Shown here: positions 1-25,827 of the stretch, one piece after another
Position numbering within the stretch: the first letter of the stretch is position 1
How the letters are laid out: each line of letters opens with the position of its first letter
The notes under the pieces: generated by a model
Seen by the model: the letters and a program-made list of their open reading frames with translations, nothing else
What the model was told of the DNA's origin: nothing
Databases searched by the model: none
Virus record (IMG/VR): IMGVR_UViG_3300045988_153208
Length of the DNA: 25,827 bases
Source: a virus
Direction: 5' to 3' (one strand)
Made by a program: the position numbers and the translations under genes

Positions 1-3000
1 GTTATTTTAGCAGCTGTTTCTTTATTTAAGCCTAACTTCATTAAATTAGTCTACAATGCATTTAAAGTTTTCTTTTTTGTTGAATCTGAAATTGTTTCAT
101 TATTTATTTTATTAGCAGTACTTTCTAAATAAGTAGCTGCTGTTTCTTTTAATTTAGCTATTTCTAATCCTTCTGTAATAGCTTTTTCAGTTAAAATGGA
201 AGCATTATGCTAATCTCTAACCTATTTTAAAAATTGAATTCCTGTGGCCAAACTGTCAATACCACTTTTAACCATAAAACTAAGGCTACCAATAGAAGTA
301 AGAATAGCAACAGCTTTTTCCCACCCAGACATATCAGGATCTTTAATACTACTGATTAAACTATTAATAGAAGAAATCGCCATTCCCGCTGATTGAGCAA
401 ATGAAGCCATTGACATAAATGCTTCAATACCACCAACTAAATGTTTAGGTTTAAAATTTTCAACTTGTTTATTTAATTCTTCTTGTTTTTGCTTAGCTTT
501 TTCTTGGGCTTTTTGCATTTTTTCAAATGACTAAACAACTTTTTTAACTTCATCGTCTCCTACACCCATACCTCTTAAAGAAGCAACTAACTAATCTTGA
601 GATAACTTACTACTTTGCACAATCTAAATATATTGACGCATTTTAGCCATACGTTTATCTGTACCAGTCTCATCCCAAGGTATTGATGCAATTTCTTTCT
701 CTAAGCTTTGCAGTATTCCTAAATCCTAAATATTTTTAGGTAAATTTTCACGAAATAAATTAAAATAAGCTTCAGCTTTTGCTGTAGCTATTTCAAAATC
801 TTGAGTAGGAATTGGATCCTTTATATTAACAACATTAGCGTAATTTTCACTTGTTAAATTAGTTAATTTATCTAACTATGCTGTGACTTCAGTTGTCATT
901 TCATTAAACAAATTTGCTACTGGAGTAGTACCATCAGCTTTTAACCAAGCCGATAAGATATTATTTACAAGATTATCATTTAAGGTATCTATTTTATTAT
1001 AATACCCTTCTAAATCACTATATAATTGTTCATATTTTCGACCTAATAATGCATCCTTGGCATTTCCAGGATTATTATGGTAACTAGCCTAATCCCAAAC
1101 TTCTTCCATCTAATTATTATATGCTTTTGAAATACCTTTTTTGTCTCCTATCATGGTATCTTGAGCATCATTTATAATCTTTGTATAAGCGTCAATTTCT
1201 TGACCTAATTTAATAAGCTAATCTCCCTACTACTAGATACCCTATTTTTCTGTCTCCCAAAATGATTTCTCAGCTGCTGTCATTCTTTCTGAAGCTATAG
1301 TTATTTTATCTTTCATTTCAGAAACACGTTTAGAATTTAATAAACTCTATTTAGATTCTTCATCTAAATTATCACCTTTTTTAGATAAATAATTAGAAGT
1401 CTATTCATTTATTTGAGTATGAATTTTAGCATAAGCTTTATCAGCTCCACCAACCAATATTTGAATATTACTAATAACATTTCGTAAAGCAGGCTCAATT
1501 TTTGAAGCTAAACTCTATTCAACAATAGCTAATATTCCTATTAGTACTGGCTTAAGGCCTCCTATTTTATCAATAAATGAATCAACACCATCAACAGTAT
1601 CAGCTAAAAAATCAGTTAATTTAATAAAAAACTTATCATCAATTAAATCTTGATATAATCCCTAAAATGAAGCCTTCAAACGCTTATTAGCGGCTTCCCA
1701 AGACTCTTCATAAATTTTCTATTGCTCAGTTAATGTTCCAGTAGCATTACGAGCAGTTTCGAGATTTTCTTTCATGAAATCCCATTTATCCATCAATGCA
1801 ATTAATTGAGTATATTGGCGGACACCAGCAACAGTTTGAGCTAATGCCACTTTAGCATCTTTAGAAATTAATGGATTTCCTTCAGCATCAAATGAATTCC
1901 ATTTTTCGCCTAAATCATCAAGGATATCATCCATCTCTCGCAATCCACCATCTGCTGTTTTAATAGAAACACCAACAGCTTCAAGAGCTTGAGAATATTT
2001 TCCTAATGTAGTACCATCTTCAAGGGTTTTTCCCAATTCTAAATCTTGAATACGAGCAAATAATGTTTTAAATGCAGTACCAACCACATCAGCAGATTGA
2101 CGAGTTGTAGCTGTTACAGTTGCTAAAGCAGAAGTAGCATATTCATAACTTAAACCTACTGTATTTGACACAGCCGCGAATTTTTCTAATCCAGCCGCAA
2201 TTTCATCTGTACTAGAAGCAGTAGCAGCACCCAACGCCGTCATAACATCAGCATAATATTCTAATGATTGTGATCCATCATAGAAATTATTCCAAACAGC
2301 GGTCAATTGCTAAGAAATTTTATCGGCGCTTTCACCAGCGGCATTAGCCATTTTAATTGTAACAGCAGTTCTATCTTCTACTTCTTTATCAGATAAACCC
2401 TGTTGATAGTAAATTAAAGAAGCATCAGTATAATTTAATGTAGAAGTACTTAATGCCTTTGCCGCTTTATTTGCTTTATCAGCAAATTTATCCATATAGT
2501 CAATATTATGACCGGTAACAATTCGAATATCATTTAATGATCTGTTTAAATCCTAAGCATAACCATAAGCCCCTTGTAATGCTCCCATTACGCTATGAAT
2601 CATACTTGAAGAAATCTACCATTTAACTGTATTTTTAACAGTAGTTAAAAAATCCTATAAACGAGCATTTAAGCTAATCATTGGCTAATCAGCCGCAGCT
2701 ATAGACTAAGCCAATTTTACAAATGCTTGCTATCCCGTTACTCCCGCATCTAATAAACTTTTAGATAATTTAGTTACATCTGTCTAAGATCTATTTAAAC
2801 TTGCATTAAGTTTACTTAAATCATAATTGCCAGTAGCTGTATTATAAGCTTCATTTAAATGAAATGCTAACTATCTGGCTGCCTCAGAAGCTTTTTGCAT
2901 CTATTCTGGTTTAAGCCCTAAATCAGTACTATATGAAAGTTTAGTTAATAATTGTTGTAATTCTTGAATAGACTATTTTGCTTGAGTAGTATTTGCAGTA

Positions 3001-3032
3001 AAATCTAATGCAACATTTAATTGTTTTGCCAT
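1..3032 (-). CDS. Tail tape measure protein, 5' end at 3032 and 3' end beyond the left edge of the window. Single reading frame with many in-frame TAG codons.
   Basis: ORF-track fragments 222..518, 1719..2306 and 2310..2495 are all in the same frame (codon starts = 0 mod 3). Fragments 1719..2306 and 2310..2495 are separated only by TAG at 2310-2312 (..SADKIS-TAG-Q-L-TAVWNN..). TAGs at 531-533, 222-224 and 210-212 are also in frame with sense codons continuing. ATG at 3030-3032 is preceded by GGAG (rc of 3041-3044). The fragment text (AGLEKFAAVS..VGTAFKTLFARIQDLELG) matches the TP901-type tape-measure motif. Confidence 0.75.
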
Positions 3033-3061
3033 AAACGGGACTCCTTTCTCTCATAATATAA

Positions 3062-3100
3062 ACAAAAAAATGGGTGTGAGAAATAATCTTCTCACACCCA
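3062..3100 (-). terminator. Intrinsic terminator hairpin (GGGTGTGAGAA / TTCTCACACCC) followed by a T7 run on the minus strand, downstream of gene 3147..3671.
   Basis: Inverted repeat 3072-3082 / 3089-3099 with A-run 3064-3070 on plus (T-run on minus). Confidence 0.55.
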
Positions 3101-3146
3101 TACACTTGATTATTCCTATTTAATTTTAAAAAATCAAATAGTTTAA

Positions 3147-3671
3147 TTATCCCAACTTGGTCAAAACATCTTTTAGCAATCCTAATGTTTCAGGATTCTG
3201 AATATCATTAGTTAATTGCTCCATATCAAATGTTGTATCTTTATAATCAGTAGAAATAATATCCAAAATACCTGCCGCTGAATTTTTATACTCATAAATT
3301 GAATGGATAGTTTCTGCAACCCAACTCTTAATTTGTGCATATTCTCCTGGATTAATTTCTCCAAATACCTTAGCAGAAAAACCAGAACCAACTACCAAAT
3401 CATATAATTTCTTTGGGTCTTCTTTTTGTTTATCAGTAAAACTTACATTAGTATATGCCATAATCATTTTTAAAATAGTATGAAGATATACACGAGCAGG
3501 ATTATAATAACCATTCTTATCAATAGAGTCATTAATAATTTCTGAAATAAGATTTAACTTATCTCCAATAGGAAGATAATCCTTAACTTCAATAATCTAA
3601 TCTCCCCATTCAAATGTTGATACTTCTGTATTTTTATTTAAATTTAACTTTGAAAATGATACTTTTGCCAT
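3147..3671 (-). CDS. Hypothetical tail-assembly-region protein, 174 aa. One in-frame TAG at 3597-3599.
   Basis: ATG at 3669-3671 with AAGGAGG (rc of 3677-3683). Hand translation shows no TAA/TGA in frame down to TAA at 3147-3149. Includes ORF-track fragment 3147..3467. Confidence 0.55.
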
Positions 3672-3733
3672 TCCAAAATCCTCCTTTTACACTTATTTAT
3701 ATTATACTAAAAATTTAGTTTATTGTCAATTTT

Positions 3734-4813
3734 TTATATATGGACATAACGATCGCCCTTGATAAAATTAGTTCCTTTTACTAATTCATCTATTAATTCA
3801 TTTACTTTTTCAGATGCTTTATGAGTAGATAATTGAGCAGCATCTTTTTTTACTGGTTCTGAAATGTATCGAGCAATTTCTAAGGCCACACTACTAGGAG
3901 CTAAATTTTCATCAACAATTTTACTATAAGCTAAAATACCTTTTTCAATAGTAGTAAATGATGCTAAACGAACTCTATTTCGATATTGAGATGTTTGAGT
4001 AGCTCGAGCACCACTTTTTACTTGAAATCGACCAACATCTCCAGCTACCGTGCCACGCATTGTACCTAACGCACTTTTTATATGGCCCCATCCTATAGAA
4101 ACTGATTCATGATCCGCCCAATAGGAAGAAGAATATTTAATATCAATAGATGCTGCTAAAGACATCTTATCCATCAGTGTTAAATTTTCTAAATTATTTA
4201 ATTTTTCATAAATAAGACTATGATGTTCAGCTAAATGCTCTTCAAAAGCTTCAGAAATATAACCCTAATTAACTCGTGGTCTACGTCCTTTAGGTGGATT
4301 ATAAGTTCCTTTAATCATTGATAAATAACTTAAATAATGTTTAGTTAATAACTATTGTATCTATTGACTTGCAGAATCATTTAAATTTTGTGATAAATCA
4401 TCAATAGCTTTTTGTAAATCTAAACCAATTACTTTTCGTCCGTCTTCAGACCTTTCAAATAACCATTCTGCTTTAATCTCTTTAGTAGTATATCGGGTAC
4501 CTTCAAAATAAAAACTATATTCAATATTATCATAAGCATCTATTTTAGGTAAATAAATTTGTAATAATTTACGTAATTCTAATGATATTTTTTGGACTTG
4601 TTTATAAGCCATAAAAGCTTCATTAATTGTATTGGGTTGTATTAATGAAATTTGTTTTAATTTGTTTAAATTATTTTTTAAACTAGTATAATTGTTATTA
4701 GTATTATTTCTAATATTAATAATAATTTCTGTTAAAATAGCAGTCAATTCCTTCAAAGATATAACATTGTCCATATCAGAAGGAGTAAAAATTAATTCTT
4801 GATTGGTAAGCAT
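3734..4813 (-). CDS. Hypothetical protein, 359 aa, tail module (between the major tail and tape-measure genes; possible assembly chaperone). Three in-frame TAGs at 4361, 4352 and 4265.
   Basis: ORF-track fragments 4361..4813 and 3734..4174 are in the same frame. Hand translation of 4175-4360 shows only sense codons plus TAG. ATG at 4811-4813 with AGGAG. TAA at 3734-3736. Confidence 0.5.
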
Positions 4814-4826
4814 TTATTTTCTCCTA

Positions 4827-4868
4827 AAATAAAAAAATGGGGAAGAGGAATAAATCCTCTCCCCATAA
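4827..4868 (-). terminator. Hairpin GGGGAAGAGGA-ATAAA-TCCTCTCCCC plus U-run on the minus strand, between the major tail gene and the next gene. Possibly a partial terminator that sets stoichiometry.
   Basis: Inverted repeat 4838-4866 with A-run 4827-4837 on plus. Similar element at 10002-10040. Confidence 0.5.
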
Positions 4869-4883
4869 AAAATTTTGATTAAA

Positions 4884-5960
4884 TTACCAATTATAACTAT
4901 CGTGAGATTTCTGGTGAACTGTACTATGACGATGTAAATCATCATTATCCAAATACTCAATTACTTGAATTGCAGCCAGAACTTTCTTACTATGATCAAA
5001 ACGAGTATAATCAGGGAATGCATCTAAGGTGAAAGTAAATGTACTTGGGTCACCAGAAGAAGCCATAGTAAAGGTAAAGTTAGACTGAATCTTGCAGTTA
5101 GGAATAATAAATTCAGCAGGCATATCTACACCGTTAGTATCACGGAATAGAGTAGAAGCCTCAAGATAATAGTTACCACCGAACTTATCAGCAGTAATTT
5201 CCATCTGAGTAGCACCAGACTTGCGCTCAGTGTAATAATCAACTAGCACAGAATCGAACTTTAGACGATTTGGTAGAGTGACTACATCGTAAGCTGGGTC
5301 GCCACTTTCGCTCTCATATTTATGTCCTTGATTCTACTCATCTTCATAAGAAGCCAAACCAACATACATTTTATGATCCATAACAGCTACACGATAATAG
5401 GTTTTACCGTCTAGGTCAGTCACAGTCTCAGGCATAGCTTCACTATCAATAGCAGTATCATCACCCTCATGAACAGGAATGTAAGGTTCAGTAGTGATTT
5501 CGCCATTCTTCATAAACATTACATAAGCGAAGTTATCACCAGCATTAGCAGGTAGATAAGGCTTATTTTCAGTATAAACAGCAAATTTAAATCCAGTAGC
5601 ATCAAATTTAAAACGTAAAGAATCGCTTGCATCAACAGTCTCAGTTACATGTTGATAAATTGGCTTATCCTTATTAGCAGCAATTAAACCGGCACCAGAA
5701 AGAATCATAAATCCTTCAGGAGAAATTAAAGCATCCTCCATAGTAAAGGTTAAAGTTCTTTCACCTTCCCATGCTACTAAACGAGAGTTACCACGACCAC
5801 CTTGTGCATATACAGTGGTAGCAGCGCCTTCTAAACTAGAAGTTTTTAGGGTGTCAAAATAAATAACAGGTTCACCAGCATAGAATACCTTATTACCGAT
5901 TTTCTGTGCTGACTTAGCCTTTAGTACAACATCACAAATTTCGCGGACACCGAATTTCAT
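4884..5960 (-). CDS. Putative major tail (tube) protein, 358 aa, with in-frame TAGs at 5334-5336 and 5250-5252.
   Basis: ORF-track fragments 5334..5960 and 4884..5249 are in the same frame, joined by TAG. ATG at 5958-5960 is preceded by AAGGAGG. TAA at 4884-4886. The N-terminal region (ICDVVLKAKSAQ..GEPVIYFDTLKTSSLEG..) resembles TP901/SPP1-type major tail proteins. Position immediately upstream of chaperone/TMP genes. Confidence 0.55.
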
Positions 5961-5984
5961 AGTGTTATTTCCTCCTTGTATTTT

Positions 5985-6716
5985 TAATTAATGAATGTTT
6001 TTCATCCAATTATCCGGGGTCCCTTCAGGTTTACCACCAGCTAAACGCTAGCGCACATCCAGGTCCCAAGCAGTATATAGCGTATATCTCTCCATTAAAT
6101 CATATAATTGGAACATTGTCAGATTTGTCAAATCCTATAATGACATTGAACCTAATCCAATAGTCAAGATTGACATATACTAACTAAAAACACTTACATT
6201 CGAATTACCGTTTTGCGCGGCAACTCGCTGTCTCCCTCGCATTAGCTTTTGAGCAATCTCACGAGCCTTATCGTTGGCAGGATTGAAAGCCTACTAATCC
6301 ATCGGGCCATTGTGCATACAAAAGATTAAACGTAACACTTCTTGTAATGCTTCAAAATTATTTCCATCTATAGTAATAGGAGGAACACCTTCCTTTATAA
6401 ATAATAATGAGTTTGGTGTCACATTTATTTTATATGATGGGAATAATAAATTTAAAACATTTAAAATGTTAGCTTTTTTATCCTTTGTTTCATCCTATAA
6501 CATTATCGTCATAAATATCTAAAAATTATTGATACTGTCTAGAATAGTTTTGTCCTCTATAAACATAGTTTTATGTAAACAGAGGGTCTATGCTCCAATA
6601 AAAAAATCAGATTCCCCAATAAATGAAATTTCTTTTATCCTTGGTTGATGAGCGACTAAATTACATTCAGGAATCAACATATCAGTTCCGCAAATTAAAC
6701 TTAAGCGGTAATCCAT
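5985..6716 (-). CDS. Hypothetical virion protein, about 243 aa, with at least 7 in-frame TAGs including a TAG-TAG doublet at 6291-6296. Start is uncertain (ATG 6714-6716 or 6678-6680).
   Basis: About 230 consecutive codons were hand-translated on the minus strand with no TAA/TGA, in roughly 70% AT DNA. TAA at 5985-5987. The plus-strand ORFs 6310..6522 and 6623..6847 overlap it and look spurious. Confidence 0.45.
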
Positions 6717-7318
6717 TATTTACTAATATAATCCTTGAATTCTTTAATAAATTGTTCCTCTTTAATTTTGCCGCTATTTTTATCAGGATAAGTTGGCATA
6801 TATTTTTCATCTTCACCGCCATGAACAGTGCGATACATCAAACATAACCCAGCAAATTCATCAGTCAAAACAATCTAAGTAGCCCCCACAAATTCTAAAT
6901 AACCAATACCAGTCAATTTTTTCAAATTAAACATTGAATCAATCTCTCCAGCAATTTTATATGGGCGTAATGCATAATCTCTTAAATTCCATTGGTCAAA
7001 ATGACATATAATATCAAATTGAATAGTATTATCTCTAAACTCTGGATTTTCACTGGGAATAAAATTATCAAAATTAATTAATACATAATTTAAAACAGAG
7101 CCATCAACATATAATTTAGGCACTATTTTAATATTAGTTCCTAGTAAACTTAAAGACTAATCTTCAGTAAGATTAGGTTTTTCCATAGCATCACTAGTAG
7201 TATAATATAATAATTTTTTTAAACGATTATTTTTTAATATTTCATTAACAATAATCCCAGTATCTTTTTCCATAGATAGAAAACTTGATTTTGGAATATG
7301 ATATCCGTCTATTCTCAT
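6701..7318 (-). CDS. Hypothetical virion protein, 205 aa. In-frame TAGs at 6875 and at about 7138 and 7157.
   Basis: ATG at 7316-7318 with AAGGAG. Same frame as ORF-track 6875..7123. Hand translation runs to TAA at 6701-6703. Confidence 0.5.
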
Positions 7319-7340
7319 GTTTTCAATCTCCTTTTACTCA

Positions 7341-8495
7341 TTAAAACAATGATTCTACTACTATAGTTTTTCTACTAGTTCCATATACTAAATCAAACTA
7401 ACCACTATAAGTAGAGTCCCACTTAAGTTTAATCGTTGAAAATCCTTTATCATTAGTCCCTTCACTAATAATTCGGACAGGGACATCATTACCTTCAATT
7501 TTCCAAGTCCCTCGAACATTTTTAATATTTAAATTAAAATCATATTCTTTTTTAGGCTTAATAAAGGTTTCACCAACTATATTTAAAATTTTATTATTAT
7601 CTTTGTTATCATCTATAATTTTACGTTTTAATATTGGATCTGGTATTTTAAATACATCAGCCAATCCTGCATCTCGGTCATCTGTAAATTCATTAGCATA
7701 ATATTCAACAGCATTTACTTCAATAACACCAGTCATGCTAATATTATTTACAGCTTCAACTCTCCAACAGGTATCATAAACCGAACCATCTTCCGGCCAA
7801 ATATAAAACTTCTAATACCGTTTAAAAAATTTCAAAGTTTTTTCATTTTTAGGAATTAATAAATTTAAAGAATAATTTGGATTATCTACGCTAGTAGTAT
7901 GTTTTTGAATATAATCAATTTTAGTTTCTACTGGACCTCGATTAGCCACATAAACTACATTTAATTCATCATCCATCATAAATGGAATTTGATAGGTACA
8001 TCTACGAACGTCCCCACGGAAATAAGCTAATTCATCTAAATCCTATAAATAAATTAACCAATAAGTTCCAGTATTACACCATTCAAATACATCTCCACAA
8101 TTAAATTTATGTTCAAATCCAATCGAAATAACTTTATCATCATAATCCTATTTTAATTTATTAGGATTTATTAATGCTCGAACAGGAGGTAAAATATTTT
8201 TTTCTTTTTTAGTTTCTACCTCTGTGGCCGCACATTTACGCACCCAAGCCGCCTAATAAGAATATTTAGTAGCTTGGTCTAACGAATGTCGTTTATCTTT
8301 GATCATTCGCTACTATTGGGCAAAACCACCCGCACTCATTAATCTTTTAGCCATATCTAAACTACCATCAACTGAATCTGGCTAAGGAATTTTTATACTT
8401 GTATCACCTAAACGAGCCCCTACAAGATTTACACTTTTATTAGTATTTAAACCATAAGGTAATAATTTTTCCATCTTTTCTGGACGTTTTGGCAT
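7341..8495 (-). CDS. Hypothetical structural protein, 384 aa. About 12 in-frame TAGs, including a TAG-TAG doublet at 8310-8315.
   Basis: ATG at 8493-8495 with AGGAG (rc of about 8506-8510). All 384 codons hand-translated with no TAA/TGA. Ends at TAA 7341-7343. Includes ORF-track fragment 7398..7736. Confidence 0.5.
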
Positions 8496-8755
8496 TACTT
8501 TTTAATCTCCTATAATAAACTAATACATTCAAATACAGTTTTTCTATAAATTGAGAACTCAATATCATTTAAAACATTTAGCCCTTCTAATTTACTAAGC
8601 AACTATAAAAATCGCGGGTCCTAAATAAAAATTTCATTTAAGCCCGCAATTTCAATAATAACTGTATTTAATTGTTTATCCCAATCTTCTTCATTTTCTC
8701 TCATAGGGATTAATTTCCACAGTTGATTAGTTAATCTTACTATATTTTTCTCCAT
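8495..8755 (-). CDS. Small hypothetical protein, about 86 aa. Its stop overlaps the ATG of the downstream gene (TAATG).
   Basis: ATG at 8753-8755. Minus-strand translation MEKNIVRLTNQLWKL... has 3 in-frame TAGs and ends at TAA 8495-8497. Weak RBS. Confidence 0.3.
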
Positions 8756-8783
8756 GACTTCATTAGAAATATCTGTATGATAT

Positions 8784-9371
8784 TTAGTTATCATAAGGAT
8801 AATTCTTATAATGAAATACGCCCCAATTGGATTCGTATTTCCCTTCTACTAATTTACGACGTTTATATAAACGTTGCATATGGAATGATTGTCTCTAACA
8901 CTCACTTAATAAAGACATCAATTTTTGTAAATGATTAGCCTATGAAGTCATTTTAAAATCTGAACCACTATATTTCATACGAGTGTGTTCAATAGAAGTG
9001 ACTTGGCGTTGTACCCAGTTCACCATCATCAATATAGCTAAAATATTAATTTCCTCCGGTGTTAATTCAACTCCAAAAGATGAATGCTCTACCATTACAC
9101 GAGGAGGGCGGATTTCTGATTCTTCATCTGTTTCATCTTCCCACAAAAGACCAATTACAAAATCATCTTCTAATATTTCATCTTCATATTTAATTTCCTA
9201 ATCAATAGTATAATTATAAATATCAAATCTAGGAAATTCAAATTCAGGTAAAATATTTAAAAGTATCGCACGCAAATCTTTAATTGTGTCTTCTGGAGTT
9301 AATTCAATATAAAGGTCATCAGTAATTTTCCCAAGGAAGCGATTATAAATATCAGTGAATTTAGTTCCCAT
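8784..9371 (-). CDS. Putative head-tail connector/adaptor-type protein, 195 aa, with an acidic central patch. Three in-frame TAGs at 9198, 8940 and 8895.
   Basis: ATG at 9369-9371 with AGGAGG. Hand translation MGTKFTDIYNRFLGKITDDLYIELTPEDTIKDLRAILLNILPEFEFP... runs continuously to TAA 8784-8786. Includes ORF-track 8940..9146. Position downstream of the capsid gene. Confidence 0.4.
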
Positions 9372-9392
9372 GATACGCCTCCTATTTATTTA

Positions 9393-9980
9393 TTATTCAG
9401 CAGATTTAGTTTCAGTTTGCTTTACTACTTTGTAAGCATTCCCAGATGTACGACGTCCTGCGGGAGCAGATTCTGTAACACGTCTTTCAGCTGGCTTATC
9501 TGCGATAGTTTCCTTTTTATCATCTTCTTTACTAGCGCGGTCATTTTCAATAGCCTTATCTACGTCAAAACCAGTTTTAGCTTTTAGAGCTTCACGCTTA
9601 GCCATATCAGTAATAGGCAATTGAACAGACATAGTTTTAATCAAATCAATAACCCCAATAGGAGCAAAATCAAGAGCATCTAAAAATGCATCAATAGAAC
9701 CACTAAGAATTAAATCACGCACTTGCTCTTCTGACATATTATATTCAGGCTCACGATGGACATTTAAATCATCAGTAACTTCATTTTCCATAATCTGTAA
9801 GAAATTAGCAATTAACTCACGACCGCCGGGTTGATAAGTCAATTTTTCTAATTCACTAAATGGAATACGCTTTACTTCACCGGGTGCCCACTCACGTCTC
9901 AAGTTACTCTCAGGAATTCTATATACAACAACACTAGTACTTCTATTTTTTACATTAAACATATCTTCAGAATGAATCAT
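9393..9980 (-). CDS. Hypothetical virion protein, 195 aa, basic Ala/Arg-rich C-terminus. No in-frame TAG.
   Basis: Complete ORF in the track. ATG at 9978-9980 preceded by AAGGAG. TAA at 9393-9395. Confidence 0.6.
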   Translation of the reverse strand: MIHSEDMFNVKNRSTSVVVYRIPESNLRREWAPGEVKRIPFSELEKLTYQPGGRELIANFLQIMENEVTDDLNVHREPEYNMSEEQVRDLILSGSIDAFLDALDFAPIGVIDLIKTMSVQLPITDMAKREALKAKTGFDVDKAIENDRASKEDDKKETIADKPAERRVTESAPAGRRTSGNAYKVVKQTETKSAE

Positions 9981-10001
9981 TTTATTATCTCCTTTTTCTC
10001 T

Positions 10002-10040
10002 AAAAAAAATAAGGGGAGAGGGAGTAAATCCCTTCTCCCC
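10002..10040 (-). terminator. Hairpin GGGGAGAGGGA-GTAAA-TCCCTTCTCCCC plus U-run on the minus strand, immediately downstream of the putative capsid gene.
   Basis: Inverted repeat 10013-10040 with A-run 10002-10009 on plus. Sequence-similar to the 4838-4866 hairpin. Confidence 0.55.
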
Positions 10041-10065
10041 TTAAACAATAGTTATATTAAGGTTT

Positions 10066-11175
10066 TAATCAAATAGTACCACTCTTACGGCCATCATAGG
10101 TAACAACCTTACCAGTAATGCCATCATAATTCCAAGTATACATTTGACCCATTAAGGAAGTGTCAACATAAGAGCAAATGTTGTTAGCCAACATACAACC
10201 AACGCCGACCTTCTTATAAACCTGAATCTCACGAGAACGATCGTAATTGCTGAATTCATCAACAATAGTTCCACCCTCGAAAGCAATCTTTACAGGCTTG
10301 CCATCAACACCAGTAGGAATAATCCAAGCATAACCAGGATCAATAACCTTACGAGTATTACTTTCATCTTCGAAGCCCTACTCTAAAATAACAACCTTGG
10401 TTCCCTTATAGGTAGCCAAACGGCCAGTATTCCACAGCTCAGTCTTCATAGCTTCAGTATAACGCCAAGCTTCATTAGGAATCATACGAACAGCAAATTC
10501 ATAAGTACAATAAATAGTAGGAGTACCATAAGCAGAAGCAATGGTAATCAAACGATCCATAGCACCCTCATCAAAACCTGCTGCAGCAACGCGGTTAGCA
10601 GGAGGTAGCTGATTGATAGAAGACTTCAAAGCCAAAGCAACTTCCTTATAAATCAGTTCATCCATACCATCCATAATAATCTTGGTAACTTCAGCAAAAT
10701 CAACACGACCATCTAAGAACTCTTCGAAGCCGATTTGAGCAGCTCCGCCGATAGCAGAGGTACGGACCTCAAAGCTCTCGCTCTCAGCAGGTCCCAGCTT
10801 GAAGACTTCATAGATACCAGCCAGTCCAACACGAGTCACAAACTGCTTAGCACGTGCGCGTGTATTTAGAGGACGACGGAAAATGGGCTTATCACCCTGA
10901 GCAAACTGCTTAACTTCAGCAAACTGCTCATAAGACTGAGAAACCTTCTTAGGAAGAACTTCATCCAAAGTCTCCTCAATCATTGAGAAAATTAGATTTT
11001 TATTTTCACGATATAGAGCATTGGTACCAGCCAGCTCGTTCATCTCATTACGTAAAGTATCGTTCAGAGCCTCATAAGAAAGGTTCTGACCATTATAACT
11101 GTAAGCCACAGGAGAAGAAGGATCAGCCTTAGCAACAGTCTTCATTAAAGCAACTAAATTGTTTCTATCTAACAT
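10066..11175 (-). CDS. Putative major capsid protein, 370 aa. One in-frame TAG at 10378-10380.
   Basis: ORF-track 10378..11175 continues in frame through TAG to TAA at 10066-10068 (315 nt in frame). ATG at 11173-11175 with AAAGGAGAG. Position scaffold-decoration-capsid as in lambda/SPP1. Followed by a strong hairpin. Confidence 0.5.
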
Positions 11176-11192
11176 TATTCTTCTCTCCTTTC

Positions 11193-12128
11193 TTACGCAA
11201 TACGTAGAATCTTAGCGCCACGTTGTCCATCAGGCATAGTATATACCTTAACAACCTGCCACTTCATATCCTGACTCTCATCTTTTACAAGAATTCCGTC
11301 AGCAGCTGCTGGAGCTAAAATATCACCAACAGAAACACTATCTTCATTAATCATATTAGTAGTATAATGATCACCAACATTAGTCTTGAAGACACGAGGA
11401 ACCATTGCAGTGCCTGGAGTCATACGCTTCTCATGATAAACACCAAGCTTCTTATATGGATCATTAGTCCAAGTCAGCTCTTCGTAAATGTCAGCAACAT
11501 CAGTTAGAACCTTATCATAAGCATACTTTACAGGCACAGGAGTCTTAGTCTGATTGGTCTTAGGATCAATCTCATACTCTACACCATTATAAGTAAACTT
11601 ATTGTCCTTAACATCATAAACTTCGCCAGCGATGGTAACAGTCTTTAGACCCTGATCTAAAGCAACAGTGTGCTCAAGCACCTTGTGATCAGCACCAGTT
11701 TCATCAACACCATTCCAGAAACGTCCACCATATTCAACCTCGGTATGCTCCCAATCGTATGGAGAATAAATACGAGCCTGATAGTCGTCCTTTAGCATAG
11801 CAAATTCGCAATCCCACTGCTTAGTTCCATCAGGATGATCGCGATATAACTTAATCTCATTATAAACTAGCATCCACTCGCCCTTGCCAGTAAAATTCAC
11901 TTCACCAATACCATTGGCATTAGCAGCGTAATCATACTTGACAAACTGACCGTTTTCAAGAATATTAATACCCTTGTTAGCAGGCAACTGAGCATAAATT
12001 TGAGCGGTTCTTTGTGCAGACAGGTGATTTGGCTCAACCTGACCATAACCAAACTCAACATACTTAGCCTGTGACTTAGGTGGATTTTTACCAACGCCTA
12101 AACGAGAATTTAAAAAATCCTTAAACAT
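11193..12128 (-). CDS. Capsid-associated protein, 311 aa. Decoration-like by position between scaffold and capsid; could alternatively be the major capsid protein.
   Basis: Complete uninterrupted ORF. ATG at 12126-12128 with AAGGAGG. TAA at 11193-11195. Confidence 0.55.
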   Translation of the reverse strand: MFKDFLNSRLGVGKNPPKSQAKYVEFGYGQVEPNHLSAQRTAQIYAQLPANKGINILENGQFVKYDYAANANGIGEVNFTGKGEWMLVYNEIKLYRDHPDGTKQWDCEFAMLKDDYQARIYSPYDWEHTEVEYGGRFWNGVDETGADHKVLEHTVALDQGLKTVTIAGEVYDVKDNKFTYNGVEYEIDPKTNQTKTPVPVKYAYDKVLTDVADIYEELTWTNDPYKKLGVYHEKRMTPGTAMVPRVFKTNVGDHYTTNMINEDSVSVGDILAPAAADGILVKDESQDMKWQVVKVYTMPDGQRGAKILRIA

Positions 12129-12146
12129 TTAAGTATGTCCTCCTTA

Positions 12147-13736
12147 TTAGTTTTTATTGGCTGATTCTAGAACAGCCTTGACCCAAGCTGGCATTCCAGC
12201 ATCTCTGTCATCATCTAAATTGCTTAAATTATAGGTAGTTGGGCCTTTATCATTATTATCATCATCAAGGTTAAAATTAACCTTGTTGCGAACACAAATA
12301 ACAGAAAGTTTTGCTTCAATATCATCAACAGAATACTTATCAATGTTATCAATAACATCTTTCTTATCATCATCAGACAGCATATAGAATGATTGAATCA
12401 TAGCTTCTTTATCCTTGCGTTCAATACTATTTTTAAACTCAGTTAAAGAAGTATTAGTTTCACTTAGAGTTTTATTTTCAGCCTCTAATAAACTAAATTT
12501 ATTTTGTAATTCTTCATATTCTGCCTTTAAGCTAACATATTCTTCAATTTCATCCAAGGAATACTTTTTCTTTTTCTTTTTATCCTCATCATCTTCTGAA
12601 GGATCGTCATCTTCATTTTCTGACTTTTGACCATTATTTTTAGAAGAACCATCATCTTTTTTGTTCTCAGGGTCGCCAGAATTATTGCCCTTATCATCGT
12701 TTGCCTTTTTATTTTCTTCTTCTTCTTGCTTTTTCTTAAATTCGGCTTCATAAGCTTCAACCGCATCTAAAGCAAACTGAGGCTCTGCTGCTGGAGTATA
12801 AGATTTAGTTACTTCAATTAAACCTTCACCAGGAACAAGACCATCAGAATCACTCAAAGAAAAGTTTAAACGATAATATTTCATATCTCCGCGGTCTTGA
12901 AGAATAGCAAATTTTTGACTATTATCTTCAAAAACGCCATCAATACGATATTTAGAGCAATAATTGTTAGAGCCATCAGGGAAAGCCTTATTTACATATT
13001 CCCATAAAGCACTCCATAGAGAATCTCCGATTTCTACGGCATATCTATTAAACACTTTTGCTCCTCCTTCTTTTAATAATTCTTTTAGTTCGTTCATCAT
13101 TGAGTATAGTTCATTTTTAAAACTATCATCAAATGAAAGAGAAAACTTTGTAATAGAGGAGCCTTCGAAGCAAGGTTCACACTCTTCTCCTAAAATACAA
13201 AGTTTAGAAATAATTGCTTCATTAATAATGAAAAACTACGGCTTTCCATTATTATCTTTCGTCCAAGTTCCATCTAAAGTACCTTCATCGAGCTCCATAG
13301 AATGATTATTGCCTTGCTCAATGATGCGCTTACATTCTGGATATTGGCCGGTCCATAAATATCCTTCAGTCATAAGATATTCATGTTCATTAACGCCATC
13401 ATCTAAAAATTTCTAAAACCAAACCTTGGCACCTAAATCTACAAAACCATAAGGTTTAGTAGTGTCTTTCATTTCAAACTTTCCGTTTGAAATATCAATA
13501 ATTCTATTGTGTTCCTCAAAATCTCCATTAGATTCATTATAAAAGCCAACAATAGGACTGCCAGGGAGACTATTAGCCATCTCCCTCGCAGTTTCTTTAG
13601 AAATAATGCTTCGATTGCGATTTGGTTCATCCCCAACGTAGCAAACTTTAATTTGGCATTTAGAAATCAAAGGATTAATAGGAGTTACATTAATAAATTC
13701 ACAAGGCGTTTCAAGTTTAATACTTTGATGCTTCAT
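12147..13736 (-). CDS. Capsid scaffolding protein fused to an about 210-aa N-terminal domain (possibly prohead-protease-like), 529 aa. In-frame TAGs at 13413 and 13236.
   Basis: ORF-track 13413..13736 and 12147..13100 are in the same frame. Hand translation of 13101-13412 shows no TAA/TGA. ATG at 13734-13736 with AAGGAGG. C-terminal half is highly acidic with coiled-coil-like repeats (EYEELQNKFSLLEAENKTL) and a K-run, typical of scaffold proteins. TAA at 12147-12149. Confidence 0.5.
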
Positions 13737-13747
13737 GATTTACCTCC

Positions 13748-15409
13748 TTAATTCATTGACTCTTTATTTTTTATGGTTTTTTCACTTTTCTAATCATCAG
13801 CCTTTTCAGGTCGCCCAGACTATTTTGTTTCAGTAGTCTGTTTTGTAGTAGTCTATTGATTACTACTTCCTGAATTATTTTGTGTTTTATTCTAATTGTT
13901 TGAACCTTTATTACCCAAAACATCTTGACTACTCATAGTAGAAGACATTAATGGTGGGATCATAATTTCAGTTAATTTCAACACATCATTTTCAAATACC
14001 GCAGTATTTAAAATAAAACTCTAAGAGTGACCAAGAGCAATTTGAGGTAGCATCTTAGAATAACCAAGTTGCGTTTGTTCTTTATATAATTTTGACATTT
14101 CTTTATAATTATATTGTGTAGTTTCAAGCATATAAAATTTAAAACTATATTTCTTATTGTTCGCAACTTTCATCTTTACTATTCTATCAAAAAAAATGTT
14201 AAATTGCAACAACAAGTTTCTAACAGTTGATTCATCATTAAGGATAGACTTCTCTAATGATAAATTACCATCAGTATTAAATAGATTTTGAGAAATACCT
14301 AAATTATTATAAACAGTACGTTCAACTTTTGCTAAATCATCTGTAGTAGTTGTAGTATTTTTATCTGATAAATCAATAGATTGAACATCAGTAAATGTTG
14401 TTAAAACATCAACACCAATAGCTCTTGATAACATAGCAACAGCATTATTATGTATGTCACGAGATTCATCAATATCAAATATTAAATCGCCATTTTTATC
14501 CATTGGAAGTTTTTGAACAATAATTTTTAACAACTTCTACATTTGTTTTCTGCGGTCTAAATCTTGAGCAGCATCTAAATCCATAAGAGCAGGGATAGAA
14601 TTAATAAATGGTGGGACATCACTACCATTAAAATTAAATTTCACACTTAATTCTGGAGATAGTAAATACCAACTTCCACTATAATCTCCCTTAATATCAG
14701 GAAGTAATTTTCCTTTCTTATATAAAACATATCCGCGCTAAAATTCTTCGGGGAATAATTTTAATACGCGCATACGATAATTAGGATCTGGAAACTAATC
14801 AAAAAACCGCATGTCAAACTCAATCGCTGGCATACCAGCCACAAAATATCTAGAACGGCAATAACTAGCAGGTAATTCTTGTAGCATTAAACTATTTGCA
14901 GATTGCACTATATATCCATAATAACAACCATTTTTCATAATACTTTGAGCAATATCACCGCAGATTTTTTTAATATAAGTATTATCTAAATAATTTAATA
15001 ACTTTGAAAAATCTTTTAAAACTTTTTCATCTTTTACTGTATCATCTAAAATCTCTGGAGCGACATACCAATCATATCTATACAAATAAGCAAAATAATT
15101 ACATACTCGCTCATAAATGCCGCTTATATCATAAAATAAATTAGAAATTCTACGCATTTCAACAATATCACGATTTATCATAGCTCGTAATACATCATTT
15201 TTAGTGACCATGCGACATGGTCCACGACGATTAGGATATAGCCGAGCAAATGACCCTAAATCTAATACAGCATCATCTAATGTTTGAACCCCAACTTTTA
15301 TTTTACGATATTCTGTTGGATCAGCAGTTCGATAATCACTTGTTCCATTGCTGATATTAAATCCTTTGGAGTGGATGATTTCCTAACGTGATAATTCTTT
15401 AGTATCCAA
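13748..15409 (-). CDS. Portal protein, 553 aa, with a Q/T/N/S-rich C-terminal tail and multiple in-frame TAGs.
   Basis: Putative TTG start at 15407-15409, 7 nt after AAGGAGG. Same frame as ORF-track 14795..15211 and 14021..14533. Hand translation continues to TAA 13748-13750. Located between terL and scaffold. Sequence FYDISGIYERVCNYFAYLYRYDWYV is portal-like. Confidence 0.55.
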
Positions 15410-15421
15410 AATTCCACCTCC

Positions 15422-15778
15422 TTAATATCCAGCTAATTGCATTATATAATCATATGTAATAAGATTTTCATCTGTATAAGGAATCTCTATTAATTTAAAA
15501 TCATGTAAAGCACAAAAACGTCGTTTTTGATTATCATTATATTGTTGTTGATATAAACCTTTTTTACCACCAAATTTTGCGCTAGGCTCATAATGCTATT
15601 TACCCTAATATTCAATAATAAAATCAATTCTACCATCATCATCAAAAACGACAAAATCGAAACGTAAGGGTCTGCCACTTGGTGCCTTCAAATCTGGGAA
15701 AATATACTCCATCTTAAATGGTAATTCAGCTTGTCGCAAAATCTCTTCAATTTTAATTTCGCCTCTAGACGCTCTCAT
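15422..15778 (-). CDS. Small Vsr/DUF559-like (PD-(D/E)xK) endonuclease, 118 aa. Possible free-standing homing endonuclease between terL and portal. Two in-frame TAGs.
   Basis: ATG at 15776-15778 with GAGGAGG. Translation ...LRFDFVVFDDDGRIDFIIEY[TAG]GK[TAG]HYEP... carries a D..(I/V)E..G..H-type motif. TAA at 15422-15424 overlaps the portal RBS. Confidence 0.35.
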
Positions 15779-15788
15779 AATTACCTCC

Positions 15789-17522
15789 TCAATTCAAGAA
15801 ACACCAATCTTTAGCATTAAACTTTTTACGTTTCTTCTTTTTATCTTCTTCTAATTTTAAATAATATAGTCCATATTCAAAAGCAGAAAATTTATCTTTT
15901 CGGATACTTTTATTTGCTTGTTTCAGGATAATATTTACTCCTTCAGTTTCTTCACGCAAATTCATCATTTCTTCTTTTAATATGGAAGTTAATGTAAATG
16001 GTTTTAATTCTTCTGCCCTCTATTCTGGAGTCATAGTTTGACCTTTCTTTTTAGCAAGAAGTTTATTTTTTGCTACGCGCTCATCAATTAAAAATTTCAC
16101 TTTTCCAGAAGCAAGTTGTGATTTAGCAATCGCGTGAGCTTCTGTATTAAGTGGCGCATTAGCTTTTATAATATACATAGCATCTAATACTGTATTAGAT
16201 GTTTTATATTTTTTATAAAATAAATCATCGTCATTAACAACACCAAAATCAGGGAAAATTTCATTGGTTTCAGGATCAATCTACGTCTTAACCATGTAAT
16301 CAATTAAACCAATTCCTAAACCATTACCATCAATTACAATTCTATCAGCATTATATTTATAATATAATTTTTTTAATTTAATAGTTTGGTCTTCAAAATG
16401 TTCATCAGATAATGTATATATATTCACTAGACTTTTAATCGACCCACCTTGTGATTGTGGAGTTACTTTAAATACACAAATAACTGAATCGCATCCTTTA
16501 CGACCAACGTCGACAGCAAGTACATAAGATGCTAATTTTGAATTACGCCCGGATGCTTCATATTCAGGCTAATTTAATATTCTATTTCTATCAAATATTT
16601 CAGCATTAAAAAATGCATCTTCTACAGTGCCAGACCATTTACTTTCATATTCTCGATCAAATGAACTTTCATTGAACGTTCCGTCCATTTTTAGGTCTTT
16701 AATAAAATTCGCATCTAATAATTTCATTAAAACAGGAATACGATAAGTACCACCCATAATAATAGATTGCTAAGGTTTAACAATCTCCCAAACTAATAAT
16801 TGGATTAATTTATCATAGGGGAAAGTATTTTTATATCCAGCAGTAGTAATATAAATTTGAGATTTATTAAGAGTTTCATCAGGTTGAGTAGTACCATCCA
16901 TACACATACGAGAAATATTCATTGTAGGAATAATAACTTGTGATAGAATATCACCATCAACACCAACACACTCTTCAATTAAACCACCATGGCGACGTTT
17001 ACCACGAGAAGACTCTCTTGCAGCAATATTATCAAAATATGAACCATTTTTAAATACATATTTAACATAATCTTTACCTTCAAGAGTTTGACCACGGCGC
17101 CAATCTATTTCTTTCTAAAATGCAGGAATAAGAGTACAAATTTCTTGAACTTTTTCTTTTACAATTCCAGCCGCTTGTTCTTTACCTCCAGAAGTAATAA
17201 ATAATTTACATCTGGGATATAAAATCGCACGACACATTAAGACCATCATTGACAAAAAAGATTTTGAATAAGCACGAGGGAATACAGCATAAATATATTT
17301 ATGACGCATCGCAGCGCGCAAAAAGATTCTCTAATAAAAATAGAGTTTAAAATGTTGAGGGCCGCCATCAGGTCCTGCCATGAAGTCGATAAACATATCT
17401 GGGTATTCTCTCCAAAAGGCTATGTACTATCTTGCTTCTGGTATAATTGCACGAAGACGGTCCTCTGAAATTCCAATCTTTTTACGCTTCTAAGATAAAT
17501 CAAGTAAATCCTATAAAGCCAT
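15789..17522 (-). CDS. terL: Terminase large subunit, about 577 aa, with multiple in-frame TAGs.
   Basis: ATG at 17520-17522 (AAGGA RBS). Same frame as ORF-track 17115..17321 and 16569..16757. Contains a Walker-A-like motif (AVFPRAYSKS), an ..RHGGLIEE.. segment, and a C-terminal nuclease-like region. TGA at 15789-15791. Confidence 0.6.
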
Positions 17523-17523
17523 A

Positions 17524-18720
17524 TTATCCTTCTAAATTTCTTAAAGTCTGAGCATCTATTTCAGATTCTTCCTCAAGGAAATCATTATATTCAATTAAAT
17601 CTTCATCTTTAAGATGATCGATTTCCTCCATCGTTAAATCTTCTTCAATATCTTGGTCTTCTTCTTTATTTTCTTCTTCTTGCATTTTCTTAATAGCCCC
17701 TTCAATGAGATTACCTAGATTCATCTCTTCAGTGACTAATGTGTGTGTATAATTCTTTAAATCTTGTAAAGTTTCATCAACTTTATCTTTTGGACCTTCT
17801 GTATAATACCGAGGGATAAATCCTTCAGTCTCACACATGGCTACTAATTCTCCAATAGAATCAAATGCTTCTCCTGTATCTGCTTTGTTTTGAGCGGCGG
17901 TGAAATTACCTGATTTCATTAGACTATCATAAACCTTGCTCATCTTTTGGAAACCTTCGATATCACCAATATCGATCAACTAGTTTGCTTTTAAGGATGT
18001 CTTACAAATTAATTTTAATGTATCAATATGACCAGCGCCGCGGATATCATAAGAACTCATCATTTCTTCATAGAGTTGCTCTAGTTTAACCCATTCTTCG
18101 GGTTTATACGCTTTACCCCACTTCATACGAAGATATAAAATATCTTCTTCTGTTAAATCGAGGTCATCTGCTGGGTCATGTTCAATACCATTCTATTGAT
18201 CAAAATAATCATCACCATCTCTAAAACGTTCTGGTAATTCAGGAGTGTAAGGTTTTAATTCTTCTTCTGGAATAGCGACAGTAGATTTAGCAATAGCTGT
18301 TGCTATTTGCTGGGCATCATAACCTTGTCGTTTCATAGTTTGTTCTAATTTATTATTAGCCACTTCCTATAAAAACTCAGAATCTTTCCATCGATAATCT
18401 CTATATTGTTTAAGTTTCATTTTGGACAAATATCTACCTAAAATACTCATACCAGTTAATTTAGATTTATCTTGTCCATATTTTACCATCAATTTACTCC
18501 ACTCATCTGGAACATAAGGTACATCAATTTCTTGTAGAATCCACATATAAGTTTCTGGATTCCAATTATCTACAAGCATTGTAATACATTTTTTACATTG
18601 AGGGAGTTTTCCATCATTTGGATATTTTTCTAAATTATTAGATGTATAAAACTGGTCAGCGCCCATAGTTCTATTACATCGTTCGCAATAATATACTTTT
18701 TTATCATTATCTACAGTCAT
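17524..18720 (-). CDS. 398-aa protein with an N-terminal Cys4 zinc ribbon (CERC..x23..CKKC) and a very acidic C-terminus. Possible terminase small subunit or DNA-packaging partner. In-frame TAGs at 18367, 18193 and 17980.
   Basis: ORF-track 18367..18720 and 17524..17979 are in the same frame. Hand translation of 17980-18366 shows no TAA/TGA. TAA at 17524-17526 sits immediately before the terL ATG. Confidence 0.4.
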
Positions 18721-18756
18721 AATTTTCCTCCTTATATCTATCCAATAACAGGCATC

Positions 18757-19827
18757 TCAAAATTATAACTGTTTGCCCTTGTTTTTAGCATTACGGCATT
18801 TTTTACAAATACTATAATAACCATCTTTACTAGTTTTATTTTTGCTAAAATATTTATTATGTGCTAATTTAATTTGCCCACAGCGACTACATTTTTTATA
18901 TTTACCTTTTGCTTTATGTAAATAATAATCATATAGGTATTGGTCTTCAGCCGCAGAGGCGATTAATTTTGGAATTTTATTGCGCCATAAACTAGAAATA
19001 TATTCTAAACTATGAGTAATATTAAATTCCTCTTGAATTTTCTTTTGAATGTCTATATTCTATAATCCATCAATTTTATATTCAACTATTCTATCATATA
19101 AGGGATAATCTTTAAGAGCAATGGTACATAAATTATCGAAATCTTCCATAATATACCATAAATCTCTTTCAAAATCTCCCCAACTATCTTGCTTTAAACG
19201 AGAATAATTACATAAAATTGCAGAACATACTCTAGGGTCTAAGAGTGAAACGCCATCCGGAATTGGATAACCATCATCATCAAAAATGCAAGTCGTGTCC
19301 TCTAATGGAATAAAATTTCTTGAACGAGTAATTTTAGTCATAACAATTGGACGACGAACTGCATTTTTAATAACATACTAATCTTTACGCATTTCAATAA
19401 TAGCACGTTTAATTATAAATGCTTCGCGTCCTTCACTAACTCGTAATTTGGCTTCCCAAGTAGTAATGGCGTCTCTTAACTATTTTAAATGAGGTATTTC
19501 TTCTATATCTTTTTTAGTAATTGTAATCTTAGGCTAAAATATTGTATTTTTATTTTCAGTAATTAAATTATAAATTCCATCTTCGCCATTCTCAAATTGG
19601 GAAACAAGACCTTCAAAAGATGTTTCACGCTTATTAACTGTTGCCATACGATTATCAGTTAATAATTTACGCTCCTTTTTCTCTTGTTTCTCCATACAAA
19701 GAATGATATAGTCCCCTAATATTTCTAAATATCGAGGAGAGGGGTCTGGGGTTTCCTCTAATATTTTCTTGACTAATTCATTTCTTTCTTCTGGAGTTTG
19801 TAAGGAATAATCTAATTTTATCATCAT
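18757..19827 (-). CDS. 356-aa hypothetical protein with a C-terminal Cys4 zinc ribbon (CSRCGQ..x17..CKKC). First gene of the leftward operon. Four in-frame TAGs.
   Basis: ORF-track 19534..19827 and 19060..19341 are in the same frame, joined through TAGs at 19534, 19480 and 19378. TGA at 18757-18759. ATG at 19825-19827 with GGAGG. Confidence 0.45.
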
Positions 19828-19852
19828 TACCTCCAGATTTTTTTACGTCTTC

Positions 19853-19880
19853 ATTATACAAAAAATTTTTCCAGGTGTCA
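19853..19880 (-). promoter_or_regulatory. Leftward sigma70-type promoter (TTGACA-N16-TGtTATAAT) for the packaging/structural operon.
   Basis: The rc of 19875-19880 is TTGACA. The rc of 19853-19858 is TATAAT, with TG upstream. Confidence 0.4.
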
Positions 19881-19936
19881 AATTTTAATAAATGCATTTA
19901 AAAAATTTTTAAACGATACTATTAATTGGAAAAAAT

Positions 19937-19965
19937 TTGACAATAAAAAAAATTTTTTGTATTAT
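19937..19965 (+). promoter_or_regulatory. Rightward sigma70-type promoter (TTGACA-N17-TATTAT) for the early operon, in the divergent intergenic region.
   Basis: TTGACA at 19937-19942 and TATTAT at 19960-19965. AAAGGAG RBS, then ATG at 19996. Confidence 0.4.
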
Positions 19966-19995
19966 TATTATAATAAAAAATAAAAGGAGAAGTTT

Positions 19996-20394
19996 ATGGT
20001 AATTGCTATTATTATATTAAGTATATTATTAATATTATCTATTATATATAATATATTGTTTACAAAAGGAGTCGCTAAACTTCTTGACCCTGAAAACATT
20101 GAACAAAAATATAATTTAATAGCAGATTATTATGGAGATGCAAATAACATTGAAGAAAGTTTCCCTTGTTGTTTGCTATTACATCTCCAATTTAATGCGA
20201 AGGAATCCGCAAAAATCACAGACTTCTCTAATTATGAAAATTCTAATATAATCGCTTATTCAGTTTTGTCCAAGGGCCCGCCACCGCCTGGATACGCCAA
20301 TCAACTGGAAGAAGACGGCTCTATAAGAATATTAGTCCACAATGTTCGAGTAAATAAATATAAGGATGGTGAATATTTTTGGGAGCCTATGTAA
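19996..20394 (+). CDS. Membrane protein, 132 aa (N-terminal transmembrane helix, PPPPG motif).
   Basis: Complete ORF with good RBS. Hydrophobic N-terminus VIAIIILSILLILSIIYNILF. Confidence 0.6.
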   Translation: MVIAIIILSILLILSIIYNILFTKGVAKLLDPENIEQKYNLIADYYGDANNIEESFPCCLLLHLQFNAKESAKITDFSNYENSNIIAYSVLSKGPPPPGYANQLEEDGSIRILVHNVRVNKYKDGEYFWEPM

Positions 20395-20585
20395 TTGTTA
20401 TCTTTTGGATAATCATTTCAGCATTAGTAATGTTTGAATATATTGATGCAATTCAAAGCGCCGGTGAAAATAAATTAATTGTTTGTCTAATATTTTTTAT
20501 TGGTGGCCCAATATTTGCTGCGAGTGATTTATTACAAAGAATTTTAGATATATTTTTACCGGAAGGGTGGAATGGTGATGACTGA
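20379..20585 (+). CDS. Small two-TM membrane protein, 68 aa (TTG start).
   Basis: ORF track; AAGGATGGTGA upstream. Overlaps the preceding gene by 16 nt. Confidence 0.4.
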   Translation: MGAYVIVIFWIIISALVMFEYIDAIQSAGENKLIVCLIFFIGGPIFAASDLLQRILDIFLPEGWNGDD

Positions 20586-20604
20586 AAAATAGATTAAATA
20601 TATT

Positions 20605-20904
20605 TTGAAAAATTTTAAACGAGGCACTACTATTCTATTTATGGGTGTATCATTTAATCAATATATTAATCTTGAACAATTAACTGAAGCAGGATATACT
20701 TGTATTTTATTGGGTGAAGGTCAAGATTATTGGCCATATATTCAAGATAATATGATTATTTATGTGGATAATATTGATATTAAAATTATGCGATTAAATT
20801 GTTATCCATTACATTGCCCTATTTTTGTATCTGATAGAAATCGAGTAATAAATGCAGAAGATAGAGATGTGCGCGTTTGGGCAGAAGTGTTAAAAGAGGA
20901 GTAA
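20605..20904 (+). CDS. Hypothetical protein, about 99 aa (start uncertain: TTG 20605 or ATG 20641).
   Basis: ORF track; tightly packed operon. Confidence 0.45.
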   Translation: MKNFKRGTTILFMGVSFNQYINLEQLTEAGYTCILLGEGQDYWPYIQDNMIIYVDNIDIKIMRLNCYPLHCPIFVSDRNRVINAEDRDVRVWAEVLKEE

Positions 20905-20905
20905 T

Positions 20906-21199
20906 ATGAAAATTTATAAATATTTAATTGAAACTCCAGGGTCAACTCATATTATGGACCATCTGACTGATATTGTATCTACTGGATTAGATGTAAATAA
21001 TAATCCATGCGTATGGGCAGTTTATGATGAAAAAGTACCCAAAAAATATTTTCAAATTAATGCTGTTGGCACAGGTTGGGAATTGGATAAATATGTAAAT
21101 AATAATGACAAGTATTTAGGAGTTATTAATGATGGTGAGTATATTTGGCATATCATTAAGTCTTCTGGAGAAAAATGTCATATAATGGAGGAGAAGTGA
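20906..21199 (+). CDS. Hypothetical protein, 97 aa.
   Basis: ORF track; RBS AAAGAGGAG immediately upstream. Confidence 0.55.
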   Translation: MKIYKYLIETPGSTHIMDHLTDIVSTGLDVNNNPCVWAVYDEKVPKKYFQINAVGTGWELDKYVNNNDKYLGVINDGEYIWHIIKSSGEKCHIMEEK

Positions 21200-21203
21200 T
21201 TTT

Positions 21204-21521
21204 ATGGAAGATGGAAAAAATTATTTTGATATTGTAATGCGAGAAGGCCAAGCAATAGTTCATAATGAAGGTTCTATTCATTAGGTTGATAGTTTAGGCC
21301 GTCTTGTTTTTCCTAAAAATTTAAGACAAAAATATGGTATTACTCCTGGTGACCGCATGGAATTTTATACTATTGAATATAATGGTGAAGTTTATGTTGG
21401 AGTGCGAGTGAGTAAACGATATGGTAGTAGAATAGAGTATTTACGCGCTAAAGAAGTATTAGATGATTTGGGAATTGAGATTCCTCAAAAACTAACTGAT
21501 GCTATTAATGGAGTAATGTAA
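21204..21521 (+). CDS. AbrB/MazE/SpoVT-family (swapped-hairpin) DNA-binding protein, 105 aa, with an in-frame TAG at codon 27 (21282-21284).
   Basis: GGAGGAG RBS. Hand translation MEDGKNYFDIVMREGQAIVHNEGSIH[TAG]VDSLGRLVFPKNLRQKYGITPGDRMEFY... carries the classic VDxLGRxVIPKexR..GI..GD motif. TAA at 21519-21521. Absent from the ORF track because of the TAG. Confidence 0.55.
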
Positions 21522-21522
21522 T

Positions 21523-21666
21523 ATGCCTAAGTATAAAAGTTTTGGAAATGCCCTCGCTGCTAAAATGCAGAAAAAGGCTAATTATTATGCTACTAAAGCA
21601 GTTCATCAAATTGTATGGGGTGAAAACCCTAAACGTGGTCGTCCTAAGAAGGAGAATAAGAAATGA
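21523..21666 (+). CDS. Small basic protein, 47 aa (..GRPKKENKK).
   Basis: ATG at 21523 with GGAG 9 nt upstream. Stop TGA overlaps the next ATG. Confidence 0.35.
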   Translation: MPKYKSFGNALAAKMQKKANYYATKAVHQIVWGENPKRGRPKKENKK

Positions 21667-21746
21667 TTCTTGAAGCATTGGCATTAATAGGATTAATTCT
21701 ATTTTTTCCTATCTGGTTTTTTGGTAGAAATAAAATTAAAAAGTAA
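21663..21746 (+). CDS. 27-aa hydrophobic peptide (MILEALALIGLILFFPIWFFGRNKIKK).
   Basis: ATG at 21663 with AAGAAGGAG RBS. Single predicted TM segment with a basic C-terminus. Confidence 0.35.
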   Translation: MILEALALIGLILFFPIWFFGRNKIKK

Positions 21747-21956
21747 TTCTTTTTACCGTTATCTGAATTGAAAAAAGTTTTGGTGAGAGTTTGTACCAGC
21801 CAAACAAAAAAATAAAAATCAAAAAAAATTTTTTCCCGAAACCCACCCCCCCGGTCGGTTTTTATCTGAGAAAAAATCTGAACACTATCGAGACCTTCTT
21901 GGGCTTGGCGCACGCGGAAAGGCTAGACCATCCCCAATACAGCCCCTCAACTCGCA

Positions 21957-21981
21957 GGACCGCGAATGGCTGTCGCGGTCC
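21957..21981. other. Perfect 9-bp stem-loop (GGACCGCGA-atggctg-TCGCGGTCC) with no U-tract, about 60 nt upstream of the tiny-peptide promoter.
   Basis: Inverted repeat read directly from the sequence. Confidence 0.5.
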
Positions 21982-22041
21982 TCATTCACAATAAATACAA
22001 ACTCCACAAAAAATCTCTCGCAAATTTGTGTATTCTGCCAA

Positions 22042-22070
22042 TAGACACGCATCCTGAAATCTGGTATAAT
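22042..22070 (+). promoter_or_regulatory. Promoter TAGACA-N17-TGgTATAAT driving the 31-aa peptide gene.
   Basis: TAGACA at 22042-22047, TATAAT at 22065-22070, with an extended -10 TG. Confidence 0.5.
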
Positions 22071-22095
22071 AGTATTATCAAAGGAGGAATGGTCT

Positions 22096-22191
22096 ATGTC
22101 TATCATCTACAAAGTCGTGCGCTTCATCACCGCGGTCGCTGTTGTCGCGGGCACTGGCATCCTGATGTGCCTCATCTGCCTCCCTCATTGA
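22096..22191 (+). CDS. 31-aa hydrophobic peptide (MSIIYKVVRFITAVAVVAGTGILMCLICLPH), its own transcription unit. Small membrane peptide, possibly type-I-toxin-like.
   Basis: AAAGGAGGAA RBS 8 nt before ATG 22096. TGA at 22189-22191 lies inside the terminator stem. Confidence 0.5.
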   Translation: MSIIYKVVRFITAVAVVAGTGILMCLICLPH

Positions 22192-22204
22192 GGGAGGTTT
22201 TTTG
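22179..22204 (+). terminator. Intrinsic terminator CCTCCCT-cattg-AGGGAGG plus T6.
   Basis: Perfect 7-bp GC-rich stem followed by TTTTTT. Confidence 0.7.
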
Positions 22205-22210
22205 TTGCCC

Positions 22211-22291
22211 TAAGATTGTTAAAAATTTAACGATGTAGCAAGATTGTTAAAAGATTAACAATGTAGCAAGATTGTGAAAGATTTAACAATC
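22211..22291. repeat. Three tandem about 28-bp repeats (tAGCAAGATTGTTAAAArtTTAACaATG), each containing the palindrome TTGTTAA-N4-TTAACAA.
   Basis: Copies at 22211-22235, 22236-22263 and 22264-22291, read directly. Confidence 0.8.
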
Positions 22292-22295
22292 ACTC

Positions 22296-22400
22296 AACCA
22301 AGAGAGGACAAGGACACGCACGGCACAGTGGACAAGGCAAAGCGAGCCAACGAGCGAGCGACCAACAGACAAAGAGAACAACAACACAACACAACACAAT
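22296..22400. other. About 100-nt tract almost devoid of T on the plus strand (A/C/G only; CA and CAA repeats, ACAACAACACAACACAACACAA).
   Basis: Direct reading; extreme strand composition skew. Confidence 0.8.
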
Positions 22401-22408
22401 GATAGATA

Positions 22409-22430
22409 CATTGTTAATGTATTAACAATG
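22409..22430. promoter_or_regulatory. Operator-like palindrome CATTGTTAAT-gt-ATTAACAATG (10-bp perfect arms) between the two skewed tracts.
   Basis: Direct reading. Confidence 0.6.
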
Positions 22431-22432
22431 TA

Positions 22433-22505
22433 GTATAGTAGTATGGTATGGTATGGTAGGGTATGGGGTGGGGTGGGCTATGGGTAGTGGGTAGGGAGAG
22501 AGAGT
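22433..22505. other. About 73-nt C-free G/T/A tract with TATGG/TAGGG repeats and a G-quadruplex-type motif (GGGGTGGGGTGGGCTATGGGTAGTGGGTAGGG).
   Basis: Direct reading; four or more GGG runs separated by 1-5 nt. Confidence 0.75.
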
Positions 22506-22726
22506 AGACCAACAATAAGAGATGCGGACGCGCTTCCCACCGGTCGGCTCACCGGGAACCGCGCACAACAAATCTAATGTAAGTATTCTATTTCTCTTTT
22601 GGGTTCATCATCGTTAACGGCCCTAATCGCCCAAGAATAAGCCCTCGCACAATTGCCAAACAACACAGCAGGGCAGGCGCTGAACCGCGCGTATCCCGCA
22701 ACACACAGCTCTCACAGAGGAGCGAG

Positions 22727-22753
22727 CAAGATTGTTAAAAGTTTAACAATGTG
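22727..22753. promoter_or_regulatory. Operator-like palindrome copy (CAAGATTGTTAAAAGTTTAACAATGTG).
   Basis: Matches the repeat consensus. Confidence 0.55.
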
Positions 22754-22840
22754 AGAGCCAAGAGCAAGAGAGTAAAGAGTGCGCTTGCACAGGTAGCAAG
22801 GAGGATACACACGGCACAGTTGATACATTCGCTGACCGAG

Positions 22841-22866
22841 CAAGATTGTTAAAAAATTCACAATGT
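22841..22866. promoter_or_regulatory. Operator-like palindrome copy (CAAGATTGTTAAAAAATTCACAATGT).
   Basis: Matches the repeat consensus. Confidence 0.5.
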
Positions 22867-22890
22867 GTGGATGTGGTGAAGTCGCTGTTT

Positions 22891-22911
22891 AATTGTTAAA
22901 AATTTCACATT
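22891..22911. promoter_or_regulatory. Degenerate operator-like copy (AATTGTTAAAAATTTCACATT).
   Basis: Partial match to the consensus. Confidence 0.4.
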
Positions 22912-22990
22912 CGCTGTTGGATGCCGAACACGGTCGCAACGCCCCAGACTTCACCACATTAAAGTGTTAAAGAAAAAAAATTGCAAATGC

Positions 22991-23012
22991 GATTGTTAAA
23001 ATAATCACAATC
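22991..23012. promoter_or_regulatory. Operator-like copy (GATTGTTAAAATAATCACAATC) about 40 nt upstream of the promoter at 23054.
   Basis: Matches the consensus. Confidence 0.5.
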
Positions 23013-23053
23013 TTCATCCCGAAAATAAATAGGTTATTTTTGAAAAAACCTCT

Positions 23054-23081
23054 TGACAAATTGCCCTATGTGTGCTACAAT
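23054..23081 (+). promoter_or_regulatory. Promoter TTGACA-N16-TGcTACAAT for the two-gene operon 23112-23550.
   Basis: TTGACA at 23054-23059 and TACAAT at 23076-23081. Confidence 0.55.
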
Positions 23082-23111
23082 GATTACAGTAAAACAAAGG
23101 AGGACGATACA

Positions 23112-23348
23112 ATGTCTAACATCTATGGAGTCTGCTACACCACGAAAGAGCCTGTTGTCTACAACAGAGGGACACAGTGGGAGAAAACCTGTTCCGATTT
23201 CCTGTTCGTTCAGGCAAACAAGGACAATGGCACAAAGCTGGTGGACAAGCTGAACGCTATGCTTGCCGCAGGTGTGGAAAAGTACGAACTGCTGGACATG
23301 ACCAAGATTGACCATTTCTATCTTGACAAGTCCGAGGAAATGTATTAA
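23112..23348 (+). CDS. Hypothetical small protein, 78 aa.
   Basis: AAAGGAGGAC RBS and ATG at 23112. No in-frame TAG. TAA stop. Confidence 0.6.
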   Translation: MSNIYGVCYTTKEPVVYNRGTQWEKTCSDFLFVQANKDNGTKLVDKLNAMLAAGVEKYELLDMTKIDHFYLDKSEEMY

Positions 23349-23361
23349 GGAGGAACTGACA

Positions 23362-23550
23362 ATGACACGCACTATCGCTAATACCTACATCTGTATCAAC
23401 AACGAGGGACAGATGCTCTCCATCATTGCCCGCACGGGCAACGAAGCCCATAACATCGCAATAGGGTTTTTGCGGAAAGCAAACATCGTGAGCGTTCGCC
23501 GTGTATTCAAGTCTGGCAAGCTGGGCAAGGAAATTCTGAAAATTAAATAA
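23362..23550 (+). CDS. Hypothetical small basic protein, 62 aa.
   Basis: TAAGGAGGAA RBS and ATG at 23362. TAA stop followed by the terminator. Confidence 0.6.
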   Translation: MTRTIANTYICINNEGQMLSIIARTGNEAHNIAIGFLRKANIVSVRRVFKSGKLGKEILKIK

Positions 23551-23554
23551 AATA

Positions 23555-23584
23555 AACAGGGCGCAAGCCCTGTTATTTTTTTTA
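23555..23584 (+). terminator. Intrinsic terminator AACAGGGC-GCAA-GCCCTGTT plus T9 (GNRA tetraloop).
   Basis: Direct reading. Confidence 0.75.
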
Positions 23585-23603
23585 TAAAATGCGAAAAAAA
23601 CTA

Positions 23604-23632
23604 TTGACAAATATAAATAAGCGTGTTATAAT
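23604..23632 (+). promoter_or_regulatory. Promoter repeat copy P1: cTATTGACAAATATAAATAAGCGTGTTATAAT (TTGACA-N17-TGtTATAAT).
   Basis: TTGACA at 23604-23609 and TATAAT at 23627-23632. About 90% identical to the copies at 24022 and 25281. Confidence 0.6.
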
Positions 23633-23664
23633 GAATACAGAAATTAAGAAATGAGGTACACAAA

Positions 23665-23853
23665 ATGAAGAACATCTATGAAATCGAGAACATCATCGAC
23701 GAAATCCCCGCTGATGATTGGGCTGGCATTTGTAATCTGATGGACTACTACTATCAGTCGAATTTCTCCGCTGACGCTGAACAGAGACTGGCAAGGGCAA
23801 TCGCTCCTTACGGCTTGACCGCAGAGGAAATCCTGACCTGGGACGCTGAATAA
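23665..23853 (+). CDS. Small acidic protein, 62 aa.
   Basis: RBS AAATGAGGTACACAAA and ATG at 23665. TAA at 23851-23853 lies in the terminator loop. Confidence 0.55.
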   Translation: MKNIYEIENIIDEIPADDWAGICNLMDYYYQSNFSADAEQRLARAIAPYGLTAEEILTWDAE

Positions 23854-23868
23854 GCGTCCTATTTTTTT
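23841..23868 (+). terminator. Terminator GGACGC-tgaataa-GCGTCC plus T7.
   Basis: Direct reading. Confidence 0.6.
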
Positions 23869-23876
23869 GCTGTTGG

Positions 23877-23896
23877 ATTGTTAAAATTTTAACGAG
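23877..23896. promoter_or_regulatory. Operator-like palindrome copy (ATTGTTAAAATTTTAACGAG) between the terminator and the antisense promoter.
   Basis: Matches the TTGTTAA-N4-TTAAC consensus. Confidence 0.5.
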
Positions 23897-23933
23897 CATC
23901 GTCGCGCTCATCAGGCACGTGGCGCCCCGAAAT

Positions 23934-23963
23934 ATTATACCACAACAGTCCACCAGTTGTCAA
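23934..23963 (-). promoter_or_regulatory. Minus-strand promoter (TTGACA-N18-TGgTATAAT) firing antisense toward the 3' end of gene 23665..23853.
   Basis: The rc of 23958-23963 is TTGACA. The rc of 23934-23942 is TGGTATAAT. Confidence 0.4.
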
Positions 23964-24021
23964 GAGAAAAATACGAAAATTTCGCACAAAATTTGCTATC
24001 CCGATTTGTATAGTTTGCCAA

Positions 24022-24050
24022 TAGACAAAATGAAATAAGCGTGTTATAAT
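24022..24050 (+). promoter_or_regulatory. Promoter repeat copy P2: TAGACAAAATGAAATAAGCGTGTTATAAT.
   Basis: TAGACA at 24022-24027, TATAAT at 24045-24050, with extended TG. Confidence 0.55.
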
Positions 24051-24083
24051 GAGTACAACAAAACAACAAAGGAGATACACACA

Positions 24084-24392
24084 ATGATTAACATTCGTTC
24101 TATCCGCAAGCTGGGCAACAATGACGGGCTGACCCTCAAAATGGGCAAAAAGGTAAACTATAAATCCGGCTGGCAAGTTGCCACAGAGGGCATCGAGTGC
24201 AAGACCGCACAGGAAGCCATTGACGCGGTGAGAGACTACGGCGGCAATTGTGGCGTGTGGTTCAGTGAGGGCGTGTATTACATCGACAAAAGCAAGCGCG
24301 TGGCGACAAAGCGTGAAGCTATGGAAATCGGCAAAGCGTGTAATCAAATTTCCGTGTTGAAATGGGCAACTATGACGCTTGCCTACTGCTAA
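24084..24392 (+). CDS. Hypothetical protein, 102 aa.
   Basis: AAAGGAGATACACACA ATG. TAA stop followed by the terminator. Confidence 0.6.
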   Translation: MINIRSIRKLGNNDGLTLKMGKKVNYKSGWQVATEGIECKTAQEAIDAVRDYGGNCGVWFSEGVYYIDKSKRVATKREAMEIGKACNQISVLKWATMTLAYC

Positions 24393-24396
24393 AATA

Positions 24397-24423
24397 ATAG
24401 GGCGAAAGCCCTATTTTTTTTTG
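24397..24423 (+). terminator. Terminator ATAGGGC-GAAA-GCCCTAT plus T9.
   Basis: Direct reading; GNRA loop. Confidence 0.75.
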
Positions 24424-24443
24424 AAAAAATTTCAAAAAAGGTA

Positions 24444-24472
24444 TTGACAAATCCCGAAATAGGTGCTATAAT
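24444..24472 (+). promoter_or_regulatory. Promoter TTGACA-N17-TGcTATAAT.
   Basis: TTGACA at 24444-24449 and TATAAT at 24467-24472. Confidence 0.55.
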
Positions 24473-24502
24473 TAAACCATCAAAAGAGAGGAGCTAAACG
24501 CT

Positions 24503-24694
24503 ATGACAAACTTTGAACAGTATCTCGAAAACCTGATGGGTATGAAGAAAGCGGAAATCATCAATGAGGGCATCACCTGGGGCATCTGGGCGAACACCGA
24601 GGGCAACAAAGCCGAGTTGATGAAATGGAAAAAAGTTCTGCTGGCGCGTTCCCTCGCCGATAGGCTGGAAAGACTGGAAAGGCGGGGCTACTAA
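24503..24694 (+). CDS. Hypothetical protein, 63 aa.
   Basis: AGAGAGGAG RBS and ATG at 24503. TAA stop. Confidence 0.6.
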   Translation: MTNFEQYLENLMGMKKAEIINEGITWGIWANTEGNKAELMKWKKVLLARSLADRLERLERRGY

Positions 24695-24695
24695 G

Positions 24696-24722
24696 ACAAG
24701 GGCGAAAGCCCTTGTTTTTTTT
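24696..24722 (+). terminator. Terminator ACAAGGGC-GAAA-GCCCTTGT plus T8.
   Basis: Direct reading. Confidence 0.75.
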
Positions 24723-24773
24723 ATATGGCATTATGCCCATAATTCGGTTGAAAATTTTGGTGATTTTGCCTAT

Positions 24774-24801
24774 TGACATTCTGCCCCATTTGTGTTATAC
24801 T
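24774..24801 (+). promoter_or_regulatory. Promoter TTGACA-N16-TGtTATACT with no ORF immediately downstream. It transcribes into the GC palindrome and toward the next cassette.
   Basis: TTGACA at 24774-24779 and TATACT at 24796-24801. Confidence 0.45.
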
Positions 24802-24804
24802 CGG

Positions 24805-24831
24805 TCGCGCGCCCACGGTCCTGGCGCGCGA
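24805..24831. promoter_or_regulatory. GC-rich palindrome TCGCGCGCC-cacggtcct-GGCGCGCGA lying between face-to-face promoters.
   Basis: Perfect 9-bp inverted repeat. Confidence 0.6.
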
Positions 24832-24839
24832 AATTTACC

Positions 24840-24868
24840 ATTATACCATGTCCCAGCAATTTTGTCAA
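24840..24868 (-). promoter_or_regulatory. Minus-strand promoter (TTGACA-N17-TGgTATAAT) facing the 24774 promoter and firing antisense toward gene 24503..24694.
   Basis: The rc of 24863-24868 is TTGACA. The rc of 24840-24848 is TGGTATAAT. Confidence 0.45.
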
Positions 24869-24926
24869 TAGGCAAATCAAACAAAAATCATACATTCCAA
24901 ATCCCGAAATTTGTGCATTTTAACTA

Positions 24927-24955
24927 TTGACATTCATACGCCCCTGTGCTATACT
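24927..24955 (+). promoter_or_regulatory. Promoter TTGACA-N17-TGcTATACT.
   Basis: TTGACA at 24927-24932 and TATACT at 24950-24955. Confidence 0.55.
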
Positions 24956-24984
24956 GTATACATAAAACAGAGGAGGTCATGAGT

Positions 24985-25257
24985 ATGACGCGTGAGTACA
25001 AGATTAGGTTCATCGACAGCGAGGCGCAGTATAGCGAGACTGCTACTGCTCAGTGGGACACCGACACCAGTATATGCGATTTCCTTGAAGAACAGCTGTA
25101 TATTCAGTGGGAACTGCGCCCTCTGGAAAGATACTGGCAGAGAGAGTTCTGCACCAAAGGCTGGACGCGGTTTATATATGGTCTATATGAGCAGTTCTCC
25201 GTGTCTTATGACTGGGACAACTCCAATATCATTACCGTTGAAAAAATCCGAAGCTAA
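24985..25257 (+). CDS. Hypothetical protein, about 90 aa (alternative start ATG 24979).
   Basis: AGAGGAGG at 24971-24976. The ORF track's longer N-terminus (from 24946) lacks an RBS. Confidence 0.55.
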   Translation: MTREYKIRFIDSEAQYSETATAQWDTDTSICDFLEEQLYIQWELRPLERYWQREFCTKGWTRFIYGLYEQFSVSYDWDNSNIITVEKIRS

Positions 25258-25270
25258 TTCGGATTTTTTC
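25245..25270 (+). terminator. Terminator TCCGAA-gctaa-TTCGGA plus T6, overlapping the stop codon.
   Basis: Direct reading. Confidence 0.6.
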
Positions 25271-25280
25271 ATTTTTTCTA

Positions 25281-25309
25281 TTGACAAATACAAATAAGCG
25301 TGTTATAAT
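25281..25309 (+). promoter_or_regulatory. Promoter repeat copy P3: TTGACAAATACAAATAAGCGTGTTATAAT.
   Basis: TTGACA at 25281-25286 and TATAAT at 25304-25309. Confidence 0.6.
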
Positions 25310-25338
25310 TGTATTATCAAATGAGGGAGGTATTCAAG

Positions 25339-25560
25339 ATGGAATACTCAGTAGTAGTCAATAATGTTGAGGTCGTGCGCGTGAGCGGTGATGAAGCCGC
25401 GTGGAACAAATTTGAAACGGCGTGTGAGCTGGTGCGGCTGATGCTGGCTGATGGCGGTTTTGGTGAAGCGTGGGCAGAACTCCGCGAGATGAACGGCGAG
25501 CCTATCGCCCGCTTTGATGAAAACGGTATGAGCGAGTGCGGCGCAGTCCGCGGAATGTGA
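25339..25560 (+). CDS. Small acidic protein, 73 aa.
   Basis: GAGGGAGG RBS and ATG at 25339. TGA stop overlaps the next RBS. Confidence 0.55.
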   Translation: MEYSVVVNNVEVVRVSGDEAAWNKFETACELVRLMLADGGFGEAWAELREMNGEPIARFDENGMSECGAVRGM

Positions 25561-25570
25561 GGTGCGACAA

Positions 25571-25768
25571 ATGGACGCTAAGGGATTTACATTTTGCGGC
25601 GGGGCTGATGAACGGGATGTTCTCCGCTACGGCGAGTATCTGACCGATGAACAGTATACCACGTGGGATAGCCACTATTACCGCCTGCGCGCTATCCGCT
25701 ACAATGGCAAGCTGTACTGGCACAAGATGGTGGACGGCGAACTGGTTGAATTTAAGGTTTTGAAATGA
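25571..25768 (+). CDS. Hypothetical protein, about 65 aa, translationally coupled to the upstream gene.
   Basis: GAGGTG 6 nt before ATG 25571. TGA at 25766-25768 lies inside the terminator. Confidence 0.5.
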   Translation: MDAKGFTFCGGADERDVLRYGEYLTDEQYTTWDSHYYRLRAIRYNGKLYWHKMVDGELVEFKVLK

Positions 25769-25793
25769 GCCAAATTTTGGCTCATTTTTTTTG
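25766..25793 (+). terminator. Terminator TGAGCCAAAA / TTTTGGCTCA plus T8.
   Basis: Direct reading. Confidence 0.7.
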
Positions 25794-25805
25794 TGCATTT
25801 TGACT

Positions 25806-25827
25806 ATTGACAAAATAAGCATTTTTA
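25806..25827 (+). promoter_or_regulatory. Start of another promoter-repeat copy (cTATTGACAAAATAAGC...), truncated by the window end.
   Basis: TTGACA at 25807-25812. Shares the ATTGACAAA..ATAAGC motif of P1-P3. Confidence 0.4.

Follow-up and report, generated by a model that had tools for sequence, protein, structure and literature searches.

Analysis of a 25,827-nucleotide stretch of viral DNA (IMG/VR record IMGVR_UViG_3300045988_153208; hereafter the window) showed that at least 18 genes use TAG as a sense codon, and we consider it very likely that the window follows genetic code 15, with only TAA and TGA as terminators. The window can be assigned with high confidence to a large SPbeta-like siphovirus from gut metagenomes, of which it holds the virion and packaging module and the start of the early region; near-identical contigs suggest a genome size of ~128–129 kb.

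Under code 11, the longest of all ORFs had 363 codons, and only ~55% of positions 1–19842 fell within minus-strand pieces of 100 codons or more. Reading TAG as sense reconstituted 18 minus-strand ORFs that tile this region almost end to end, the longest of them (1,016 codons) extending past the window edge. A naive score of total ORF length was non-discriminating, since treating TAA as sense raised the total further still (13,536 codons); what decides the matter is how many stop codons fall in the homology-supported frames. Across the 6,358 codons of the 18 gene frames there were 89 TAG (90 when the TTG start of the portal gene at 15409 is used) and neither TAA nor TGA, whereas the two off-frames of the same region held 212 and 449 TAA, 110 and 465 TGA, and 167 and 96 TAG. 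Base composition puts the probability of finding no TAA or TGA in the gene frames at ~e^-410, and the longest run free of both has 1,016 codons, where shuffled sequences (n=200) averaged 116 and never exceeded 180; an earlier sequence-only reading of the window had rightly argued that such runs do not arise by chance and that the code is code-15-like. As it had also claimed, TAG is never a terminator (0 of 31 gene ends, comprising 17 complete minus-strand and ~14 plus-strand genes). The density of TAG per gene is very uneven (0 to 33 per 1,000 codons), as seen in the leftward virion and packaging block (TAG counts are in-frame):

1-3032, minus strand: tail tape measure protein, N-terminal 1,010 codons (PHROG tape-measure families, E=1.6e-42; PF10145); 31 TAG
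3147-3671, minus strand: 174-aa protein between the tube-side genes and the tape measure gene (phrog_30570; 174-aa public call); 1 TAG
3734-4813, minus strand: 359-aa protein with no function assigned (TAG-as-sense ORF; 359-aa public call); 3 TAG
4884-5960, minus strand: tail tube protein, YomU_Tube-like (phrog_2729, E=1e-53; PF27173); 1 TAG
5988-6716, minus strand: YomV-like virion protein (phrog_4051 over residues 1-241; weak PF27211 match); 8 TAG
6716-7318, minus strand: YomW-like virion structural protein (phrog_6123; PF27256); 2 TAG
7341-8495, minus strand: 384-aa virion-module protein (phrog_31155); 8 TAG
8495-8794 and 8784-9371, minus strand: two small overlapping head/tail-module genes (phrog_29637 and phrog_3853); 3 TAG each
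9393-9980, minus strand: 195-aa protein adjoining the capsid gene (phrog_30998); 0 TAG
10069-11175, minus strand: major capsid protein, YonB-like (phrog_4088, E=1e-55; PF27364); 1 TAG in 368 codons
11193-12128, minus strand: 311-aa head-module protein (exact protein on ENA and Logan contigs; GC 0.40); 0 TAG
12147-13736, minus strand: YonD_N-like 529-aa head-module protein (phrog_3313, E=1e-39; PF27290); 2 TAG
13748-15409, minus strand: portal protein, TTG start at 15409 (phrog_2739, E=1.5e-79; tblastn matches to annotated portals); 9 TAG
15422-15778, minus strand: HNH/homing-endonuclease-like gene in the terminase-portal gap (phrog_9084 and phrog_559, E~1e-24); 2 TAG
15789-17522, minus strand: terminase large subunit, 577 aa (phrog_5909; phrog_38, terminase); 9 TAG
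17524-18720, minus strand: YonG_N-like 398-aa protein upstream of the terminase (phrog_3314, E=5e-57; PF27269); 3 TAG
18763-19827, minus strand: sigma-factor-like protein with a C-terminal zinc ribbon (phrog_5767, 'sigma factor', E=3.7e-53); 4 TAG

In the tape measure, portal and tube proteins, among others, a single PHROG profile runs across the TAGs, and the fragments seen under code 11 are therefore parts of single genes; the N- and C-terminal halves of the terminase also match two separate 'unknown' PHROGs. In alignments, the TAG positions of the window pair with residues of relatives rather than with gaps or termini. On an identical ENA contig the public gene calls already have read-through lengths, including 2,784 aa for the tape measure gene, which leaves the window. 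The TTG start of the portal gene was upheld by protein-level conservation of the upstream 66 codons and an AGGAGG ribosome-binding site, the capsid gene (local GC 0.41) has tblastn matches to annotated major capsid proteins, and the sigma-factor-like gene, the first of the leftward block, is preceded by a perfect TTGACA-17-TATAAT at 19881-19853 (minus strand). All stretches translated by hand in the sequence-only reading proved to hold sense codons and TAG only, although one range, 5985-6716, overran its TAA stop by 3 nt. The TAG doublets it reported at 6291-6296 (YomV-like gene) and 8310-8315 (384-aa protein) are real, and a TAG triplet lies at 1227-1235 in the tape measure gene; at 2307-2312 a TAG and a Gln codon are present as described, but the coding strand has TAG first and CAA second.

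Were the TAGs real stops, in a decaying prophage, through an assembly or sequencing artefact or with low-level programmed read-through, the large genes would all look fragmented under code 11, as they do. This explanation is vanishingly improbable, being refuted by the frame-specific counts, in which TAG is the sole stop triplet found in frame, and by cross-sample conservation: dozens of independent assemblies, drawn from different samples, share the TAG sites or have CAA or CAG in their place, and sequence identical to the window occurs on Logan contigs as well as at ENA. Leaky read-through of 31 TAG in 1,010 codons of one essential protein would moreover leave essentially no product. TAG is thus read here as sense, and its use extends beyond positions 1-19827, where the sequence-only reading had correctly placed it, to two plus-strand genes with one TAG each, followed by the early genes:

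20572-20904, plus strand: small gene with 1 in-frame TAG, at 20590-20592
21204-21521, plus strand: AbrB/MazE-like 105-aa gene with a TAG at 21282-21284 (weak PF04014 match, on the 105-aa public call)
21700-25827, plus strand: early-gene block of ~9 small, standard-code-compatible genes (0 in-frame TAG; GC ~0.44)

Most close relatives retain the TAG at 20590-20592, and one has a Pro codon instead. Within the window, each gene of the early block is preceded by a near-consensus sigma-70 promoter-like site and most are followed by a terminator; in near-identical genomes the block extends ~40 kb further with ~1.7 TAG per 1,000 codons. The genome is partitioned by code, the rightward early/middle block being GC-richer and essentially TAG-free: the number of TAG per 1,000 codons is 12.0 for late genes and 15.2 for AT-rich cargo but 1.7 for the 43-kb early/middle block. 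TAG makes up ~32% of Gln codons in late genes, or about a third in the late virion genes and part of the AT-rich cargo.

The inserted residue was evaluated at 58 window TAG sites aligned at the DNA level with 80 related loci. These loci carried TAG 1,087 times, CAA 962, CAG 282 and GAA 201 times, and none had a stop codon (TAA or TGA) at these sites. The position-weighted log-likelihood was −113 for Gln, while Glu and Lys, which came next, reached ~−199, placing Gln ahead of every other residue by ~80 units. TAG sites (Q 0.53, E 0.09, K 0.04) and true Gln sites (Q 0.55–0.60, E 0.10, K 0.07) had matching residue profiles; similarly, four independent un-recoded relatives had Gln at 57–65% of TAG sites and at 55–65% of true Gln sites. 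Across the family, CAA, CAG and TAG together stay at 3.8–4.7% of codons while the TAG share ranges from 0 to 36%. The one-step mutational neighbours Tyr, Trp and Leu were not enriched at TAG sites (Tyr aligned three times and Trp never among the 80 loci), indicating that mutational proximity does not explain the codon pattern. Judged by these alignments, TAG is shown to evolve exactly like a Gln codon, and the inserted residue, which the sequence-only reading had held to be unreadable, can be read as Gln by comparison with relatives.

That TAG specifies another residue (Lys or pyrrolysine, or Tyr, Trp, Leu or Ser, which other amber suppressors insert) is accordingly given little credence. The same reading had observed that the TAG of the AbrB-like gene falls at a K/R position, and this TAG, conserved in four close relatives, does pair with Lys in distant ones (~32–41% identity); a single position is concerned, the stretch around it is weakly conserved, and the match is no argument against Gln because Lys makes up ~7% of relatives' residues at true Gln positions. 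A search prompted by the earlier reading found no tRNA gene within the window and a tRNA(CUA) of 72–74 nt in 5 of 5 genomes 95–97.5% identical to it; placed only on those near-identical genomes, it lies there in an array of 25–29 tRNAs ~63 kb to the right. It scores 52–55 bits against the Rfam tRNA model. In favour of a non-Gln residue, ARAGORN labels every CUA tRNA 'tRNA-Pyl', but this is only its name for that anticodon; also, with a best non-suppressor match of 68% and 59% identity to the family's tRNA-Gln exons, the suppressor isotype is not assignable by overall similarity. On the side of Gln, the tRNA combines a U1.U72 end pair, which is weak, with G73 and G10, and in E. coli these are Gln-type features. 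A point against Gln is that many Bacillota form Gln-tRNA via GatCAB and a GluRS of the non-discriminating kind, a route from which a tRNA with anticodon CUA may be barred. An interrupted tRNA-Gln gene was also seen, outside the window.

A phage that simply mirrors a host decoding TAG as an amino acid, with no code conflict and no regulatory role, is similarly improbable. In its favour, genome matches are limited to MAG bins with inconsistent taxonomy (mis-binned contigs), and no release-factor motif, RF2 included, was seen in 94 of ~128 kb examined. Against it, ~43 kb of early/middle genes nearly lack in-frame TAG while the late genes use it for ~32% of Gln codons, a partition that would be pointless under a TAG-decoding host; the near-identical genomes carry their own tRNA(CUA); close relatives from the same gut habitats are in some cases wholly un-recoded; and, according to the predictions of Borges et al. 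(bioRxiv 10.1101/2021.08.26.457843), every recoded clade except the code-25 phages has hosts with the standard code (Firmicutes or Bacteroidetes). In a standard-code host, ribosomes would translate the TAG-free early genes, and the phage tRNA(CUA), on which a host enzyme would load Gln, would build up until the TAG-containing late genes could be translated, acting as a translational gate on late expression as in the model of Borges et al.; this timing is read from gene order and promoter-like sites. Decoding of TAG would have to be near complete, because the first 1,010 tape measure codons hold 31 TAG including a triplet. The capsid gene with its neighbours and the tube gene, the most highly expressed virion genes, are nearly TAG-free, which suggests that TAG is decoded less well than CAA or CAG.

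The nearest described relative, and best annotated match (capsid 50% and portal 41% identity), is phAss-1 (OQ749652), reported with a wider human-gut phage group by Babkin et al. 2023 (PMC10607447) and listed by NCBI in the 'Caudoviricetes code 15 clade'. Both are gut siphoviruses of ~130 kb whose tape measure protein is very long, and both have TAG inside terminase, portal, tape measure and other virion genes and tRNA-Sup(CTA) in a large tRNA array; in both groups recoded and un-recoded relatives stand side by side; phAss-1 has no dedicated synthetase (PMC10607447). Megablast gave no nucleotide similarity between them, placing the window phage outside the proposed Phassvirus genus; phAss-1 carries three suppressor tRNAs (one of 88 nt) whereas the window lineage shows one of 72–74 nt, and gene order near the tRNAs differs.

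TAG-recoded phage clades were surveyed by Borges et al., and Peters et al. 2022 (PMC9523058) report code-15 crAss-like phages validated by metaproteomics. Like those phages, the present one would read TAG as Gln via a phage suppressor tRNA and has recoded codons mainly in structural and late genes, with early genes compatible with the standard code; unlike them, it showed no RF2 gene in the 94 of ~128 kb examined. The lysis genes, for which a bias has been reported in recoded phages, fall outside the sequence covered. The GC correlation seen within the family agrees with the low GC and TAG-poor terminators of recoded lineages and their relatives (bioRxiv 10.1101/2021.08.26.457843).

In contrast to the Crassvirales or Lak phages of Bacteroidetes, this is an SPbeta-like siphovirus, presumably of Bacillota. 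Its structural module matches that of Bacillus phage SPbeta and its relatives in family content, with YonG, YonD, YonB, YomW, YomV and YomU and then a giant tape measure protein; capsid and portal are distantly similar to those of SPbeta-like siphoviruses, including Enterococcus phage EF1-like phages and Brevibacillus phage Sundance, with protein identities of only 23–41%, and these phages of Bacillota use the standard code, unlike the window phage. E. coli supE, a weak host suppressor derived from tRNA-Gln2, is a tRNA-Gln with a CUA anticodon that inserts Gln at amber codons. The phage tRNA would do likewise, but, at 59% identity, it shows no recognisable descent from the tRNA-Gln of the family, and near-complete decoding would be required of it. 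Code 15 has ample documentation among gut phages, and gene-calling pipelines in public use already accommodate it.

Under the bacterial code the longest ORF of the window is 363 codons, and minus-strand fragments of 100 codons or more account for only ~55% of positions 1-19842, the block of virion and packaging genes (hereafter the late block). With TAG read as sense, the minus strand was tiled almost gap-free by 18 ORFs, the first of which comprises 1016 codons and runs off the window. In the 6,358 codons of these genes, counted from the first ATG, TAG occurs 89 times in frame and TAA and TGA not once; the two off-frames of the same DNA hold 212 and 449 TAA, 110 and 465 TGA, and 167 and 96 TAG. 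From base composition, the probability of zero TAA or TGA over this length is ~e^-410, and the longest run free of both codons (1016 codons) exceeds those of shuffled sequences (n=200; mean 116, maximum 180), in agreement with the sequence-only reading, which had held runs of 200-550 codons not to arise by chance. The stretches translated by hand in that reading were likewise open except for TAG, the TAG doublets it had placed at 6291-6296 and 8310-8315 were both recovered, along with a TAG triplet at 1227-1235, and its statement that TAG never terminates a gene in the window held at all of the ~31 gene ends (0 TAG). A few early ORFs of a near-identical genome carry a TAG, within ~5-35 codons of their end, that might serve as a terminator. 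Comparison of gene lengths between codes had been proposed as a check; the summed length of long ORFs was rejected as a discriminator because TAA as sense gives a still larger sum in AT-rich DNA. The deciding evidence is the frame-specific stop counts together with homology. These counts, the conservation of TAG sites across samples and the number of TAGs per gene exclude pseudogenes, artefacts or leaky read-through as the source of the interruptions.

The reconstituted proteins were matched to PHROG profiles with TAG masked as X, and single profiles were found to cross the TAGs. The features assigned in this way are as follows.

1-3032, minus strand, tape measure protein
4884-5960, minus strand, tail tube
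minus strand, two virion proteins
10069-11175, minus strand, capsid
13748-15409, minus strand, portal (E=1.5e-79)
minus strand, HNH endonuclease
15789-17522, minus strand, terminase large subunit
18763-19827, minus strand, sigma-factor-like protein

An ENA contig (ERZ27261223 k119_14822; 186 kb) is 100% identical to window positions 1193-22128, and its public gene calls already have read-through lengths, the tape measure protein, for instance, being called at 2784 aa. Precomputed Pfam matches on this contig comprise YonG_N (PF27269), YonD_N (PF27290), YonB (PF27364), YomW (PF27256), YomV (PF27211; weak), YomU_Tube (PF27173) and PhageMin_Tail (PF10145). Judged by these predicted families, the structural module is SPbeta-like, with YonG, YonD, YonB, YomW, YomV and YomU, in this order, preceding a giant tape measure protein. 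No meaningful match came from our own Pfam scan of ten reconstituted proteins, because the Pfam copy used predates the PF27xxx SPbeta families. The capsid protein resembles major capsid proteins annotated in large siphoviruses of Bacillota, among them staphylococcal phages termed 'SPbeta-like'. For the portal gene, the public call on the identical contig starts at ATG 15211 (487 aa), and the sequence-only reading had preferred TTG 15409 (553 aa); the latter is favoured, as relatives at ~50% identity conserve the protein sequence encoded by the 66 upstream codons, and the TTG is preceded by an AGGAGG at a distance of 7 nt. This start brings in a ninth portal TAG and raises the window total to 90 in-frame TAGs. 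The N- and C-terminal halves of the terminase match two PHROG families of 'unknown function', phrog_15503 and phrog_24618 (E=5e-62 and 2e-54), which were probably assembled from fragments of recoded terminases called with code 11. The choice of code matters for annotation, since code 11 breaks the terminase, portal and tape measure genes into fragments.

To determine the inserted residue, 80 related IMG/VR loci were gathered with a portal query and 17 window proteins were aligned to them by tblastn; the codons were read directly from the DNA, so the amino-acid inference is independent of translation tables. At the 58 TAG positions covered, the relatives carry TAG 1087 times, CAA 962 times, CAG 282 times and GAA 201 times, with other codons fewer and TAA or TGA never found. 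With positions weighted equally and substitution profiles drawn from the same alignments, the log-likelihood of the residues at TAG sites was -113 for Gln versus ~-199 for Glu or Lys. The sequence-only reading had considered the inserted residue impossible to read from the sequence and had suggested tabulating the residues aligned to TAG; codon alignment and likelihood together resolve it as Gln, with Glu and Lys ~80 log-likelihood units worse. Residue profiles at TAG sites (Q 0.53, E 0.09) and at true Gln sites (Q 0.55-0.60, E 0.10) are almost the same. Several un-recoded relatives have 0 TAG in ~4,500 aligned codons, and four un-recoded lineages carry Gln at 57-65% of the sites that are TAG in the window, versus 55-65% of those that are true Gln codons there. 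Across the family, TAG/(TAG+CAA+CAG) ranges from 0 to 36% while the sum of the three codons stays constant at 3.8-4.7% of all codons, and the apparent Gln content of the window rises from 2.9% to 4.3% once TAG is counted. At the level of codon alignment, these data show that TAG is equivalent to a Gln codon, and the substitution profiles exclude a sense TAG that specifies another amino acid. Two further candidates were rejected: that the Gln signal arises because CAG is one mutation away from TAG, since CAA outnumbers CAG and the remaining single-step neighbours of TAG show no enrichment, and pyrrolysine decoding, suggested by the label ARAGORN gives the tRNA, since the Lys profile lies ~80 log-likelihood units below that of Gln. 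Lys is indeed the residue that distant relatives show opposite the TAG of the AbrB/MazE-like gene (21282-21284), consistent with the K/R position noted earlier; this is one site at ~32-41% identity.

The use of TAG varies widely among and within genomes. The 80 loci, which form one protein family (~57-70% identity), carry 0, ~1-2, ~4, ~7 or 10-15 TAG per 1000 codons in the same genes; TAG rises as GC falls (rho=-0.59), yet some low-GC members are un-recoded. Late-block genes of the window differ in how often a Gln codon is written as TAG: the share is 0-11% for the tube gene, the capsid gene and the two genes flanking the latter, and 46-67% for the genes of the tape measure and YomV-like proteins and the one at 7341-8495. 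Across genes, this share is negatively correlated with GC (rho=-0.58, P=0.012).

The genome was then followed rightward on a near-identical contig in the same orientation (IMGVR_UViG_3300045988_141926; 128,379 bp), on which window position 1 corresponds to ~14,110. In-frame TAG density separates its blocks.

In-frame TAG per 1000 codons in the near-identical genome
Late virion block: 12.0
Rightward early/middle block (43 kb, 70 ORFs): 1.7
AT-rich cargo block: 15.2

The few TAGs of the early and middle genes lie mostly at ORF edges or within an AT-rich island. GC follows the same division (~0.30 in the late block, 0.40-0.50 in the early/middle block and 0.19-0.28 in the cargo block), and code compartments coincide with GC compartments both in the window (1-21600 versus 21700-25827) and in four related loci (L095, L120, L121 and L122); in L095, the GC-rich block is interrupted at 14.7-16.7 kb by an AT-rich island whose minus-strand genes bear TAG. 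The early part of the window (21.7-25.8 kb) contains ~nine small genes with 0 TAG, each preceded by a near-consensus TTGACA-17-TGnTATAAT, with a terminator-like hairpin after most. At the start of the early block, ~0.9 kb without a convincing ORF holds six copies, three in tandem, of a 28-nt unit, AAGATTGTTAAAAATTTAACAATGTAGC (22212-22869); each unit contains the palindrome TTGTTAAA...TTTAACAA, and the units look like operator sites. The cargo block, very AT-rich and on the plus strand, lies between the middle genes and a tRNA array in related loci (L122, 11000-20700; L123, 11000-20400) and is heavily TAG-recoded, with up to 11 TAG in 467 codons. By sequence motifs, L122 encodes several radical-SAM/SPASM-like proteins and a methyltransferase-like protein, alongside a Cys/Tyr/Gly-rich ORF (14577-15197), and L123 a YcaO-like protein; cargo content varies between genomes that are otherwise 95% identical.

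Neither ARAGORN nor Rfam identified a tRNA or other Rfam match in the window. No tRNA was found in 69 related loci, which jointly span from ~10 kb left of the portal gene, a point inside the window, to ~38 kb right of the window's end, nor over the ~43 kb of early and middle genes of the near-identical contig. These genes are followed on the right by the AT-rich cargo block, beyond which lies an array of 25-29 tRNAs. A tRNA with a CUA anticodon, which the sequence-only reading had proposed to look for, was found in all five genomes sharing 95-97.5% nt identity with the window: it is 72-74 nt long, has the anticodon loop CU-CUA-AA, is scored as a tRNA by Rfam (52-55 bits) and lies ~63 kb right of the window end, a position placed on the near-identical genomes rather than on the window's own contig. 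Overall sequence similarity assigned no isotype to this suppressor; it has a U1.U72 mismatch, G73 and G10, which are Gln-type identity features in Escherichia coli. The release-factor gene that had also been suggested was not detected, as judged by the GGQ motif, in 94 kb stitched from a near-identical genome, and a look-up of the 116-aa protein neighbouring the suppressor returned a different, more distant relative rather than the window's ENA contig. In more distant relatives, a tmRNA gene lies inside the tRNA arrays (L134, 14296-14640; L135, 14370-14714; L143, 7354-7723), accompanied by a 91-nt tRNA(CUA) that is much longer than the 72-74 nt suppressor. That the host itself is recoded for TAG, with the phage simply following its code, is unlikely: the early block is TAG-free, the phage lineage has its own suppressor, and close relatives are un-recoded.

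The tRNA arrays also contain interrupted genes. The only tRNA-Gln(UUG) seen in the arrays (L148, 10754-10950, at ~102.0 kb of the near-identical contig) is split in five of five near-identical genomes (L144-L148) by a conserved 121-nt insert in the anticodon loop, and the suppressor follows 0.9 kb downstream of this gene. The exons of this tRNA-Gln share 82% identity with the tRNA-Gln(UUG) of phAss-1, the closest described relative, and deletion of the insert from the sequence restores the loop CUUUGAC. The insert has no Rfam match, and its length falls below the ~200-nt lower bound usual for group I introns. A related, sporadic 112-nt insert lies between U34 and U35 of tRNA-Lys(UUU) in one genome (L146, 15994-16180) and is missing from the intact sister gene of another (L147, 16652-16726). 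Both inserts carry the common motifs GAATCGTnTAAATG and TATGAGTnCAAnTCTCATTT and a common closing 7-bp stem with compensatory differences, and they look like a family of small mobile inserts targeting anticodon loops. A third insert, of 337 nt at the classic site between U34 and A35 of tRNA-Leu(UAA) (L145, 15062-15485), proved to be a conventional group I intron, with a full-length RF00028 match just below the gathering score (44.9 bits, E=3e-10); this tRNA is intact in L148 (14817-14902).

The phage lineage thus has a tRNA cognate to TAG, and code usage divides the genome into blocks. TAG-free early genes would be read by host ribosomes under the standard code, and late-gene translation would open as the phage tRNA(CUA) accumulates. 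Decoding must be nearly complete, because one protein contains 31 TAG in 1010 codons. The first late gene encodes the sigma-factor-like protein and has four in-frame TAG; a perfect TTGACA-17-TATAAT at 19853-19881 on the minus strand faces it. Late transcription could therefore itself be gated by the suppressor, as the position and TAG content of this gene suggest. This sigma-70-type site and a second one (19937-19965, plus strand) stand back to back in a 140-nt divergent region. We think it improbable that the TAG-bearing sigma-like gene, the sharp GC boundaries between TAG-free (~0.45) and TAG-rich (~0.30 or 0.22) blocks and the split tRNA-Gln make the code switch of this SPbeta-like lineage more tightly wired than those of described cases. 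If the 121-nt insert were a new small intron with regulated removal, the balance between CAA and TAG decoding could depend on it.

Related loci inside metagenome-assembled genomes (L096-L117) bear the labels Mollicutes, Clostridia, Erysipelotrichaceae, Gastranaerophilales, Bacteroidales, Muribaculaceae and Treponema. Assignment of a host from this collection was rejected, as all 22 loci come from MAG bins with inconsistent taxonomy; these relatives are most likely mis-binned phage contigs.

Borges et al. (bioRxiv 10.1101/2021.08.26.457843) have described the biology to which the TAG recoding of the window conforms; Peters et al. (PMC9523058) provide proteomic validation of TAG recoding in crAss-like phages, and Cook et al. 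(PMC11210395) examined the gain in phage annotation from predicting stop-codon reassignment. The nearest described phage is phAss-1 (PMC10607447), a gut siphovirus of ~136 kb in which TAG interrupts virion genes and which carries three genes for tRNA-Sup(CTA); its capsid and portal are 50% and 41% identical to those of the window, without nucleotide-level similarity; megablast of 25 kb of the window against 50,697 phage records gave no match. By the criterion of ~80% or more nucleotide identity and shared synteny with phAss-1, the window falls outside the proposed genus Phassvirus (phAss-1, BK046881 and BK025033). With respect to the wider phAss-1 group (Babkin et al. 2023), phAss-1 ranks second by best hit, behind an unannotated faecal contig and ahead of Enterococcus EF1-like phages. 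Taken together, the sequence features fit a genetic code 15 recoded member of the Caudoviricetes: TAG is sense rather than a terminator and equivalent to Gln, a suppressor exists in the lineage, and the early genes are TAG-poor. Because this biology has already been described in recoded phages, the window represents no new phenomenon and leaves its understanding unchanged; it adds a well-sampled SPbeta-like family to the TAG-recoded gut phages, one whose relatives, at ~57-70% protein identity, range from 0 to 36% of Gln codons as TAG and so provide a natural series for how recoding arises.

Follow-up and report, generated by a model that had tools for sequence, protein, structure and literature searches.

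Gene content and genetic code

The window, i.e. the whole stretch of 25,827 nt which was analysed (IMG/VR record IMGVR_UViG_3300045988_153208), is a piece of a large gut siphovirus with genetic code 15 (TAG = Gln), which presumably infects Firmicutes. Judged by protein identity, this phage is distant kin of the published phage phAss-1. ORFs of ≥ 100 aa amount to 15.5 kb under code 11 and to 31.7 kb with TAG read through; with this doubling of ORF coverage, TAG is a sense codon here. Reading through TGA gave no gain in length of the longest ORFs. When TAG is read as sense, the leftward genes form a compact operon provided with ribosome binding sites. All 33 window genes with a stop end in TAA or TGA and none in TAG, which ends 10-14% of the genes in standard-code relatives. 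Where the window has TAG, relatives of 70-95% identity have CAA or CAG in 60-68% of codons and otherwise E or K; CAA columns show the same substitution spectrum. TAG sites are exchanged freely with CAA/CAG between relatives and turn over fast; at 90-99% identity, 98% of all TAGs are kept. Placement of TAG along genes is uniform (Kolmogorov-Smirnov p=0.73).

The labels ‘early’ and ‘late’ are used according to gene function, orientation and architecture only. The leftward virion and packaging module contains the following genes, with in-frame TAGs counted under code 15:

1..3032, minus strand: tail tape measure protein (TMP), N-terminal 1,010 codons, running off the left edge; 31 TAG
3147-3671, minus strand: tail/head-completion gene; 1 TAG
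3734-4813, minus strand: tail/head-completion gene; 3 TAG
4884-5960, minus strand: tail/head-completion gene; 1 TAG
5988-6716, minus strand: tail/head-completion gene; 8 TAG
6716-7318, minus strand: tail/head-completion gene; 2 TAG
7341-8495, minus strand: tail/head-completion gene; 8 TAG
8495-8794, minus strand: tail/head-completion gene; 3 TAG
8784-9371, minus strand: tail/head-completion gene; 3 TAG
9393-9980, minus strand: 195-aa gene; 0 TAG
10069-11175, minus strand: major capsid protein (368 aa); 1 TAG
11193-12128, minus strand: 311-aa gene; 0 TAG
12147-13736, minus strand: gene with a match to phrog_3313; 2 TAG
13748-15409, minus strand: portal; 9 TAG
15422-15778, minus strand: HNH homing endonuclease; 2 TAG
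15789-17522, minus strand: large terminase (TerL); 9 TAG
17524-18720, minus strand: gene with a YonG_N domain; 3 TAG
18763..19827, minus strand: sigma-like gene, the first of the module; 4 TAG

The TMP was named from its size and position in comparison with phAss-1. The eight tail/head-completion genes (3147..9371) are code-15 ORFs with AGGAGG-type ribosome binding sites and PHROG matches including ‘virion structural protein’. The major capsid protein is 50% identical to phAss-1 ORF25, which is annotated as such. The names given between 12147 and 18720 are based on PHROG matches, a Pfam note on assemblies and, for TerL, tblastn matches to phage terminases. The sigma-like gene matches phrog_5767 (PHROG label ‘sigma factor’, E=1.6e-53); no sequence match was obtained for it in Pfam, NCBIfam or PDB.

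On the rightward side, an AT-rich operon (19996..21746) of seven ORFs and 584 codons, delineated by ribosome binding sites and gene calls in assemblies, is followed by a GC-rich region with nine cassettes:

19996-20394, plus strand: operon ORF 1
20379-20585, plus strand: operon ORF 2
20578-20904, plus strand: operon ORF 3, TAG at codon 5 (20590-20592)
20906-21199, plus strand: operon ORF 4
21204-21521, plus strand: operon ORF 5, SpoVT/AbrB-domain protein of 105 aa, TAG at codon 27 (21282-21284)
21523-21666, plus strand: operon ORF 6
21663-21746, plus strand: operon ORF 7
21750..23040, no strand assigned: GC-rich, ORF-poor stretch at the start of the composition jump (GC profile)
22096-22191, plus strand: cassette of 31 aa inside this stretch
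23112-23348, plus strand: cassette
23362-23550, plus strand: cassette
23665-23853, plus strand: cassette
24084-24392, plus strand: cassette
24503-24694, plus strand: cassette
24985-25257, plus strand: cassette
25339-25560, plus strand: cassette
25571-25768, plus strand: cassette

Most of the nine cassettes (22096..25768) are individually equipped with a TTGACA/TATAAT promoter, a ribosome binding site (AGGAGG) and a terminator, a layout which suggests early expression. Their proteins gave no Pfam or PHROG match and no homologs of known function. The frames are real: in 8 of the 9 on the plus strand, synonymous changes are more frequent than nonsynonymous ones, the reverse of what the antisense ORFs show; in addition, GC3 is far higher than GC2. 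A 19-bp palindrome of the type TTGTTAAAANTTTAACAAT occurs in 10 copies, 8 of them within 21750..23040 (10 sites, giving 20 matches on both strands, vs. 0.25 matches expected), and is conserved in 13 close relatives.

Three further sigma-70-type promoters were located:

3729-3701, minus strand: perfect promoter of a tail gene
19881-19853, minus strand: perfect promoter of the sigma-like gene
19937..19965, plus strand: promoter of the AT-rich operon (11/12 consensus positions), back to back with the leftward one

No tRNA-CUA gene lies within the 25,827 nt of the window. Two contigs, the TerL of which is 98% identical to that of the window, carry such a gene about 72 kb from TerL, under a sigma-70-type promoter with 12/12 consensus positions, i.e. 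of the same perfect type as the putative early cassettes. Thus, promoter class gives no hint of a delayed suppressor supply. Nor does it separate recoded from TAG-free regions, because the sigma-like gene, a tail gene and the suppressor tRNA gene have perfect promoters as well.

Distribution of TAG in the window and in related phages

The leftward module has 90 TAG in 6,424 codons, a mean of 1 per 71 codons, with a range between genes from 1 per 30 to none and at least one TAG in 16 of 18 genes; the late genes are heterogeneous among themselves (p ~0.001). The initial annotation had given roughly one TAG per 30-60 codons for this module. Its figures of more than 15 TAG for the TMP, at least 6 for the portal and none for the 311-aa and 195-aa genes agree with our counts, whereas the 384-aa gene has 8 instead of about 12. 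The capsid cluster (9393..12128) is GC-richer (GC3 0.20-0.33) and writes Gln as CAG. Among 11 recoded clades, TAG accounts for 0/138 Gln codons in the major capsid gene, 1/139 in the 311-aa gene and 2/75 in the 195-aa gene, vs. 18-46% in the other late genes. These three genes avoid TAG in every recoded clade, and in phAss-1, too, TAG occurs in tape measure, terminase and portal and is lacking from the major capsid gene and the genes next to it. Since these are late genes, timing alone fails to explain the pattern.

The nine cassettes comprise 626 codons, not about 700 as had been stated, and the reported absence of TAG holds, both as sense and as stop codon. The operon was said to contain a single TAG; two are present, as codon 5 of 20578-20904 had been overlooked. 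Per codon, both groups differ from the late genes of the window (operon p=0.034, cassettes p=5e-4). As a share of Gln codons, TAG amounts to 2/17 in the operon and 90/277 in the late genes, which is not significant (p=0.10), and to 0/16 in the cassettes (p=0.004 vs. late). From the CAA:CAG ratio of the cassettes themselves, however, only 1.2 TAG are expected, with P(0)=0.31. In the window alone, operon depletion is therefore not significant per Gln, and the cassette zero is inseparable from composition. With related phages added, the three-tier gradient is clearly non-random: in 11 recoded clades, 23.9% of the Gln codons of late genes are TAG, vs. 11.1% in rightward genes of AT type and 2.6% in those of GC type, and the AT-type share is below the late one in 9/9 clades. 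Of the strong partition claimed initially, the gradient is thus real, and the relatives settle the two contrasts which the window leaves insignificant.

A mutational by-product without selection would account for part of these figures: after reassignment, CAG would drift to TAG by C-to-T changes in AT-rich DNA, and GC-rich genes would keep CAG. In the window, TAG:CAG is indeed 88:10 in the AT-rich late genes vs. 2:22 in three GC-richer ones, and CAA:CAG scaling leaves nothing remarkable in the cassette zero. This explanation is nevertheless improbable, because the absence of TAG is frame-specific. GC-type rightward ORFs of the 11 recoded clades hold 7 TAGs in frame vs. 199 off frame. In the near-identical relative L080, the cassette block extends over 28 genes (2,473 codons) without any TAG, where about 11 are expected by CAA:CAG scaling (P ~1e-5). 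TAG is missing there as a stop codon, too, and AT-type rightward genes have late-type codon usage yet only half the TAG share.

At about 21750, GC3 jumps from ~0.18 to ~0.65 (0.60-0.77 in the cassettes), cassette RSCU (relative synonymous codon usage) is anticorrelated with that of the rest of the window, and cassette content differs between strains. Each of these would be expected if the block were foreign, either as an assembly chimera or by recent transfer from a standard-code donor, and lacked TAG by origin. We consider this extremely unlikely. The block did not arise by misassembly, since cassette layout and junction recur on numerous contigs of 50-165 kb which were obtained independently (assemblies and IMG/VR). 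A small rightward gene block is found at the same position in every lineage of the phage family, recoded or not; the block contains repeated promoters and terminators and no TAG stops, vs. the 10-14% of standard-code relatives. The codon usage of the AT-rich operon is close to that of the late genes (RSCU r=0.91), with which it is therefore grouped; the true boundary is the composition jump near 21750 and not the strand switch.

TAG codons of the AT-rich operon

In the gene 20578-20904, the ATG at 20578 overlaps the stop of the upstream gene, and gene calls in six assemblies give the product a length of 105-108 aa, five of them 108 aa. The relative L003 has Pro at the column of the codon-5 TAG, retains the N-terminal MTEK and lacks the downstream ATG (Met).

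The second TAG, at codon 27 of the AbrB-like gene, was confirmed at its reported position in the code-15 count and lies just upstream of a conserved VDxLGR motif. The possibility that this frame is spurious was not borne out. Residues 26-63 match Pfam PF04014 with 27.7 bits (cut-off 24.7), the match to TIGR01439 is slightly below its cut-off, and PDB chains of AbrB and SpoVT align over residues 20-64. Syntenic homologs of 32-40% identity align across the TAG. From these alignments, the AbrB-like gene is real and its TAG in frame.

It had been proposed that this codon serves as a suppression sensor, with a 26-aa peptide made before suppression and the full-length DNA-binding protein afterwards. 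Since the TAG precedes the whole SpoVT/AbrB domain, no functional protein would be expected without readthrough, and the codon is kept in 13 close relatives. These are 90-99% identical to the window, however, a range in which nearly all TAGs persist anyway, and the codon is kept in them only. The syntenic homologs have K or R at this column, as do AbrB and SpoVT in the PDB alignments, and one homolog has a TAG at another position; a stop codon at a fixed site was not found across these diverged orthologs. The operon has another TAG (20590), and the TAGs which AT-type rightward genes of other recoded clades carry are found in genes and at positions unrelated to these. With K or R in the homologs, the sensor idea is unsupported, and we regard it as very improbable. 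The TAG is probably one ordinary recoded Gln codon, in which case completion of the AbrB-like protein would require suppression.

Interpretation and comparison with known systems

The TAG pattern probably reflects two compartments. The first would consist of very small, GC3-rich genes with their own promoter, ribosome binding site and terminator and with TAG neither as sense nor as stop codon; the protein products of such genes are the same whichever of the two codes is used, and a naive host cell could read them. The second compartment, rich in AT3, would unite the virion and packaging genes and the sigma-like gene with the proximal rightward operon, to which the AbrB-like gene belongs. Here, TAG represents about a third of Gln codons and would be decoded by a phage tRNA-CUA encoded elsewhere in the genome. 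It would be an ordinary but costly synonymous Gln codon, drifting to and from CAA/CAG and evenly spread, with selection against it where premature termination hurts most. This would concern genes required before the suppressor has built up and, secondly, the most heavily made late proteins, namely the major capsid protein and its two neighbours. If TAG is a costly codon selected against in such genes, the early/late partition would be the footprint of the code switch. The code, the TAG counts, the gene frames, the gradient across the family and the tRNA gene of relatives are shown by our data; like the cost model, the host and the expression timing of each block are what we infer from the sequence.

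A purpose-built timer is possible but unlikely. According to this idea, TAGs were selected into late genes so that assembly and lysis are delayed until suppressor tRNA accumulates, as hypothesized in print for other recoded phages. The presence of TAG in nearly all leftward genes and its absence from the early-type block agree with it, as does the persistence of the gradient across clades. Opposed to it are the avoidance of TAG by the presumably most abundant late proteins in all recoded clades, TAG sites which are not conserved between relatives and have no positional bias, a rightward operon which also bears TAG, and an early-type consensus promoter in front of the suppressor tRNA gene; simple avoidance of a costly codon predicts this counter-evidence, too. 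The initial proposal of recoding as a timing device is hence consistent with the TAG-free early-type block and the tRNA-CUA of relatives, but capsid avoidance and uniform TAG positions make the pattern resemble costly-codon avoidance. TAG load in particular genes, e.g. lysis genes outside the window, may still have a regulatory use.

The layout has already been described for recoded phages and is not a new kind of switch. According to the published model, TAG is absent from genes which have to be translated before suppression sets in, and most virion genes depend on suppression (Borges et al., bioRxiv 10.1101/2021.08.26.457843). As in those low-GC gut phages, a suppressor tRNA of the phage decodes TAG as Gln (its gene being seen here in relatives), in-frame TAGs concentrate in structural genes, putative early genes are readable in the standard code and close standard-code relatives exist. 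The window lineage differs in being another siphovirus group, which presumably infects Firmicutes, in having its lysis genes outside the window and a consistently TAG-free major capsid cluster, and in a TAG-free zone which begins at the composition jump instead of the strand switch. Mgcod (Pfennig, Lomsadze, Borodovsky; bioRxiv 10.1101/2022.06.29.495998) revealed crAss-like phages of Bacteroidetes with a dual-coded block, to which early functions were assigned, and a single-coded late block, the code boundary following the strand switch; ‘GC content’ does not occur as a term in the text of that paper. Similarly, one block of the window gives the same proteins under codes 11 and 15 and another needs code 15. 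In contrast, the strand switch lies at ~19,900 and the first 1.75 kb beyond still contain TAG (20590, 21282), and the dual-coded part is made up of tiny ORFan cassettes which differ greatly in GC3 from the other genes.

phAss-1 and the proposed Phassvirus group (Babkin et al. 2023, PMC10607447) belong to the same broad group as the window, with 44% amino-acid identity in TerL and 50% in the major capsid protein; phAss-1 also uses code 15 and has tRNA-Sup-CTA genes. Owing to the low identity, assignment to the proposed genus Phassvirus was rejected in favour of the wider group. Gene order around the terminase differs, and blastn of phAss-1 against the right-hand 6 kb of the window gave no match. 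Standard-code Enterococcus phages are nearer to the window in TerL (~52%) than phAss-1.

Large virulent Firmicutes phages possess host-takeover or pre-early gene arrays, such as the terminal-redundancy module of SPO1. In these arrays, which adjoin virion genes, numerous tiny genes coding for proteins of no known function are individually provided with a strong promoter of host type, a strong ribosome binding site and a terminator. The cassettes resemble such arrays in layout and would be expressed early. No sequence similarity was found, and the strong GC3 shift and the TAG avoidance are specific to the recoded lineage.

Genetic code and affiliation of the phage

Under the standard code (code 11), the leftward 19.8 kb was fragmented. 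Reading TAG as sense doubled the sequence covered by ORFs of ≥ 100 aa from 15.5 kb to 31.7 kb and gave 18 leftward genes in a tightly packed operon with AGGAGG-type ribosome binding sites; readthrough of TGA did not lengthen the longest ORFs of the window. PHROG matches comprised portal, large terminase (TerL), HNH homing endonuclease, virion structural proteins and one gene labelled "sigma factor". For the capsid and tail proteins, Pfam returned nothing useful and homologs in annotated phage records are named "hypothetical". TAG is concluded to encode glutamine (code 15), since relatives of 70-95% protein identity carry CAA or CAG in 60-68% of the window's TAG columns; the other residues are mainly E or K, and this spectrum is that of CAA columns. 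All 33 stop codons of the window genes are TAA or TGA, and in standard-code relatives TAG ends 10-14% of genes. An Rfam search of the window gave no match. In L059, a 98% relative, a small gene beyond the window's right edge (window-equivalent ~27,300) ends with TAG followed directly by TAA, a tandem which would terminate under either code.

TerL is 61% identical to that of an unannotated human faecal contig and ~52% to those of Enterococcus phages (134-142 kb) which use the standard code. With phAss-1, a code-15 phage of 136 kb published with three tRNA-Sup-CTA genes (PMC10607447), it shares 44% identity. The terminase places the window among large siphoviruses of Firmicutes; it is not a Phassvirus. 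In 78 IMG/VR loci surrounding the terminase gene, lineages with TAG recoding alternate with standard-code ones at TerL identities of 63-87%. Relatives in MAG bins hint at the host at phylum level only: the bins are mostly Bacillota (Clostridia, Erysipelotrichaceae, Bacilli), besides one labelled Tenericutes and one labelled Muribaculaceae.

Distribution of TAG in the window and in the family

Codon counts of the three modules of the window
Leftward virion/packaging module (-): 6,424 codons; 90 TAG, 155 CAA, 32 CAG; GC3 0.12-0.33
19996-21746 (+), AT-rich rightward operon, 7 ORFs: 584 codons; 2 TAG, 14 CAA, 1 CAG; GC3 0.14-0.28
22096-25768 (+), nine cassette ORFs: 626 codons; 0 TAG, 2 CAA, 14 CAG; GC3 0.60-0.77

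At least one TAG was present in 16 of the 18 leftward genes. The tape measure protein (TMP) gene has 31, portal and TerL 9 each, the 384-aa and 242-aa genes 8 each, and the major capsid gene 1. The initial annotation, made by reading the sequence, had described TAG as dense in the late genes, single in the operon and absent from the cassettes. The counts partly confirm this description, with zero TAG in 626 cassette codons and in the 311-aa and 195-aa genes. The operon, however, has two TAGs: the one at 21282-21284 had been placed correctly and a second, at 20590-20592, had been missed. For the 384-aa gene, about 12 had been estimated instead of the 8 counted.

Per codon, TAG was depleted relative to the late module in the operon (p = 0.034) and in the cassettes (p = 5e-4). 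The operon is poor in Gln; its TAG share of Gln codons (2/17, against 90/277 in late genes) gave p = 0.10 and lies between the extremes of individual late genes (0 to 0.67), which are heterogeneous among themselves (p ~0.001). For the cassettes, the Gln-normalised test gave p = 0.004; if TAG scales with CAA as in late genes, 1.2 TAGs are expected and P(0) = 0.31. Because of the operon value of 0.10 and this P(0), the partition, although visible in the window alone, is inseparable there from composition.

In a near-identical relative the GC-rich block continues to 28 genes (2,473 codons) with neither an in-frame TAG nor a TAG stop, where ~11 TAGs are expected from CAA:CAG scaling (P ~1e-5). The same share was further computed for one representative of each of 11 recoded clades.

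TAG as a fraction of Gln codons, by gene class, in 11 recoded clades
Late module: 23.9% (466/1,946)
AT-type rightward ORFs: 11.1% (15/135); p = 3e-4 against late; lower in 9/9 clades
GC-type rightward ORFs: 2.6% (7/274); 7 TAGs in-frame against 199 off-frame

Given these shares and the use of TAG stops in standard-code relatives, the three-tier gradient is real and conserved at family level. Enrichment by module, for which a test had been proposed initially, is found family-wide; in the window alone, the operon's depletion per Gln codon is not significant. A purely mutational origin of the pattern is contradicted by the absence of TAG being frame-specific.

An HNH homing endonuclease gene (15422-15778, minus strand) between the portal and terminase genes contains 2 TAGs, and across the recoded clades TAG makes up 31% of its Gln codons; this mobile gene has therefore adapted to the code of the phage. 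The first leftward gene (18763-19881, minus strand), which PHROG labels "sigma factor", contains 4 TAGs and is preceded by a perfect promoter of its own. Its product carries a C-terminal CxxC...CxxC zinc ribbon, and searches of Pfam, NCBIfam and PDB sequences gave no support for the sigma assignment.

The rightward operon and the cassette block

The operon shares the codon usage of the late genes (RSCU r = 0.91), whereas the cassettes differ from both (r = -0.24). The TAG at 20590-20592 is codon 5 of a gene whose start codon, ATG 20578, overlaps the stop of the gene before it. The product is called at 105-108 aa in six independent assemblies (108 in five). One relative has Pro at the TAG position, with the upstream MTEK kept and the downstream Met, an alternative start, lost.

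The TAG at 21282-21284 lies in the AbrB-like gene. A spurious frame, named initially as a finding that would refute the reading, is opposed by domain, structure and synteny: Pfam PF04014 scored above cut-off at residues 26-63, AbrB and SpoVT structures align over residues 20-64, and syntenic homologs align from residue 13-22 onward. Judged from these alignments, the predicted frame is genuine and spans the TAG. The codon directly precedes a VDxLGR motif and, as the initial annotation had it, the product made without readthrough would be a 26-aa peptide only. The accompanying proposal of a sensor of suppression is unsupported, because AbrB, SpoVT and every diverged syntenic homolog have K or R in this column, the codon persists only among relatives of 90-99% identity, a range in which nearly all TAGs persist, and the operon also has the TAG at 20590-20592. 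One distant AbrB homolog carries a TAG at another position.

GC rises steeply near 21750, and the following stretch to 23040 is nearly ORF-free and holds most of ten copies of a 19-bp palindrome of the TTGTTAAAANTTTAACAAT type (0.25 matches expected by chance).

Palindrome copies
19926, 22216, 22244, 22272, 22411, 22732, 22846, 22893, 22993, 23878

Three copies are in tandem with 28-bp spacing, one overlaps the -35 box of the rightward promoter, and number and order are kept in 13 close relatives. Binding of the palindromes by the AbrB-like protein is not supported: in two related loci, L070 and L071, palindromes are present but no AbrB homolog was detected. At 22380-22500, in an ORF-poor part between palindromes, there are odd runs of low complexity (acaacacaacacaacacaa; ggtatggtatggtagggtatggggtggggtggg).

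Most cassettes consist of a TTGACA/TATAAT promoter, a ribosome binding site and an ORF followed by a GC hairpin and a T run, and promoter and terminator sequences recur from one cassette to the next. Cassette and early proteins had no PHROG or Pfam matches except DUF7352 and the AbrB domain. The plus-strand cassette frames are real, since changes in relatives are mostly synonymous (e.g. 31:6, 58:23, 30:16) and GC3 greatly exceeds GC2. Long antisense ORFs containing TAG have synonymous:nonsynonymous ratios of ~1:2 to 1:7, as for non-coding frames; the one at 23034-23729 (minus strand, 3 TAG) showed 49 synonymous and 100 nonsynonymous changes and was rejected as a shadow ORF. On two related loci a public gene caller reports 237-240-aa antisense genes at the corresponding position, where other relatives carry cassettes c2-c4 (L082 8931-9644 and L084 8923-9645, both minus strand); these, too, probably stem from gene calling under code 15. 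For annotation, code 15 applied genome-wide makes gene callers choose long antisense shadow ORFs in the GC-rich block, and with code 11 applied genome-wide the virion genes fall apart.

In the assembly collection, 257 blocks index the 102-aa cassette protein (24084-24392). An assembly chimera at the block junction was ruled out, because six independent contigs (50-165 kb) share the layout of sigma-like gene, AT-rich operon and cassettes. A foreign origin of the GC-rich block is contradicted by its synteny and by the absence of TAG stops. Perfect sigma-70-type minus-strand promoters are present inside the cassette block (24773-24868 and 23934-23963), one opposing a plus-strand promoter across a GC-rich hairpin (24805-24832); they may drive small or antisense RNAs.

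Capsid cluster, suppressor tRNA and readings of the partition

Genes of the capsid cluster (9393-12128) and TAG share of their Gln codons in 11 recoded clades
9393-9980 (-): 195-aa gene; 2/75
10069-11175 (-): major capsid gene, 368 aa; 0/138
11193-12128 (-): 311-aa gene; 1/139

In the remaining late genes of the same clades, TAG accounts for 18-46% of Gln codons. The 368-aa protein is identified as major capsid protein through phAss-1 ORF25 (50% identity), so annotated in the supplement by its authors; in their table neither this gene nor those beside it contain TAG, and the gap passes without comment (PMC10607447). The conservation of this avoidance across the family is a new, if modest, result. 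In the window, the major capsid gene together with the 311-aa and 358-aa (4884-5960) genes has a TAG:CAG ratio of 2:22, against 88:10 in the other late genes, the TAG-poor late genes being richer in GC and using CAG. Within late genes, TAG positions are uniform (Kolmogorov-Smirnov p = 0.73) and show no difference from CAA/CAG positions and no 5' bias. Sites are kept at 98% in relatives of ≥ 95% identity, 19% at 80-95% and 5% at 70-80%; individual sites are lost quickly.

No tRNA was found in the window. A pattern scan detected a tRNA with anticodon CUA on a contig that shares 98% terminase identity with the window, ~72 kb from the terminase gene, and the same tRNA sequence is present on a second contig of that kind (L208).

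Suppressor tRNA and promoters
L095 1666-1853 (IMGVR_UViG_3300045988_141926, about 103.2 kb): tRNA-CUA locus
19881-19853 (-): back-to-back promoter, 12/12 consensus positions
19937-19965 (+): back-to-back promoter, 11/12
3729-3701: perfect promoter before a tail gene

The tRNA-CUA has a perfect TTGACA-17-TATAAT promoter (12/12) 86 nt upstream. Since it and a tail gene share the promoter class of the cassettes, promoter class does not indicate timing. The region had no ribozyme family at threshold, and comparison with the phAss-1 tRNAs was uninformative on amino-acid identity. Its neighbours are other tRNAs, one of them a 194-nt tRNA-like match which probably carries an insertion.

We consider it fairly probable that the partition is the footprint of a code switch and not a designed timer. 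The cassettes would be immediate-early genes, read by a naive cell; the tRNA-CUA would have to build up and would compete with release factor 1; and TAG frequency per gene would track the cost of premature termination, that is, expression level and how early the protein is needed. The initial annotation took recoding to be a timing device, which in its general form is partly supported, the sensor not. Theta-ribozyme work has proposed a switch dependent on suppressor concentration. For specific genes, e.g. lysis genes outside the window, a timer is possible but unlikely. The capsid cluster serves as its negative control: these abundant late proteins avoid TAG as strictly as early genes, which favours codon cost over deliberate delay.

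The layout of a code-neutral early and a recoded late part is already known, and the window is a further case. The main finding of Borges et al. is that recoded stops are enriched in structural and lysis genes while early genes can be read in the standard code (bioRxiv 10.1101/2021.08.26.457843); a "dual-coded" early block in crAss-like phages was described by the Mgcod authors (bioRxiv 10.1101/2022.06.29.495998), and the phAss-1 study reported TAG in virion genes for this phage group (PMC10607447). The window adds a widespread human-gut lineage to the phages whose genomes combine a code-neutral early block with TAG recoding in the rest. Its TAG-free zone begins at the composition boundary, whereas the crAss pattern begins at the strand switch.

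A second modest new result concerns GC. Comparing the small-gene block with the virion module across the family (loci L002-L079), the GC gap had a median of +7.2 points in recoded clades (n = 12) and +1.2 in standard-code sisters (n = 8; Mann-Whitney p = 4e-4, uncorrected for phylogeny, ~5 kb per genome). This larger gap suggests joint evolution of recoding and departure from the host's codon usage, e.g. following a move to GC-richer hosts, and offers an inexpensive, testable lead on the beginnings of code changes. Tentatively, and with some doubt, the phage may use two translational compartments, with the code change as one element of this strategy: immediate-early cassettes would stay host-like, GC3-rich and code-neutral, and the rest would have drifted to AT3-rich usage served by the phage's own tRNA set, including tRNA-CUA. 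The codon-usage split is extreme for one phage genome (window 21750-25827 against 1-21750; GC3 0.60-0.77 in cassettes, 0.12-0.33 elsewhere). Of two related loci, L048 has 8 and L032 has 2 in-frame TAGs in the 14 late genes compared; these lineages appear weakly or incipiently recoded and may represent intermediate steps of code gain or loss.

Follow-up and report, generated by a model that had tools for sequence, protein, structure and literature searches.

The window analysed here, the whole 25,827-nucleotide stretch of the IMG/VR virus record IMGVR_UViG_3300045988_153208, contains a gene that is interrupted by an in-frame TAG at codon 27. In the explanation that we regard as very probable, the gene encodes an AbrB/SpoVT-type regulator of a large human-gut phage (related contigs: ~100-200 kb) that uses genetic code 15, and TAG27 is an ordinary recoded glutamine codon. 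Direct reading of the window placed the start codon, TAG27 and the terminal TAA in one frame, and the translation runs MEDGKNYFDIVMREGQAIVHNEGSIH, the residue encoded by TAG, and then VDSLGRLVFPKNLRQKYGITPGDRMEF...GVM up to the TAA; both the frame and the translation agree with the original prediction. The predicted tryptic peptide across the TAG27 position is EGQAIVHNEGSIHQVDSLGR.

Table 1 Coordinates of the AbrB-like gene and of the features surrounding it in the window
Feature	Position	Strand	Remarks
TAG-recoded late block	1..19842	-	tape measure, structural proteins, portal, terminase, YonD/YonG-like genes
First late gene	18763..19842	-	phrog_5767 'sigma factor' match; 4 in-frame TAGs
Promoter of the late operon	19853..19881	-	TTGACA-17-TATAAT; perfect consensus, divergent
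Promoter of the + operon	19937..19965	+	TTGACA-17-TATTAT; sigma-70/sigmaA-type
Operon gene 1	19996..20394	+	132 aa; N-terminal hydrophobic helix; no TAG
Operon gene 2	20578..20904	+	108 aa; TAG at codon 5
Operon gene 3	20906..21199	+	DUF7352; 97 aa
Shine-Dalgarno-like GGAGGAG	21187..21193	+	GGAGG core ends 12 nt before ATG
AbrB/SpoVT-type gene	21204..21521	+	105 sense codons + TAA; ATG 21204-21206, TAA 21519-21521; codon 27 TAG read as Gln
Swapped-hairpin (SpoVT/AbrB) DNA-binding domain	21261..21392	+	residues ~20-63; Pfam and PDB alignments and fold match
In-frame TAG, codon 27, decoded as Gln	21282..21284	+	in strand beta1 of the DNA-binding domain
54-aa remnant	21357..21521	+	sole ORF listed at the locus under code 11
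C-terminal half	21393..21518	+	beta-hairpin and two helices in the model; common to the ~85-aa family
Operon gene 5	21523..21666	+	47-aa basic protein; no family match
Operon gene 6	21663..21746	+	27-aa hydrophobic peptide MILEALALIGLILFFPIWFFGRNKIKK; ATGA overlap with gene 5
Palindrome ATTGTTAA-N4-TTAACAAT	22215..23896	.	nine copies; candidate binding sites

No in-frame ATG, GTG or TTG was found between TAG27 and codon 52, and since the next in-frame start is the ATG at 21357, no standard-code product can hold the AbrB domain. The domain is whole only when TAG27 is decoded, because the AbrB alignments begin upstream of the TAG, at residues 17-20; the regulator thus appears only with TAG 21282 read through, just as had been predicted. 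Annotation under code 11 indeed truncates the gene, and the public protein catalogue contains the corresponding truncated call (P0006: 51 aa, starting with MEFYTIEY). The gene is hidden from standard-code callers only: code-15-aware pipelines already call it at full length, and the same catalogue holds four such proteins (P0001-P0004, 102-105 aa); at every locus, the DNA behind their 'Q27' reads TAG.

The phage is recoded throughout, in accordance with the original prediction. Treating TAG as sense doubled the total length of stop-to-stop ORFs (>=100 aa) and extended the longest one from 363 to 1016 codons, and the other two stop codons gave no comparable ORF gain when treated in the same way. 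The minus strand from 1 to 19842 tiles into 18 tight ORFs only with TAG as sense; its codons include 93 TAG, 156 CAA and 32 CAG. Every gene ending inside the window stops at TAA or TGA, and TAG is never a terminator. PHROG matches obtained with TAG-to-Q translations span the TAGs of the portal gene (4e-82 over residues 8-485), the terminase large subunit, a virion structural protein and the 'sigma factor'. The claim that code 11 would mis-split every structural gene applies to most of them but not to all, as 16 of the 18 late ORFs carry TAG; fragmented late genes can be seen in the related locus L018.

Since no close homolog has a sense codon at position 27, we drew the assignment of glutamine from other TAG sites. 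At codon 42 of the AbrB-like gene, the window has CAA and the lineage of L002 has TAG; at codon 5 of the 108-aa gene, TAG occurs in the window, L001 and L002, and CAA in L008. Further swaps between TAG and CAA/CAG were found among close relatives. In L019, a syntenic relative that uses the standard code, Gln (CAA/CAG) faces four of six TAGs of the window, among them all those whose context is conserved (TIF-Q-PK, RKD-Q-Y, DGL-Q-N and KAN-Q-L). Because TAG swaps with CAA/CAG and faces Gln in L019, we conclude that TAG is read as Gln, i.e., that the phage uses genetic code 15, which has been validated by experiment in other gut phages (PMC9523058).

We infer the mechanism of TAG decoding from the sequence. 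ARAGORN detected no tRNA gene, suppressors included, in the window, 30 loci and ~55 kb of related contigs, and a permissive tRNA scan of 21700-23100 returned nothing. A release-factor gene was likewise absent from the window and from the same ~55 kb of contigs, and Rfam gathering scans of the same sequences identified no family. The suppressor must either be of an atypical kind or be encoded in another part of the 100-200 kb genome. The known code-15 phages (crAss-like, Lak and other recoded clades; bioRxiv 10.1101/2021.08.26.457843; PMC9523058) also read TAG as Gln, and they are likewise AT-rich gut phages in which recoded codons are concentrated in late genes beside a TAG-free gene set. The phage described here differs from them in the SPbeta-like appearance of its structural module (YonD/YonG domains), in the sharp GC contrast between its code compartments (30% versus 45%) and in that no suppressor tRNA was located in the window and ~55 kb of related contigs. 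It had no match in the GenBank phage collection by DNA or protein, and no carrier of the AbrB-like gene was present in the isolate/MAG genome collection. The GGAGG ribosome-binding sites and the sigmaA-type promoters suggest a Firmicutes host.

If TAG27 were a genuine stop, the locus would be a pseudogene or would consist of a gene for a 26-aa peptide followed by untranslated sequence. The frame is indeed interrupted under code 11, and the search for a suppressor tRNA in the window and ~55 kb of related contigs was negative. Nevertheless, comparison of the window with L001, L002, L008 and L009 gave dN/dS values of 0.13-0.64 for codons 2-26 at pS of up to 0.5-0.9, a pattern of selection that resembles the one downstream of TAG27, and K5-M12 are invariant despite synonymous changes. 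Purifying selection on codons 2-26 therefore indicates that the frame is read continuously from M1 through TAG27. In addition, the domain alignment crosses the TAG, the whole late module needs TAG as sense, and TAG swaps with CAA/CAG. Because selection is purifying before and after the TAG within a single frame, a pseudogene and a separate 26-aa peptide (the outcome against which the original prediction had been set) are effectively excluded; the genuine-stop reading is close to refuted, and we consider it extremely improbable.

The identity of the 105-aa product as a protein of the AbrB/MazE/SpoVT superfamily is supported by several searches. The translation with Q at position 27 matched Pfam PF04014 above the cut-off (27.7 bits versus 24.7; E 2.7e-6) over residues 26-63, spanning TAG27, and the public homologs P0001 and P0002 carry a precomputed PF04014; no Pfam match was obtained with the 54-aa code-11 remnant. 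A match to phrog_4681, which is annotated as antitoxin, was found in PHROGs (5e-10), and the NCBIfam model for the AbrB-family domain, TIGR01439, scored just below its cut-off (25.9 bits versus 28.3). A profile built from homologs of four lineages matched the solved N-terminal domains of AbrB (1yfb, 1z0r and 2k1n), Abh (2fy9) and SpoVT (2ro5 and 2w1t). These alignments extend from query residues 17/20 to 56/63 and start 7-10 residues upstream of TAG27. An AlphaFold2 single-chain model computed from 44 family members (pLDDT 79) had 1yfb_A as its best Foldseek match (TM 0.74 normalised to target; probability 1.00; borderline E 1.7e-3), followed by SpoVT, Abh, Sso7c4 and C68, with MazE only at rank 27 or lower. 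The Pfam, PHROG, profile and fold matches all agree with the AbrB/MazE-family protein that had been proposed originally. Residues 20-50 are without strands in the monomer model, as would be expected for strands that pair across a dimer, but this does not count as evidence for one.

The phage protein shares with AbrB, Abh and SpoVT of B. subtilis, its best sequence and fold matches, the pattern x-D-x-L-G-R-hydrophobic-x-[IF]-P-x-x-L-R and the arrangement of a small DNA-binding domain at the N-terminus and a separate domain at the C-terminus. It differs from them in an extra N-terminal extension of ~19 residues, in being encoded by a phage with a recoded TAG, and in that its function as a regulator is predicted. 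For AbrB, R8, R15, R23 and R24 have been proposed as the arginines that contact DNA (PMC4022651). In the register of the profile alignment these residues correspond to H26, R33, R41 and Q42, so two of the four arginines are kept, with H26 and Q42 in place of R8 and R24; the TAG27 residue aligns with K9 of AbrB. The C-terminal half is not recognisably AbrB-C and is presumed to be an oligomerisation domain. Two proteins of archaeal virus-plasmid hybrids, C68 of pSSVx (3o27) and C56 of pSSVi (7xi6), are also among the fold matches and are likewise small AbrB-fold proteins of mobile or viral genomes, but they are archaeal, remote in sequence and without the shared C-terminal half. The C-terminal half of a 90-aa public protein from a 1.3-kb contig (P0005) is 88% identical to that of the phage protein, and its N-terminus is unrelated and has no AbrB domain; this protein may be a recombinant or an artefact of assembly or frame.

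The AbrB-like gene is the fourth gene of a + strand operon of six, which is transcribed divergently from the late block. Alignment of the intergenic region showed that both divergent promoters are conserved across lineages and revealed no extra operator motif beyond them. The first late gene had no NCBIfam match; its match to the 'sigma factor' PHROG has an E of 1.6e-53, and its product ends in a Cys-rich CxxC...CxxC motif. In all relatives, this sigma-factor-like gene and the AbrB-like gene form a conserved divergent pair. YonD_N and YonG_N domains are present on related contigs in the same order as the window's genes. The gene order in SPbeta is yonG-F-E-D, and on this comparison the structural module resembles that of SPbeta-like phages. 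On the other side, the 27-aa peptide gene that ends the + operon is conserved in L001, L008 and L009. Downstream of the operon, at 21838-21868, CCCGAAACCCACCCCCCCGGTCGG is followed by TTTTT; this stretch was not called by a simple terminator scan and matched the 3' end of the sroH model weakly (E 0.24), and it may be the terminator of the + operon.

The operon had been described as early in the original prediction. Its assignment to an early class is doubtful, as its GC3 of 0.14-0.27 and its scattered TAGs group it with the recoded AT-rich compartment and not with the GC-rich cassettes. These cassettes form the second compartment of the genome: from ~21800 on, the sequence is GC-rich (43-49%) and free of TAG, compared with 30% GC in the recoded late genes.

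An antitoxin function had also been offered for the protein, which in this case would belong to a type II toxin-antitoxin pair of the MazE/VapB/PrlF type. Such antitoxins are of similar size and belong to the same Pfam family, the PF04014 model itself being named 'MazE_antitoxin'; phrog_4681 carries the antitoxin annotation as well, one cluster of relatives is labelled PrlF-like by IMG (the names of the other clusters being uninformative), and small genes of unknown function are present downstream. However, neither a toxin-family domain nor any other known informative domain was found in the neighbours of the AbrB-like gene, and the two downstream genes code for only 47 and 27 residues, so there is no adjoining toxin gene of the kind that accompanies these antitoxins. 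The AbrB-like gene itself is the one constant component of the operon; its neighbours differ from lineage to lineage. The L002 lineage lacks DUF7352, and L019 has no gene other than the AbrB-like one between the divergent promoter and a gene-free gap. Furthermore, among solved structures AbrB, Abh and SpoVT come closest, the fold likeness to MazE being only weak, and the C-terminal half is structured and conserved. With no toxin gene and a synteny of regulatory character, the antitoxin alternative is disfavoured, and we regard it as very unlikely. Since there is no toxin neighbour and the L019 ortholog stands alone, the gene context points to a transcription regulator as the most likely function of the AbrB-like protein.

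To follow the history of the TAG codon, we compared 31 related loci (the window counted), which take in seven IMG/VR contigs (100-197 kb) and 14 further metagenome contigs (up to 201 kb), at least one of the latter being labelled as human gut. TAG27 was present in all 31, including lineages whose synonymous divergence is near saturation. The late genes are a poor baseline for judging this conservation, being 92-100% identical between relatives. In the same loci, all four TAGs of the sigma-like gene and all three TAGs of the YonG-like gene were equally invariant, and we rejected the idea that the conservation of TAG27 is special.

Homologs had been expected to reveal the amino acid at position 27 through a sense codon. 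The close ones did not do so, all 31 having TAG, but more distant orthologs gave lysine. An exhaustive profile search identified a wider family of ~85-aa proteins that have both halves in common (255 matches at E < 1e-3), and in the consensus of this family R-K takes the place of H26 and TAG27. Within it, the proteins of L017, L019 and L021 are syntenic orthologs with 30-38% identity. Their genes are divergent from a 346-369-aa sigma-like gene and a YonG_N gene, have a DUF7352 neighbour in two of the three loci, and are followed by a gene-free gap and then by small-ORF cassettes. L017 and L021 are TAG-recoded and L019 uses the standard code; the regulator gene has no TAG in any of the three, and the column of TAG27 is AAG or AAA (Lys). 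As judged from these alignments, TAG27 is derived in the subclade of the window and differs from AAG by one substitution. It would probably have arisen from the ancestral AAG by that single substitution and not as a dedicated switch. In L019 (contig NODE_461_length_44466), four late genes contain no TAG, and the two of them that were aligned are 62-64% identical to the window. With phages of the standard code and TAG-recoded phages side by side, the clade offers a natural series in which to study how recoding begins.

The position of TAG27 nevertheless raises the question of a selected translational gate, with translation stopping after 26 residues until the suppressor is active, so that a change in transcription (early shut-off or late activation) would be coupled to the change of code. 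A gate of this kind would fit the timer model for recoded phages of Borges et al. (bioRxiv 10.1101/2021.08.26.457843). The TAG is in all 31 loci even at near-saturated synonymous divergence, it falls within the DNA-binding domain close to the 5' end, M52 offers the first restart codon, and the operon promoter is of the sigmaA type, so early mRNA is possible. Yet TAG sites in general are just as invariant, as the 4/4 and 3/3 sites of the sigma-like and YonG-like genes show, and the orthologs in the recoded loci L017 and L021 have Lys and no TAG. Moreover, the TAGs of the operon are distributed over genes and lineages: besides codon 5 of the 108-aa gene in the window, L017 has its operon TAG in DUF7352 (5261-5521) instead of the regulator, and the L002 lineage has extra TAGs in the 108-aa gene, at codon 42 of the AbrB-like gene and at codon 16 of the 47-aa gene (10346-10489). 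In this comparison the TAGs look scattered, not targeted. We found no specific support for a gate and consider it unlikely. The same low likelihood applies to its extension, in which the regulator would sense that the phage has switched its code: its mRNA would be made from a host-type promoter, the full protein would appear only after TAG suppression, and the protein would then, through the palindromes or the divergent promoters, shift expression from the TAG-free cassettes to the recoded late genes. An ordinary recoded glutamine codon remains our preferred explanation of TAG27.

Candidate binding sites for the regulator are present downstream of the operon. The ATTGTTAA-N4-TTAACAAT palindrome occurs nine times versus 1.25 expected, with eight copies in a gene-free stretch, and it is present in all close relatives. 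The stretch is 850 bp long, and three of the copies are in tandem at 28-bp spacing. The gaps of L017, L019 and L021 contain a different palindrome instead, AGTTAG-N6-CTAACT, in 2, 2 and 4 copies, respectively (L017: 6526/6672; L019: 6327/6375; L021: 6553-8054), which is absent from the window. At the level of clades, the change of palindrome parallels the change of the beta1 residues from R-K to H-Q. Proximity and this co-variation are the only ties of the palindromes to the AbrB-like protein; the co-variation, a correlation only, is compatible with its binding to them. The palindromes do not overlap the strong promoters and could serve as operators, as an origin or as a partition site.

Other elements were observed in the same region. 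Between the palindromes, at 22295-22500, lies a strand-asymmetric C/A-rich run (ACAAGGACACGCACGG...CAACACAACACAACACAA), followed by a G-rich run (GGTATGGTATGGTAGGGTATGGGGTGGGGTGGGC) that looks able to form a G-quadruplex. A gene for a 31-aa hydrophobic peptide (MSIIYKVVRFITAVAVVAGTGILMCLICLPH) occupies 22096-22191, with a promoter at 22042-22070 and a terminator at 22178-22198, and L002-L007 have a called gene of 31 aa in the corresponding position. The small ORFs of the cassettes each have their own TTGACA-17-TATAAT promoter, GGAGG site and hairpin-plus-T terminator. The TAG-free GC-rich region covers 21800-25827 in the window and 13500-20315 in L010 and is also found in L031-L036; it measures at least 17-24 kb and reaches the ends of several IMG/VR contigs. 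It resembles the host-takeover module in the terminal redundancy of SPO1. Perfect consensus promoters on the minus strand at 23934-23963 and 24840-24868 point into terminators or hairpins without an ORF, and one minus-strand promoter is convergent with the + promoter at 24773-24801 across a GC-rich hairpin (GCGCGCCCACGGTCCTGGCGCGC). The ORF-less promoters may give rise to small or antisense RNAs; no Rfam match was obtained.

Taken together, the regulator would act as a dimer or tetramer on transcription of the phage programme, its likeliest targets being the divergent promoter region, the palindrome cluster at 22215-23896, or both. It may also take part in the early-late switch, as originally proposed. 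In the window's clade its synthesis would need the TAG-suppression machinery of the phage, and for this reason the protein would appear together with the products of the recoded middle/late genes rather than with those of the TAG-free GC-rich cassettes.

Taken on its own, the AbrB-like gene is an ordinary example of two things that are already known, phage regulators with an AbrB fold and phages with code 15. For annotation, it illustrates how standard-code pipelines cut a regulator to a remnant of 51-54 aa and shatter the late genes. For the biology of these phages, it provides a clean case of a regulator that one clade can make only by virtue of stop-codon reassignment, within a module of divergent sigma-like and AbrB-like genes that is conserved in recoded and standard-code relatives alike. 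The clade is thus a convenient series for studying how and when recoded codons enter regulatory genes.

Follow-up and report, generated by a model that had tools for sequence, protein, structure and literature searches.

A GC-richer, TAG-free block of small-ORF cassettes beside the recoded late module of an SPbeta-like phage: a probable early compartment with turnover at repeated regulatory modules

Introduction

The hyperplastic regions of T4-type phages harbour PeSL (promoter-early stem-loop) cassettes (Arbiol et al. 2010, PMC2839356; Comeau et al. 2014, PMC4122927). In SPO1, the host-takeover module consists mostly of small early genes, several of which shut off host processes, according to the 1998 work as related in PMC6873191. 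Code 15 gut phages confine recoding to late structural/lysis modules (Borges et al., bioRxiv 10.1101/2021.08.26.457843; Peters et al. 2022, PMC9523058), and the available parts of both reports discuss a low GC content of the whole genome as a precursor of such recoding. In the first-step-transfer (pre-early) region of T5/BF23, freedom from restriction sites decides the sensitivity to R-M (PMC10644984), and in SPbeta about ten promoters carry SPBRE operators that are bound by the master repressor MrpR (PMC10516654). By analogy, T4 PeSL shuffling, the SPO1 host-takeover module, T5 pre-early DNA and late-gene stop-codon recoding appear to be the closest known parallels to the locus studied here. 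It lies in a window of 25,827 nt, the whole stretch of DNA that was analysed (IMG/VR record IMGVR_UViG_3300045988_153208). We consider it probable that the last 4.1 kb of this window, hereafter the block, form the proximal end of an early compartment transcribed by the host RNA polymerase, in a 100–200 kb SPbeta-like phage whose late genes read TAG as Gln. The host is probably a Clostridia-class Firmicute.

Results

The features of the window are collected in Table 1. A gapless ORF tiling of the late module was obtained solely with TAG as a sense codon; its TAG codons line up with Gln in the terminase relatives, and homologues are annotated with Pfam YonD_N/YonG_N domains. The ~40 kb of accessible sequence surrounding the region yielded no suppressor tRNA.

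Table 1. Features of the window and their coordinates
Feature	Position	Strand	Details
Late structural module, TAG = sense	1..19842	-	~30% GC, GC3 0.21
Tape measure	1-3050	-	
Putative major capsid protein	10069-11211	-	translation read by eye
Putative portal	13748-15421	-	translation read by eye
Large terminase	15789-17540	-	terminase matches
YonG_N-domain gene	17524-18756	-	
Divergent consensus promoters	19881, 19937	-, +	promoter scan
Low-GC operon, in-frame TAG still used	19984..21746	+	
DUF7352 gene, low-GC operon	20906-21199	+	
AbrB/MazE-type DNA-binding protein	21204-21521	+	TAG at codon 27
GC-richer TAG-free compartment (putatively early), first 4.1 kb	21750..25827	+	composition and codon usage
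Decayed hairpin/back-to-back promoter module	21956..22070	+	repeat family D4, sequence read, fold
Hydrophobic 31-aa peptide gene	22096..22191	+	GC3 0.75; own terminator 22178-22198
ORF-free region	22215..23011	.	8 copies of palindrome ATTGTTAA-N4-TTAACAAT
T-less tract (within ORF-free region)	22296-22400		
G/T-rich tract (within ORF-free region)	22436-22505		
Cassette 1	23053..23574	+	promoter 23053-23081; 78-aa gene 23112-23348; 62-aa basic 23362-23550; terminator 23555-23574 (AGGGCGCAAGCCCT)
Cassette 2	23604..23861	+	promoter 23604-23632 (12/12 + TG); 62-aa acidic ORFan 23665-23853, pI 4.05; terminator 23839-23861
Minus-strand promoter, 12/12	23877..23963	-	-35 23963-23958, -10 23939-23934
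Cassette 3	24022..24415	+	promoter 24022-24050; 102-aa basic protein 24084-24392; terminator 24396-24415 (AGGGCGAAAGCCCT)
Cassette 4	24444..24718	+	promoter 24444-24472 (12/12 + TG); 63-aa protein 24503-24694; terminator 24693-24718 (AGGGCGAAAGCCCT)
Face-to-face promoter element A	24755..24886	.	repeat family I10; multi-copy; recombination site
Cassette 5	24927..25271	+	promoter 24927-24955; 90-aa acidic protein 24985-25257; terminator 25239-25271
Cassette 6	25281..25788	+	promoter 25281-25309 (12/12 + TG); 73-aa acidic 25339-25560; 65-aa 25571-25768; terminator 25762-25788
Face-to-face element B, left arm	25790..25827	+	families D4, I4; ends with window

With regard to base composition, the GC content in 500-nt windows was 0.26–0.36 over most of positions 1–21500, with a capsid-gene bump to 0.44 at 10–12 kb; positions 21501–22000 gave 0.376 and those from 22001 onward 0.40–0.46. 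Overall, GC thus steps at ~21.8 kb from ~0.30 to 0.43–0.46. The first-pass annotation had described a switch from ~30% to ~50% GC at ~21.75 kb; the windowed values show that composition is indeed not uniform across the window and that the switch is real, but the level reached is ~44%. In relatives the equivalent block reaches 45–53%. Codon usage shifted as had been claimed for Leu (TTA 60% in the late genes, CTG 43% in the block), Gly (GGC 16% versus 59%) and Ile (ATC 10% versus 59%), whereas the supposed preference for AAG was not seen (31% versus 35% for Lys); in this run three ORF starts were off by one. GC3 was 0.21 in the late genes and 0.59–0.63 in the block, and six relatives, each with 3,000–3,600 codons, showed the same split (0.21 versus 0.60). 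In-frame TAG was absent from all nine block ORFs, which stop at TAA or TGA. Since the ORF-free stretch 22200–23050 likewise has 43–46% GC, translational selection alone is insufficient to explain the composition of the block.

The sharp 14-point GC step and the distinct codon usage would suit a recently acquired foreign island from a higher-GC donor, not yet homogenised, as the first-pass annotation had proposed. Most block proteins are, moreover, confined to a close clade, only the 102-aa protein being conserved outside it (a late protein used for comparison is 45–78% identical in all relatives), and cassettes clearly pass between genomes. However, the block belongs to a compartment of ~18 kb that occupies an identical position in all close relatives, its junction being colinear in seven IMG/VR contigs and at least four ENA/Logan assemblies, and the architecture, in many lineages together with the GC step, is found in relatives down to ~65% terminase identity. 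Beyond the ~18 kb, GC in the relatives is low for 2.5 kb, in an island whose minus-strand genes contain TAG, and then high again; low-GC/TAG and high-GC/TAG-free segments keep alternating in this mosaic genome. The normalised tetranucleotide signature gave a correlation of 0.90 within the block, and avoidance of CATG and GATC is common to block and late module. There was no integrase, att site or tRNA at the block border, and none of the 78 terminase loci had a late module that runs straight into other DNA at 21.75 kb, or came from a donor genome with a contiguous block. We therefore regard an acquired island as decidedly improbable.

An assembly chimera of an AT-rich phage and an unrelated higher-GC element could also produce an abrupt change in composition, and the window does end at a contig end. 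The junction is, however, spanned at 99.98–100% by contigs of at least four other ENA/Logan samples, two of these being single-run Logan assemblies, and is colinear at 94–96% in seven IMG/VR contigs of 100–200 kb. A single shared source of the spanning assemblies is excluded because the sample accessions differ. The chance of a chimera at ~21.75 kb is thus negligible, and we consider it ruled out.

To define promoters we used TTGACA-N17/18-TATAAT with at least 11 of 12 matches and TG at -15/-14. The 4.1 kb block contained ten such sites; the remaining 21.7 kb had none, and neither had any of 300 Markov shuffles of the block. They are near-perfect sigma-70/sigmaA-type promoters with an extended -10, eight on the plus strand (22042, 23053, 23604, 24022, 24444, 24773, 24927 and 25281) and two on the minus strand (24868 and 23963). 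The claim of a promoter for nearly every ORF or ORF pair was thereby upheld, although it had missed the two minus-strand sites. The 18-kb block of the relatives has ~35 strong plus-strand promoters. Strong Shine-Dalgarno (SD) sequences had also been reported, and a GGAGG-type SD was present 6–10 nt 5' of each of the nine ORFs. Seven intrinsic terminators (hairpin and T-run) were found on the plus strand; the shared terminator design noted earlier was recovered as AGGGCG(A/C)AAGCCCT in three (repeat family D12). Of three promoters described as near-identical ~32-nt repeats, those at 23601 and 25278 are ~31/32 identical, but that at 24019 has only the 18-nt AAATAAGCGTGTTATAAT in common with them and a -35 of TAGACA; the presumed fourth copy at 25806 is a separate promoter, the left arm of the second face-to-face element.

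The nine SD-led ORFs encode 31–102 aa. Close relatives showed 277 distinct substitutions, 181 of them (65%) at codon position 3; in the 31-aa gene the third position accounts for 9 of 12. The ORFs are real genes under purifying selection. Their small products, of which the first-pass annotation had tentatively likened the very acidic ones to DNA-mimic anti-restriction/anti-CRISPR proteins, had no Pfam, PHROG, PADLOC or PDB-sequence match and no confident fold. The 102-aa protein has > 5,000 homologue clusters, none with a name, and the 62-aa acidic ORFan has just four related clusters; cassette 2, which encodes it, is missing from some relatives.

Short palindromes were strongly depleted. Against expectations from synonymous-codon shuffles, the early ORFs contained 2 GATC (41.9 expected), 7 GGCC (37.5), 6 ACGT (23.2) and 10 TGCA (31.2), the observed/expected ratios in the late ORFs being 0.47, 1.07, 0.71 and 0.66, respectively. 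When the tetramers of the block were ranked by depletion, the first nine were all palindromes. Early-region GATC depletion was seen in most lineages, and the remaining avoided sites vary by lineage. This loss of 4-bp palindromes lends indirect support to anti-restriction pressure on the block.

The palindromic boxes of the ORF-free region are located at 22215, 22243, 22271, 22410, 22731, 22845, 22892 and 22992. With up to three mismatches allowed there were ten matches, nine of them at 22215–23877 (1.4 in shuffles), and such arrays occupy the same relative position in relatives down to ~65% terminase identity. The decayed module comprises a GC hairpin (21956–21982), a minus-strand promoter relic and a plus-strand promoter (22042–22070, TAGACA-17-TGgTATAAT). 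The minus-strand promoter at 23963 reads towards a region with a GC hairpin and towards the ninth palindromic box (23877–23896) and stands back-to-back, ~58 nt, with the next plus-strand promoter, a unit that recurs in the relative L083. In element A, a plus-strand (24773–24801) and a minus-strand promoter (24868–24840) face each other in ~83% inverted-repeat arms across a central GC hairpin (24805–24831; TCGCGCGCC / GGCGCGCGA). A 99.98% identical contig from an independent assembly stops in element B at the same base as the window. The model proposed below does not account for what the two perfect minus-strand promoters do.

The operator-like box array at the border might indicate that the small ORFs are expressed from a prophage, for immunity, exclusion or defence, with the boxes as master-repressor operators like SPBRE/MrpR. 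The structural module resembles that of SPbeta, which is temperate (PMC10516654), the lysogeny genes of recoded prophages lack recoded stops (bioRxiv 10.1101/2021.08.26.457843), and standard-code genes behind host promoters would also be compatible with expression in a lysogen. Nevertheless, ~40 kb of sequence contained no integrase, repressor or arbitrium-type gene, and no MrpR-like gene was seen. A box lies near only one cassette promoter, which would therefore leave the ~35 consensus promoters constitutive in a lysogen. Nucleotide-metabolism and nuclease genes lie further along, where relatives have an NT5C deoxynucleotidase, an HD hydrolase and a T5orf172 domain. The genome-collection matches were all short binned MAG contigs (<= 44 kb) with no integrated copy found, and the palindrome purge suits incoming naked DNA more than a host-methylated prophage. 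Expression from a prophage thus appears unlikely to us.

Comparison of near-identical genomes showed that close relatives differ by whole cassettes, and each breakpoint lies inside a repeated regulatory module, namely a terminator, a promoter/5'UTR or a promoter-hairpin. Deletions run from terminator to terminator (23580/24692 and 23583/23860) or from promoter-UTR to promoter-UTR (23675/24021), an extra 44-aa cassette is bordered by a duplicated terminator-promoter-UTR, and the 102-aa gene has changed position in the gene order of two relatives (L116 and L117). Cassettes 5 and 6 are missing together in three close relatives, and in the genomes that lack them A and B are fused into chimeric elements, with crossovers at three distinct points. 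The suggestion that the repeated boxes serve as recombination linkers is directly borne out by these gains, losses and moves, as is the expected variation of cassette number and order at the repeat modules. As judged by these comparisons, the unit of turnover is the individual cassette and not the block.

The face-to-face units could themselves be autonomous mobile (MITE-like) elements, or dedicated recombination sites used by a phage enzyme, that drive the cassette exchange: they are palindromic, ~130 nt long and present in 5–6 copies per 18 kb, retain their hairpin through compensatory (covarying) changes, border the cassette 5–6 indel and are conserved in distant relatives. However, the crossover points vary among the three genomes and fall anywhere within the shared core, which points to general homologous recombination and not site-specific cleavage. 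Further indels lie at terminators or promoter-UTRs without the face-to-face element, and neither target-site duplications nor a transposase were seen for these units. We find such a role quite improbable.

Discussion

The late-module/small-ORF-array layout, the boxes, the face-to-face elements and the palindrome purge recur in terminase relatives down to ~65% identity, across a family of SPbeta-like phages of 100–200 kb. An early-region GC excess is found in many lineages and is small or absent in several, the most distant included. That the block is early we infer from the type of its promoters, its code, its gene content and analogy; the early/host-takeover interpretation of the first-pass annotation is supported by the host-type consensus promoters, the standard code, the tiny genes and the nucleotide-metabolism genes further along.

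Like PeSL regions, the block has strong sigma-70-type early promoters and stem-loop terminators in many copies among small non-essential ORFans, and indels or replacements between near-identical phages are bounded by the motifs via homologous recombination. It differs in lineage (SPbeta-like, with a tape measure protein and Firmicute-type extended -10 promoters) and in sequence, in a homology patch that extends to the conserved 5'UTR and SD, in a second module type with two facing promoters across a covarying hairpin, and in being set apart from its own genome by GC3, genetic code and palindrome content. With SPO1 it shares its setting in a large Firmicute phage and its mostly small early genes, which form short operons and have promoters and ribosome-binding sites of the highly expressed type. 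The sequences showed no similarity, however, a location in a terminal redundancy is described for SPO1, and SPO1 is without a code partition, the available account reporting no compositional one. As in the recoded gut phages, the structural genes use TAG for Gln, and the early genes suit the standard code of the host; with recoded modules scattered along a ~200 kb genome, the phage resembles the 'Sapphire'-type clade in the size, code and layout reported for it. The available parts of the Borges and Peters reports make no mention of a within-genome GC3 split (0.21 vs 0.60), promoter-cassette architecture or palindrome purging. T5/BF23 likewise has a small-gene block, a long non-coding border with direct and inverted repeats, and a deoxynucleotidase among its early functions, but there is no sequence similarity, the hosts differ, and entry of the DNA in two steps, a terminal location and terminal repeats are known from T5. 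SPBRE and the palindromic box are both short repeated operator-like motifs in intergenic regulatory DNA of related phage types; here the motif is a 20-bp palindrome, eight copies of which lie together within 800 bp at a single border and are not spread over ~ten promoters.

In the model that we favour, the host sigmaA-type RNA polymerase would, on entry of the phage DNA, fire at consensus extended -10 promoters that occur roughly every 500 bp. Each mini-operon would pair a strong SD with one or two tiny ORFs and end in an intrinsic terminator, and since each has its own signals, expression would be simultaneous and independent. The ORFs are TAG-free and GC3-rich and should therefore be readable by unmodified host translation, while the AT-rich TAG-containing late genes would wait for the code-change machinery of the phage. 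The near absence of 4-bp palindromes fits DNA that has to survive host restriction before phage protection. The repeated modules (the terminator AGGGCGNAAGCCCT with its T-run, the promoter with its conserved 5'UTR, and the face-to-face promoter pair around a GC hairpin) act as homology patches of 60–130 nt, between which homologous recombination inserts, deletes and relocates ORF cassettes, as the genome comparisons show. In this model, the products of the block are most likely host-takeover or anti-defence effectors.

Native position of the block in the phage genome

The block that begins at 21.75 kb deviates in composition from the rest of the replicon, and the first-pass annotation had read it as a horizontally acquired, foreign island. 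This origin is contradicted by the presence of the block in all close relatives and by the conservation of its architecture in distant ones, and neither an integrase nor a tRNA was found at its borders. An assembly chimera was also rejected: the 21.75-kb junction is colinear at 94–96% in seven IMG/VR contigs and is spanned at 99.98–100% by contigs of four other ENA or Logan samples. An independently assembled contig, ERZ27261223 k119_14822, is 99.98% identical to the window and stops at the same base, which lies in a repeated promoter element. Related contigs, too, break off within the early block in several cases, including at least one break at a promoter-hairpin element; cassette polymorphism and repeats probably disrupt the assemblies of this phage group.

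Expression signals and genes of the cassettes

Ten TTGACA-N17/18-TATAAT sites with at least 11/12 matches and an extended -10 TG were found in the block, a promoter class that occurred neither in the other 21.7 kb of the window nor in 300 shuffles of the block. This confirms the near-consensus promoters described earlier, except that two sites on the minus strand had been missed. All nine ORFs (31–102 aa) are preceded by a strong Shine-Dalgarno (SD) sequence at a spacing of 6–10 nt, and seven plus-strand sites combine a hairpin with a T-run, three of them having the design AGGGCG(A/C)AAGCCCT, both as had been proposed. At two places this design and its T-run are followed within 25–35 nt by TTGACA-17-TGnTATAAT, and at a third the same pairing involves a different hairpin (see table). 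Three of the promoters had been called near-identical; two of them are identical at about 31 of 32 positions, and the third matches in the 18-nt spacer and the -10 only. The supposed fourth copy at the window end turned out to be part of a different element.

Of 277 distinct substitutions between close relatives, 181 were at codon position 3, a pattern that held in every ORF including that of the 31-aa hydrophobic peptide. The predominance of third-position substitutions shows that the tiny ORFs are real genes. Long minus-strand ORFs in the block (e.g. 23889-24347) were rejected as antisense shadows, as it is the plus-strand ORFs that have SD sequences, promoters, terminators and the third-position pattern. 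In relatives, the roughly 18 kb of the block hold about 35 strong plus-strand promoters per genome and about 50 small ORFs, none being present in the late module. Further along in relatives, genes for an NT5C deoxynucleotidase, an HD phosphohydrolase and a T5orf172-domain protein lie amid dozens of small ORFs that could not be assigned. About 11 kb beyond the window end, the related locus L091 (contig of L079) carries at 10560-11410 a run of three to five perfect promoters, most of them followed by a conserved leader ATAATGTCAAGAGGGGAAC and ORF-less GC-rich sequence, while a gene follows the last. The sequence of the leader is complementary to the -35 region of the promoter that follows; the transcripts of the run may be small RNAs, and Rfam gave no match for it.

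Positions of features in the window
Feature	Position	Strand	Basis
Small gene between terminase and portal	15422-15793		
Large terminase	15789-17540	-	translation, terminase matches
AT-rich operon still with in-frame TAG, including an AbrB/MazE-type protein	19984-21746	+	translation
Decayed copy of promoter-hairpin module	21956-22040		
Terminator-promoter pair	23555-23632		
Second minus-strand promoter	23963-23934	-	
Terminator-promoter pair	24396-24472		
Element A: P(+) 11/12 with TG facing P(-) 12/12 with TG	24755-24886	both	promoter scan
GC hairpin of element A	24805-24831		
Cassettes 5-6	24927-25788		
Terminator-promoter pair, different hairpin	25239-25309		

The claim that some products are small and very acidic was borne out, with predicted pI values of 4.05 (23665-23853) and 4.26 (25339-25560), and also 4.54 (24985-25257). 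No block ORF had a Pfam, PHROG or PADLOC match, so no known DNA mimic (Ocr, ArdA and similar) was recognised by sequence. The AlphaFold model of the 102-aa protein, built from 36 homologues, was poor (pLDDT 61), and a BFVD fold search with it returned nothing at E < 0.1. A PDB profile search and a megablast of the block against GenBank phages also gave no match.

Cassette turnover at repeated modules

Promoters and SD-led ORFs were annotated in the window and in six genomes of its clade, whose terminases are 98% identical, and the proteins were then clustered. As the first-pass annotation had proposed to check, whole cassettes vary among these relatives in presence or absence, copy number and order. 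Five kinds of junction were examined and every one lies inside a regulatory module. Three genomes have an additional 44-aa cassette; on both sides it has copies of the terminator, promoter and 5'UTR, duplicated as far as the ATG, which correspond to window 23556-23672. The acidic 62-aa cassette is absent from one genome through a terminator-to-terminator join (23583/23860), and has been lost from another (L119) by joining of the promoter-UTR modules of two genes (23675/24021). Three genomes (L113, L116 and L117) lack three cassettes through the join of two AGGGCGNAAGCCCT terminators (23580/24692), and in the last two of these the 102-aa gene is found at another place in the gene order. Cassettes 5-6 are flanked by two elements with face-to-face promoters, A and B, and the three genomes without these cassettes have a single chimeric element, with a left part of A type and a right part of B type. 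These chimeras have three different switch points inside the shared core, the trace that repeated, independent homologous recombination would leave. Because the chimera pattern fits such recombination, and the junctions lie in regulatory modules, the suggestion that the repeated promoter boxes double as recombination linkers is confirmed.

Only the 102-aa protein reaches beyond the close clade; its homologues form more than 5,000 clusters, none of them with a name. For the acidic 62-aa protein just four relatives were found, all near-identical and too few to build an alignment, whereas a late protein taken for contrast is 45–78% identical in every lineage. The narrow spread of the block proteins is consistent with rapid turnover.

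A face-to-face promoter-hairpin element

In element A the two -10 boxes are 38 nt apart and the spacer contains a 9-bp GC hairpin. The arms, including their upstream A/T-rich parts, are inverted repeats of about 83%. Relatives have 5-6 copies of the element per 18 kb, and versions of it were found down to about 65% terminase identity. The stem sequence varies between copies while pairing is retained, with changes on both sides in six of nine pairs; 87.6% of cells are paired, compared with 74% in shuffles and 25–44% when the partner column is slid. Since the hairpin starts 3 nt past one -10 and ends 8 nt short of the other, transcripts from both promoters would have their start in or at the hairpin. 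The second minus-strand promoter stands behind a GC hairpin of comparable kind and a single palindromic box, and each minus-strand promoter is arranged back-to-back with the plus-strand promoter that follows, at a distance of about 58 nt. Possible roles for the minus-strand promoters include a 5' stabiliser, antisense RNA, a polymerase-collision insulator or a mere palindrome that favours recombination. In an incomplete search of the literature, the face-to-face design matched no described family.

Genetic code and relatives of the late module

The minus strand of 1-19842 is fragmented under the standard code and becomes a gap-free tiling of long ORFs once TAG is read as sense, the summed long-ORF length in the window rising from 3,541 to 9,233 aa. 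Recoding of TGA or TAA instead did not produce the same tiling of this strand. In a terminase alignment with 20 relatives, TAG positions faced Gln at 640 and Lys, the next most frequent residue, at 117 of about 1,290 aligned residues. Because the TAG positions face Gln far more often than any other residue, we conclude that the late module uses code 15 (TAG to Gln). None of the nine block ORFs contains an in-frame TAG, and their stop codons are TAA or TGA; in larger sets of conserved ORFs of the early block, TAG is the stop in 0-4 of about 30-40 ORFs. A search for tRNAs and suppressors in the window and 30 related loci, which cover some 40 kb of the roughly 200-kb genome, gave only one tRNA-Arg.

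As judged from their translations, the late genes include a tape measure protein and two proteins resembling a major capsid protein and a portal, and the SPbeta-derived Pfam domains YonD_N and YonG_N are found on homologues of neighbouring late genes. The closest cultured terminases (49–53% identity) belong to Enterococcus and Geobacillus phages of 134–142 kb, and that of the TAG-recoded gut phage phAss-1 is 44% identical. Metagenomic contigs of the relatives measure 100–200 kb, several of them 190–200 kb. Within the terminase family, some lineages have 5-13 in-frame TAGs and others none; therefore the code has changed within the family. The terminase frame is broken by many stop codons in some relatives, and the terminases of Enterococcus phages EF1/EF5 are split around an HNH homing endonuclease. 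The small gene beside the terminase weakly resembles the nuclease-like domain DUF2726, with a score below the threshold. With regard to the host, matches in a genome collection were short binned MAG contigs only, and the labels of 6 of 11 (Clostridia, Eubacteriales or Acutalibacteraceae) hint weakly at a Clostridia-type host.

The region 19853-19965, which divides the late module from the low-GC plus-strand operon, has divergent consensus promoters at 19881 (-, 12/12) and 19937 (+, 11/12), both without the TG motif, and coincides with the minimum of the cumulative GC skew. It is a candidate origin. Because of these divergent promoters, the recoded late operon may be transcribed by the host polymerase and held back at translation.

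Composition and the genetic code

The switch in GC content is real, from about 0.30 up to 21.5 kb to 0.40–0.46 from 22.0 kb. The first visual estimate of 50% was too high for the window; further along the block, relatives reach 45–53%. The codon shift also stood for the most part, TTA, ATT, GGT and GAT giving way to CTG, ATC, GGC and GAC, but the reported preference for AAG was absent (31% vs 35%). GC3 was 0.21 in about 5,100 late codons compared with 0.60–0.63 in the corresponding block of six relatives (3,000–3,600 codons each); the GC shift is thus mainly synonymous.

The early compartment of six relatives was reconstructed by merging overlapping loci. In these, a GC-rich compartment of about 18 kb is followed by a 2.5-kb island of 25–33% GC with TAG-containing minus-strand genes, after which GC is high again. 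Because this low-GC, TAG-containing island interrupts the high-GC block, the genome is a mosaic of two classes in which GC class goes with TAG use. At the related locus L093, a low-GC island (27–36%) at 17153-19080 inside the early region has minus-strand genes, two of them with 1-3 in-frame TAGs, which shows that GC class and code use change in step at more than one point of the genome. The composition split within a genome was larger in recoded than in standard-code relatives: the early-minus-late GC gap was 9.5 points in TAG-recoded lineages (n=11) vs 2.4 in standard-code ones (n=19; Mann-Whitney p=2e-5). Because the loci compared (unique terminase loci with an uninterrupted terminase frame) are not phylogenetically independent, this difference is to be taken as a lead and not as a test. 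Late GC was equal, about 0.34, in both groups.

Depletion of short palindromes

GATC occurs 30 times in 1-18198 and not once in 18199-25827. From 18199 on, and in the 18-kb block of relatives, 4-bp palindromes are nearly missing, GATC and CTAG foremost, and the late module is mildly depleted. When the tetranucleotides of the 16.7-kb block of one relative are ranked by under-representation, the top nine are palindromes without exception (CTAG, GATC, GGCC, CATG, ACGT, ATAT, TGCA, AGCT and GTAC). Expected counts were obtained from shuffles that preserve proteins and codon usage. Early ORFs contained 2 GATC sites compared with 41.9 ± 5.0 expected, 7 GGCC (37.5), 6 ACGT (23.2), 10 TGCA (31.2), 14 CATG (31.7) and 1 CTAG (7.3), whereas the observed/expected ratios in late ORFs were 0.47 for GATC, 1.07 for GGCC, 0.71 for ACGT and 0.66 for TGCA. 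GATC depletion of the early region was seen in most lineages, the other avoided sites varying between lineages, a pattern that adaptation to the restriction systems of different hosts would give. Among the indirect evidence that the DNA of the block must function while unprotected, the purge is the strongest. It also lends weight to the anti-defence flavour first proposed for the block, while being silent on how the proteins act.

The palindromic box array

The 800 nt between the gene of the 31-aa peptide and the first cassette have no conserved ORF and contain eight copies of ATTGTTAA-N4-TTAACAAT; a ninth box lies at 23877. A search of the window allowing up to three mismatches gave 10 matches, compared with 1.4 in shuffles. 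Several distant lineages have arrays of this palindrome at the corresponding position, and because this position is kept, the box is regarded as a conserved cis-element. The array could be an operator cluster with a role comparable to SPBRE/MrpR of SPbeta (PMC10516654), an origin, or a border signal like the repeat-rich non-coding edge of T5 first-step-transfer DNA (PMC10644984). The adjacent AbrB-like protein was rejected as a consistent box binder, as five lineages carry 5-10 boxes and lack a homologue in the vicinity. A 105-nt tract at 22296-22400 holds a single T; it is followed by one palindromic box and by the G/T-rich stretch 22436-22505, with GGTAT and GGGT repeats and G-quadruplex potential.

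Apart from local hairpins, folding showed no energy signal in the ORF-free regions (z-scores -0.9 to +1.3), and a suspected CCCAC-GGTC motif occurred at chance frequency. The hammerhead-like CTGATGAG at 23905, spotted by eye, had no Rfam support. At gathering thresholds Rfam gave no match, the block having sub-threshold matches only, three of them over terminators; the entire early block of a relative gave no match of any kind.

Discussion

The general nature of the block, a real and well delimited feature, is clear: it is the hyperplastic region of early cassettes in a recoded gut phage of SPbeta-like type. The first-pass annotation was right on cassettes and linkers and wrong on foreign origin. 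A close parallel in design is the PeSL of T4-type phages, a strong sigma-70-like early promoter beside a stem-loop terminator, and the block has the same composite motif. PeSLs occur in many copies in hyperplastic regions of small unknown ORFs, and indels and replacements between close genomes are bounded by them; both hold for the block, the latter with five kinds of junction. The block agrees with the recombination behaviour of PeSLs (PMC2839356, PMC4122927) on every functional criterion tested. However, PeSLs belong to T4-like myoviruses, whereas here the structural genes are SPbeta-like, the terminase kin are Firmicute phages and the sequences are unrelated. Because phage lineage and sequences are unrelated, we regard the block as an analogue of PeSL regions and not as a member.

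In gene content and expression signals the block also resembles the SPO1 host-takeover module (PMC6873191), and like the first-step-transfer region of T5 it has fewer restriction sites than the remaining genome. The restriction of a recoded stop to late modules, and the idea of early genes read in the host code, have already been described (bioRxiv 10.1101/2021.08.26.457843); genome size, TAG code and scattered recoded modules make the phage a candidate for the 'Sapphire' type of that work. An incomplete search of the literature yielded no description of an intragenomic GC3 split tied to code use, nor of palindrome avoidance concentrated in the standard-code compartment. The concrete oddities of this genome are its dual composition, the compartment-specific restriction purge and the convergent promoter-hairpin elements.

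A wider picture, which we consider rather unlikely, is that of a genome with two regimes. The first would be a landing pad, in standard code, rich in GC3, cleared of restriction sites and dense in consensus promoters, which would be the first DNA exposed, and perhaps the first delivered, in the cell, by analogy with first-step transfer in T5. The box array at 22.2–23.0 kb would serve as the border or control signal of the landing pad, and the face-to-face elements would be sockets made for the exchange of effector cassettes. The second regime would be AT-rich, TAG-recoded and unreadable before a code switch. If the two-regime picture is true, the GC3 split of 0.21 vs 0.60 would be a direct signature of the translation of one genome in two tRNA/termination environments.

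One natural genome here joins temporal control by stop-codon recoding, host-takeover arrays and promoter/terminator cassette shuffling, which makes these mutually testable. The early and late compartments share replicon and host and differ three-fold in GC3 and ten-fold in GATC depletion, as well as in genetic code; they are internal controls for each other, and because of this the AT-richness of recoded phages and restriction-exposed DNA become directly measurable. The array is a catalogue of small putative effectors, predicted to be abundantly expressed, from an uncultured and very widespread group of gut phages, and the putative sockets could be used as probes for new cassettes in metagenomes.

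Follow-up and report, generated by a model that had tools for sequence, protein, structure and literature searches.

A conserved 31-codon gene for a predicted single-helix membrane peptide opens an array of small, putatively early genes in a TAG-recoded gut phage

Does a 31-codon open reading frame (ORF) that carries its own promoter, Shine-Dalgarno sequence (SD), and terminator encode a real protein, and if so, is the small hydrophobic product a toxin, a lysis factor, or a modulator of the host membrane? This question is raised by positions 21957 to 22204 of IMG/VR virus record IMGVR_UViG_3300045988_153208, a stretch of 25,827 nucleotides that we analyzed as a whole and refer to here as the window. 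An earlier note, made from the letters of the sequence, had described the locus as a stand-alone, type-I-toxin-like unit, its architecture resembling that of prophage-borne type I toxins or of small membrane-active modulators, holin- or antiholin-like peptides among them.

The phage, its genetic code, and its host

On the minus strand of the window's first 19.8 kb (~30% GC), long ORFs appear only when TAG is treated as a sense codon. Reading TAG as Gln restores a module of structure and packaging genes, which has 10.3 TAG codons in frame per 1000. In it we identified a terminase, capsid-like proteins, a tape-measure-like ORF, and a 529-aa YonD_N-like protein; the position of a 487-aa protein between the terminase and the YonD_N-like protein suggests that it is a putative portal. 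In two plus-strand genes, relatives have CAG or CAA where the window has an in-frame TAG, which fits genetic code 15. TAG recoding that is concentrated in late genes has been described before (bioRxiv 10.1101/2021.08.26.457843; PMC10607447), and lysis genes share with late genes the bulk of the recoding in such phages (bioRxiv 10.1101/2021.08.26.457843). Scans of the window found neither a tRNA nor an Rfam family.

Identical or near-identical sequence is present on contigs of 130-200 kb from human-gut metagenomes and from IMG/VR, and the source is, as judged from these sequences, a large (~130-200 kb), TAG-recoded, lytic-looking human-gut phage. The closest TerL in the phage collection (61%) comes from MT836163, a human-faecal phage contig that carries no annotation; next are those of cultured Enterococcus phages (53%), of Geobacillus E3 (50%), and of the code-15 gut phage Phass-1 (44%), while Bacillus and Lactococcus phages supply many weaker matches. 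These matches make a Bacillota host likely, and such a host suits the sigma-A promoters and the strong SD described below. A positional analogue was sought in Phass-1 (OQ749652), and its layout near TerL is not syntenic with the window. At least 12 assemblies end at window positions 19963-20075, an extreme AT low-complexity spot; a genome terminus at this place was considered, but the clustered contig ends are more simply explained by the extreme AT low complexity itself.

Expression signals of the peptide unit

The unit is made up of the following elements.

22022 to 22041, plus strand: upstream promoter element AAATTTGTGTATTCTGCCAA, common to other early promoters of the array described below
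22042 to 22070, plus strand: promoter of the sigma-70/sigma-A type, with -35 TAGACA at 22042-22047, a 17-nt spacer, and the extended -10 TGgTATAAT
22081 to 22087, plus strand: SD AAGGAGG, with the ATG at 22096 starting 8 nt further on
22096 to 22191, plus strand: 31-aa peptide gene, protein-coding with a frame-specific synonymous excess; product MSIIYKVVRFITAVAVVAGTGILMCLICLPH
22178 to 22203, plus strand: intrinsic terminator found by terminator scan and folding, with a 9-bp stem, an AUU loop, and T6

The promoter, the SD, the ORF, and the stop codon inside the terminator all lie where the earlier note had placed them. Its description of the promoter as TAGACA with an extended -10 also holds, while its notation N17-TGGTATAAT counts TGG twice, a minor slip: the spacer is 17 nt long and its last 3 nt are TGG, with the TG at 22062-22063 and the -10 TATAAT at 22065-22070. 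In the promoter consensus scan this promoter scores 11/12 plus the extended -10, and it is kept in relatives. The direct-repeat families D4, D5, and D7 tie the element at 22022-22041 to promoters at 24005, 24756, 24910, 25264, and 25790.

The SD does not vary among relatives, although indels surround it, and its spacing to the start codon is kept. The mRNA leader is ~20 nt long and unstructured, the SD is unpaired in the centroid fold, and the whole mRNA has no extra stability compared with shuffled sequences (z -0.49). At the other end of the transcript, the terminator stem GCCTCCCTC/GAGGGAGGT (22178-22198, with the T6 run next to it) folds at -16 kcal/mol (z -3.9), an energy that none of 200 shuffles equals. 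The last codons (C-L-P-H) make its 5' arm, and the stop TGA (22189-22191) extends across loop and 3' arm. Reading of the opposite strand found no T-run, so the terminator is not bidirectional.

An array of strongly promoted small genes

From about position 21800, the GC content of the window rises to ~44%. For the promoter pattern GACA-N14/15-TGnTAYAMT, chance would give 0.02 occurrences in the window; there are 10, all of them within 22044-25309 and none in the first 21.8 kb. Eight of these ten consensus promoters are on the plus strand, seven of the eight being followed by an SD and a small ORF, and the next 11.7 kb of the same genome hold ~29 promoters with at least 11 of 12 matches. Array genes have a GC3 of 0.63 (0.75 for the peptide ORF) and zero in-frame TAG codons, against a GC3 of 0.21 and 10.3 TAG per 1000 codons in the late genes. 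Several further membrane proteins are encoded in the array, and searches of ten small products in the window against Pfam and PHROG placed none of them in a family.

By promoter pattern and codon usage, the peptide unit is the first of an array of strongly promoted, standard-code small genes. The picture of a stand-alone, prophage-type cassette is therefore one that we abandon, as similar units follow this one in the genome of a large phage that looks lytic. Promoter type and codon usage together also suggest that the array genes are expressed early.

The nearest analogue of the array is the host-takeover module formed by genes 37-60 of Bacillus phage SPO1, one product of which, gp56, is a membrane-anchored inhibitor of cell division. 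The genes of that module are small and early, have promoters and ribosome binding sites of the highly expressed type, and occupy a terminal 12.4-kb region (PMC6873191). In both arrangements the genes are mostly small, and strong host-type promoters and ribosome binding sites precede them, singly or as short operons; the phage studied here has 10 consensus promoters within 3.3 kb and ~29 within 11.7 kb, with several membrane products. Unlike the SPO1 genes, the peptide is far smaller (31 aa), the phage is a TAG-recoded gut phage, and neither the peptide nor the neighboring products have PHROG or Pfam homology. As there is no homology to the proteins of the SPO1 module, the likeness is one of analogy and not of membership.

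Two elements lie on the upstream side of the unit. One is a hairpin that the earlier note had reported as perfect and that is indeed present, with a stem of 10 bp.

21956 to 21982, plus strand: GC-rich hairpin, 10-bp stem AGGACCGCGA/TCGCGGTCCT with a 7-nt loop, 21956-21965 being paired with 21973-21982

This hairpin precedes the -35 by ~60 nt and is thus outside the peptide mRNA. It folds at -18.3 kcal/mol (z -3.9) and is kept in the divergent clade L033 (see below); in the 15 distinct versions compared, pairing holds for 99.3% of cells, one pair having gone from A:U to G:C by a double compensatory change and one being G:U. No T-tract follows it, as read from the sequence. Our guess is that it probably marks a boundary, as a 3'-end, processing, or insulator element, where the AT-rich operon gives way to the early array. 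The other element, a second hydrophobic ORF of 27 aa at 21663-21746, also exists as the note had it; it is kept in close relatives and absent from the divergent clade.

Evidence that the ORF is coding

An index of a public assembly collection lists the exact peptide in 127 blocks, of which we read the 24 with the longest carrying contigs. As this sample is selected by identity, relatives were also gathered without using the peptide, by way of the neighboring 78-aa gene, an invariant upstream DNA word, a DUF7352 neighbor, and more divergent DUF7352 variants. The ORF is intact in 30 of the 30 close loci that cover the site and in all three divergent relatives collected in this manner, with no stop or frameshift among these 33.

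The 30 close loci represent 17 distinct DNA versions of the ORF. Their 22 variable columns comprise 14 synonymous and 8 non-synonymous ones, the latter conservative, and with an expected synonymous fraction of 0.24-0.25 this excess has a binomial P of 9e-5 to 2e-4. None of the other frames on either strand joins a synonymous excess with an open frame. Nucleotide diversity, measured in the first set with nine distinct ORF versions, is the same in the ORF (17.7% of columns) as in the flanks (13.6-19.9%), so conservation acts on the protein and not on the DNA. The replacements seen in close relatives are all conservative (V7I, T12V, A15T, V16A, V17I, T20I, and one H31R), and the 33-member 90% cluster adds only conservative variants (V8M, T12A/I, A18T, G19S, and the rare C28Y).

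Two other ORFs at this place were considered and rejected. The antisense 36-aa ORF at 22078-22188 has 5 synonymous against 17 non-synonymous sites and stops in 3 sequences, and an overlapping 90-aa ORF at 21966-22238 spans the promoter and lies in frame 2, which has no synonymous excess.

More distant comparison comes from the clade L033-L035, in which the neighboring gene is 80% identical to that of the window. The L033 unit has an SD and a perfect TTGACA-17-TATAAT promoter with the TG of the extended -10 (TTGACA-17-TGgTATAAT), and its peptide is MKNFFYRLAQSILVVAAIAGTGILMCLICLPH. The C-terminal 14 residues, AGTGILMCLICLPH, are identical in the window and in this clade across 7 synonymous nucleotide differences, while the N-terminal halves share 6 of 17 residues. 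Its terminator uses another stem, GCTTGCCTCA/TGGGGCAAGC (-18.3 kcal/mol), which again employs the last codons and again has the stop in the loop. The stem has been rebuilt through compensatory changes. The same C-terminus over a different stem indicates that the sequence of the peptide and the hairpin of its RNA are preserved independently of each other.

On these comparisons, the 31-codon ORF is a genuine conserved protein-coding gene under purifying selection. The earlier note had allowed for a noncoding RNA, in which the promoter and terminator would be conserved and the ORF would not; what we found is clearly otherwise, with 33 of 33 loci intact and the 14:8 ratio of synonymous to non-synonymous columns. 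A small noncoding RNA with an incidental ORF would agree with the short transcript bounded by its own promoter and terminator, and with the fact that gene callers missed the ORF on several contigs, the longest ones included. It does not agree with the synonymous excess in precisely this frame, the freedom from stops and frameshifts in 33 relatives, the conservation of the SD and its spacing, or the retention of the protein across clades that have diverged in nucleotide sequence, and the transcript has neither an Rfam match nor a fold more stable than its shuffles. We consider this reading effectively refuted by the comparative data, its remaining probability being negligible.

Properties of the peptide and search for homologs

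The product can be divided into three parts.

N-terminal segment: basic, with K6 and R9
Residues ~10-29: hydrophobic helix
C-terminal half: invariant, AGTGILMCLICLPH

K6 and R9 are the sole charges of the peptide. The best 19-residue Kyte-Doolittle window reaches 2.51 at residues 11-29 (the classical threshold is 1.6), and AlphaFold2 gives a single helix over residues 3-28 with a pLDDT of 89.5. The peptide is accordingly predicted to be one transmembrane helix, as had been proposed. Within the invariant half, a small-residue face, A18-G19-x-G21, is followed by C25-x-x-C28-x-P30-H31. A lipoprotein was considered and rejected, as the residues preceding C25 (I-L-M) and C28 (C-L-I) make no lipobox. 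The tryptic peptide of the 31-aa product is FITAVAVVAGTGILMCLICLPH.

Family searches of the peptide at E<=1 to 10 gave no match in Pfam, PHROG, NCBIfam, or PADLOC, and the PDB gave none either. Exhaustive phmmer against 1.84 billion representatives returned the peptide's own cluster and one spurious repeat protein; this only other hit, P0028, a repetitive 338-aa translation, was rejected as a homolog, its similarity being due to chance. Each IMG/VR contig of this phage has a degenerate C-terminal motif once, and a search of 185,579 species genomes did not find the motif at all, so these genomes contain no copy in a prophage or host. In the phage collection, tblastn of the peptide gave no match, and the nucleotide search found nothing in near mode and, in distant mode, Streptococcus phage matches of 72-76 nt that lie outside the unit. 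The exact 30-mer from the promoter and SD is absent in IMG/VR, and a metagenome scan with the alignment of the neighboring DUF7352 recovered only close relatives and two unrelated DUF7352 loci. Judging by these searches, the peptide family is an orphan without a homolog of known function.

The uneven conservation along the peptide bears on a reading in which it is a signal-peptide-like precursor. The C-terminal ~10-13 residues (GTG/ILMCLICLPH) would be freed by signal peptidase or an intramembrane protease, and the product would be an extracellular signal or exclusion factor, laid out like the PrgQ/iCF10-type peptides or AimP. PrgQ/iCF10, iAD1, and AimP are peptide-signal precursors or inhibitors, enterococcal in the case of PrgQ and phage-borne in that of AimP. 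Like them, the unit has a short ORF whose product starts with a basic part, continues in a hydrophobic core, and ends in an invariant segment, with a strong constitutive-type promoter in front and a terminator behind; the N-terminal basic and hydrophobic part varies, while the last 14 residues are fixed, starting from the small-residue stretch A-G-T-G. Unlike PrgQ and AimP, it has no adjacent receptor gene in the 10-kb flanks, as no receptor-type (RRNPP/TPR) Pfam was found among the called genes of the 11 kb downstream or of the upstream operon, and no recognizable cleavage site, inspection of the sequence having found no canonical lipobox or AXA site. Furthermore, no other segment is as hydrophobic as the putative mature part, which continues the helix of the remainder without a break; the phage looks virulent, and the motif is missing from the species genomes searched above. 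We judge a precursor of this kind unlikely.

The gene-free region downstream and a possible role in cis

Downstream of the unit there is a stretch that serves here as context.

22215 to 23011, no strand assigned: gene-free 0.9-kb region, outside the peptide unit, starting 12 nt past the terminator

This region holds 8 copies of a 20-bp palindrome, ATTGTTAA-N4-TTAACAAT, against 0.07 expected, and a T-free tract at 22295-22399 (34+70 nt), with L033 having a 107-nt T-free run of different sequence in the same place. Its architecture is kept in relatives, where the peptide unit always abuts it, and its role may be that of an origin or of an array bound by a regulator. Nothing else near the peptide unit is as unusual.

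With such a neighbor, the ORF could also be a cis-acting leader or attenuator, in which a ribosome on the 5' arm of the terminator would set the read-through into the palindrome-rich, T-free region, the peptide itself being secondary or a nascent-chain arrest signal. That the last four codons make the terminator 5' arm with the stop in the loop in both clades, despite unlike stems, would be explained in this way, as would the constant position next to the 0.9-kb region, and the invariance of exactly the last 14 residues would fit an arrest peptide too. However, a 62-aa gene ending at 23853 has the same layout, with its stop in the loop of the terminator at 23839-23861, so that the arrangement looks like the house style of a compact array. 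There is also nothing downstream to regulate, since the 0.9 kb contain no conserved ORF, RNA fold, or Rfam match, and a consensus promoter of its own serves the next gene (23112). The terminator is strong, with 9 GC-rich pairs plus T6, and RNA polymerase generally outruns the ribosome in Bacillota, which makes ribosome-gated termination unlikely. Altogether, we find an attenuator distinctly unlikely.

A more specific version would make the ORF a translation-sensing gate, in which the C-terminal 14 residues hold the ribosome on the terminator 5' arm by way of the tunnel. Early transcription escaping into the T-free palindrome region could then follow the translational state of the host, and the region itself could be an R-loop-primed origin or a regulatory hub. 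We regard such a gate as highly improbable. In a milder variant, the C-terminal peptide could be released as a hydrophobic, Cys-containing signal or exclusion peptide.

Comparison with type I toxins and holins

A type I toxin-antitoxin pair would consist of a membrane-depolarizing peptide whose mRNA is under the control of a cis-encoded antisense RNA. The product does resemble the toxins of the Fst/Ldr-like, BsrG, BsrE, YonT, and TxpA kind in being a small peptide (31 aa, in their range of ~30-60 aa) with one hydrophobic helix (Kyte-Doolittle 2.51) encoded on mobile, phage-related DNA, and there is a weak minus-strand promoter-like site at 22102-22074 (10/12, no TG). This site would nevertheless fire away from the ORF, and its -10 GATAAT becomes GATGAT, GATAGT, or GATGGT in relatives. 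The search for an antisense RNA promoter in relatives, which the earlier note had proposed as a check, thus turned out against the toxin: the consensus scan found no minus-strand promoter near the ORF in L033, and the sole candidate is not conserved. Consensus antisense promoters are present at other sites of the array (23963-23934 and 24868-24840), from which it appears that the phage uses antisense transcription elsewhere in the array and not at the peptide unit.

The remaining hallmarks are lacking as well. The terminator is not bidirectional, and the ~20-nt leader with a free SD and a fold z of -0.49 is no translation-limiting leader. No described toxin family was matched in Pfam, NCBIfam, PADLOC, or PHROGs, and the peptide has no charged C-terminal tail. 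A near-consensus promoter with a strong SD is the opposite of the tight repression that is typical of type I toxins, the expression signals here being maximal and not restrained, and the setting is the early-gene array of a large TAG-recoded phage and not a prophage toxin-antitoxin locus. With neither a conserved antisense promoter nor an SD-occluding leader, the type I reading is not supported. The likeness that the note had drawn is confined to size and hydrophobicity, as antisense promoter, structured leader, and family match are all missing, and we consider a type I toxin very unlikely.

A holin, antiholin, or other lysis-timing peptide would explain a phage-encoded single transmembrane helix. 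Holins are usually at least 60 aa long, with a charged C-terminus, late expression, and an adjoining endolysin. The present peptide, with 31 aa, is below the size of known holins and ends in -LPH with no charged tail; its gene has an early-type host promoter and standard-code, GC3-rich codons, and the 10-kb flanks on both sides yielded no endolysin, spanin, or other lysis gene. The early-type promoter and the lack of lysis genes nearby make a holin or antiholin role extremely unlikely. The small membrane-active modulator, in turn, is still the best reading of those offered.

Proposed mode of action

The unit is probably a monocistronic early gene of a large TAG-recoded Bacillota phage, coding for a single-helix membrane micropeptide that acts as an early envelope modulator. 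Starting from the computed expression signals, coding status, helix propensity, and array context, we infer topology, timing, partner, and phenotype as follows. Host RNA polymerase would fire the near-consensus promoter once the DNA enters the cell, giving an mRNA of ~125 nt that the strong terminator would end. The short unstructured leader, the strong SD, and the GC3-rich standard-code codons mean that a naive host ribosome could translate it efficiently. A peptide of 31 aa is too short to emerge from the ribosome before its release and would therefore insert post-translationally.

With K6 and R9 as the only charges, the positive-inside rule suggests an N-in/C-out orientation, which would put the invariant half in the outer leaflet and at the outer surface. 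There, in what is the least certain step, it might act through helix-helix packing or through thiol/His chemistry, its partner being either a membrane protein of the host or the peptide itself. The outcome would be an early remodeling of the envelope, as host takeover or superinfection exclusion, and not the lethal depolarization of a toxin held in check by an antitoxin. The most likely role, going by these features, would be that of an abundant early membrane modulator. That invariance is confined to the C-terminal half would also agree with a peptide that is processed or secreted, or with an effect of the nascent chain.

Peptides of this form are known from bacteria. MgtS, MgtR, AcrZ, KdpF, and CydX are single-pass peptides of ~30 aa that bind larger membrane proteins within the membrane; small-residue packing motifs are common in regulatory micropeptides of the MgtS type, whose genes are chromosomal and usually cotranscribed or coregulated with the partner. 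The phage peptide is like these five in its length of ~30 aa, its single pass, and its small-residue motif, and unlike them in that its gene is phage-borne and monocistronic and no homology exists. We therefore describe it as a new orphan among the known small phage early membrane proteins and not as a type I toxin-antitoxin module.

Small ORFs of phages routinely escape notice and are seldom shown to be real, and here selection at the protein level is seen on a gene of 31 codons. The gene is widespread in human-gut metagenomes, as the 127 blocks with the exact peptide attest, and its product appears to be the first and most strongly signaled early product of a TAG-recoded phage. If its target is found, the peptide would provide a minimal membrane-acting tool from an uncultured Bacillota phage, and also a marker for the standard-code early program that precedes code switching.

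Codon usage and stop-codon recoding

A single phage genome carries two codon-usage regimes in this window (22096-25768 versus 1-21746). The early array, the promoter-rich run of small genes that starts with the peptide unit (22096-25768), has a GC3 of 0.63 and follows the standard code with TAA and TGA stops, whereas the late genes and the AT-rich plus-strand operon (1-21746) have a GC3 of about 0.21 and a recoded TAG, and the change between them is sharp, at about 21800. For the late and structural genes, reading frames stay open only when TAG is read as sense, with 10.3 in-frame TAG codons per 1,000 codons and 31 of them in the tape-measure-like ORF. The recoded stop codons are located as follows.

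1-19842, minus strand: stop-codon recoding in the late and structural genes
20590 and 21282, plus strand: stop-codon recoding

As sequence comparison places CAG or CAA in relatives at the TAG positions of the window, a reading of TAG as glutamine (code 15) fits the data. No suppressor tRNA was found within the window.

At least 12 independent metagenome contigs terminate inside a 110-bp stretch at 19963-20075, in a divergent promoter region. This stretch is of extreme AT-rich low complexity, which makes an assembly artefact a likelier explanation for the shared ends than a genome terminus.

Small genes upstream of the peptide unit

Two small genes and a short hydrophobic ORF lie just upstream of the peptide unit.

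21204-21521: 105-aa AbrB/MazE-like (SpoVT-AbrB) protein gene with one in-frame TAG
21523-21666: 47-aa basic protein gene with an AT-hook-like KRGRPKK
21663-21746: 27-aa hydrophobic ORF, MILEALALIGLILFFPIWFFGRNKIKK, with a Shine-Dalgarno sequence and a start overlapping the preceding stop (ATGA)

The 27-aa ORF is retained by close relatives, with rare and conservative changes, and is absent in the L033 clade, the divergent group that carries its own version of the peptide unit. The 105-aa and 47-aa proteins may bind DNA, at the palindromes close by or in AT-rich sequence.

Promoters of the early array

The array also contains promoters directed against its genes or lacking an ORF.

23963-23934, minus strand: consensus promoter, antisense into the 62-aa gene (23665-23853)
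24868-24840, minus strand: consensus promoter, antisense into the 63-aa gene (24503-24694)
24773-24801, plus strand: promoter without an ORF

The last of these faces the minus-strand promoter about 25 nt away, an arrangement predicted to give convergent transcription, and additional minus-strand consensus promoters occur in L011, the sequence that continues the array beyond the window. The motif TCCCGAAA recurs at about 21836, 23017, 24453 and 24898 (CCCGA at 24001), immediately 5' of, or within, several early promoters. Another short motif, CCGGTCGG, is present in two copies (21851-21858 and 22540-22547; 0.06 expected).

Sequence tracts and palindromes downstream of the peptide terminator

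The region 3' of the peptide terminator combines a compositional tract with a repeated palindrome.

22295-22399: T-free tract (34 plus 70 nt with one T) in an otherwise T-rich genome
22215-23011 (a 0.9-kb gap without genes), plus 23877-23896: palindrome copies

Locus L033 has a 107-nt T-free run (2506-2612) at the corresponding position but of unlike sequence; what is conserved between the window and the divergent clade is therefore the T-free composition itself. The C-poor tract with GGGG runs that comes after the T-free tract in the window (22427-22510) is not conserved in L033. The 20-bp palindrome, ATTGTTAA-N4-TTAACAAT, occurs in eight copies against 0.07 expected, in a region that begins 12 nt past the peptide terminator. 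Its positions are kept in relatives, with a different number of copies after the terminator (3 versus 1). The palindrome set may serve as an array for regulator binding, as a centromere or as an origin.

Follow-up and report, generated by a model that had tools for sequence, protein, structure and literature searches.

Nine boxes matching the operator of the host redox repressor Rex in the early region of a phage: a possible docking platform

What might a phage be doing with nine copies of one palindrome, eight of them packed into a 0.85-kb stretch without a credible open reading frame (ORF)? The window (the whole 25,827-nt stretch of DNA analysed here, from IMG/VR record IMGVR_UViG_3300045988_153208) contains exactly nine copies of TTGTKAA-N4-TTMACAA with no more than one mismatch, located at 22216-23895, against 0.07 expected; five of the nine are exact, and none of 100 shuffled sequences reached nine at the same threshold. 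Searching for the strict form TTGTTAA-N4-TTAACAA with up to two mismatches yields 10 matches where 0.85 are expected, the tenth of which, at 14398, we take to be a chance match. A preliminary description of this DNA had counted nine copies, and motif scans of the window bear this out, with positions right to within about 5 nt. It had also allowed that the copies might be a low-complexity coincidence, an explanation that fails because they are kept in distant relatives. Its general idea of a DNA-binding protein with many target sites is supported by the sequence, which points to a dimeric binder; the question is which protein, and to what end.

The boxes are laid out as a tandem triplet followed by dispersed single copies. 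R1 to R3 (22216-22233, 22244-22261 and 22272-22289) occupy three tandem 28-bp units, previously described as such and recovered by Tandem Repeats Finder as an array of 2.8 copies at 22212-22290. R4 (22411-22428) forms the centre of a perfect 24-nt palindrome, ACATTGTTAATGTATTAACAATGT. Further right follow R5 (22732-22749), a perfect consensus; R6 (22846-22863), with the right half-site TTCACAA; R7 (22893-22910), which reads TTCACAT and has one mismatch; and R8 (22993-23010), which ends 42 nt upstream of the -35 element of the next promoter. R9 (23878-23895), the one copy outside the stretch, is kept in both close relatives. It starts about 10 nt past a terminator (23839-23861) and its T-run, and lies at about +32 to +49 of a consensus antisense promoter on the minus strand (23963-23934). 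The flank repeat CACGGCACAGTKGA that had been reported between the boxes is likewise real (22311-22332 and 22802-22823, 86% identical), and is found again in close relatives only.

The stretch that houses these boxes is bordered on both sides by early cassettes. On the left stands a cassette for a 31-aa hydrophobic peptide (promoter 22042-22070, coding sequence 22096-22191), whose intrinsic terminator on the plus strand (22178-22204) has a T-run about 12 nt past which the tandem units begin. On the right, a sigma-A-type, TG-extended promoter (TTGACA-17-TACAAT, 23053-23081, plus strand) opens the next early cassette. As previously stated, there is no credible ORF in between: the longest runs to at most 49 aa, and no correctly spaced Shine-Dalgarno sequence could be seen by eye. 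Across three relatives of about 95% identity, seven indel events fall within 848 nt of the region, compared to none in 711 nt of adjoining coding sequence. Two 42-aa ORFs in the T-free tract described below, one on the plus strand and a hydrophobic one on the minus strand, were rejected because no Shine-Dalgarno sequence was seen and because an indel of 1-2 nt interrupts them in close relatives. Distant relatives, such as L063, have small genes between some of their boxes, so that a gene-free stretch of 0.85 kb is peculiar to this phage and those closest to it.

Between the boxes lies a core that is GC-rich rather than AT-rich, and strand-asymmetric. R4 separates two tracts: a plus-strand tract of almost exclusively A, C and G (22292-22405, strictly T-free at 22330-22399), which ends in a conserved junction, ACAATGATAG, and a C-poor, G-run-rich tract (22430-22510, plus strand) with a motif of G-quadruplex type at 22459-22496. 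Similar T-free tracts with the same junction adjoin Rex-type arrays at related loci L120, L125 and L134, and T-free tracts are present also in L078 and L089; a 16-nt piece of the G-run tract, TATGGTAGGGTATGGG, is identical in L134. G-quadruplex-type motifs are rare in the clade: across 380 kb of its sequence we count five, each within 381 nt of a box. Further to the left, a conserved plus-strand element, TAAAAATCAAAAAAAATTTTTTCCCGAAACCCACCCCCCC (21813-21852), marks a step in GC content from 30% to 44% and has matches just beside the arrays of L137, L148, L140, L171, L128, L130 and L154. Folding of the core on either strand gives z-scores around zero, leaving a structured RNA unsupported, and neither Rfam (at gathering and E-value thresholds) nor a tRNA scan returned a match. 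A genome terminus at 22590/22591, suspected from two loci that break there, was discarded, since both are adjacent pieces of one contig.

Which protein would read such boxes? Rex, a dimeric winged-helix protein, serves Gram-positive anaerobes as their main sensor of NADH/NAD+: it sits on DNA when this ratio is low and comes off as NADH rises. By motif match, the palindromes are operators of this host redox repressor in its Clostridia-type form, an identity that the preliminary description missed when it sought a partner on the phage's side: the sequence is that of the published host Rex operator. The consensus for Clostridia/Clostridiaceae is given as TTGTTAANNNNTTAACAA (Ravcheev 2012, as cited in PMC9600882, PMC5367854 and PMC8457756) and has been confirmed in C. 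thermocellum by DAP-seq and EMSA; the general Rex consensus is TTGTGAA-W4-TTCACAA, with TTGTGAAW4TTCACAA in S. aureus (PMC2883068). Sites in the window have the form of a Rex operator, an 18-bp inverted repeat, with spacers that are A or T at 32 of 36 positions in the nine boxes. Deviations from the consensus are equally telling. Among 361 boxes from the clade, 23 of the 28 substitutions at position 5 are T to G and 28 of the 32 at position 14 are A to C, which, on the sequence, are exactly Rex's alternative half-sites. Individual boxes show the same pattern: R3 has the TTGTGAA half-site of the general consensus where two close relatives read TTGTTAA, and R7 appears in relative c163 as TTGTGAA-N4-TTCACAA, the canonical general operator. 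A match over 18 positions that includes the alternative bases is unlikely to have arisen by chance. What counts against specificity for Rex is that a TGTNA-N6-TNACA core is common to sites of the CRP/FNR family.

A bacterial control illustrates how such boxes look in a host-like setting. In a metagenome-assembled genome from the gut Bacillota, of the family Erysipelotrichaceae (L161), a box directly adjoins the -10 of what by eye looks like a TATAAT promoter, and another follows about 20 nt downstream; shortly after this pair comes an operon for a NuoE/NuoF-type NADH oxidoreductase. Motifs for cre, CodY, Spo0A, Fur/PerR, DnaA and LexA form no array in the early region of the window.

If the boxes are working sites, their arms should evolve more slowly than their surroundings, and this is what we observe. 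In an alignment with relatives of about 95% identity, the arms vary in 4 of 112 columns and the spacers in 7 of 32, compared to 75 of 704 in the remaining DNA; constraint is stronger on the half-sites than on spacers and surrounding DNA. Further out, arrays are kept in relatives that share only 65-70% identity in structural genes, with array flanks that cannot be aligned. These relatives are large phages of gut or rumen Bacillota on contigs of 100-170 kb, and their arrays reach 10 to 31 boxes. Metagenome bins with clade contigs are assigned to Lachnospiraceae, Acutalibacteraceae, Christensenellales and Clostridia. Of 2.9 million viral contigs scanned for two perfect boxes, 43 matched, as did 18 of 32.2 million from prokaryotes; at least five of these 18 group with the phage clade. 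One super-clade linked by shared proteins accounts for 40 of the 64 array-bearing loci, the window included, and a second, unrelated lineage with contigs of about 50 kb carries a box pair. Among cultured phages, DNA searches turned up no relative of the window, and a dense array used as query matched nothing comparable. Taken together, the arrays show the traits of host-regulator site clusters: a density far above chance, intergenic position, persistence through divergence and presence in more than one lineage.

The same data bear on the possibility that the repeats form a packaging (pac) recognition site, as the preliminary description had suggested among other roles, or are selfish or neutral repeats with no protein partner. 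Repeats do occur here in a noncoding stretch near the structural module, and they seem to have spread as units with shared flanks (GCAAGA). However, the half-sites are more constrained than their surroundings, and it is the motif that is kept across lineages while the flanks are not. The gene for the terminase large subunit (15789-17540) lies about 4.7 kb from the array, the two being separated by a divergent promoter region and an operon, which leaves a pac site poorly supported, and arrays occur at various points inside long contigs. We therefore regard this explanation as very improbable.

If the partner were encoded by the phage, we might hope to find a Rex of its own. Searches of the window, the related loci and the viral collection (by collection scan, tblastn and HMM search against six-frame translations) turned up no Rex homologue; for this phage they reached about 26 kb of a genome whose close relatives have contigs of 100-166 kb. 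B. subtilis Rex alone as a query matched no viral contig, and the one match to a five-sequence Rex alignment, L177, was dismissed as an unrelated contig with the match at the contig end. The absence of a phage homologue in these searches makes host Rex the likely partner.

One could nonetheless argue that a different phage protein binds the boxes and that their likeness to Rex operators is convergence or coincidence; in that case the array would act in shutting off early genes, in initiating replication (as iterons or an origin) or in partition. Candidates would be an AbrB/MazE-type protein (gene at 21205-21521) or an unrecognised winged-helix protein. The AbrB-type gene lies just left of the array in both the window and L122. 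To be read through, it needs an in-frame TAG to be taken as sense, as this phage does in its late genes, which suggests production only once recoding is active and would suit an early shut-off factor. In some clade members, two to three paralogous small winged-helix-like genes occupy the same region; most arrays fall within one super-clade, and the T-free and G-run tracts, which form a conserved core with boxes on either side, might be origin-like. A clade-specific phage protein that mimics Rex specificity may exist. Several observations nevertheless make this reading quite unlikely. First, it has to treat as accident an 18-position match to a known operator, alternative bases included. Second, neither candidate tracks the arrays: co-occurrence of the AbrB-type protein and the small winged-helix family with arrays is inconsistent, the winged-helix family being absent from the window and the available pieces of close relatives, and most array loci, like the second lineage, yielding no AbrB homologue. 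AbrB-type proteins are not known to read 7-N4-7 palindromes. The preliminary description had put forward the AbrB-like gene and nearby small proteins as binders, but nothing ties any of them to the boxes, and the neighbouring small proteins have no recognisable DNA-binding domain. Third, its suggestions of iterons, an origin or a partition site find little to rest on: no DnaA box lies in the early region to the right of 21700, no initiator, ParA or ParB was recognised among the neighbours scanned, nor a ParM/ParR operon among the window genes scanned, the core between the boxes lacks the AT-richness of an unwinding element, and the units are palindromic, whereas classical iterons are directional. 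Finally, genuine LexA-box arrays in sister phages suggest that the region collects sites for host factors.

Returning to host Rex, what would it do at these sites? In classical Rex repression the operator lies on the core promoter of a redox or fermentation gene, a placement that we do not see here. Considering boxes within 150 nt of a strong sigma-A promoter, none of 95 is centred between -50 and +10; boxes near promoters instead peak at -80 to -120 and at +30 to +40. (Analysing promoters by the -10 element alone proved too noisy in AT-rich DNA.) No metabolic gene was found next to the array among the neighbours scanned. Within the window, by our own reading, about two of eight strong early promoters have a box within 60 nt. 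R4 overlaps two divergent promoter-like sites, TTGTTA-17-TATAGT on the plus strand (22411-22439) and TTGTTA-18-TATCAT on the minus strand (22428-22399), both weak, with scores of 9 out of 12.

Avoidance of core promoters, so unlike bacterial control, is what one would expect if the boxes acted as a sponge or decoy that sequesters host Rex (and, in sister phages, LexA) rather than regulating phage genes. Suppose that, after replication, phage operators came to outnumber host sites: the Rex regulon, with its functions in fermentation and NAD+ regeneration, would be de-repressed and might fuel phage production, a takeover at the level of DNA sited in the early cassette module. Dense tandem arrays lacking promoters fit this scenario (L124 has 10-11 boxes at a period of 24 bp, L122 has 12 and L120 nine), as does the high quality of the boxes, 178 of which are perfect in 369 kb of clade loci, a set chosen in part for its perfect boxes, compared to none in 916 kb of unrelated viral loci. 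A whole Caproicibacterium genome has only 27 predicted Rex sites, those listed deviating from consensus, and a single phage locus has up to 31 boxes. Moreover, a second host repressor motif occurs in parallel: Cheo-type LexA-box arrays are present in sister phages L019, L121, L127, L133 and L141, and in some relatives Rex boxes are interleaved with LexA (SOS) boxes. Against sequestration, nine sites on one infecting genome would titrate little Rex before replication. More importantly, the layout of boxes around a conserved non-box core is fixed between the diverged loci of the window, L134 and L125, and in L143 a box pair stands ahead of each early promoter, both of which argue for a local function. 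We also found no precedent in the literature for a phage DNA decoy of a host repressor. On balance we consider sequestration somewhat unlikely, though it is the main rival to the reading that follows.

Our leading, though still tentative, reading is that the array is a docking platform for host Rex in the early region, coupling the phage to host NADH/NAD+. It starts from the phage appearing to have no Rex of its own, in which case the 0.85-kb noncoding stretch would be the place where the host's protein docks. The platform would sit at the start of the early cassette region transcribed by host RNA polymerase, with the tandem triplet on its left, one box at the centre, four on the right and the ninth downstream of the antisense promoter. 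In a resting or oxidised cell, Rex would fill the boxes and hold down firing from the central core around R4, while also stopping transcription through the flanks and of the antisense transcript from 23963. In a fermenting cell, where NADH is high, Rex would leave and the module would be released. The phage would thus read the metabolic state of its host and defer or pace its own programme, and relatives with added LexA boxes would join redox and DNA-damage signals. What the sequence itself shows is the identity of the motif, its excess over chance, its conservation and the lack of a detectable phage Rex, from which we infer Rex binding as well as the direction and target of control; redox-gated deferral is the function we favour by analogy to the co-option of CtrA, Spo0A and LexA. 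Some features sit uneasily with the platform. Arrays of 10-14 tightly packed, consensus-grade boxes exceed normal regulatory need, the placement of boxes is unlike classical Rex repression, with only weak promoter-like sites at R4, and most arrays belong to one super-clade.

If host Rex does dock here, these would be the first phages known to couple infection to the redox and fermentation state of their host, and Rex would join a short list of host regulators co-opted by phages, namely LexA, Spo0A and CtrA. Sensing would amount to a new, metabolic form of 'lytic deferment'; titration, were it the true function, would be a new way of manipulating host state via a repressor. A sponge would soak up Rex and LexA as the genome replicates, turning on fermentation, NAD+ regeneration and SOS without any phage protein, a host takeover built of noncoding DNA. 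Whatever their function, such arrays are a common feature of large, uncultured phages from gut and rumen metagenomes, at least one of which takes TAG as sense in its late genes, and could provide a regulatory handle and a marker of host phylum.

How do the arrays compare to systems already known? Bacterial Rex operators share the 18-bp inverted repeat, the A/T-rich spacer and the bases allowed at positions 5 (T or G) and 14 (A or C), but are found one or two at a time on the core promoters of NADH-linked metabolic genes, as in L161. The phage boxes number nine in 1.7 kb, are closer to consensus, lie off core promoters and have no metabolic neighbour. Mycobacteriophage L5 stoperators are asymmetric, orientation-dependent 13-mers bound by the phage's own repressor; they resemble our case in being numerous repressor sites scattered in short intergenic regions, as are the Rex and LexA boxes dispersed over L127, L133 and L141. 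Titration loci and iteron arrays such as E. coli datA and P1 incA titrate the element's or the cell's own initiator or activator. They have in common with the phage arrays many packed noncoding copies of one operator, whose copy number could itself be the function; here, however, a host repressor would be titrated by an invader. Synthetic decoy arrays have also been described (PMC3322331).

In the literature we found no report of a phage using Rex or of Rex sites in phages or prophages. Other host master regulators have been recruited, through the Spo0A boxes of phi29 and LexA co-option by GIL01, CTXphi and others (as cited in PMC9437464). Those cases too involve phage-borne operators of a host regulator that suspend or trigger the phage programme, but with few sites, which overlap promoters. 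The clusters of CtrA sites in phages of Alphaproteobacteria, for which 'lytic deferment' was proposed, fill gap regions of about 1 kb or terminal repeats (DTRs) full of ORFan genes, with binding and regulation shown (Mascolo et al. 2022, PMC9437464). They lie in promoter regions, whereas the putative phage Rex boxes avoid core promoters. Likenesses are nonetheless extensive: in both systems, sites for a global regulator are dense in a gap of about 1 kb or an ORFan-rich early region, are kept through strong divergence and in more than one lineage, and score above typical sites. Where those phages of Alphaproteobacteria would follow the cell cycle through CtrA, the phages described here would follow NADH/NAD+ through Rex in Bacillota.

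Under the strict palindrome TTGTTAA-N4-TTAACAA with up to two mismatches, the window returns 10 matches against 0.85 expected; under the degenerate form TTGTKAA-N4-TTMACAA with at most one mismatch it returns exactly nine against 0.07 expected, and a shuffled window never gave nine boxes. The match at 14398, lost under the degenerate motif, is attributed to chance. The nine boxes (R1 to R9, left to right) lie at 22216, 22244, 22272, 22411, 22732, 22846, 22893, 22993 and 23878, with a 28-bp tandem triplet at 22212-22290 (Tandem Repeats Finder); the array and its surroundings are as the preliminary description had them. The flank repeat reported there also exists and, outside the window, recurs in close relatives only. 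The stretch holding R1 to R8 (22203-23050) had been said to contain no credible ORF, and this is borne out: its ORFs are all short (at most 49 aa), none is preceded by a correctly placed Shine-Dalgarno site when read by eye, in contrast to the AAGGAGG-type sites of neighbouring cassettes, and three sequences at ~95% identity, when compared, show 7 indel events here, while the 711 nt of coding DNA next to it show none.

What might recognize these boxes? TTGTTAANNNNTTAACAA is the published Clostridiaceae-type operator consensus of Rex, the NADH/NAD+-sensing repressor, confirmed in C. thermocellum by DAP-seq and EMSA; the general Rex consensus is TTGTGAA-W4-TTCACAA. The variants in the window are exactly the alternative Rex halves (TTGTGAA in R3, TTCACAA-type in R6 and R7), and R7 reads TTGTGAAAATTTTCACAA in one close relative. 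Across 361 tabulated clade boxes, a set unbiased toward the alternative half-sites, 23 of the 28 substitutions at position 5 replace T with G, and 28 of the 32 at position 14 replace A with C. In the comparison of close relatives, 4 of 112 half-site columns vary, as do 7 of 32 spacer and 75 of 704 other noncoding columns, a pattern that would be expected for a dimer operator. As a positive control, a metagenome-assembled Erysipelotrichaceae genome has two boxes a short way upstream of an operon for a NuoE/NuoF-type NADH oxidoreductase, the first directly bordering the -10 element in a TATAAT promoter-like site recognised by eye and the second ~20 nt further downstream; this bacterial control behaves as a classical Rex site.

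One might suppose instead that the boxes are the target of a phage-encoded binder, which we regard as improbable. Rex homologues were sought by scanning the viral collection under motif guidance, by tblastn and by running a full HMM search over every array locus translated in six frames, and none was found; the ~7 kb further right in a close relative hold, judged by eye, only more small cassettes and nucleotidase-like and exonuclease-like sequences. Of the candidates named at the outset, the small neighbouring proteins have no recognisable DNA-binding domain. The AbrB-like gene is real (21205-21521, plus strand, above the Pfam MazE/AbrB cutoff when the TAG at 21282-21284 is read as sense, as it must be), but as a partner it is doubtful, being syntenic with the array in the related locus L122 and not in general. 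A family of small winged-helix-like proteins (~110-140 aa, sub-threshold matches, 1-3 per locus) does occur in the early regions of L121, L127, L133, L134, L141, L156 and L158; neither the window nor what is available of its close relatives contains it. With no phage Rex found, neighbours without a recognisable DNA-binding domain, and AbrB and winged-helix proteins inconsistently present, host Rex is the most economical partner, and the array probably consists of Rex operators bound by it.

Extending the motif search to relatives, as had been proposed, recovers arrays there too. Viral-collection relatives were retrieved with two queries, a 15-mer spanning flank and box and a pattern of two perfect boxes. 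All nine boxes are kept in close relatives (88-98% identity), and relatives at 65-70% structural-gene identity have unalignable early regions yet carry 6-15 boxes just past the late operon. Dense arrays include L124 (10-11 boxes at a 24-bp period), L122 (12 boxes) and L120 (9 boxes). Contigs matching the two-box pattern number 43 among 2.9 million viral and 18 among 32.2 million prokaryote ones, at least 5 of the latter sharing proteins with the phage clade. Counting the window, 64 loci bear arrays, and 40 of them fall in one protein-linked super-clade, whose longer contigs reach 100-170 kb; a box pair is also found in a second, unrelated lineage (contigs ~50 kb). Clade boxes adhere unusually well to the consensus: perfect ones number 178 in 369 kb of clade loci, against 0 across 916 kb of viral loci unrelated to it, a comparison subject to ascertainment because the choice of clade loci partly depended on perfect boxes. 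Sister phages L019 (539-1157), L121, L127, L133 and L141 further carry arrays of 8-16 Cheo-type LexA boxes (CGAAC-N4-GTTCG), interleaved with Rex boxes in L019 and reaching 31 Rex plus 16 LexA boxes within 12 kb in L127; LexA boxes are absent from the window's early region.

The genomic setting is that of a phage. Minus-strand genes across 3-19842, among them the portal (13748-15421) and terminase large subunit (15789-17540), are continuous only with TAG as sense, reading through which raises stop-free minus-strand coverage from 12.5 to 24.7 kb. First in the late operon is a sigma-factor-like gene (18763-19842, minus strand; phrog_5767, E = 1.6e-53, TAG as Gln), a match suggesting late transcription by host polymerase with a phage sigma factor. 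In-frame TAG is absent from the cassettes right of ~21.8 kb, so code usage separates late or middle from early genes. GC content steps sharply from ~30% to ~44% near 21.7 kb, exactly where the early cassette region starts; to the right lie small-gene cassettes in which sigma-A promoters at or near consensus recur together with strong Shine-Dalgarno sites and with intrinsic terminators, a Bacillota-style early module with the array at its left end. Antisense to these cassettes run two perfect consensus minus-strand promoters (23963-23934 and 24868-24840; TTGACA, 17 or 18 nt, TATAAT, TG-extended); a transcript from the first would cross R9. A hydrophobic peptide of 31 aa, MSIIYKVVRFITAVAVVAGTGILMCLICLPH, is encoded directly left of the array in a stand-alone cassette (22096-22191; promoter, Shine-Dalgarno, terminator) that close relatives have kept. 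A very basic 47-aa protein (21523-21666), without Pfam or PHROG match, ends in KRGRPKKENKK, which we take to resemble an AT-hook.

Rex boxes flank a conserved non-box core at 22292-22510, which runs from a T-free tract through the junction ACAATGATAG into a C-free G-run tract (G-quadruplex type). Its order is kept in L134 (3950-4130) and L125 (770-950, reverse), and it is also located in L120 (6709-6810) and L078 (5737-5807). G4-type motifs are rare (5 in 380 kb of clade DNA), all adjoining Rex boxes. The core may act as an element of R-loop or origin type, or may be spacer DNA kept free of promoters on purpose. Left of the array, the conserved element AAAAAAAATTTTTTCCCGAAACCCACCCCCCC (21813-21852) recurs in many distant relatives, several times a few hundred nt from their own arrays; upstream of it in the window lies a ~33-bp unit, TTTTACCGTTATTTGAATTGAAAAAAG, duplicated in one close relative. 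In distant relatives (L143 6500-9850; L063 12660-13330; L120 7030-7070) the Rex box pairs are joined by a second recurrent family of intergenic motifs, typified by CACTTTAAAGCGGTAAAGT or GCGCTAAAGT, which is not evident in the window.

Why should a phage carry so many Rex sites? Iteron, partition or pac functions, suggested earlier, lack their defining companions. A decoy that soaks up host Rex would account for the avoidance of core promoters (0 of 95 promoter-proximal boxes centred between -50 and +10), for the scarcity of boxes near the window's strong early promoters (only ~2 of 8 have one nearby), and for arrays whose size and closeness to consensus go far beyond the needs of regulation; in site number a single phage locus can equal a predicted whole-genome regulon (27 in Caproicibacterium). 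We nevertheless think titration unlikely, and commit, tentatively, to a redox-gated deferral in which the cluster would be used to time infection by host redox state. Such deferral fits the local features: boxes surround the conserved core, weak promoter-like sites diverge from within R4 and its edges, R9 occupies positions +32 to +49 relative to an antisense promoter of consensus type, and L143 has a box pair upstream of the promoter in each early cassette.

The literature searched yielded no account of Rex operators carried by phages. Phages do time infection with clusters of host-regulator sites in gap or ORFan-rich early regions, as for CtrA, Spo0A in phi29, and LexA. Recruiting a global regulator of the host by means of clustered sites is already known; what is new is the proposed regulator, Rex, with NADH/NAD+ as the signal, the scale of the arrays, their combination with LexA boxes, and the group of hosts.

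What the first reader, a model, noticed from the sequence alone, without database searches (positions are those of the whole stretch)
22296..22505. Extreme strand-composition switch: about 100-nt T-free ACG tract, then a palindrome, then a C-free G/T tract with G-quadruplex motifs
- 22296-22400 contains essentially no T on the top strand (CA/CAA/AGC repeats).
- 22433-22505 contains no C and has GGGGTGGGGTGGGCTATGGGTAGTGGGTAGGG plus TATGG/TAGGG telomere-like repeats.
- The two tracts are separated by the perfect 10-bp-arm palindrome at 22409-22430.

Such homopurine/homopyrimidine-like skew and G4 potential is very unusual for phage DNA. It could mark a replication origin or unwinding region, a packaging or recombination hotspot, a transcription block, or a structured noncoding RNA (C-less if made from the plus strand).
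Basis: seen in the sequence. Interest (0 to 1): 0.6.

Follow-up and report, generated by a model that had tools for sequence, protein, structure and literature searches.

The report
Rex operator between two skewed tracts
In the untranslated control region that heads the early genes of a large gut phage, the palindrome matches the published binding-site consensus of the host redox-sensing repressor Rex (one of nine copies), and the T-free and G-rich stretches beside it are conserved, non-coding simple-repeat sequences that most likely belong to small untranslated transcripts, not a replication origin.

Summary
22295-22399 has one T in 105 nt, and 22431-22505 is 49% G with one C; no shuffle reaches either. 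The interpretation needs revising.

- **Palindrome.** It is not unique. Its core 22411-22428 matches the published clostridial Rex operator TTGTTAA-N4-TTAACAA exactly. Nine such boxes lie in 22216-23895. Across 46 related phage loci there are 96 boxes on the early-gene side, 2 on the late side and 0 in shuffles.
- **Setting.** This is the roughly 1.3-kb untranslated head of the standard-code early region of a TAG-recoded Firmicutes siphophage, seen on 100-200 kb contigs.
- **Tracts.** They are non-coding, built from short repeats ((ACAAC)n, (GTATG)n, GGGGT), and vary in length. The unit T-poor tract, pivot, G-rich tract is single-copy and recurs with different sequence in three clades.
- **G4 and origin.** Canonical G4 motifs are missing in 4 of the 7 close relatives. 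There is no DnaA-box cluster.
- **Best reading (confidence about 0.4).** A Rex-covered, back-to-back promoter-like site makes untranslated G/U-rich transcripts. Direction and function are unresolved.
- **Strongest rival.** The tracts are neutral slippage spacers inside a functional Rex-box array.

The parts
22295..22399 (+). T-free tract: A 47%, C 28%, G 24%, one T at 22329. Ends in the (ACAAC)3.8 microsatellite at 22381-22399. On the minus strand it is A-free and U/G/C-rich.
   Evidence: Non-coding: indels of +12, -8 and +/-1-2 nt in relatives keep the T-freeness but break the frame.
22407..22432 (.). Perfect palindrome with 12-bp arms. Its core 22411-22428, TTGTTAATGTATTAACAA, is an exact match to the clostridial Rex operator consensus.
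   Evidence: Consensus taken from PMC5367854 and PMC9600882. Invariant in all 8 clade members.
22411..22439 (+). Sigma-70/sigmaA-like promoter match TTGTTA-17-TATAGT (9/12), reading into the G-rich tract. The -35 hexamer is the left half of the Rex box.
   Evidence: Identical in 8/8 clade members. An equivalent ATCACA-18-TATACT match exists in L045. None found in the L034 clade.
22399..22428 (-). Sigma-70/sigmaA-like promoter match TTGTTA-18-TATCAT (9/12), reading into the T-free tract and giving an A-free RNA. The -35 hexamer is the right half of the Rex box.
   Evidence: Both hexamers and the 18-nt spacing are kept in 8/8 clade members, with one spacer base differing in 2. L045 has TTGTTA-16-TATCAT. 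L034 has TTGATA-17-TATTGT, but that spacing is kept in only 2/13 of its clade.
22431..22508 (+). G-rich, C-poor tract: (GTATG)5.2 at 22441-22466, then GGGGT/GGGTA units. Overlapping canonical G4 motifs at 22459-22496.
   Evidence: Length-variable in relatives, through whole GGGT/GTATG units.
22216..22289 (.). Three tandem Rex boxes with 28-bp spacing: 22216-22233 (1 mismatch), 22244-22261 (0), 22272-22289 (1). Directional flanks GCAAG...GTAG.
22732..23010 (.). Four further Rex boxes: 22732-22749 (0 mismatches), 22846-22863 (1), 22893-22910 (2), 22993-23010 (2). All lie upstream of the consensus promoter at 23053-23081.
23878..23895 (.). Ninth Rex box (1 mismatch), between two early genes.
22525..22568 (+). 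GC-rich hairpin that follows the G tract. It belongs to a hairpin/terminator module repeated between early genes in this phage family. In the L034 clade the equivalent hairpin is a canonical intrinsic terminator on this strand.
22042..22205 (+). Upstream neighbour: promoter (TAGACA-17-TATAAT with TG), 31-aa hydrophobic peptide gene 22096-22191, and terminator 22178-22205. It is convergent with the putative minus-strand transcript.
21821..21859 (+). A8T6-CCCGAAA-C-run element that opens the untranslated region. It marks the boundary between the 30%-GC TAG-recoded part and the 45%-GC standard-code early region.

Best explanation
The finding sits in the roughly 1.3-kb untranslated head (about 21.8-23.05 kb) of the early region of a TAG-recoded Firmicutes, probably Clostridia, siphophage from the gut, seen on 100-200 kb contigs.

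**Shown at sequence level**
- The palindrome is an operator for the redox-sensing repressor Rex. Rex binds DNA when NADH/NAD+ is low and leaves when NADH rises (established knowledge).
- It is one of nine boxes in the window.
- Its two half-sites double as the -35 hexamers of two weak, back-to-back sigmaA-type promoter matches.

**Inferred**
- Bound Rex would occlude both promoters.
- When Rex leaves, RNA polymerase makes untranslated transcripts outward from the palindrome. Leftward gives an A-free U/G/C RNA, the complement of the T-free tract. Rightward gives a C-free G/U/A RNA, the G tract, ending at the family's standard GC hairpin.
- The 'strand-composition switch' is therefore the junction of two divergently oriented, G+U-rich non-coding transcription units, or of one unit and its upstream region.
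- The tracts are built and resized by replication slippage of short motifs.

**Not known**
- What the RNAs do. My guess is riboregulation of early mRNAs or of the convergent 31-aa peptide gene, timed by host redox state.
For: **Rex identity**
- Three exact matches and four one-mismatch matches to TTGTTAANNNNTTAACAA lie in 22216-23895. The consensus is as published for Clostridiaceae.
- Half-site variants TTGTGAA and TTCACAA, the general Rex consensus, occur independently in either half. That fits a dimeric protein site, not an RNA hairpin.
- Family-wide: 96 boxes in 299 kb of early sides, 2 in 632 kb of late sides, 0 in shuffles.

**Promoters at the palindrome**
- Both matches were found by the scan. 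Their hexamers and spacing are kept in 8/8 clade members.
- A divergent pair is also present at the pivot in L045.
- The blocks conserved across clades are ACAATGATA and (T)AACAATG, which are the minus-strand -10 and -35.

**Non-coding status**
- Frame-breaking indels. Code-15 ORFs are not conserved. No Rfam or tRNA hit.

**A real unit**
- Single copy, same order and orientation in three clades (8 + 13 + 1 sequences) with largely different sequence. A flanking gene, by contrast, is highly diverged: compare the DUF7352 ORF translations.

**Terminator**
- A canonical terminator directly follows the G tract on the + strand in the L034 clade.

**Strand test on the L034-clade hairpins**
- Four one-sided changes are all C-G to U-G on the minus strand, with none broken. 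The same changes break four pairs on the plus strand.

**Selection against T**
- No C>T change at the 27 C columns of the T-free tract, against 12.5% in neighbouring non-coding DNA (P about 0.03). G<->A changes occur at the normal rate.
Against: - Both promoter matches are only 9/12. Every early-gene promoter in this family scores 11-12/12, and 9/12 matches occur by chance at 4-10 per 2.3 kb.
- In the L034 clade the minus-strand hexamer spacing is kept in only 2/13 members, because an (AAAT)n microsatellite intervenes. No plus-strand promoter is seen there.
- The wobble test rests on 4 events (P about 0.06).
- In the L034 clade, mutations to T are tolerated in the T-poor tract.
- The tracts evolve no more slowly than neighbouring DNA, and the G tract evolves faster.
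- The minus-strand RNA of the window clade has no predicted structure (z = -0.03) and no recognisable terminator.
- Its pairing with early ribosome-binding regions is no better than shuffled versions (z = 0.14).
- Purine loading of the + strand, as in the early mRNAs, argues for rightward rather than leftward transcription of the T-free tract.
- Rex binding and transcription were not, and could not be, tested here.
Confidence: 0.4

Rival explanations
1. Neutral simple-sequence spacers. Only the Rex boxes, and perhaps the pivot, are functional: as operators, or as a multi-copy decoy that titrates host Rex as the genome replicates. The T-free and G-rich tracts are slippage-generated low-complexity DNA with no function of their own. 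Their composition persists because slippage copies existing motifs.
For: - Both tracts are made of short tandem units and change length by whole units among close relatives.
- Their substitution rate is equal to or higher than in flanking non-coding DNA.
- The L034 clade tolerates T mutations.
- The whole unit is absent from clades with a short (300-380 nt) untranslated head, such as L047, L031, L057 and L088.
- Most Rex boxes do not overlap a promoter. That suits a decoy or architectural role.
Against: - The order, orientation and several sequence blocks are kept across three clades, while a flanking protein gene is highly diverged.
- C>T changes are absent in the window-clade tract (P about 0.03).
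- A 200-nt functionless insert held in 22 sequences of a phage genome needs explaining.
Confidence: 0.3
2. DNA-structure element. The G tract forms a G-quadruplex or R-loop, and the purine-rich tract forms H-DNA or a stable RNA:DNA hybrid. Together they create an unwinding site used as a transcription-primed replication origin, as at ColE1, T4 oriF/G and mitochondrial CSBII, or as a polymerase pause.
For: - Two overlapping canonical G4 motifs with G4Hunter 2.2. This is the only strongly G-rich site in 25.8 kb.
- G clusters lie on the non-template strand directly downstream of a promoter match.
- The sign of the local skew (A/C-rich on the left, G/T-rich on the right) is that of an origin.
- The region lies between late and early gene blocks.
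Against: - No canonical G4 motif in L015, L016, L017 and L072 (4 of 7 close relatives), in 3 of 13 L034-clade members, or in L045. L015, L017 and L072 also score below G4Hunter 1.5.
- The T-free tract has no G>C skew (G25, C29), so it is not R-loop-prone.
- No DnaA-box cluster.
- The unit is absent from related clades that must also replicate.
- Whole-genome skew could not be examined.
Confidence: 0.1
3. Nucleoprotein boundary like the phage T5 injection-stop region. An untranslated block of repeats and palindromes carries about 8 host-protein boxes (DnaA in T5, Rex here). It pauses DNA entry or insulates the first-expressed genes from the rest of the genome.
For: - T5's iss is a 1.2-kb untranslated, highly repetitive region with 8 host DnaA boxes at the edge of the first-transferred DNA.
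- Here a 1.3-kb untranslated region with 8 Rex boxes (plus a ninth 0.9 kb further in) sits at the edge of the early region.
- Many 120-200 kb contigs end 10-25 kb beyond it, on the early side. That is compatible with a genome end there.
Against: - Contig ends are not proof of physical termini, and several contigs run on through that point.
- Nothing is known about two-step injection in these phages.
- Box number ranges from 0 to 13 among clades.
- The hypothesis does not explain the composition of the tracts.
Confidence: 0.08
4. Hidden coding sequence or CRISPR-repeat mimic. The G tract would encode a Gly/Trp/Tyr-rich peptide if TAG is read as Gln. Alternatively, the 28-bp tandem palindromic units would mimic CRISPR repeats.
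For: - With TAG as sense, an ORF runs 22428-22577.
- The three tandem units are 28 bp each: a 20-nt stem-loop plus an 8-nt tail.
Against: - The code-15 ORF is frameshifted or truncated in 5 of 7 close relatives and in 3 of 12 L034-clade members tested. It also runs through a terminator and a promoter.
- Spacings of the further copies are irregular (139, 321, 114, 47, 100 nt).
- Arm variants break base-pairing instead of compensating for it.
- The sequence equals the Rex consensus.
Confidence: 0.02

Closest known systems
Rex operator (ROP) of Clostridia, TTGTTAANNNNTTAACAA (Ravcheev et al. 2012, as cited in PMC5367854 and PMC9600882)
   Same: The 18-bp inverted repeat is identical, with an A/T-rich 4-nt centre. 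Variants are the general Gram-positive form TTGTGAA/TTCACAA. The central copy overlaps promoter hexamers, as Rex operators usually do.
   Different: The boxes lie on a phage genome, in arrays of up to 9-13 per early region. Most copies sit 40-90 nt upstream of promoters or in spacers, not over them. Binding was not tested. No paper in the searched library links Rex boxes to phages.
RoxS/RsaE, a Rex-controlled small RNA of Bacillus and Staphylococcus (from my own knowledge, not checked here)
   Same: A Rex-gated promoter would drive an untranslated RNA with a single-stranded pyrimidine-rich region that could pair with Shine-Dalgarno sequences.
   Different: No sequence or Rfam similarity. No conserved C-rich motifs. 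Predicted pairing with early ribosome-binding sites is not above shuffles. The strand and the RNA ends are unproven.
Phage T5 injection-stop (iss) untranslated repeat region with 8 DnaA boxes (bioRxiv 10.1101/866236)
   Same: A non-coding block of about 1.2 kb at the edge of the first-expressed genes. It is packed with repeats and palindromes, carries about 8 binding sites for a host protein, and is conserved while neighbouring ORFs are not.
   Different: A different host protein. No evidence of two-step injection or of terminal repeats here. The T5 region is not known for base-free tracts.
Polypurine 5' mRNA stabiliser of phage SP82 and STAB-SD (Hue et al. 1995; Agaisse & Lereclus 1996; references listed in PMC3997798)
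   Same: A purine-rich, Shine-Dalgarno-like untranslated sequence in an early transcript of a Firmicutes phage. Early leaders in this family are likewise T-poor: 17% T against about 29% background.
   Different: The T-free tract is 3-4 times longer than real leaders. It has no gene behind it and no consensus promoter in front. Its similarity to real leaders is not above shuffles.
G-quadruplex / R-loop origin elements (ColE1 RNA II, mitochondrial CSBII, T4 oriF; from my own knowledge)
   Same: G-run clusters lie on the non-template strand just downstream of a promoter-like site.
   Different: The G4 motif is not conserved among close relatives. No replication genes or initiator sites are nearby.

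Membership tests
Rex operator (ROP) | 18-bp inverted repeat matching TTGTTAA-N4-TTAACAA (Clostridia) or TTGTGAA-N4-TTCACAA | tested here: met
   Three exact, four 1-mismatch and two 2-mismatch copies in 22216-23895. 0 of 100 shuffles reach the count. Consensus.
Rex operator (ROP) | Site overlaps or adjoins a promoter that it can occlude | tested here: inconclusive
   The central box covers the -35 of two 9/12 promoter matches. The other boxes lie 40-90 nt upstream of consensus promoters or in spacers.
Rex operator (ROP) | Bound by Rex and released by NADH; a rex gene is present in the host or the phage | not testable with these tools
   The host is unknown. No Rex homologue was found in the roughly 20-kb pieces held for each relative, which does not cover whole genomes.
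G-quadruplex-forming element | Four or more G3+ runs with loops of at most 7 nt; high G4Hunter score | tested here: met
   22459-22496, G4Hunter 2.2.
G-quadruplex-forming element | The motif is conserved where the element is conserved | tested here: not met
   Absent in L015, L016, L017 and L072 (4 of 7 close relatives), in 3 of 13 L034-clade members, and in L045.
Replication origin | Initiator boxes (DnaA) or iterons next to an AT-rich unwinding element, plus a genome-scale skew switch | tested here: inconclusive
   DnaA boxes are not enriched and none lies in the region. The skew minimum in the window, near 20 kb, coincides with the change in gene orientation. Whole-genome skew was not obtainable.
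Bacterial small RNA gene | Own promoter, intrinsic terminator, and conserved structure with compensatory changes | tested here: inconclusive
   Weak promoter matches. A terminator is seen only on the + strand in the L034 clade. There are no double compensatory changes. Four wobble-compatible changes favour the minus strand.
Known RNA families (Rfam 15) | A covariance-model match | tested here: not met
   No hit in 21.8-23.1 kb even at E <= 1. No tRNA or tmRNA.
Protein-coding gene (standard code or code 15) | An open frame conserved in relatives | tested here: not met
   Frame-breaking indels. Code-15 ORFs are not conserved.
T5-type injection-stop region | Untranslated repeat and palindrome block with host-protein boxes, at the inner edge of the first-transferred terminal DNA | tested here: inconclusive
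   The architecture is similar. The terminal position is only suggested by contig ends.

The most novel reading that the evidence does not exclude
A whole family of large, TAG-recoded gut Firmicutes phages wires its early region to the host NADH/NAD+ ratio through arrays of host Rex operators. In this clade one operator gates a pair of divergent, G/U-rich, base-restricted non-coding RNAs (A-free and C-free). Those RNAs would act as riboregulators of the early programme or of the adjacent small membrane peptide. That would be a phage reading host redox state directly to time infection.
Probability: 0.25. Interest if true: 0.75.

Novelty: new variant of a known kind. Interest (0 to 1): 0.5.

Why it matters
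If the boxes really bind Rex, these phages sense, or titrate, the host's central redox regulator. Phages co-opting host regulator sites is known (LexA boxes in prophages; putative DnaA boxes in T5). I found no report of it for Rex. The enrichment is very strong: 96 boxes against 2 across 46 loci. It is directly testable by gel shift with and without NADH.

It would link gut-phage infection timing to host fermentation state. The base-restricted tracts would then be a rare natural case of A-less and C-less transcripts.

If the tracts are only slippage spacers, the finding still corrects a tempting G4/origin reading.

Tried and rejected
**Database and motif searches**
- DNA similarity to deposited phages: none.
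- Rfam at E <= 1 and tRNA scan: nothing in the region.
- DnaA boxes: not enriched.
- A phage-encoded Rex homologue in the held sequences: none, using a Rex sequence recalled from memory. This is uninformative for whole genomes.
- PHROG and Pfam searches of neighbouring early proteins: no informative hits.

**RNA structure and pairing**
- A long hairpin pairing the two tracts: + strand RNA z = +0.65.
- Structure in the minus-strand RNA beyond the palindromes: z = -0.03 for the tract itself.
- Minus-strand RNA as a specific antisense to early ribosome-binding sites: z = 0.14 against shuffles.
- Long-range pairing of the G tract with the C-rich element at 21835-21852: 78% over 18 nt, but by eye not compensated in the L034 clade.

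**Coding and repeat readings**
- A code-15 (TAG = Gln) ORF through the G tract: not conserved.
- A CRISPR-repeat mimic for the 28-bp tandem units: rejected because of irregular spacing and non-compensating arm variants.

**Ancestry and promoter conservation**
- Homology of the T-free tract to real early leaders: best local alignment 26, against 25.2 +/- 2.7 for shuffles. Only composition and the CAAGAG start motif are shared.
- A cross-clade conserved minus-strand promoter: holds for the window clade and L045, but the spacing is kept in only 2/13 of the L034 clade.

**Considered by eye only and not pursued as chance-level**
- KOPS-like GGGTAGGG, Chi-like motifs, TRAP (G/U)AG repeats, AAV-type GAGC repeats.

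Full report
**1. Observation**

The window is T-rich overall (33% T). Yet 22295-22399 (105 nt) holds a single T at 22329, and 22330-22399 is a 70-nt T-free run. The next longest T-free run in the window is 34 nt. In 300 dinucleotide-preserving shuffles of the 45%-GC right part, the longest T-free run was 46 nt, or 60 nt with one T allowed.

22431-22505 has 37 G, 21 T, 16 A and one C at 22478. Its peak of 34 G in 60 nt exceeds every shuffle (maximum 30). C-free runs of 50-64 nt are ordinary in the C-poor left part of the window. G-richness is therefore the odd property, not the lack of C.

Local AT skew reaches +1.0 and GC skew +0.93. The palindrome is perfect and slightly longer than reported, with 12-bp arms at 22407-22418 and 22421-22432. 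Both tracts contain microsatellites: (ACAAC)3.8 and (GTATG)5.2.

**2. Genomic setting**

On the minus strand, 3-19842 becomes a continuous series of long ORFs only when TAG is read as sense. From their sequences I read these as terminase, portal, capsid, tail and tape-measure genes; TerL is supported, the others were not searched. The + strand gene 21204-21521 also carries an in-frame TAG.

That part is about 30% GC. From about 21.8 kb the sequence is about 45% GC and uses the standard code. It is packed with consensus TTGACA-17-TATAAT promoters, strong Shine-Dalgarno sites, small ORFs without family hits, and terminators.

The large terminase is closest (about 50% identity) to large siphoviruses of Enterococcus and Geobacillus. 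Identical early proteins occur on 150-199 kb gut-metagenome contigs. The finding therefore lies in the roughly 1.3-kb untranslated head of the early region of a TAG-recoded Firmicutes phage.

**3. The palindrome is a repeated operator identical to the clostridial Rex box**

ATTGTTAA-N4-TTAACAAT occurs 10 times with at most 3 mismatches. Nine of these lie in 22215-23896, and 0 of 100 shuffles reach 10. The 18-bp cores are at:
- 22216, 22244 and 22272, in tandem every 28 bp
- 22732, 22846, 22893, 22993 and 23878

The core equals the Rex-box consensus 5'-TTGTTAANNNNTTAACAA used for Clostridiaceae (PMC5367854 and PMC9600882, citing Ravcheev et al. 2012). The variant half-sites TTGTGAA and TTCACAA are the general Rex consensus. 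They appear independently in either arm without compensation. That is what a dimeric DNA-binding protein predicts and an RNA hairpin does not.

Across 46 distinct related loci there are 96 boxes (at most 1 mismatch) in 299 kb on the early side. The late side has 2 in 632 kb, and shuffled early sides have 0. Some clades carry 9-13 boxes.

I found no paper connecting Rex boxes with phage genomes. No Rex homologue turned up in the limited phage sequence held. Binding itself is inferred, not shown.

**4. The tracts are non-coding and conserved as a unit, but not as a sequence**

Seven close relatives (86-96% identical here) all carry both tracts. Indels in the T-free tract (+12, -8, +/-1-2 nt) keep it T-free but break any frame. 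With TAG read as sense, an ORF through the G tract is frameshifted or truncated in most relatives.

The region as a whole is about as conserved as the flanking genes. The G tract is its most variable part, changing by whole GGGT/GTATG units.

Two further clades have the same order and orientation with largely different sequence. They are the L034 clade (13 sequences, TerL about 79% identical) and L045 (76%). The order is a T-poor purine/CA-rich tract of 44-85 nt with at most one T (35 nt in L077), then an ATGTATG-type pivot, then a G/T-rich tract with G runs. A profile search finds exactly one copy per locus. A flanking gene, the DUF7352 ORF, is by contrast highly diverged between the window and L045, judging by eye from the translations.

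Other clades have a short (300-380 nt) untranslated head without the unit. The unit is therefore lineage-restricted.

Evidence for selection on composition is modest. In the window clade, none of the 27 C columns in the tract shows a C>T change, against 12.5% elsewhere (P about 0.03). G<->A changes are normal. In the L034 clade, changes to T are tolerated.

**5.

The window has two overlapping canonical G4 motifs with G4Hunter 2.2. However, L015, L016, L017 and L072 (4 of the 7 close relatives), 3 of 13 L034-clade members, and L045 lack a canonical motif. L015, L017 and L072 also score below G4Hunter 1.5.

The T-free tract has no G>C skew. DnaA boxes are not enriched and none lies in the region. 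Related phages lack the unit altogether. Genome-scale skew could not be obtained, so an origin is not excluded, but nothing positive supports it.

**6. What the palindrome does locally**

The two half-sites of the central Rex box are TTGTTA on either strand. Each lies 17-18 bp from a good -10 hexamer:
- TTGTTA-17-TATAGT rightward, at 22411-22439
- TTGTTA-18-TATCAT leftward, at 22428-22399

Both matches keep their hexamers and spacing in 8/8 clade members. L045 has a divergent pair at the same place: TTGTTA-16-TATCAT and ATCACA-18-TATACT.

The blocks best conserved across clades are ACAATGATA and (T)AACAATG, which are the leftward -10 and -35. In the L034 clade, an (AAAT)n microsatellite changes their spacing in 11 of 13 members.

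These matches are weak: 9/12, against 11-12/12 for all early-gene promoters. They are frequent by chance. The promoter reading is plausible but not established.

Outward from the palindrome both transcripts would be G+U-rich. The leftward one would be A-free and the rightward one C-free.

**7. Direction of transcription is unresolved**

For the plus strand:
- The tracts are purine-loaded like the early mRNAs.
- Early leaders in this family are T-poor (17% against about 29%) and often start with CAAGAG about 8 nt after the -10, as the tract does.
- In the L034 clade a canonical terminator follows the G tract on this strand.

For the minus strand:
- The promoter blocks described above.
- sRNA-like architecture in L034 and L045: 50-70 nt of unstructured CU-rich 5' part, GC hairpins, then a U-rich tail.
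- In the L034-clade hairpins, four one-sided substitutions are all C-G to U-G on the minus strand, and the same changes break pairs on the plus strand (P about 0.06).

Negative tests:
- Similarity of the tract to real leaders is not above shuffles.
- Pairing of the minus-strand RNA with early ribosome-binding sites is not above shuffles.
- The two tracts do not form a stable common hairpin.

**8. Best explanation and rivals**

I rank the readings as follows.
- **Rex-covered divergent promoter (0.4).** The site is a Rex-covered, divergent promoter-like junction whose flanks are untranslated, slippage-prone transcription units. The Rex identity of the palindrome is much firmer, about 0.7 for Rex or a Rex-like binder.
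- **Neutral spacers (0.3).** The tracts are neutral simple-sequence spacers within a functional Rex-box array, acting as operators or as a Rex decoy.
- **DNA-structure or origin element (0.1).**
- **Boundary like T5's injection-stop region (0.08).** This is suggested by the parallel with T5's 1.2-kb untranslated repeat block bearing 8 DnaA boxes, and by contigs ending 10-25 kb beyond the region.
- **Coding and CRISPR-mimic readings.** Effectively refuted.

**9. Novelty and verdict**

Host-factor boxes on phage DNA are a known kind of thing, and simple-sequence tracts are not rare. Arrays of Rex operators in the early region of a whole phage family appear to be unreported. A Rex box flanked by an A-free and a C-free potential transcript also appears unreported.

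I class it as a new variant of a known kind, with interest 0.5.

Noticed in passing
window 3-19842 (minus strand) and 21204-21521 (plus strand): The late and structural genes are open only if TAG is read as sense. Total ORF length roughly doubles, and one ORF reaches 1016 aa. The recoded, 30%-GC part ends at about 21.67 kb and the standard-code, 45%-GC early region starts at about 21.8 kb, so the two compartments differ in both genetic code and composition.
   Followed up: partly
window 21204-21521 (+): A gene with an in-frame TAG at 21282. With TAG = Gln its 105-aa product matches the AbrB/MazE/SpoVT DNA-binding fold (PF04014, 27.7 bits against a cutoff of 24.7). It lies about 300 nt before the untranslated region opens. 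It may be a regulator that can only be made once TAG suppression is active.
   Followed up: partly
46 related loci (L015-L092), early sides: Rex-box arrays are a family trait: 96 boxes on early sides against 2 on late sides. In clades L053 and L080-L087 there are 9-13 boxes. In L053 and L084 they recur in a fixed intergenic module: terminator, Rex box, a TGTGCAAA..GCACAA palindrome, then a consensus promoter about 70-90 nt downstream.
   Followed up: partly
window 24773-24926 (+): A consensus promoter (TTGACA-17-TATACT) is followed by the GC hairpin GGTCGCGCGCCCACGGTCCTGGCGCGCGA, with no ORF before the next promoter. This is a candidate small RNA. The same promoter-plus-hairpin unit recurs in L016, L021, L034 and L084.
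   Followed up: no
window 22096-22191 (+): A 31-aa hydrophobic peptide gene (MSIIYKVVRFITAVAVVAGTGILMCLICLPH) with its own strong promoter, Shine-Dalgarno site and terminator. It is conserved, with mostly third-position changes. It is convergent with the putative A-free transcript, a layout reminiscent of type I toxin-antitoxin pairs. The metagenome gene caller did not call it.
   Followed up: no
window 21821-21859 and 21927-21952: An A8T6-CCCGAAA-C-run element opens the untranslated region in many clades. Together with a second C-rich patch, these are the only other sites in the window with |G4Hunter| above 1.5 (C-rich, so on the opposite strand). They lie about 500-600 nt upstream of the G tract, with 78% complementarity over 18 nt to it.
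   Followed up: partly
L034 5600-5900 (and the rest of its clade): About 300 nt of G-poor (ACAT/TACA)n-rich low-complexity sequence lies directly upstream of the T-poor tract. It includes a 12-nt stretch, ACATACATACAT, complementary to the ATGTATGTATGT pivot.
   Followed up: no
window 25827 (end); contigs: The window ends exactly where ENA contig k119_14822 (186 kb) ends. Many 120-200 kb contigs of this family end 10-25 kb beyond the untranslated region, on the early-gene side. This may indicate a physical genome end or a repeat that breaks assemblies.
   Followed up: no
window 19937-19965 and 19925-19944: The divergent region between the late operon and the + strand low-GC genes has a near-consensus promoter (TTGACA-17-TATTAT). 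It overlaps a weak 3-mismatch match to the 20-bp palindrome pattern, and adjoins a 64-nt C-free stretch at 19942-20005.
   Followed up: no

Follow-up and report, generated by a model that had tools for sequence, protein, structure and literature searches.

A minus-strand promoter at positions 23934-23963 of the analysed phage DNA (25,827 nt, hereafter the window) is, to judge from its sequence, a genuine and selectively maintained promoter for the host primary-sigma RNA polymerase. This promoter, which we call P(-), is by the same evidence a member of a family of back-firing non-coding promoters located at gene-cassette boundaries in uncultured gut-type phages. We tentatively interpret it, with somewhat less than even confidence, as an operator-gated convergent promoter and boundary element.

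The minus-strand promoter and its family

The first-pass annotation of this DNA had proposed a promoter at this site, and both of its elements were indeed found (TTGACA-N18-TGGTATAAT, a 12 of 12 match plus TG). The -35 hexamer TTGACA occupies positions 23958-23963 and the extended -10 element TGGTATAAT positions 23934-23942 (TG at 23942-23941, TATAAT at 23939-23934), both on the minus strand. The 18-nt spacer and the TG agree with what is expected of sigma-70/sigma-A extended -10 promoters (16-18 bp, TG). Transcription is predicted to start at the G residues 23926-23928, 6-8 nt past the -10 element, which is the usual -10 to +1 distance, and to proceed through a GC-rich initial transcribed region (23897-23929, approximately 70% GC in +1 to +20). 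The pattern TTGACA-N13-15-TGNTATAAT was detected five times in the window, always within 23604-25309, against 0.00 copies expected from 100 dinucleotide shuffles.

For comparison, 12 viral contigs encoding relatives of the neighbouring 102-aa protein were used. Seven of them (L001-L007) share 85-94% DNA identity with the window across the region, and the -35 hexamer, the -10 hexamer and the TG of P(-) are unchanged in all seven, the -35 hexamer being invariant in both copies of P(-) present in L005 as well. The base between TG and TATAAT varies (G in the window, C or T in the two L005 copies). In the second of these copies (L005b), approximately 6 of 18 spacer positions (~33%) are identical to the window in an alignment read by eye, with the spacer length kept. 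Fixed hexamers and TG, combined with a spacer free in sequence and set in length, are the pattern of a working promoter, and we infer from it that P(-) is probably active. Conservation of the hexamers in relatives had been named beforehand as a test of the promoter reading; the hexamers are kept and the reading stands.

The start region of P(-) folds with z = -0.83, and an equally good fold was obtained for 36 of 200 shuffles; the median for the pattern-retrieved promoter set was z = -0.67. A 5' hairpin in the P(-) transcript was rejected, as the fold is no better than that of shuffles and each copy folds differently. The start region (23897-23929) looks like a decayed form of the hairpin found in a sister module.

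This sister module (24773-24868, both strands) consists of a plus-strand promoter (24773-24801) which faces a minus-strand promoter (24868-24840) across a hairpin (24805-24831). The promoters are perfect or near-perfect, with 38 bp between their -10 elements and starts located approximately 25 bp apart. The minus-strand one is perfect and lies just past a 63-aa gene and its terminator, back-to-back with the plus-strand gene promoter at 24927-24955. The hairpin has a 9-bp GC stem, and across ten module copies 94% of alignment cells are paired, compared with 27-44% at slid registers. Five of the nine pairs changed on both sides, and none of 500 shuffles reached the observed covariation score. 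Such a supported hairpin is confined to face-to-face modules. As for P(-) itself, the nearest facing promoter (23604) starts approximately 288 bp away; with ~100 bp taken as the limit, only the sister module (24773/24868) is arranged face to face.

P(-) is in turn back-to-back with the divergent promoter of the 102-aa gene (24084-24392), which is located at 24022-24050 on the plus strand (TAGACA-17-TGTTATAAT). The distance from -35 to -35 is 59 bp, and the same spacing separates 24868 from 24927 in the sister module. Gene promoters partnered with back-firing ones are imperfect (TAGACA at 24022, TATACT at 24927), whereas stand-alone gene promoters are perfect.

Two further observations concern such modules. 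The contig of L004 ends inside the sister module, at window position 24848, which may be an assembly break at the repeat. At 21957-22035, a 9-bp GC hairpin (GGACCGCGA...TCGCGGTCC) is followed by a decayed-looking back-firing promoter, both upstream of the first promoter of the high-GC island (22042-22070, TAGACA type).

When viral contigs were scanned for the promoter together with five downstream bases, 26 loci were retrieved, which come from many samples. Approximately three of the 26 look like chance, and most of the others share features outside the search pattern: their start region is GC-rich, their upstream region is conserved and a facing promoter is often present. We then surveyed 287 non-redundant strong TG-extended promoters from the window and 38 loci. 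A stable fold in the first 35 nt was present in 63 of the 287; a Shine-Dalgarno sequence with an ORF follows in 7 of these 63, compared with 148 of the remaining 224. The mean GC content of the start region is 0.71 in this class and 0.37 for gene promoters, and P(-) itself has 0.70. A facing promoter is present in 37 of 63 cases, mostly with 31-39 bp from -10 to -10, an immediate terminator in 7 of 67, and a canonical terminator 30-230 nt downstream in only 7 of 63. In the window family, in both L005 copies and in an unrelated, AT-richer contig (L033), Rex-type boxes take the place of these obstacles. In most members, an obstacle is found within ~30-60 bp: a Rex-type operator, a facing promoter or an immediate terminator. 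A further contig, L025, has all genes on one strand except for one small ORF, and at least eight back-firing promoters pointing the other way, each of them back-to-back with a gene promoter; a tRNA-like stretch noticed there was not confirmed by ARAGORN. Our literature search found no description of such back-firing promoter modules.

A Rex-type operator and a possible boundary role

P(-) is directed at the 3' end of an acidic 62-aa gene on the plus strand (23665-23853), and a palindrome (23877-23896) is present between the two, both as annotated previously. The hairpin of the intrinsic terminator of this gene had been described as bidirectional-capable, and this description did not hold. The terminator (23839-23868, plus strand) comprises a stem at 23839-23861 and a T-run, but its minus side reads GGTCAGGA, with one T in 8, and the terminator scan lists the plus strand only. 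The first terminator past P(-) in the minus direction is located approximately 375 nt away, at 23574-23555, with none nearer; the scan lists this one on both strands (23555-23574). As the terminator of the 62-aa gene is one-way, an unimpeded P(-) transcript would run ~375 nt in antisense to 23574-23555.

Sites resembling ATTGTTAAAANNTTAACAAT, the palindrome at 23877-23896 included, number nine between 22215 and 23896, against 0.49 expected. The core of the palindrome, TTGTTAAAATTTTAACGA (23878-23895), corresponds to +33 to +50 of the P(-) transcript and has one mismatch to the clostridial Rex consensus TTGTTAANNNNTTAACAA (PMC5367854, PMC4600107). When the general Rex half-sites TTGTGAA/TTCACAA (PMC5355995) were allowed, nine window sites with at most one mismatch were found and none was expected. 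The box copies in L005 match the Rex consensus perfectly, L004 contains a perfect TTGTGAAAATTTTCACAA, and the relatives hold boxes at the same positions, with half-sites toggling between T and G. A Rex-type box is located beside P(-) in all three contexts, i.e. in the window and in both L005 copies. A change in one arm has no matching change in the opposite arm, which argues for a protein site and not an RNA stem; RNA hairpins formed by the palindromes were rejected on the same grounds. The box occupies the same place (+33 to +50) as the core of the facing promoter does in the sister module (+31 to +59).

The boxes resemble known Rex operators (ROP) in the 18-bp palindrome TTGT(T/G)AA-N4-TT(A/C)ACAA, including the clostridial TTGTTAA variant and the toggling to TTGTGAA. 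They differ in placement. Known Rex sites lie over the promoters of host genes for fermentation and respiration, whereas the phage boxes are clustered (nine per genome), lie after terminators or within a non-coding transcript, and never overlap a promoter; the box at 23878-23895 is more than 100 bp from any plus-strand promoter start. Because the boxes are off promoters, their binder may be something other than Rex. They could be sites for a phage protein, for example the product of the AbrB/MazE-fold gene at 21205-21522, or else origin iterons or sites of an origin-binding protein. The unrelated contig L033 contains seven Rex-type boxes and two back-firing promoters reading into boxes, and at one locus the order is as in the window: gene, terminator, boxes, GC region, P(-), P(+). 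Our literature search found no description of Rex boxes in phage genomes.

Eight of the boxes are concentrated in ~800 bp of non-coding DNA at 22216-23010. Three of them, spaced 28 bp apart in tandem, come right behind the terminator of a hydrophobic 31-aa ORF (22096-22191). Two tracts are flanked by the boxes, one of ~100 nt that has no T (22295-22400) and another that has no C and is rich in G-runs (22430-22510, GGGGTGGGGTGGG). The region may serve as a sponge for Rex, as a gated leader or as something like an origin. In L033, the box-rich non-coding region includes a long (TAA)n microsatellite (8600-8650).

Whether P(-) fires, what its module does, what binds the operator, whether a roadblock forms and how the neighbouring genes respond are all deduced from sequence, and the following model is put forward in that sense. 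Each back-firing promoter is located right behind the terminator of the previous cassette and back-to-back with the promoter of the next one. When the operator is occupied, polymerase starting from P(-) would be held within the first 20-30 nt, and the held polymerase together with the repressor would form a block separating the two cassettes. When the operator is free (for Rex, at high NADH), transcription from P(-) would pass the one-way terminator and produce ~375 nt of antisense RNA over the 62-aa cassette, up to the bidirectional terminator at 23574-23555. Such read-through would lower expression of the 62-aa cassette by polymerase collision and RNA pairing. Only two of the approximately seven cassette boundaries in the window have such a promoter, which means that it is not a general requirement for insulation.

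The face-to-face promoter switches of coliphages 186 and P2 (pR/pL, Pe/Pc) likewise contain strong inward-facing promoters close enough for interference, as in the sister module. However, theirs are single lysis-lysogeny switches flanked by repressor genes, whereas here several copies are present per genome, between ORFan cassettes and without flanking regulators, and the P(-) at 23963 has an operator where the facing promoter would be.

If P(-) and its relatives are active, strong promoters would serve as boundary or interference devices, and not for gene expression, in the early regions of large uncultured stop-codon-recoded phages. For annotation, approximately one in five of the strongest promoters of these genomes should be disregarded when downstream genes are called, and for synthetic biology the modules are compact candidate insulators. 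Their coupling to Rex-type sites hints at an early programme that could be set by the NADH/NAD+ status of the host. An extended version, which we consider unlikely, is that the host redox sensor Rex is built into the early programme of the phage: boxes in back-firing units would act as NADH-responsive roadblocks by which cassettes are insulated or antisense-silenced, and the array of eight boxes at 22216-23010 would in addition titrate Rex or control the entry of transcription into the G-rich, possibly origin-like region. If true, this would be a new phage control module, made of a dead-end consensus promoter and a host metabolic repressor site, and common to several TAG-recoded phage lineages.

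A simpler alternative, possible although rather doubtful, is that P(-) is purely a boundary element or RNA-polymerase parking site. A tightly bound and poorly escaping polymerase would insulate the cassettes, or would tune the back-to-back gene promoter via shared upstream DNA or supercoiling, and the RNA and operator gating would be irrelevant. Poor polymerase escape is an established property of consensus promoters. The back-firing promoters are always found at a cassette boundary and against plus-strand transcription, they have no coding capacity, and their GC-rich start regions are unlike those of gene promoters. Facing promoters, mostly at 31-39 bp, would exclude double occupancy, judging from standard footprint sizes, and the contrast between imperfect partner promoters and perfect stand-alone ones fits as well. 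On the other hand, a parking site leaves unexplained the conserved downstream operator (window, L033) or the covarying RNA/DNA hairpin, and most boundaries are without the element. Furthermore, in solitary modules the transcribed strand has twice as many G.U pairs as the other one (32 versus 15), and in face-to-face modules the two are even (19 versus 20); both counts include related sequences, and the excess is a hint only that the RNA matters.

The 62-aa gene, a possible antisense RNA and cassette shuffling

The 62-aa early gene towards which P(-) points encodes a hydrophilic protein (pI 4.05, GRAVY -0.29, 13 acidic and 3 basic residues), and its substitutions are found mostly at third codon positions. 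Together with its promoter (23604-23632) and terminator, it constitutes an indel cassette at approximately 23585-23868. The whole cassette is missing from L005 by a clean indel between two T-runs, so that the operator and P(-) there abut the bidirectional terminator. In the same contig, the promoter and operator module is present twice, behind different terminators and other genes. As the module is kept where the cassette is absent, its antisense pairing with the 62-aa gene is not obligatory.

This bears on the possibility of a dedicated cis-antisense sRNA overlapping the 62-aa gene at its 3' end, in the manner of lambda OOP with cII or of a type I toxin-antitoxin (TA) system, a reading which we regard as improbable. 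Lambda OOP, expressed from the promoter Po, is a discrete terminated RNA of 77 nt dedicated to cII. P(-) is similar to it, and to PRE/PaQ, in being a host-polymerase promoter which lies past the 3' end of an early gene and points back to give an antisense transcript; its start at ~23927 is 74 nt past the stop codon of the 62-aa gene, a convergent position like that of OOP. It differs in that no terminator follows, that it is not tied to one gene and that an operator lies inside the transcribed region. The first-pass annotation had described the geometry of a 3'-overlap cis-antisense RNA. The convergent orientation was borne out, with the promoter reading across a copy of the operator into the gene, but a discrete sRNA is not predicted, since the terminator in the window has no T-run in the minus direction and P(-) has no intrinsic terminator of its own that would give a discrete short RNA. 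The promoter in L005b meets a bidirectional terminator after ~100 nt, which would give a discrete small RNA, and the layout in L033 (gene, bidirectional terminator, boxes, P(-)) speaks for the same. Against this, a canonical terminator within 230 nt is present in only 7 of 63 family members, the module sits behind different genes and the 62-aa cassette is an indel.

As for the analogy to type I TA systems that had been drawn, convergent sense and antisense transcription meeting at a terminator is indeed shared with those of Firmicute prophages (txpA/RatA, par of pAD1). However, a hydrophobic toxin, a dedicated antitoxin terminator and a conserved pairing of gene and RNA are all lacking here. 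The acidic and hydrophilic 62-aa protein is unlike a membrane toxin, and joint inheritance is not observed, as L005 keeps the module without the cassette and with other genes preceding it. The protein properties and the clean indel together argue against a dedicated type I TA or 3'-antisense pair, and we dropped the analogy.

The 86-aa minus-strand ORF at 23693-23953, which had been suspected to be just the antisense frame of such a transcript, is non-coding. Its start lies upstream of the predicted transcription start, and in a comparison of orthologues 20 of 25 substitutions fell on third positions of the sense gene, i.e. second positions of the minus ORF, which is the wrong phase for a coding frame. 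A small minus-strand protein (86 or 35 aa) was rejected as well: its start is either upstream of the transcription start or preceded by a Shine-Dalgarno sequence at only 3 nt, and no such ORF was flagged in L004 or L006.

Alternatively, the product of P(-) could be a short GC-rich RNA of ~25-40 nt with a 5'-triphosphate, acting either as a primer or as a decoy that engages a nuclease or sensor of the host; we see little probability for this. Members in L019, L030 and L025 have a terminator at once and would produce RNAs of ~30-40 nt, and the hairpin covaries in face-to-face modules, where both strands would be transcribed. However, stems differ from copy to copy within one genome, indicating that no single target is mimicked; moreover, no significant fold was detected in the copy belonging to P(-), and there was no Rfam match. 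The differing stems also led us to reject the hairpins as mimics of CRISPR repeats, which presumably differ from them in the 3' flank too.

The cassette array calls to mind the PeSL cassettes of T4-type phages, in which each small ORFan comes with a strong promoter of sigma-70-like type, AT-rich DNA upstream and a terminator formed by a stem-loop (PMC2839356, PMC4122927). The ORFans of the window likewise have repeated strong early promoter and stem-loop terminator motifs, and relatives differ by cassette indels or replacements at repeats. PeSLs are, however, unidirectional, whereas P(-) is an opposite, non-coding promoter; GC-rich start regions, facing promoters and operators are outside the PeSL description, and the phage analysed here is TAG-recoded and probably has a Gram-positive host. 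That the element is a recombination linker or relic, i.e. an inverted promoter/terminator junction repeat that mediates cassette shuffling as PeSL motifs do and has no regulatory role, is hardly probable: the mosaicism in close relatives, where indels end at T-runs of terminators and at promoter repeats, an upstream element shared with plus-strand promoters (I9/I19) and the decayed-looking copy at 21957-22030 are in its favour, but kept hexamers and TG around a randomised spacer indicate a working promoter and not a homology block, and the design recurs in other samples, in phages that are unrelated.

The differences between close relatives comprise whole-cassette indels and duplications (window 23584-23868 compared with L005; 5346-5473 in L002/L003). 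Their edges coincide with terminator T-runs and promoter repeats, which resembles modular shuffling of the PeSL type.

Phage context

The late genes of the phage are located on the minus strand at 1-19800, where the GC content is ~30%, and include a tape-measure fragment matching PF10145. When TAG is read as sense, 14 long minus-strand ORFs tile 3737-19842, and 16 reading frames of at least 200 aa are found in the whole window compared with 5 in the standard code; from this, the late genes appear to use a TAG-recoded code, in which TAG is a sense codon. The frame of the AbrB/MazE-fold gene (21205-21522; PF04014, E = 2.7e-6) stays intact only when its in-frame TAG is translated, and TAA is the stop codon of every early cassette that was inspected by eye. 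No Pfam match was obtained for two late proteins translated through TAG.

From ~21840 the GC content climbs to ~44%. The step coincides with a conserved boundary motif, AAAATCAAAAAAATTTTTTCCC(G/A)AAACCCACCCCCC, at 21815-21855 of the window. The same motif is present in the otherwise unrelated contig L033 (7975-8015), and there too a non-coding region rich in boxes follows. The high-GC island of L001 seems, judging from promoter type, to end at ~12200, past another face-to-face module.

The region 22000-25827 is a plus-strand array of small ORFans. Each has a near-perfect promoter and an intrinsic terminator to itself, and promoter and terminator families are repeated within the array (D1, D5, D11). 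For nine small early proteins, neither a Pfam match above the cutoff nor a significant PHROG match was obtained. Megablast of 22000-25827 found no match among cultured phages and plasmids, blastn of the promoter module found none among phages, and no relevant RNA family was detected in Rfam at gathering and E-value thresholds. Canonical TTGACA/TGnTATAAT promoters and GGAGG ribosome sites probably point to a Gram-positive host; the host search among genome contigs returned only tiny MAG contigs of mixed taxonomy.

Finally, recurrent motifs were noticed. The motif TCCCGAAA is present on the plus strand at 21834, 23017, 24452 and 24902, i.e. in four copies against 0.6 expected, and in many unrelated contigs a longer form, ATCCCGAAAT(T)TGTGCA, is again present where divergent promoters adjoin, in the DNA between them. 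The motif may be a factor site or a recombination linker. In L026 (~545-605), L031 and L036, three perfect DnaA-box sequences (TTATCCACA / TGTGGATAA) are located between divergent promoters, where they fill the place taken in the window by GCACAAAA...TTTGT.
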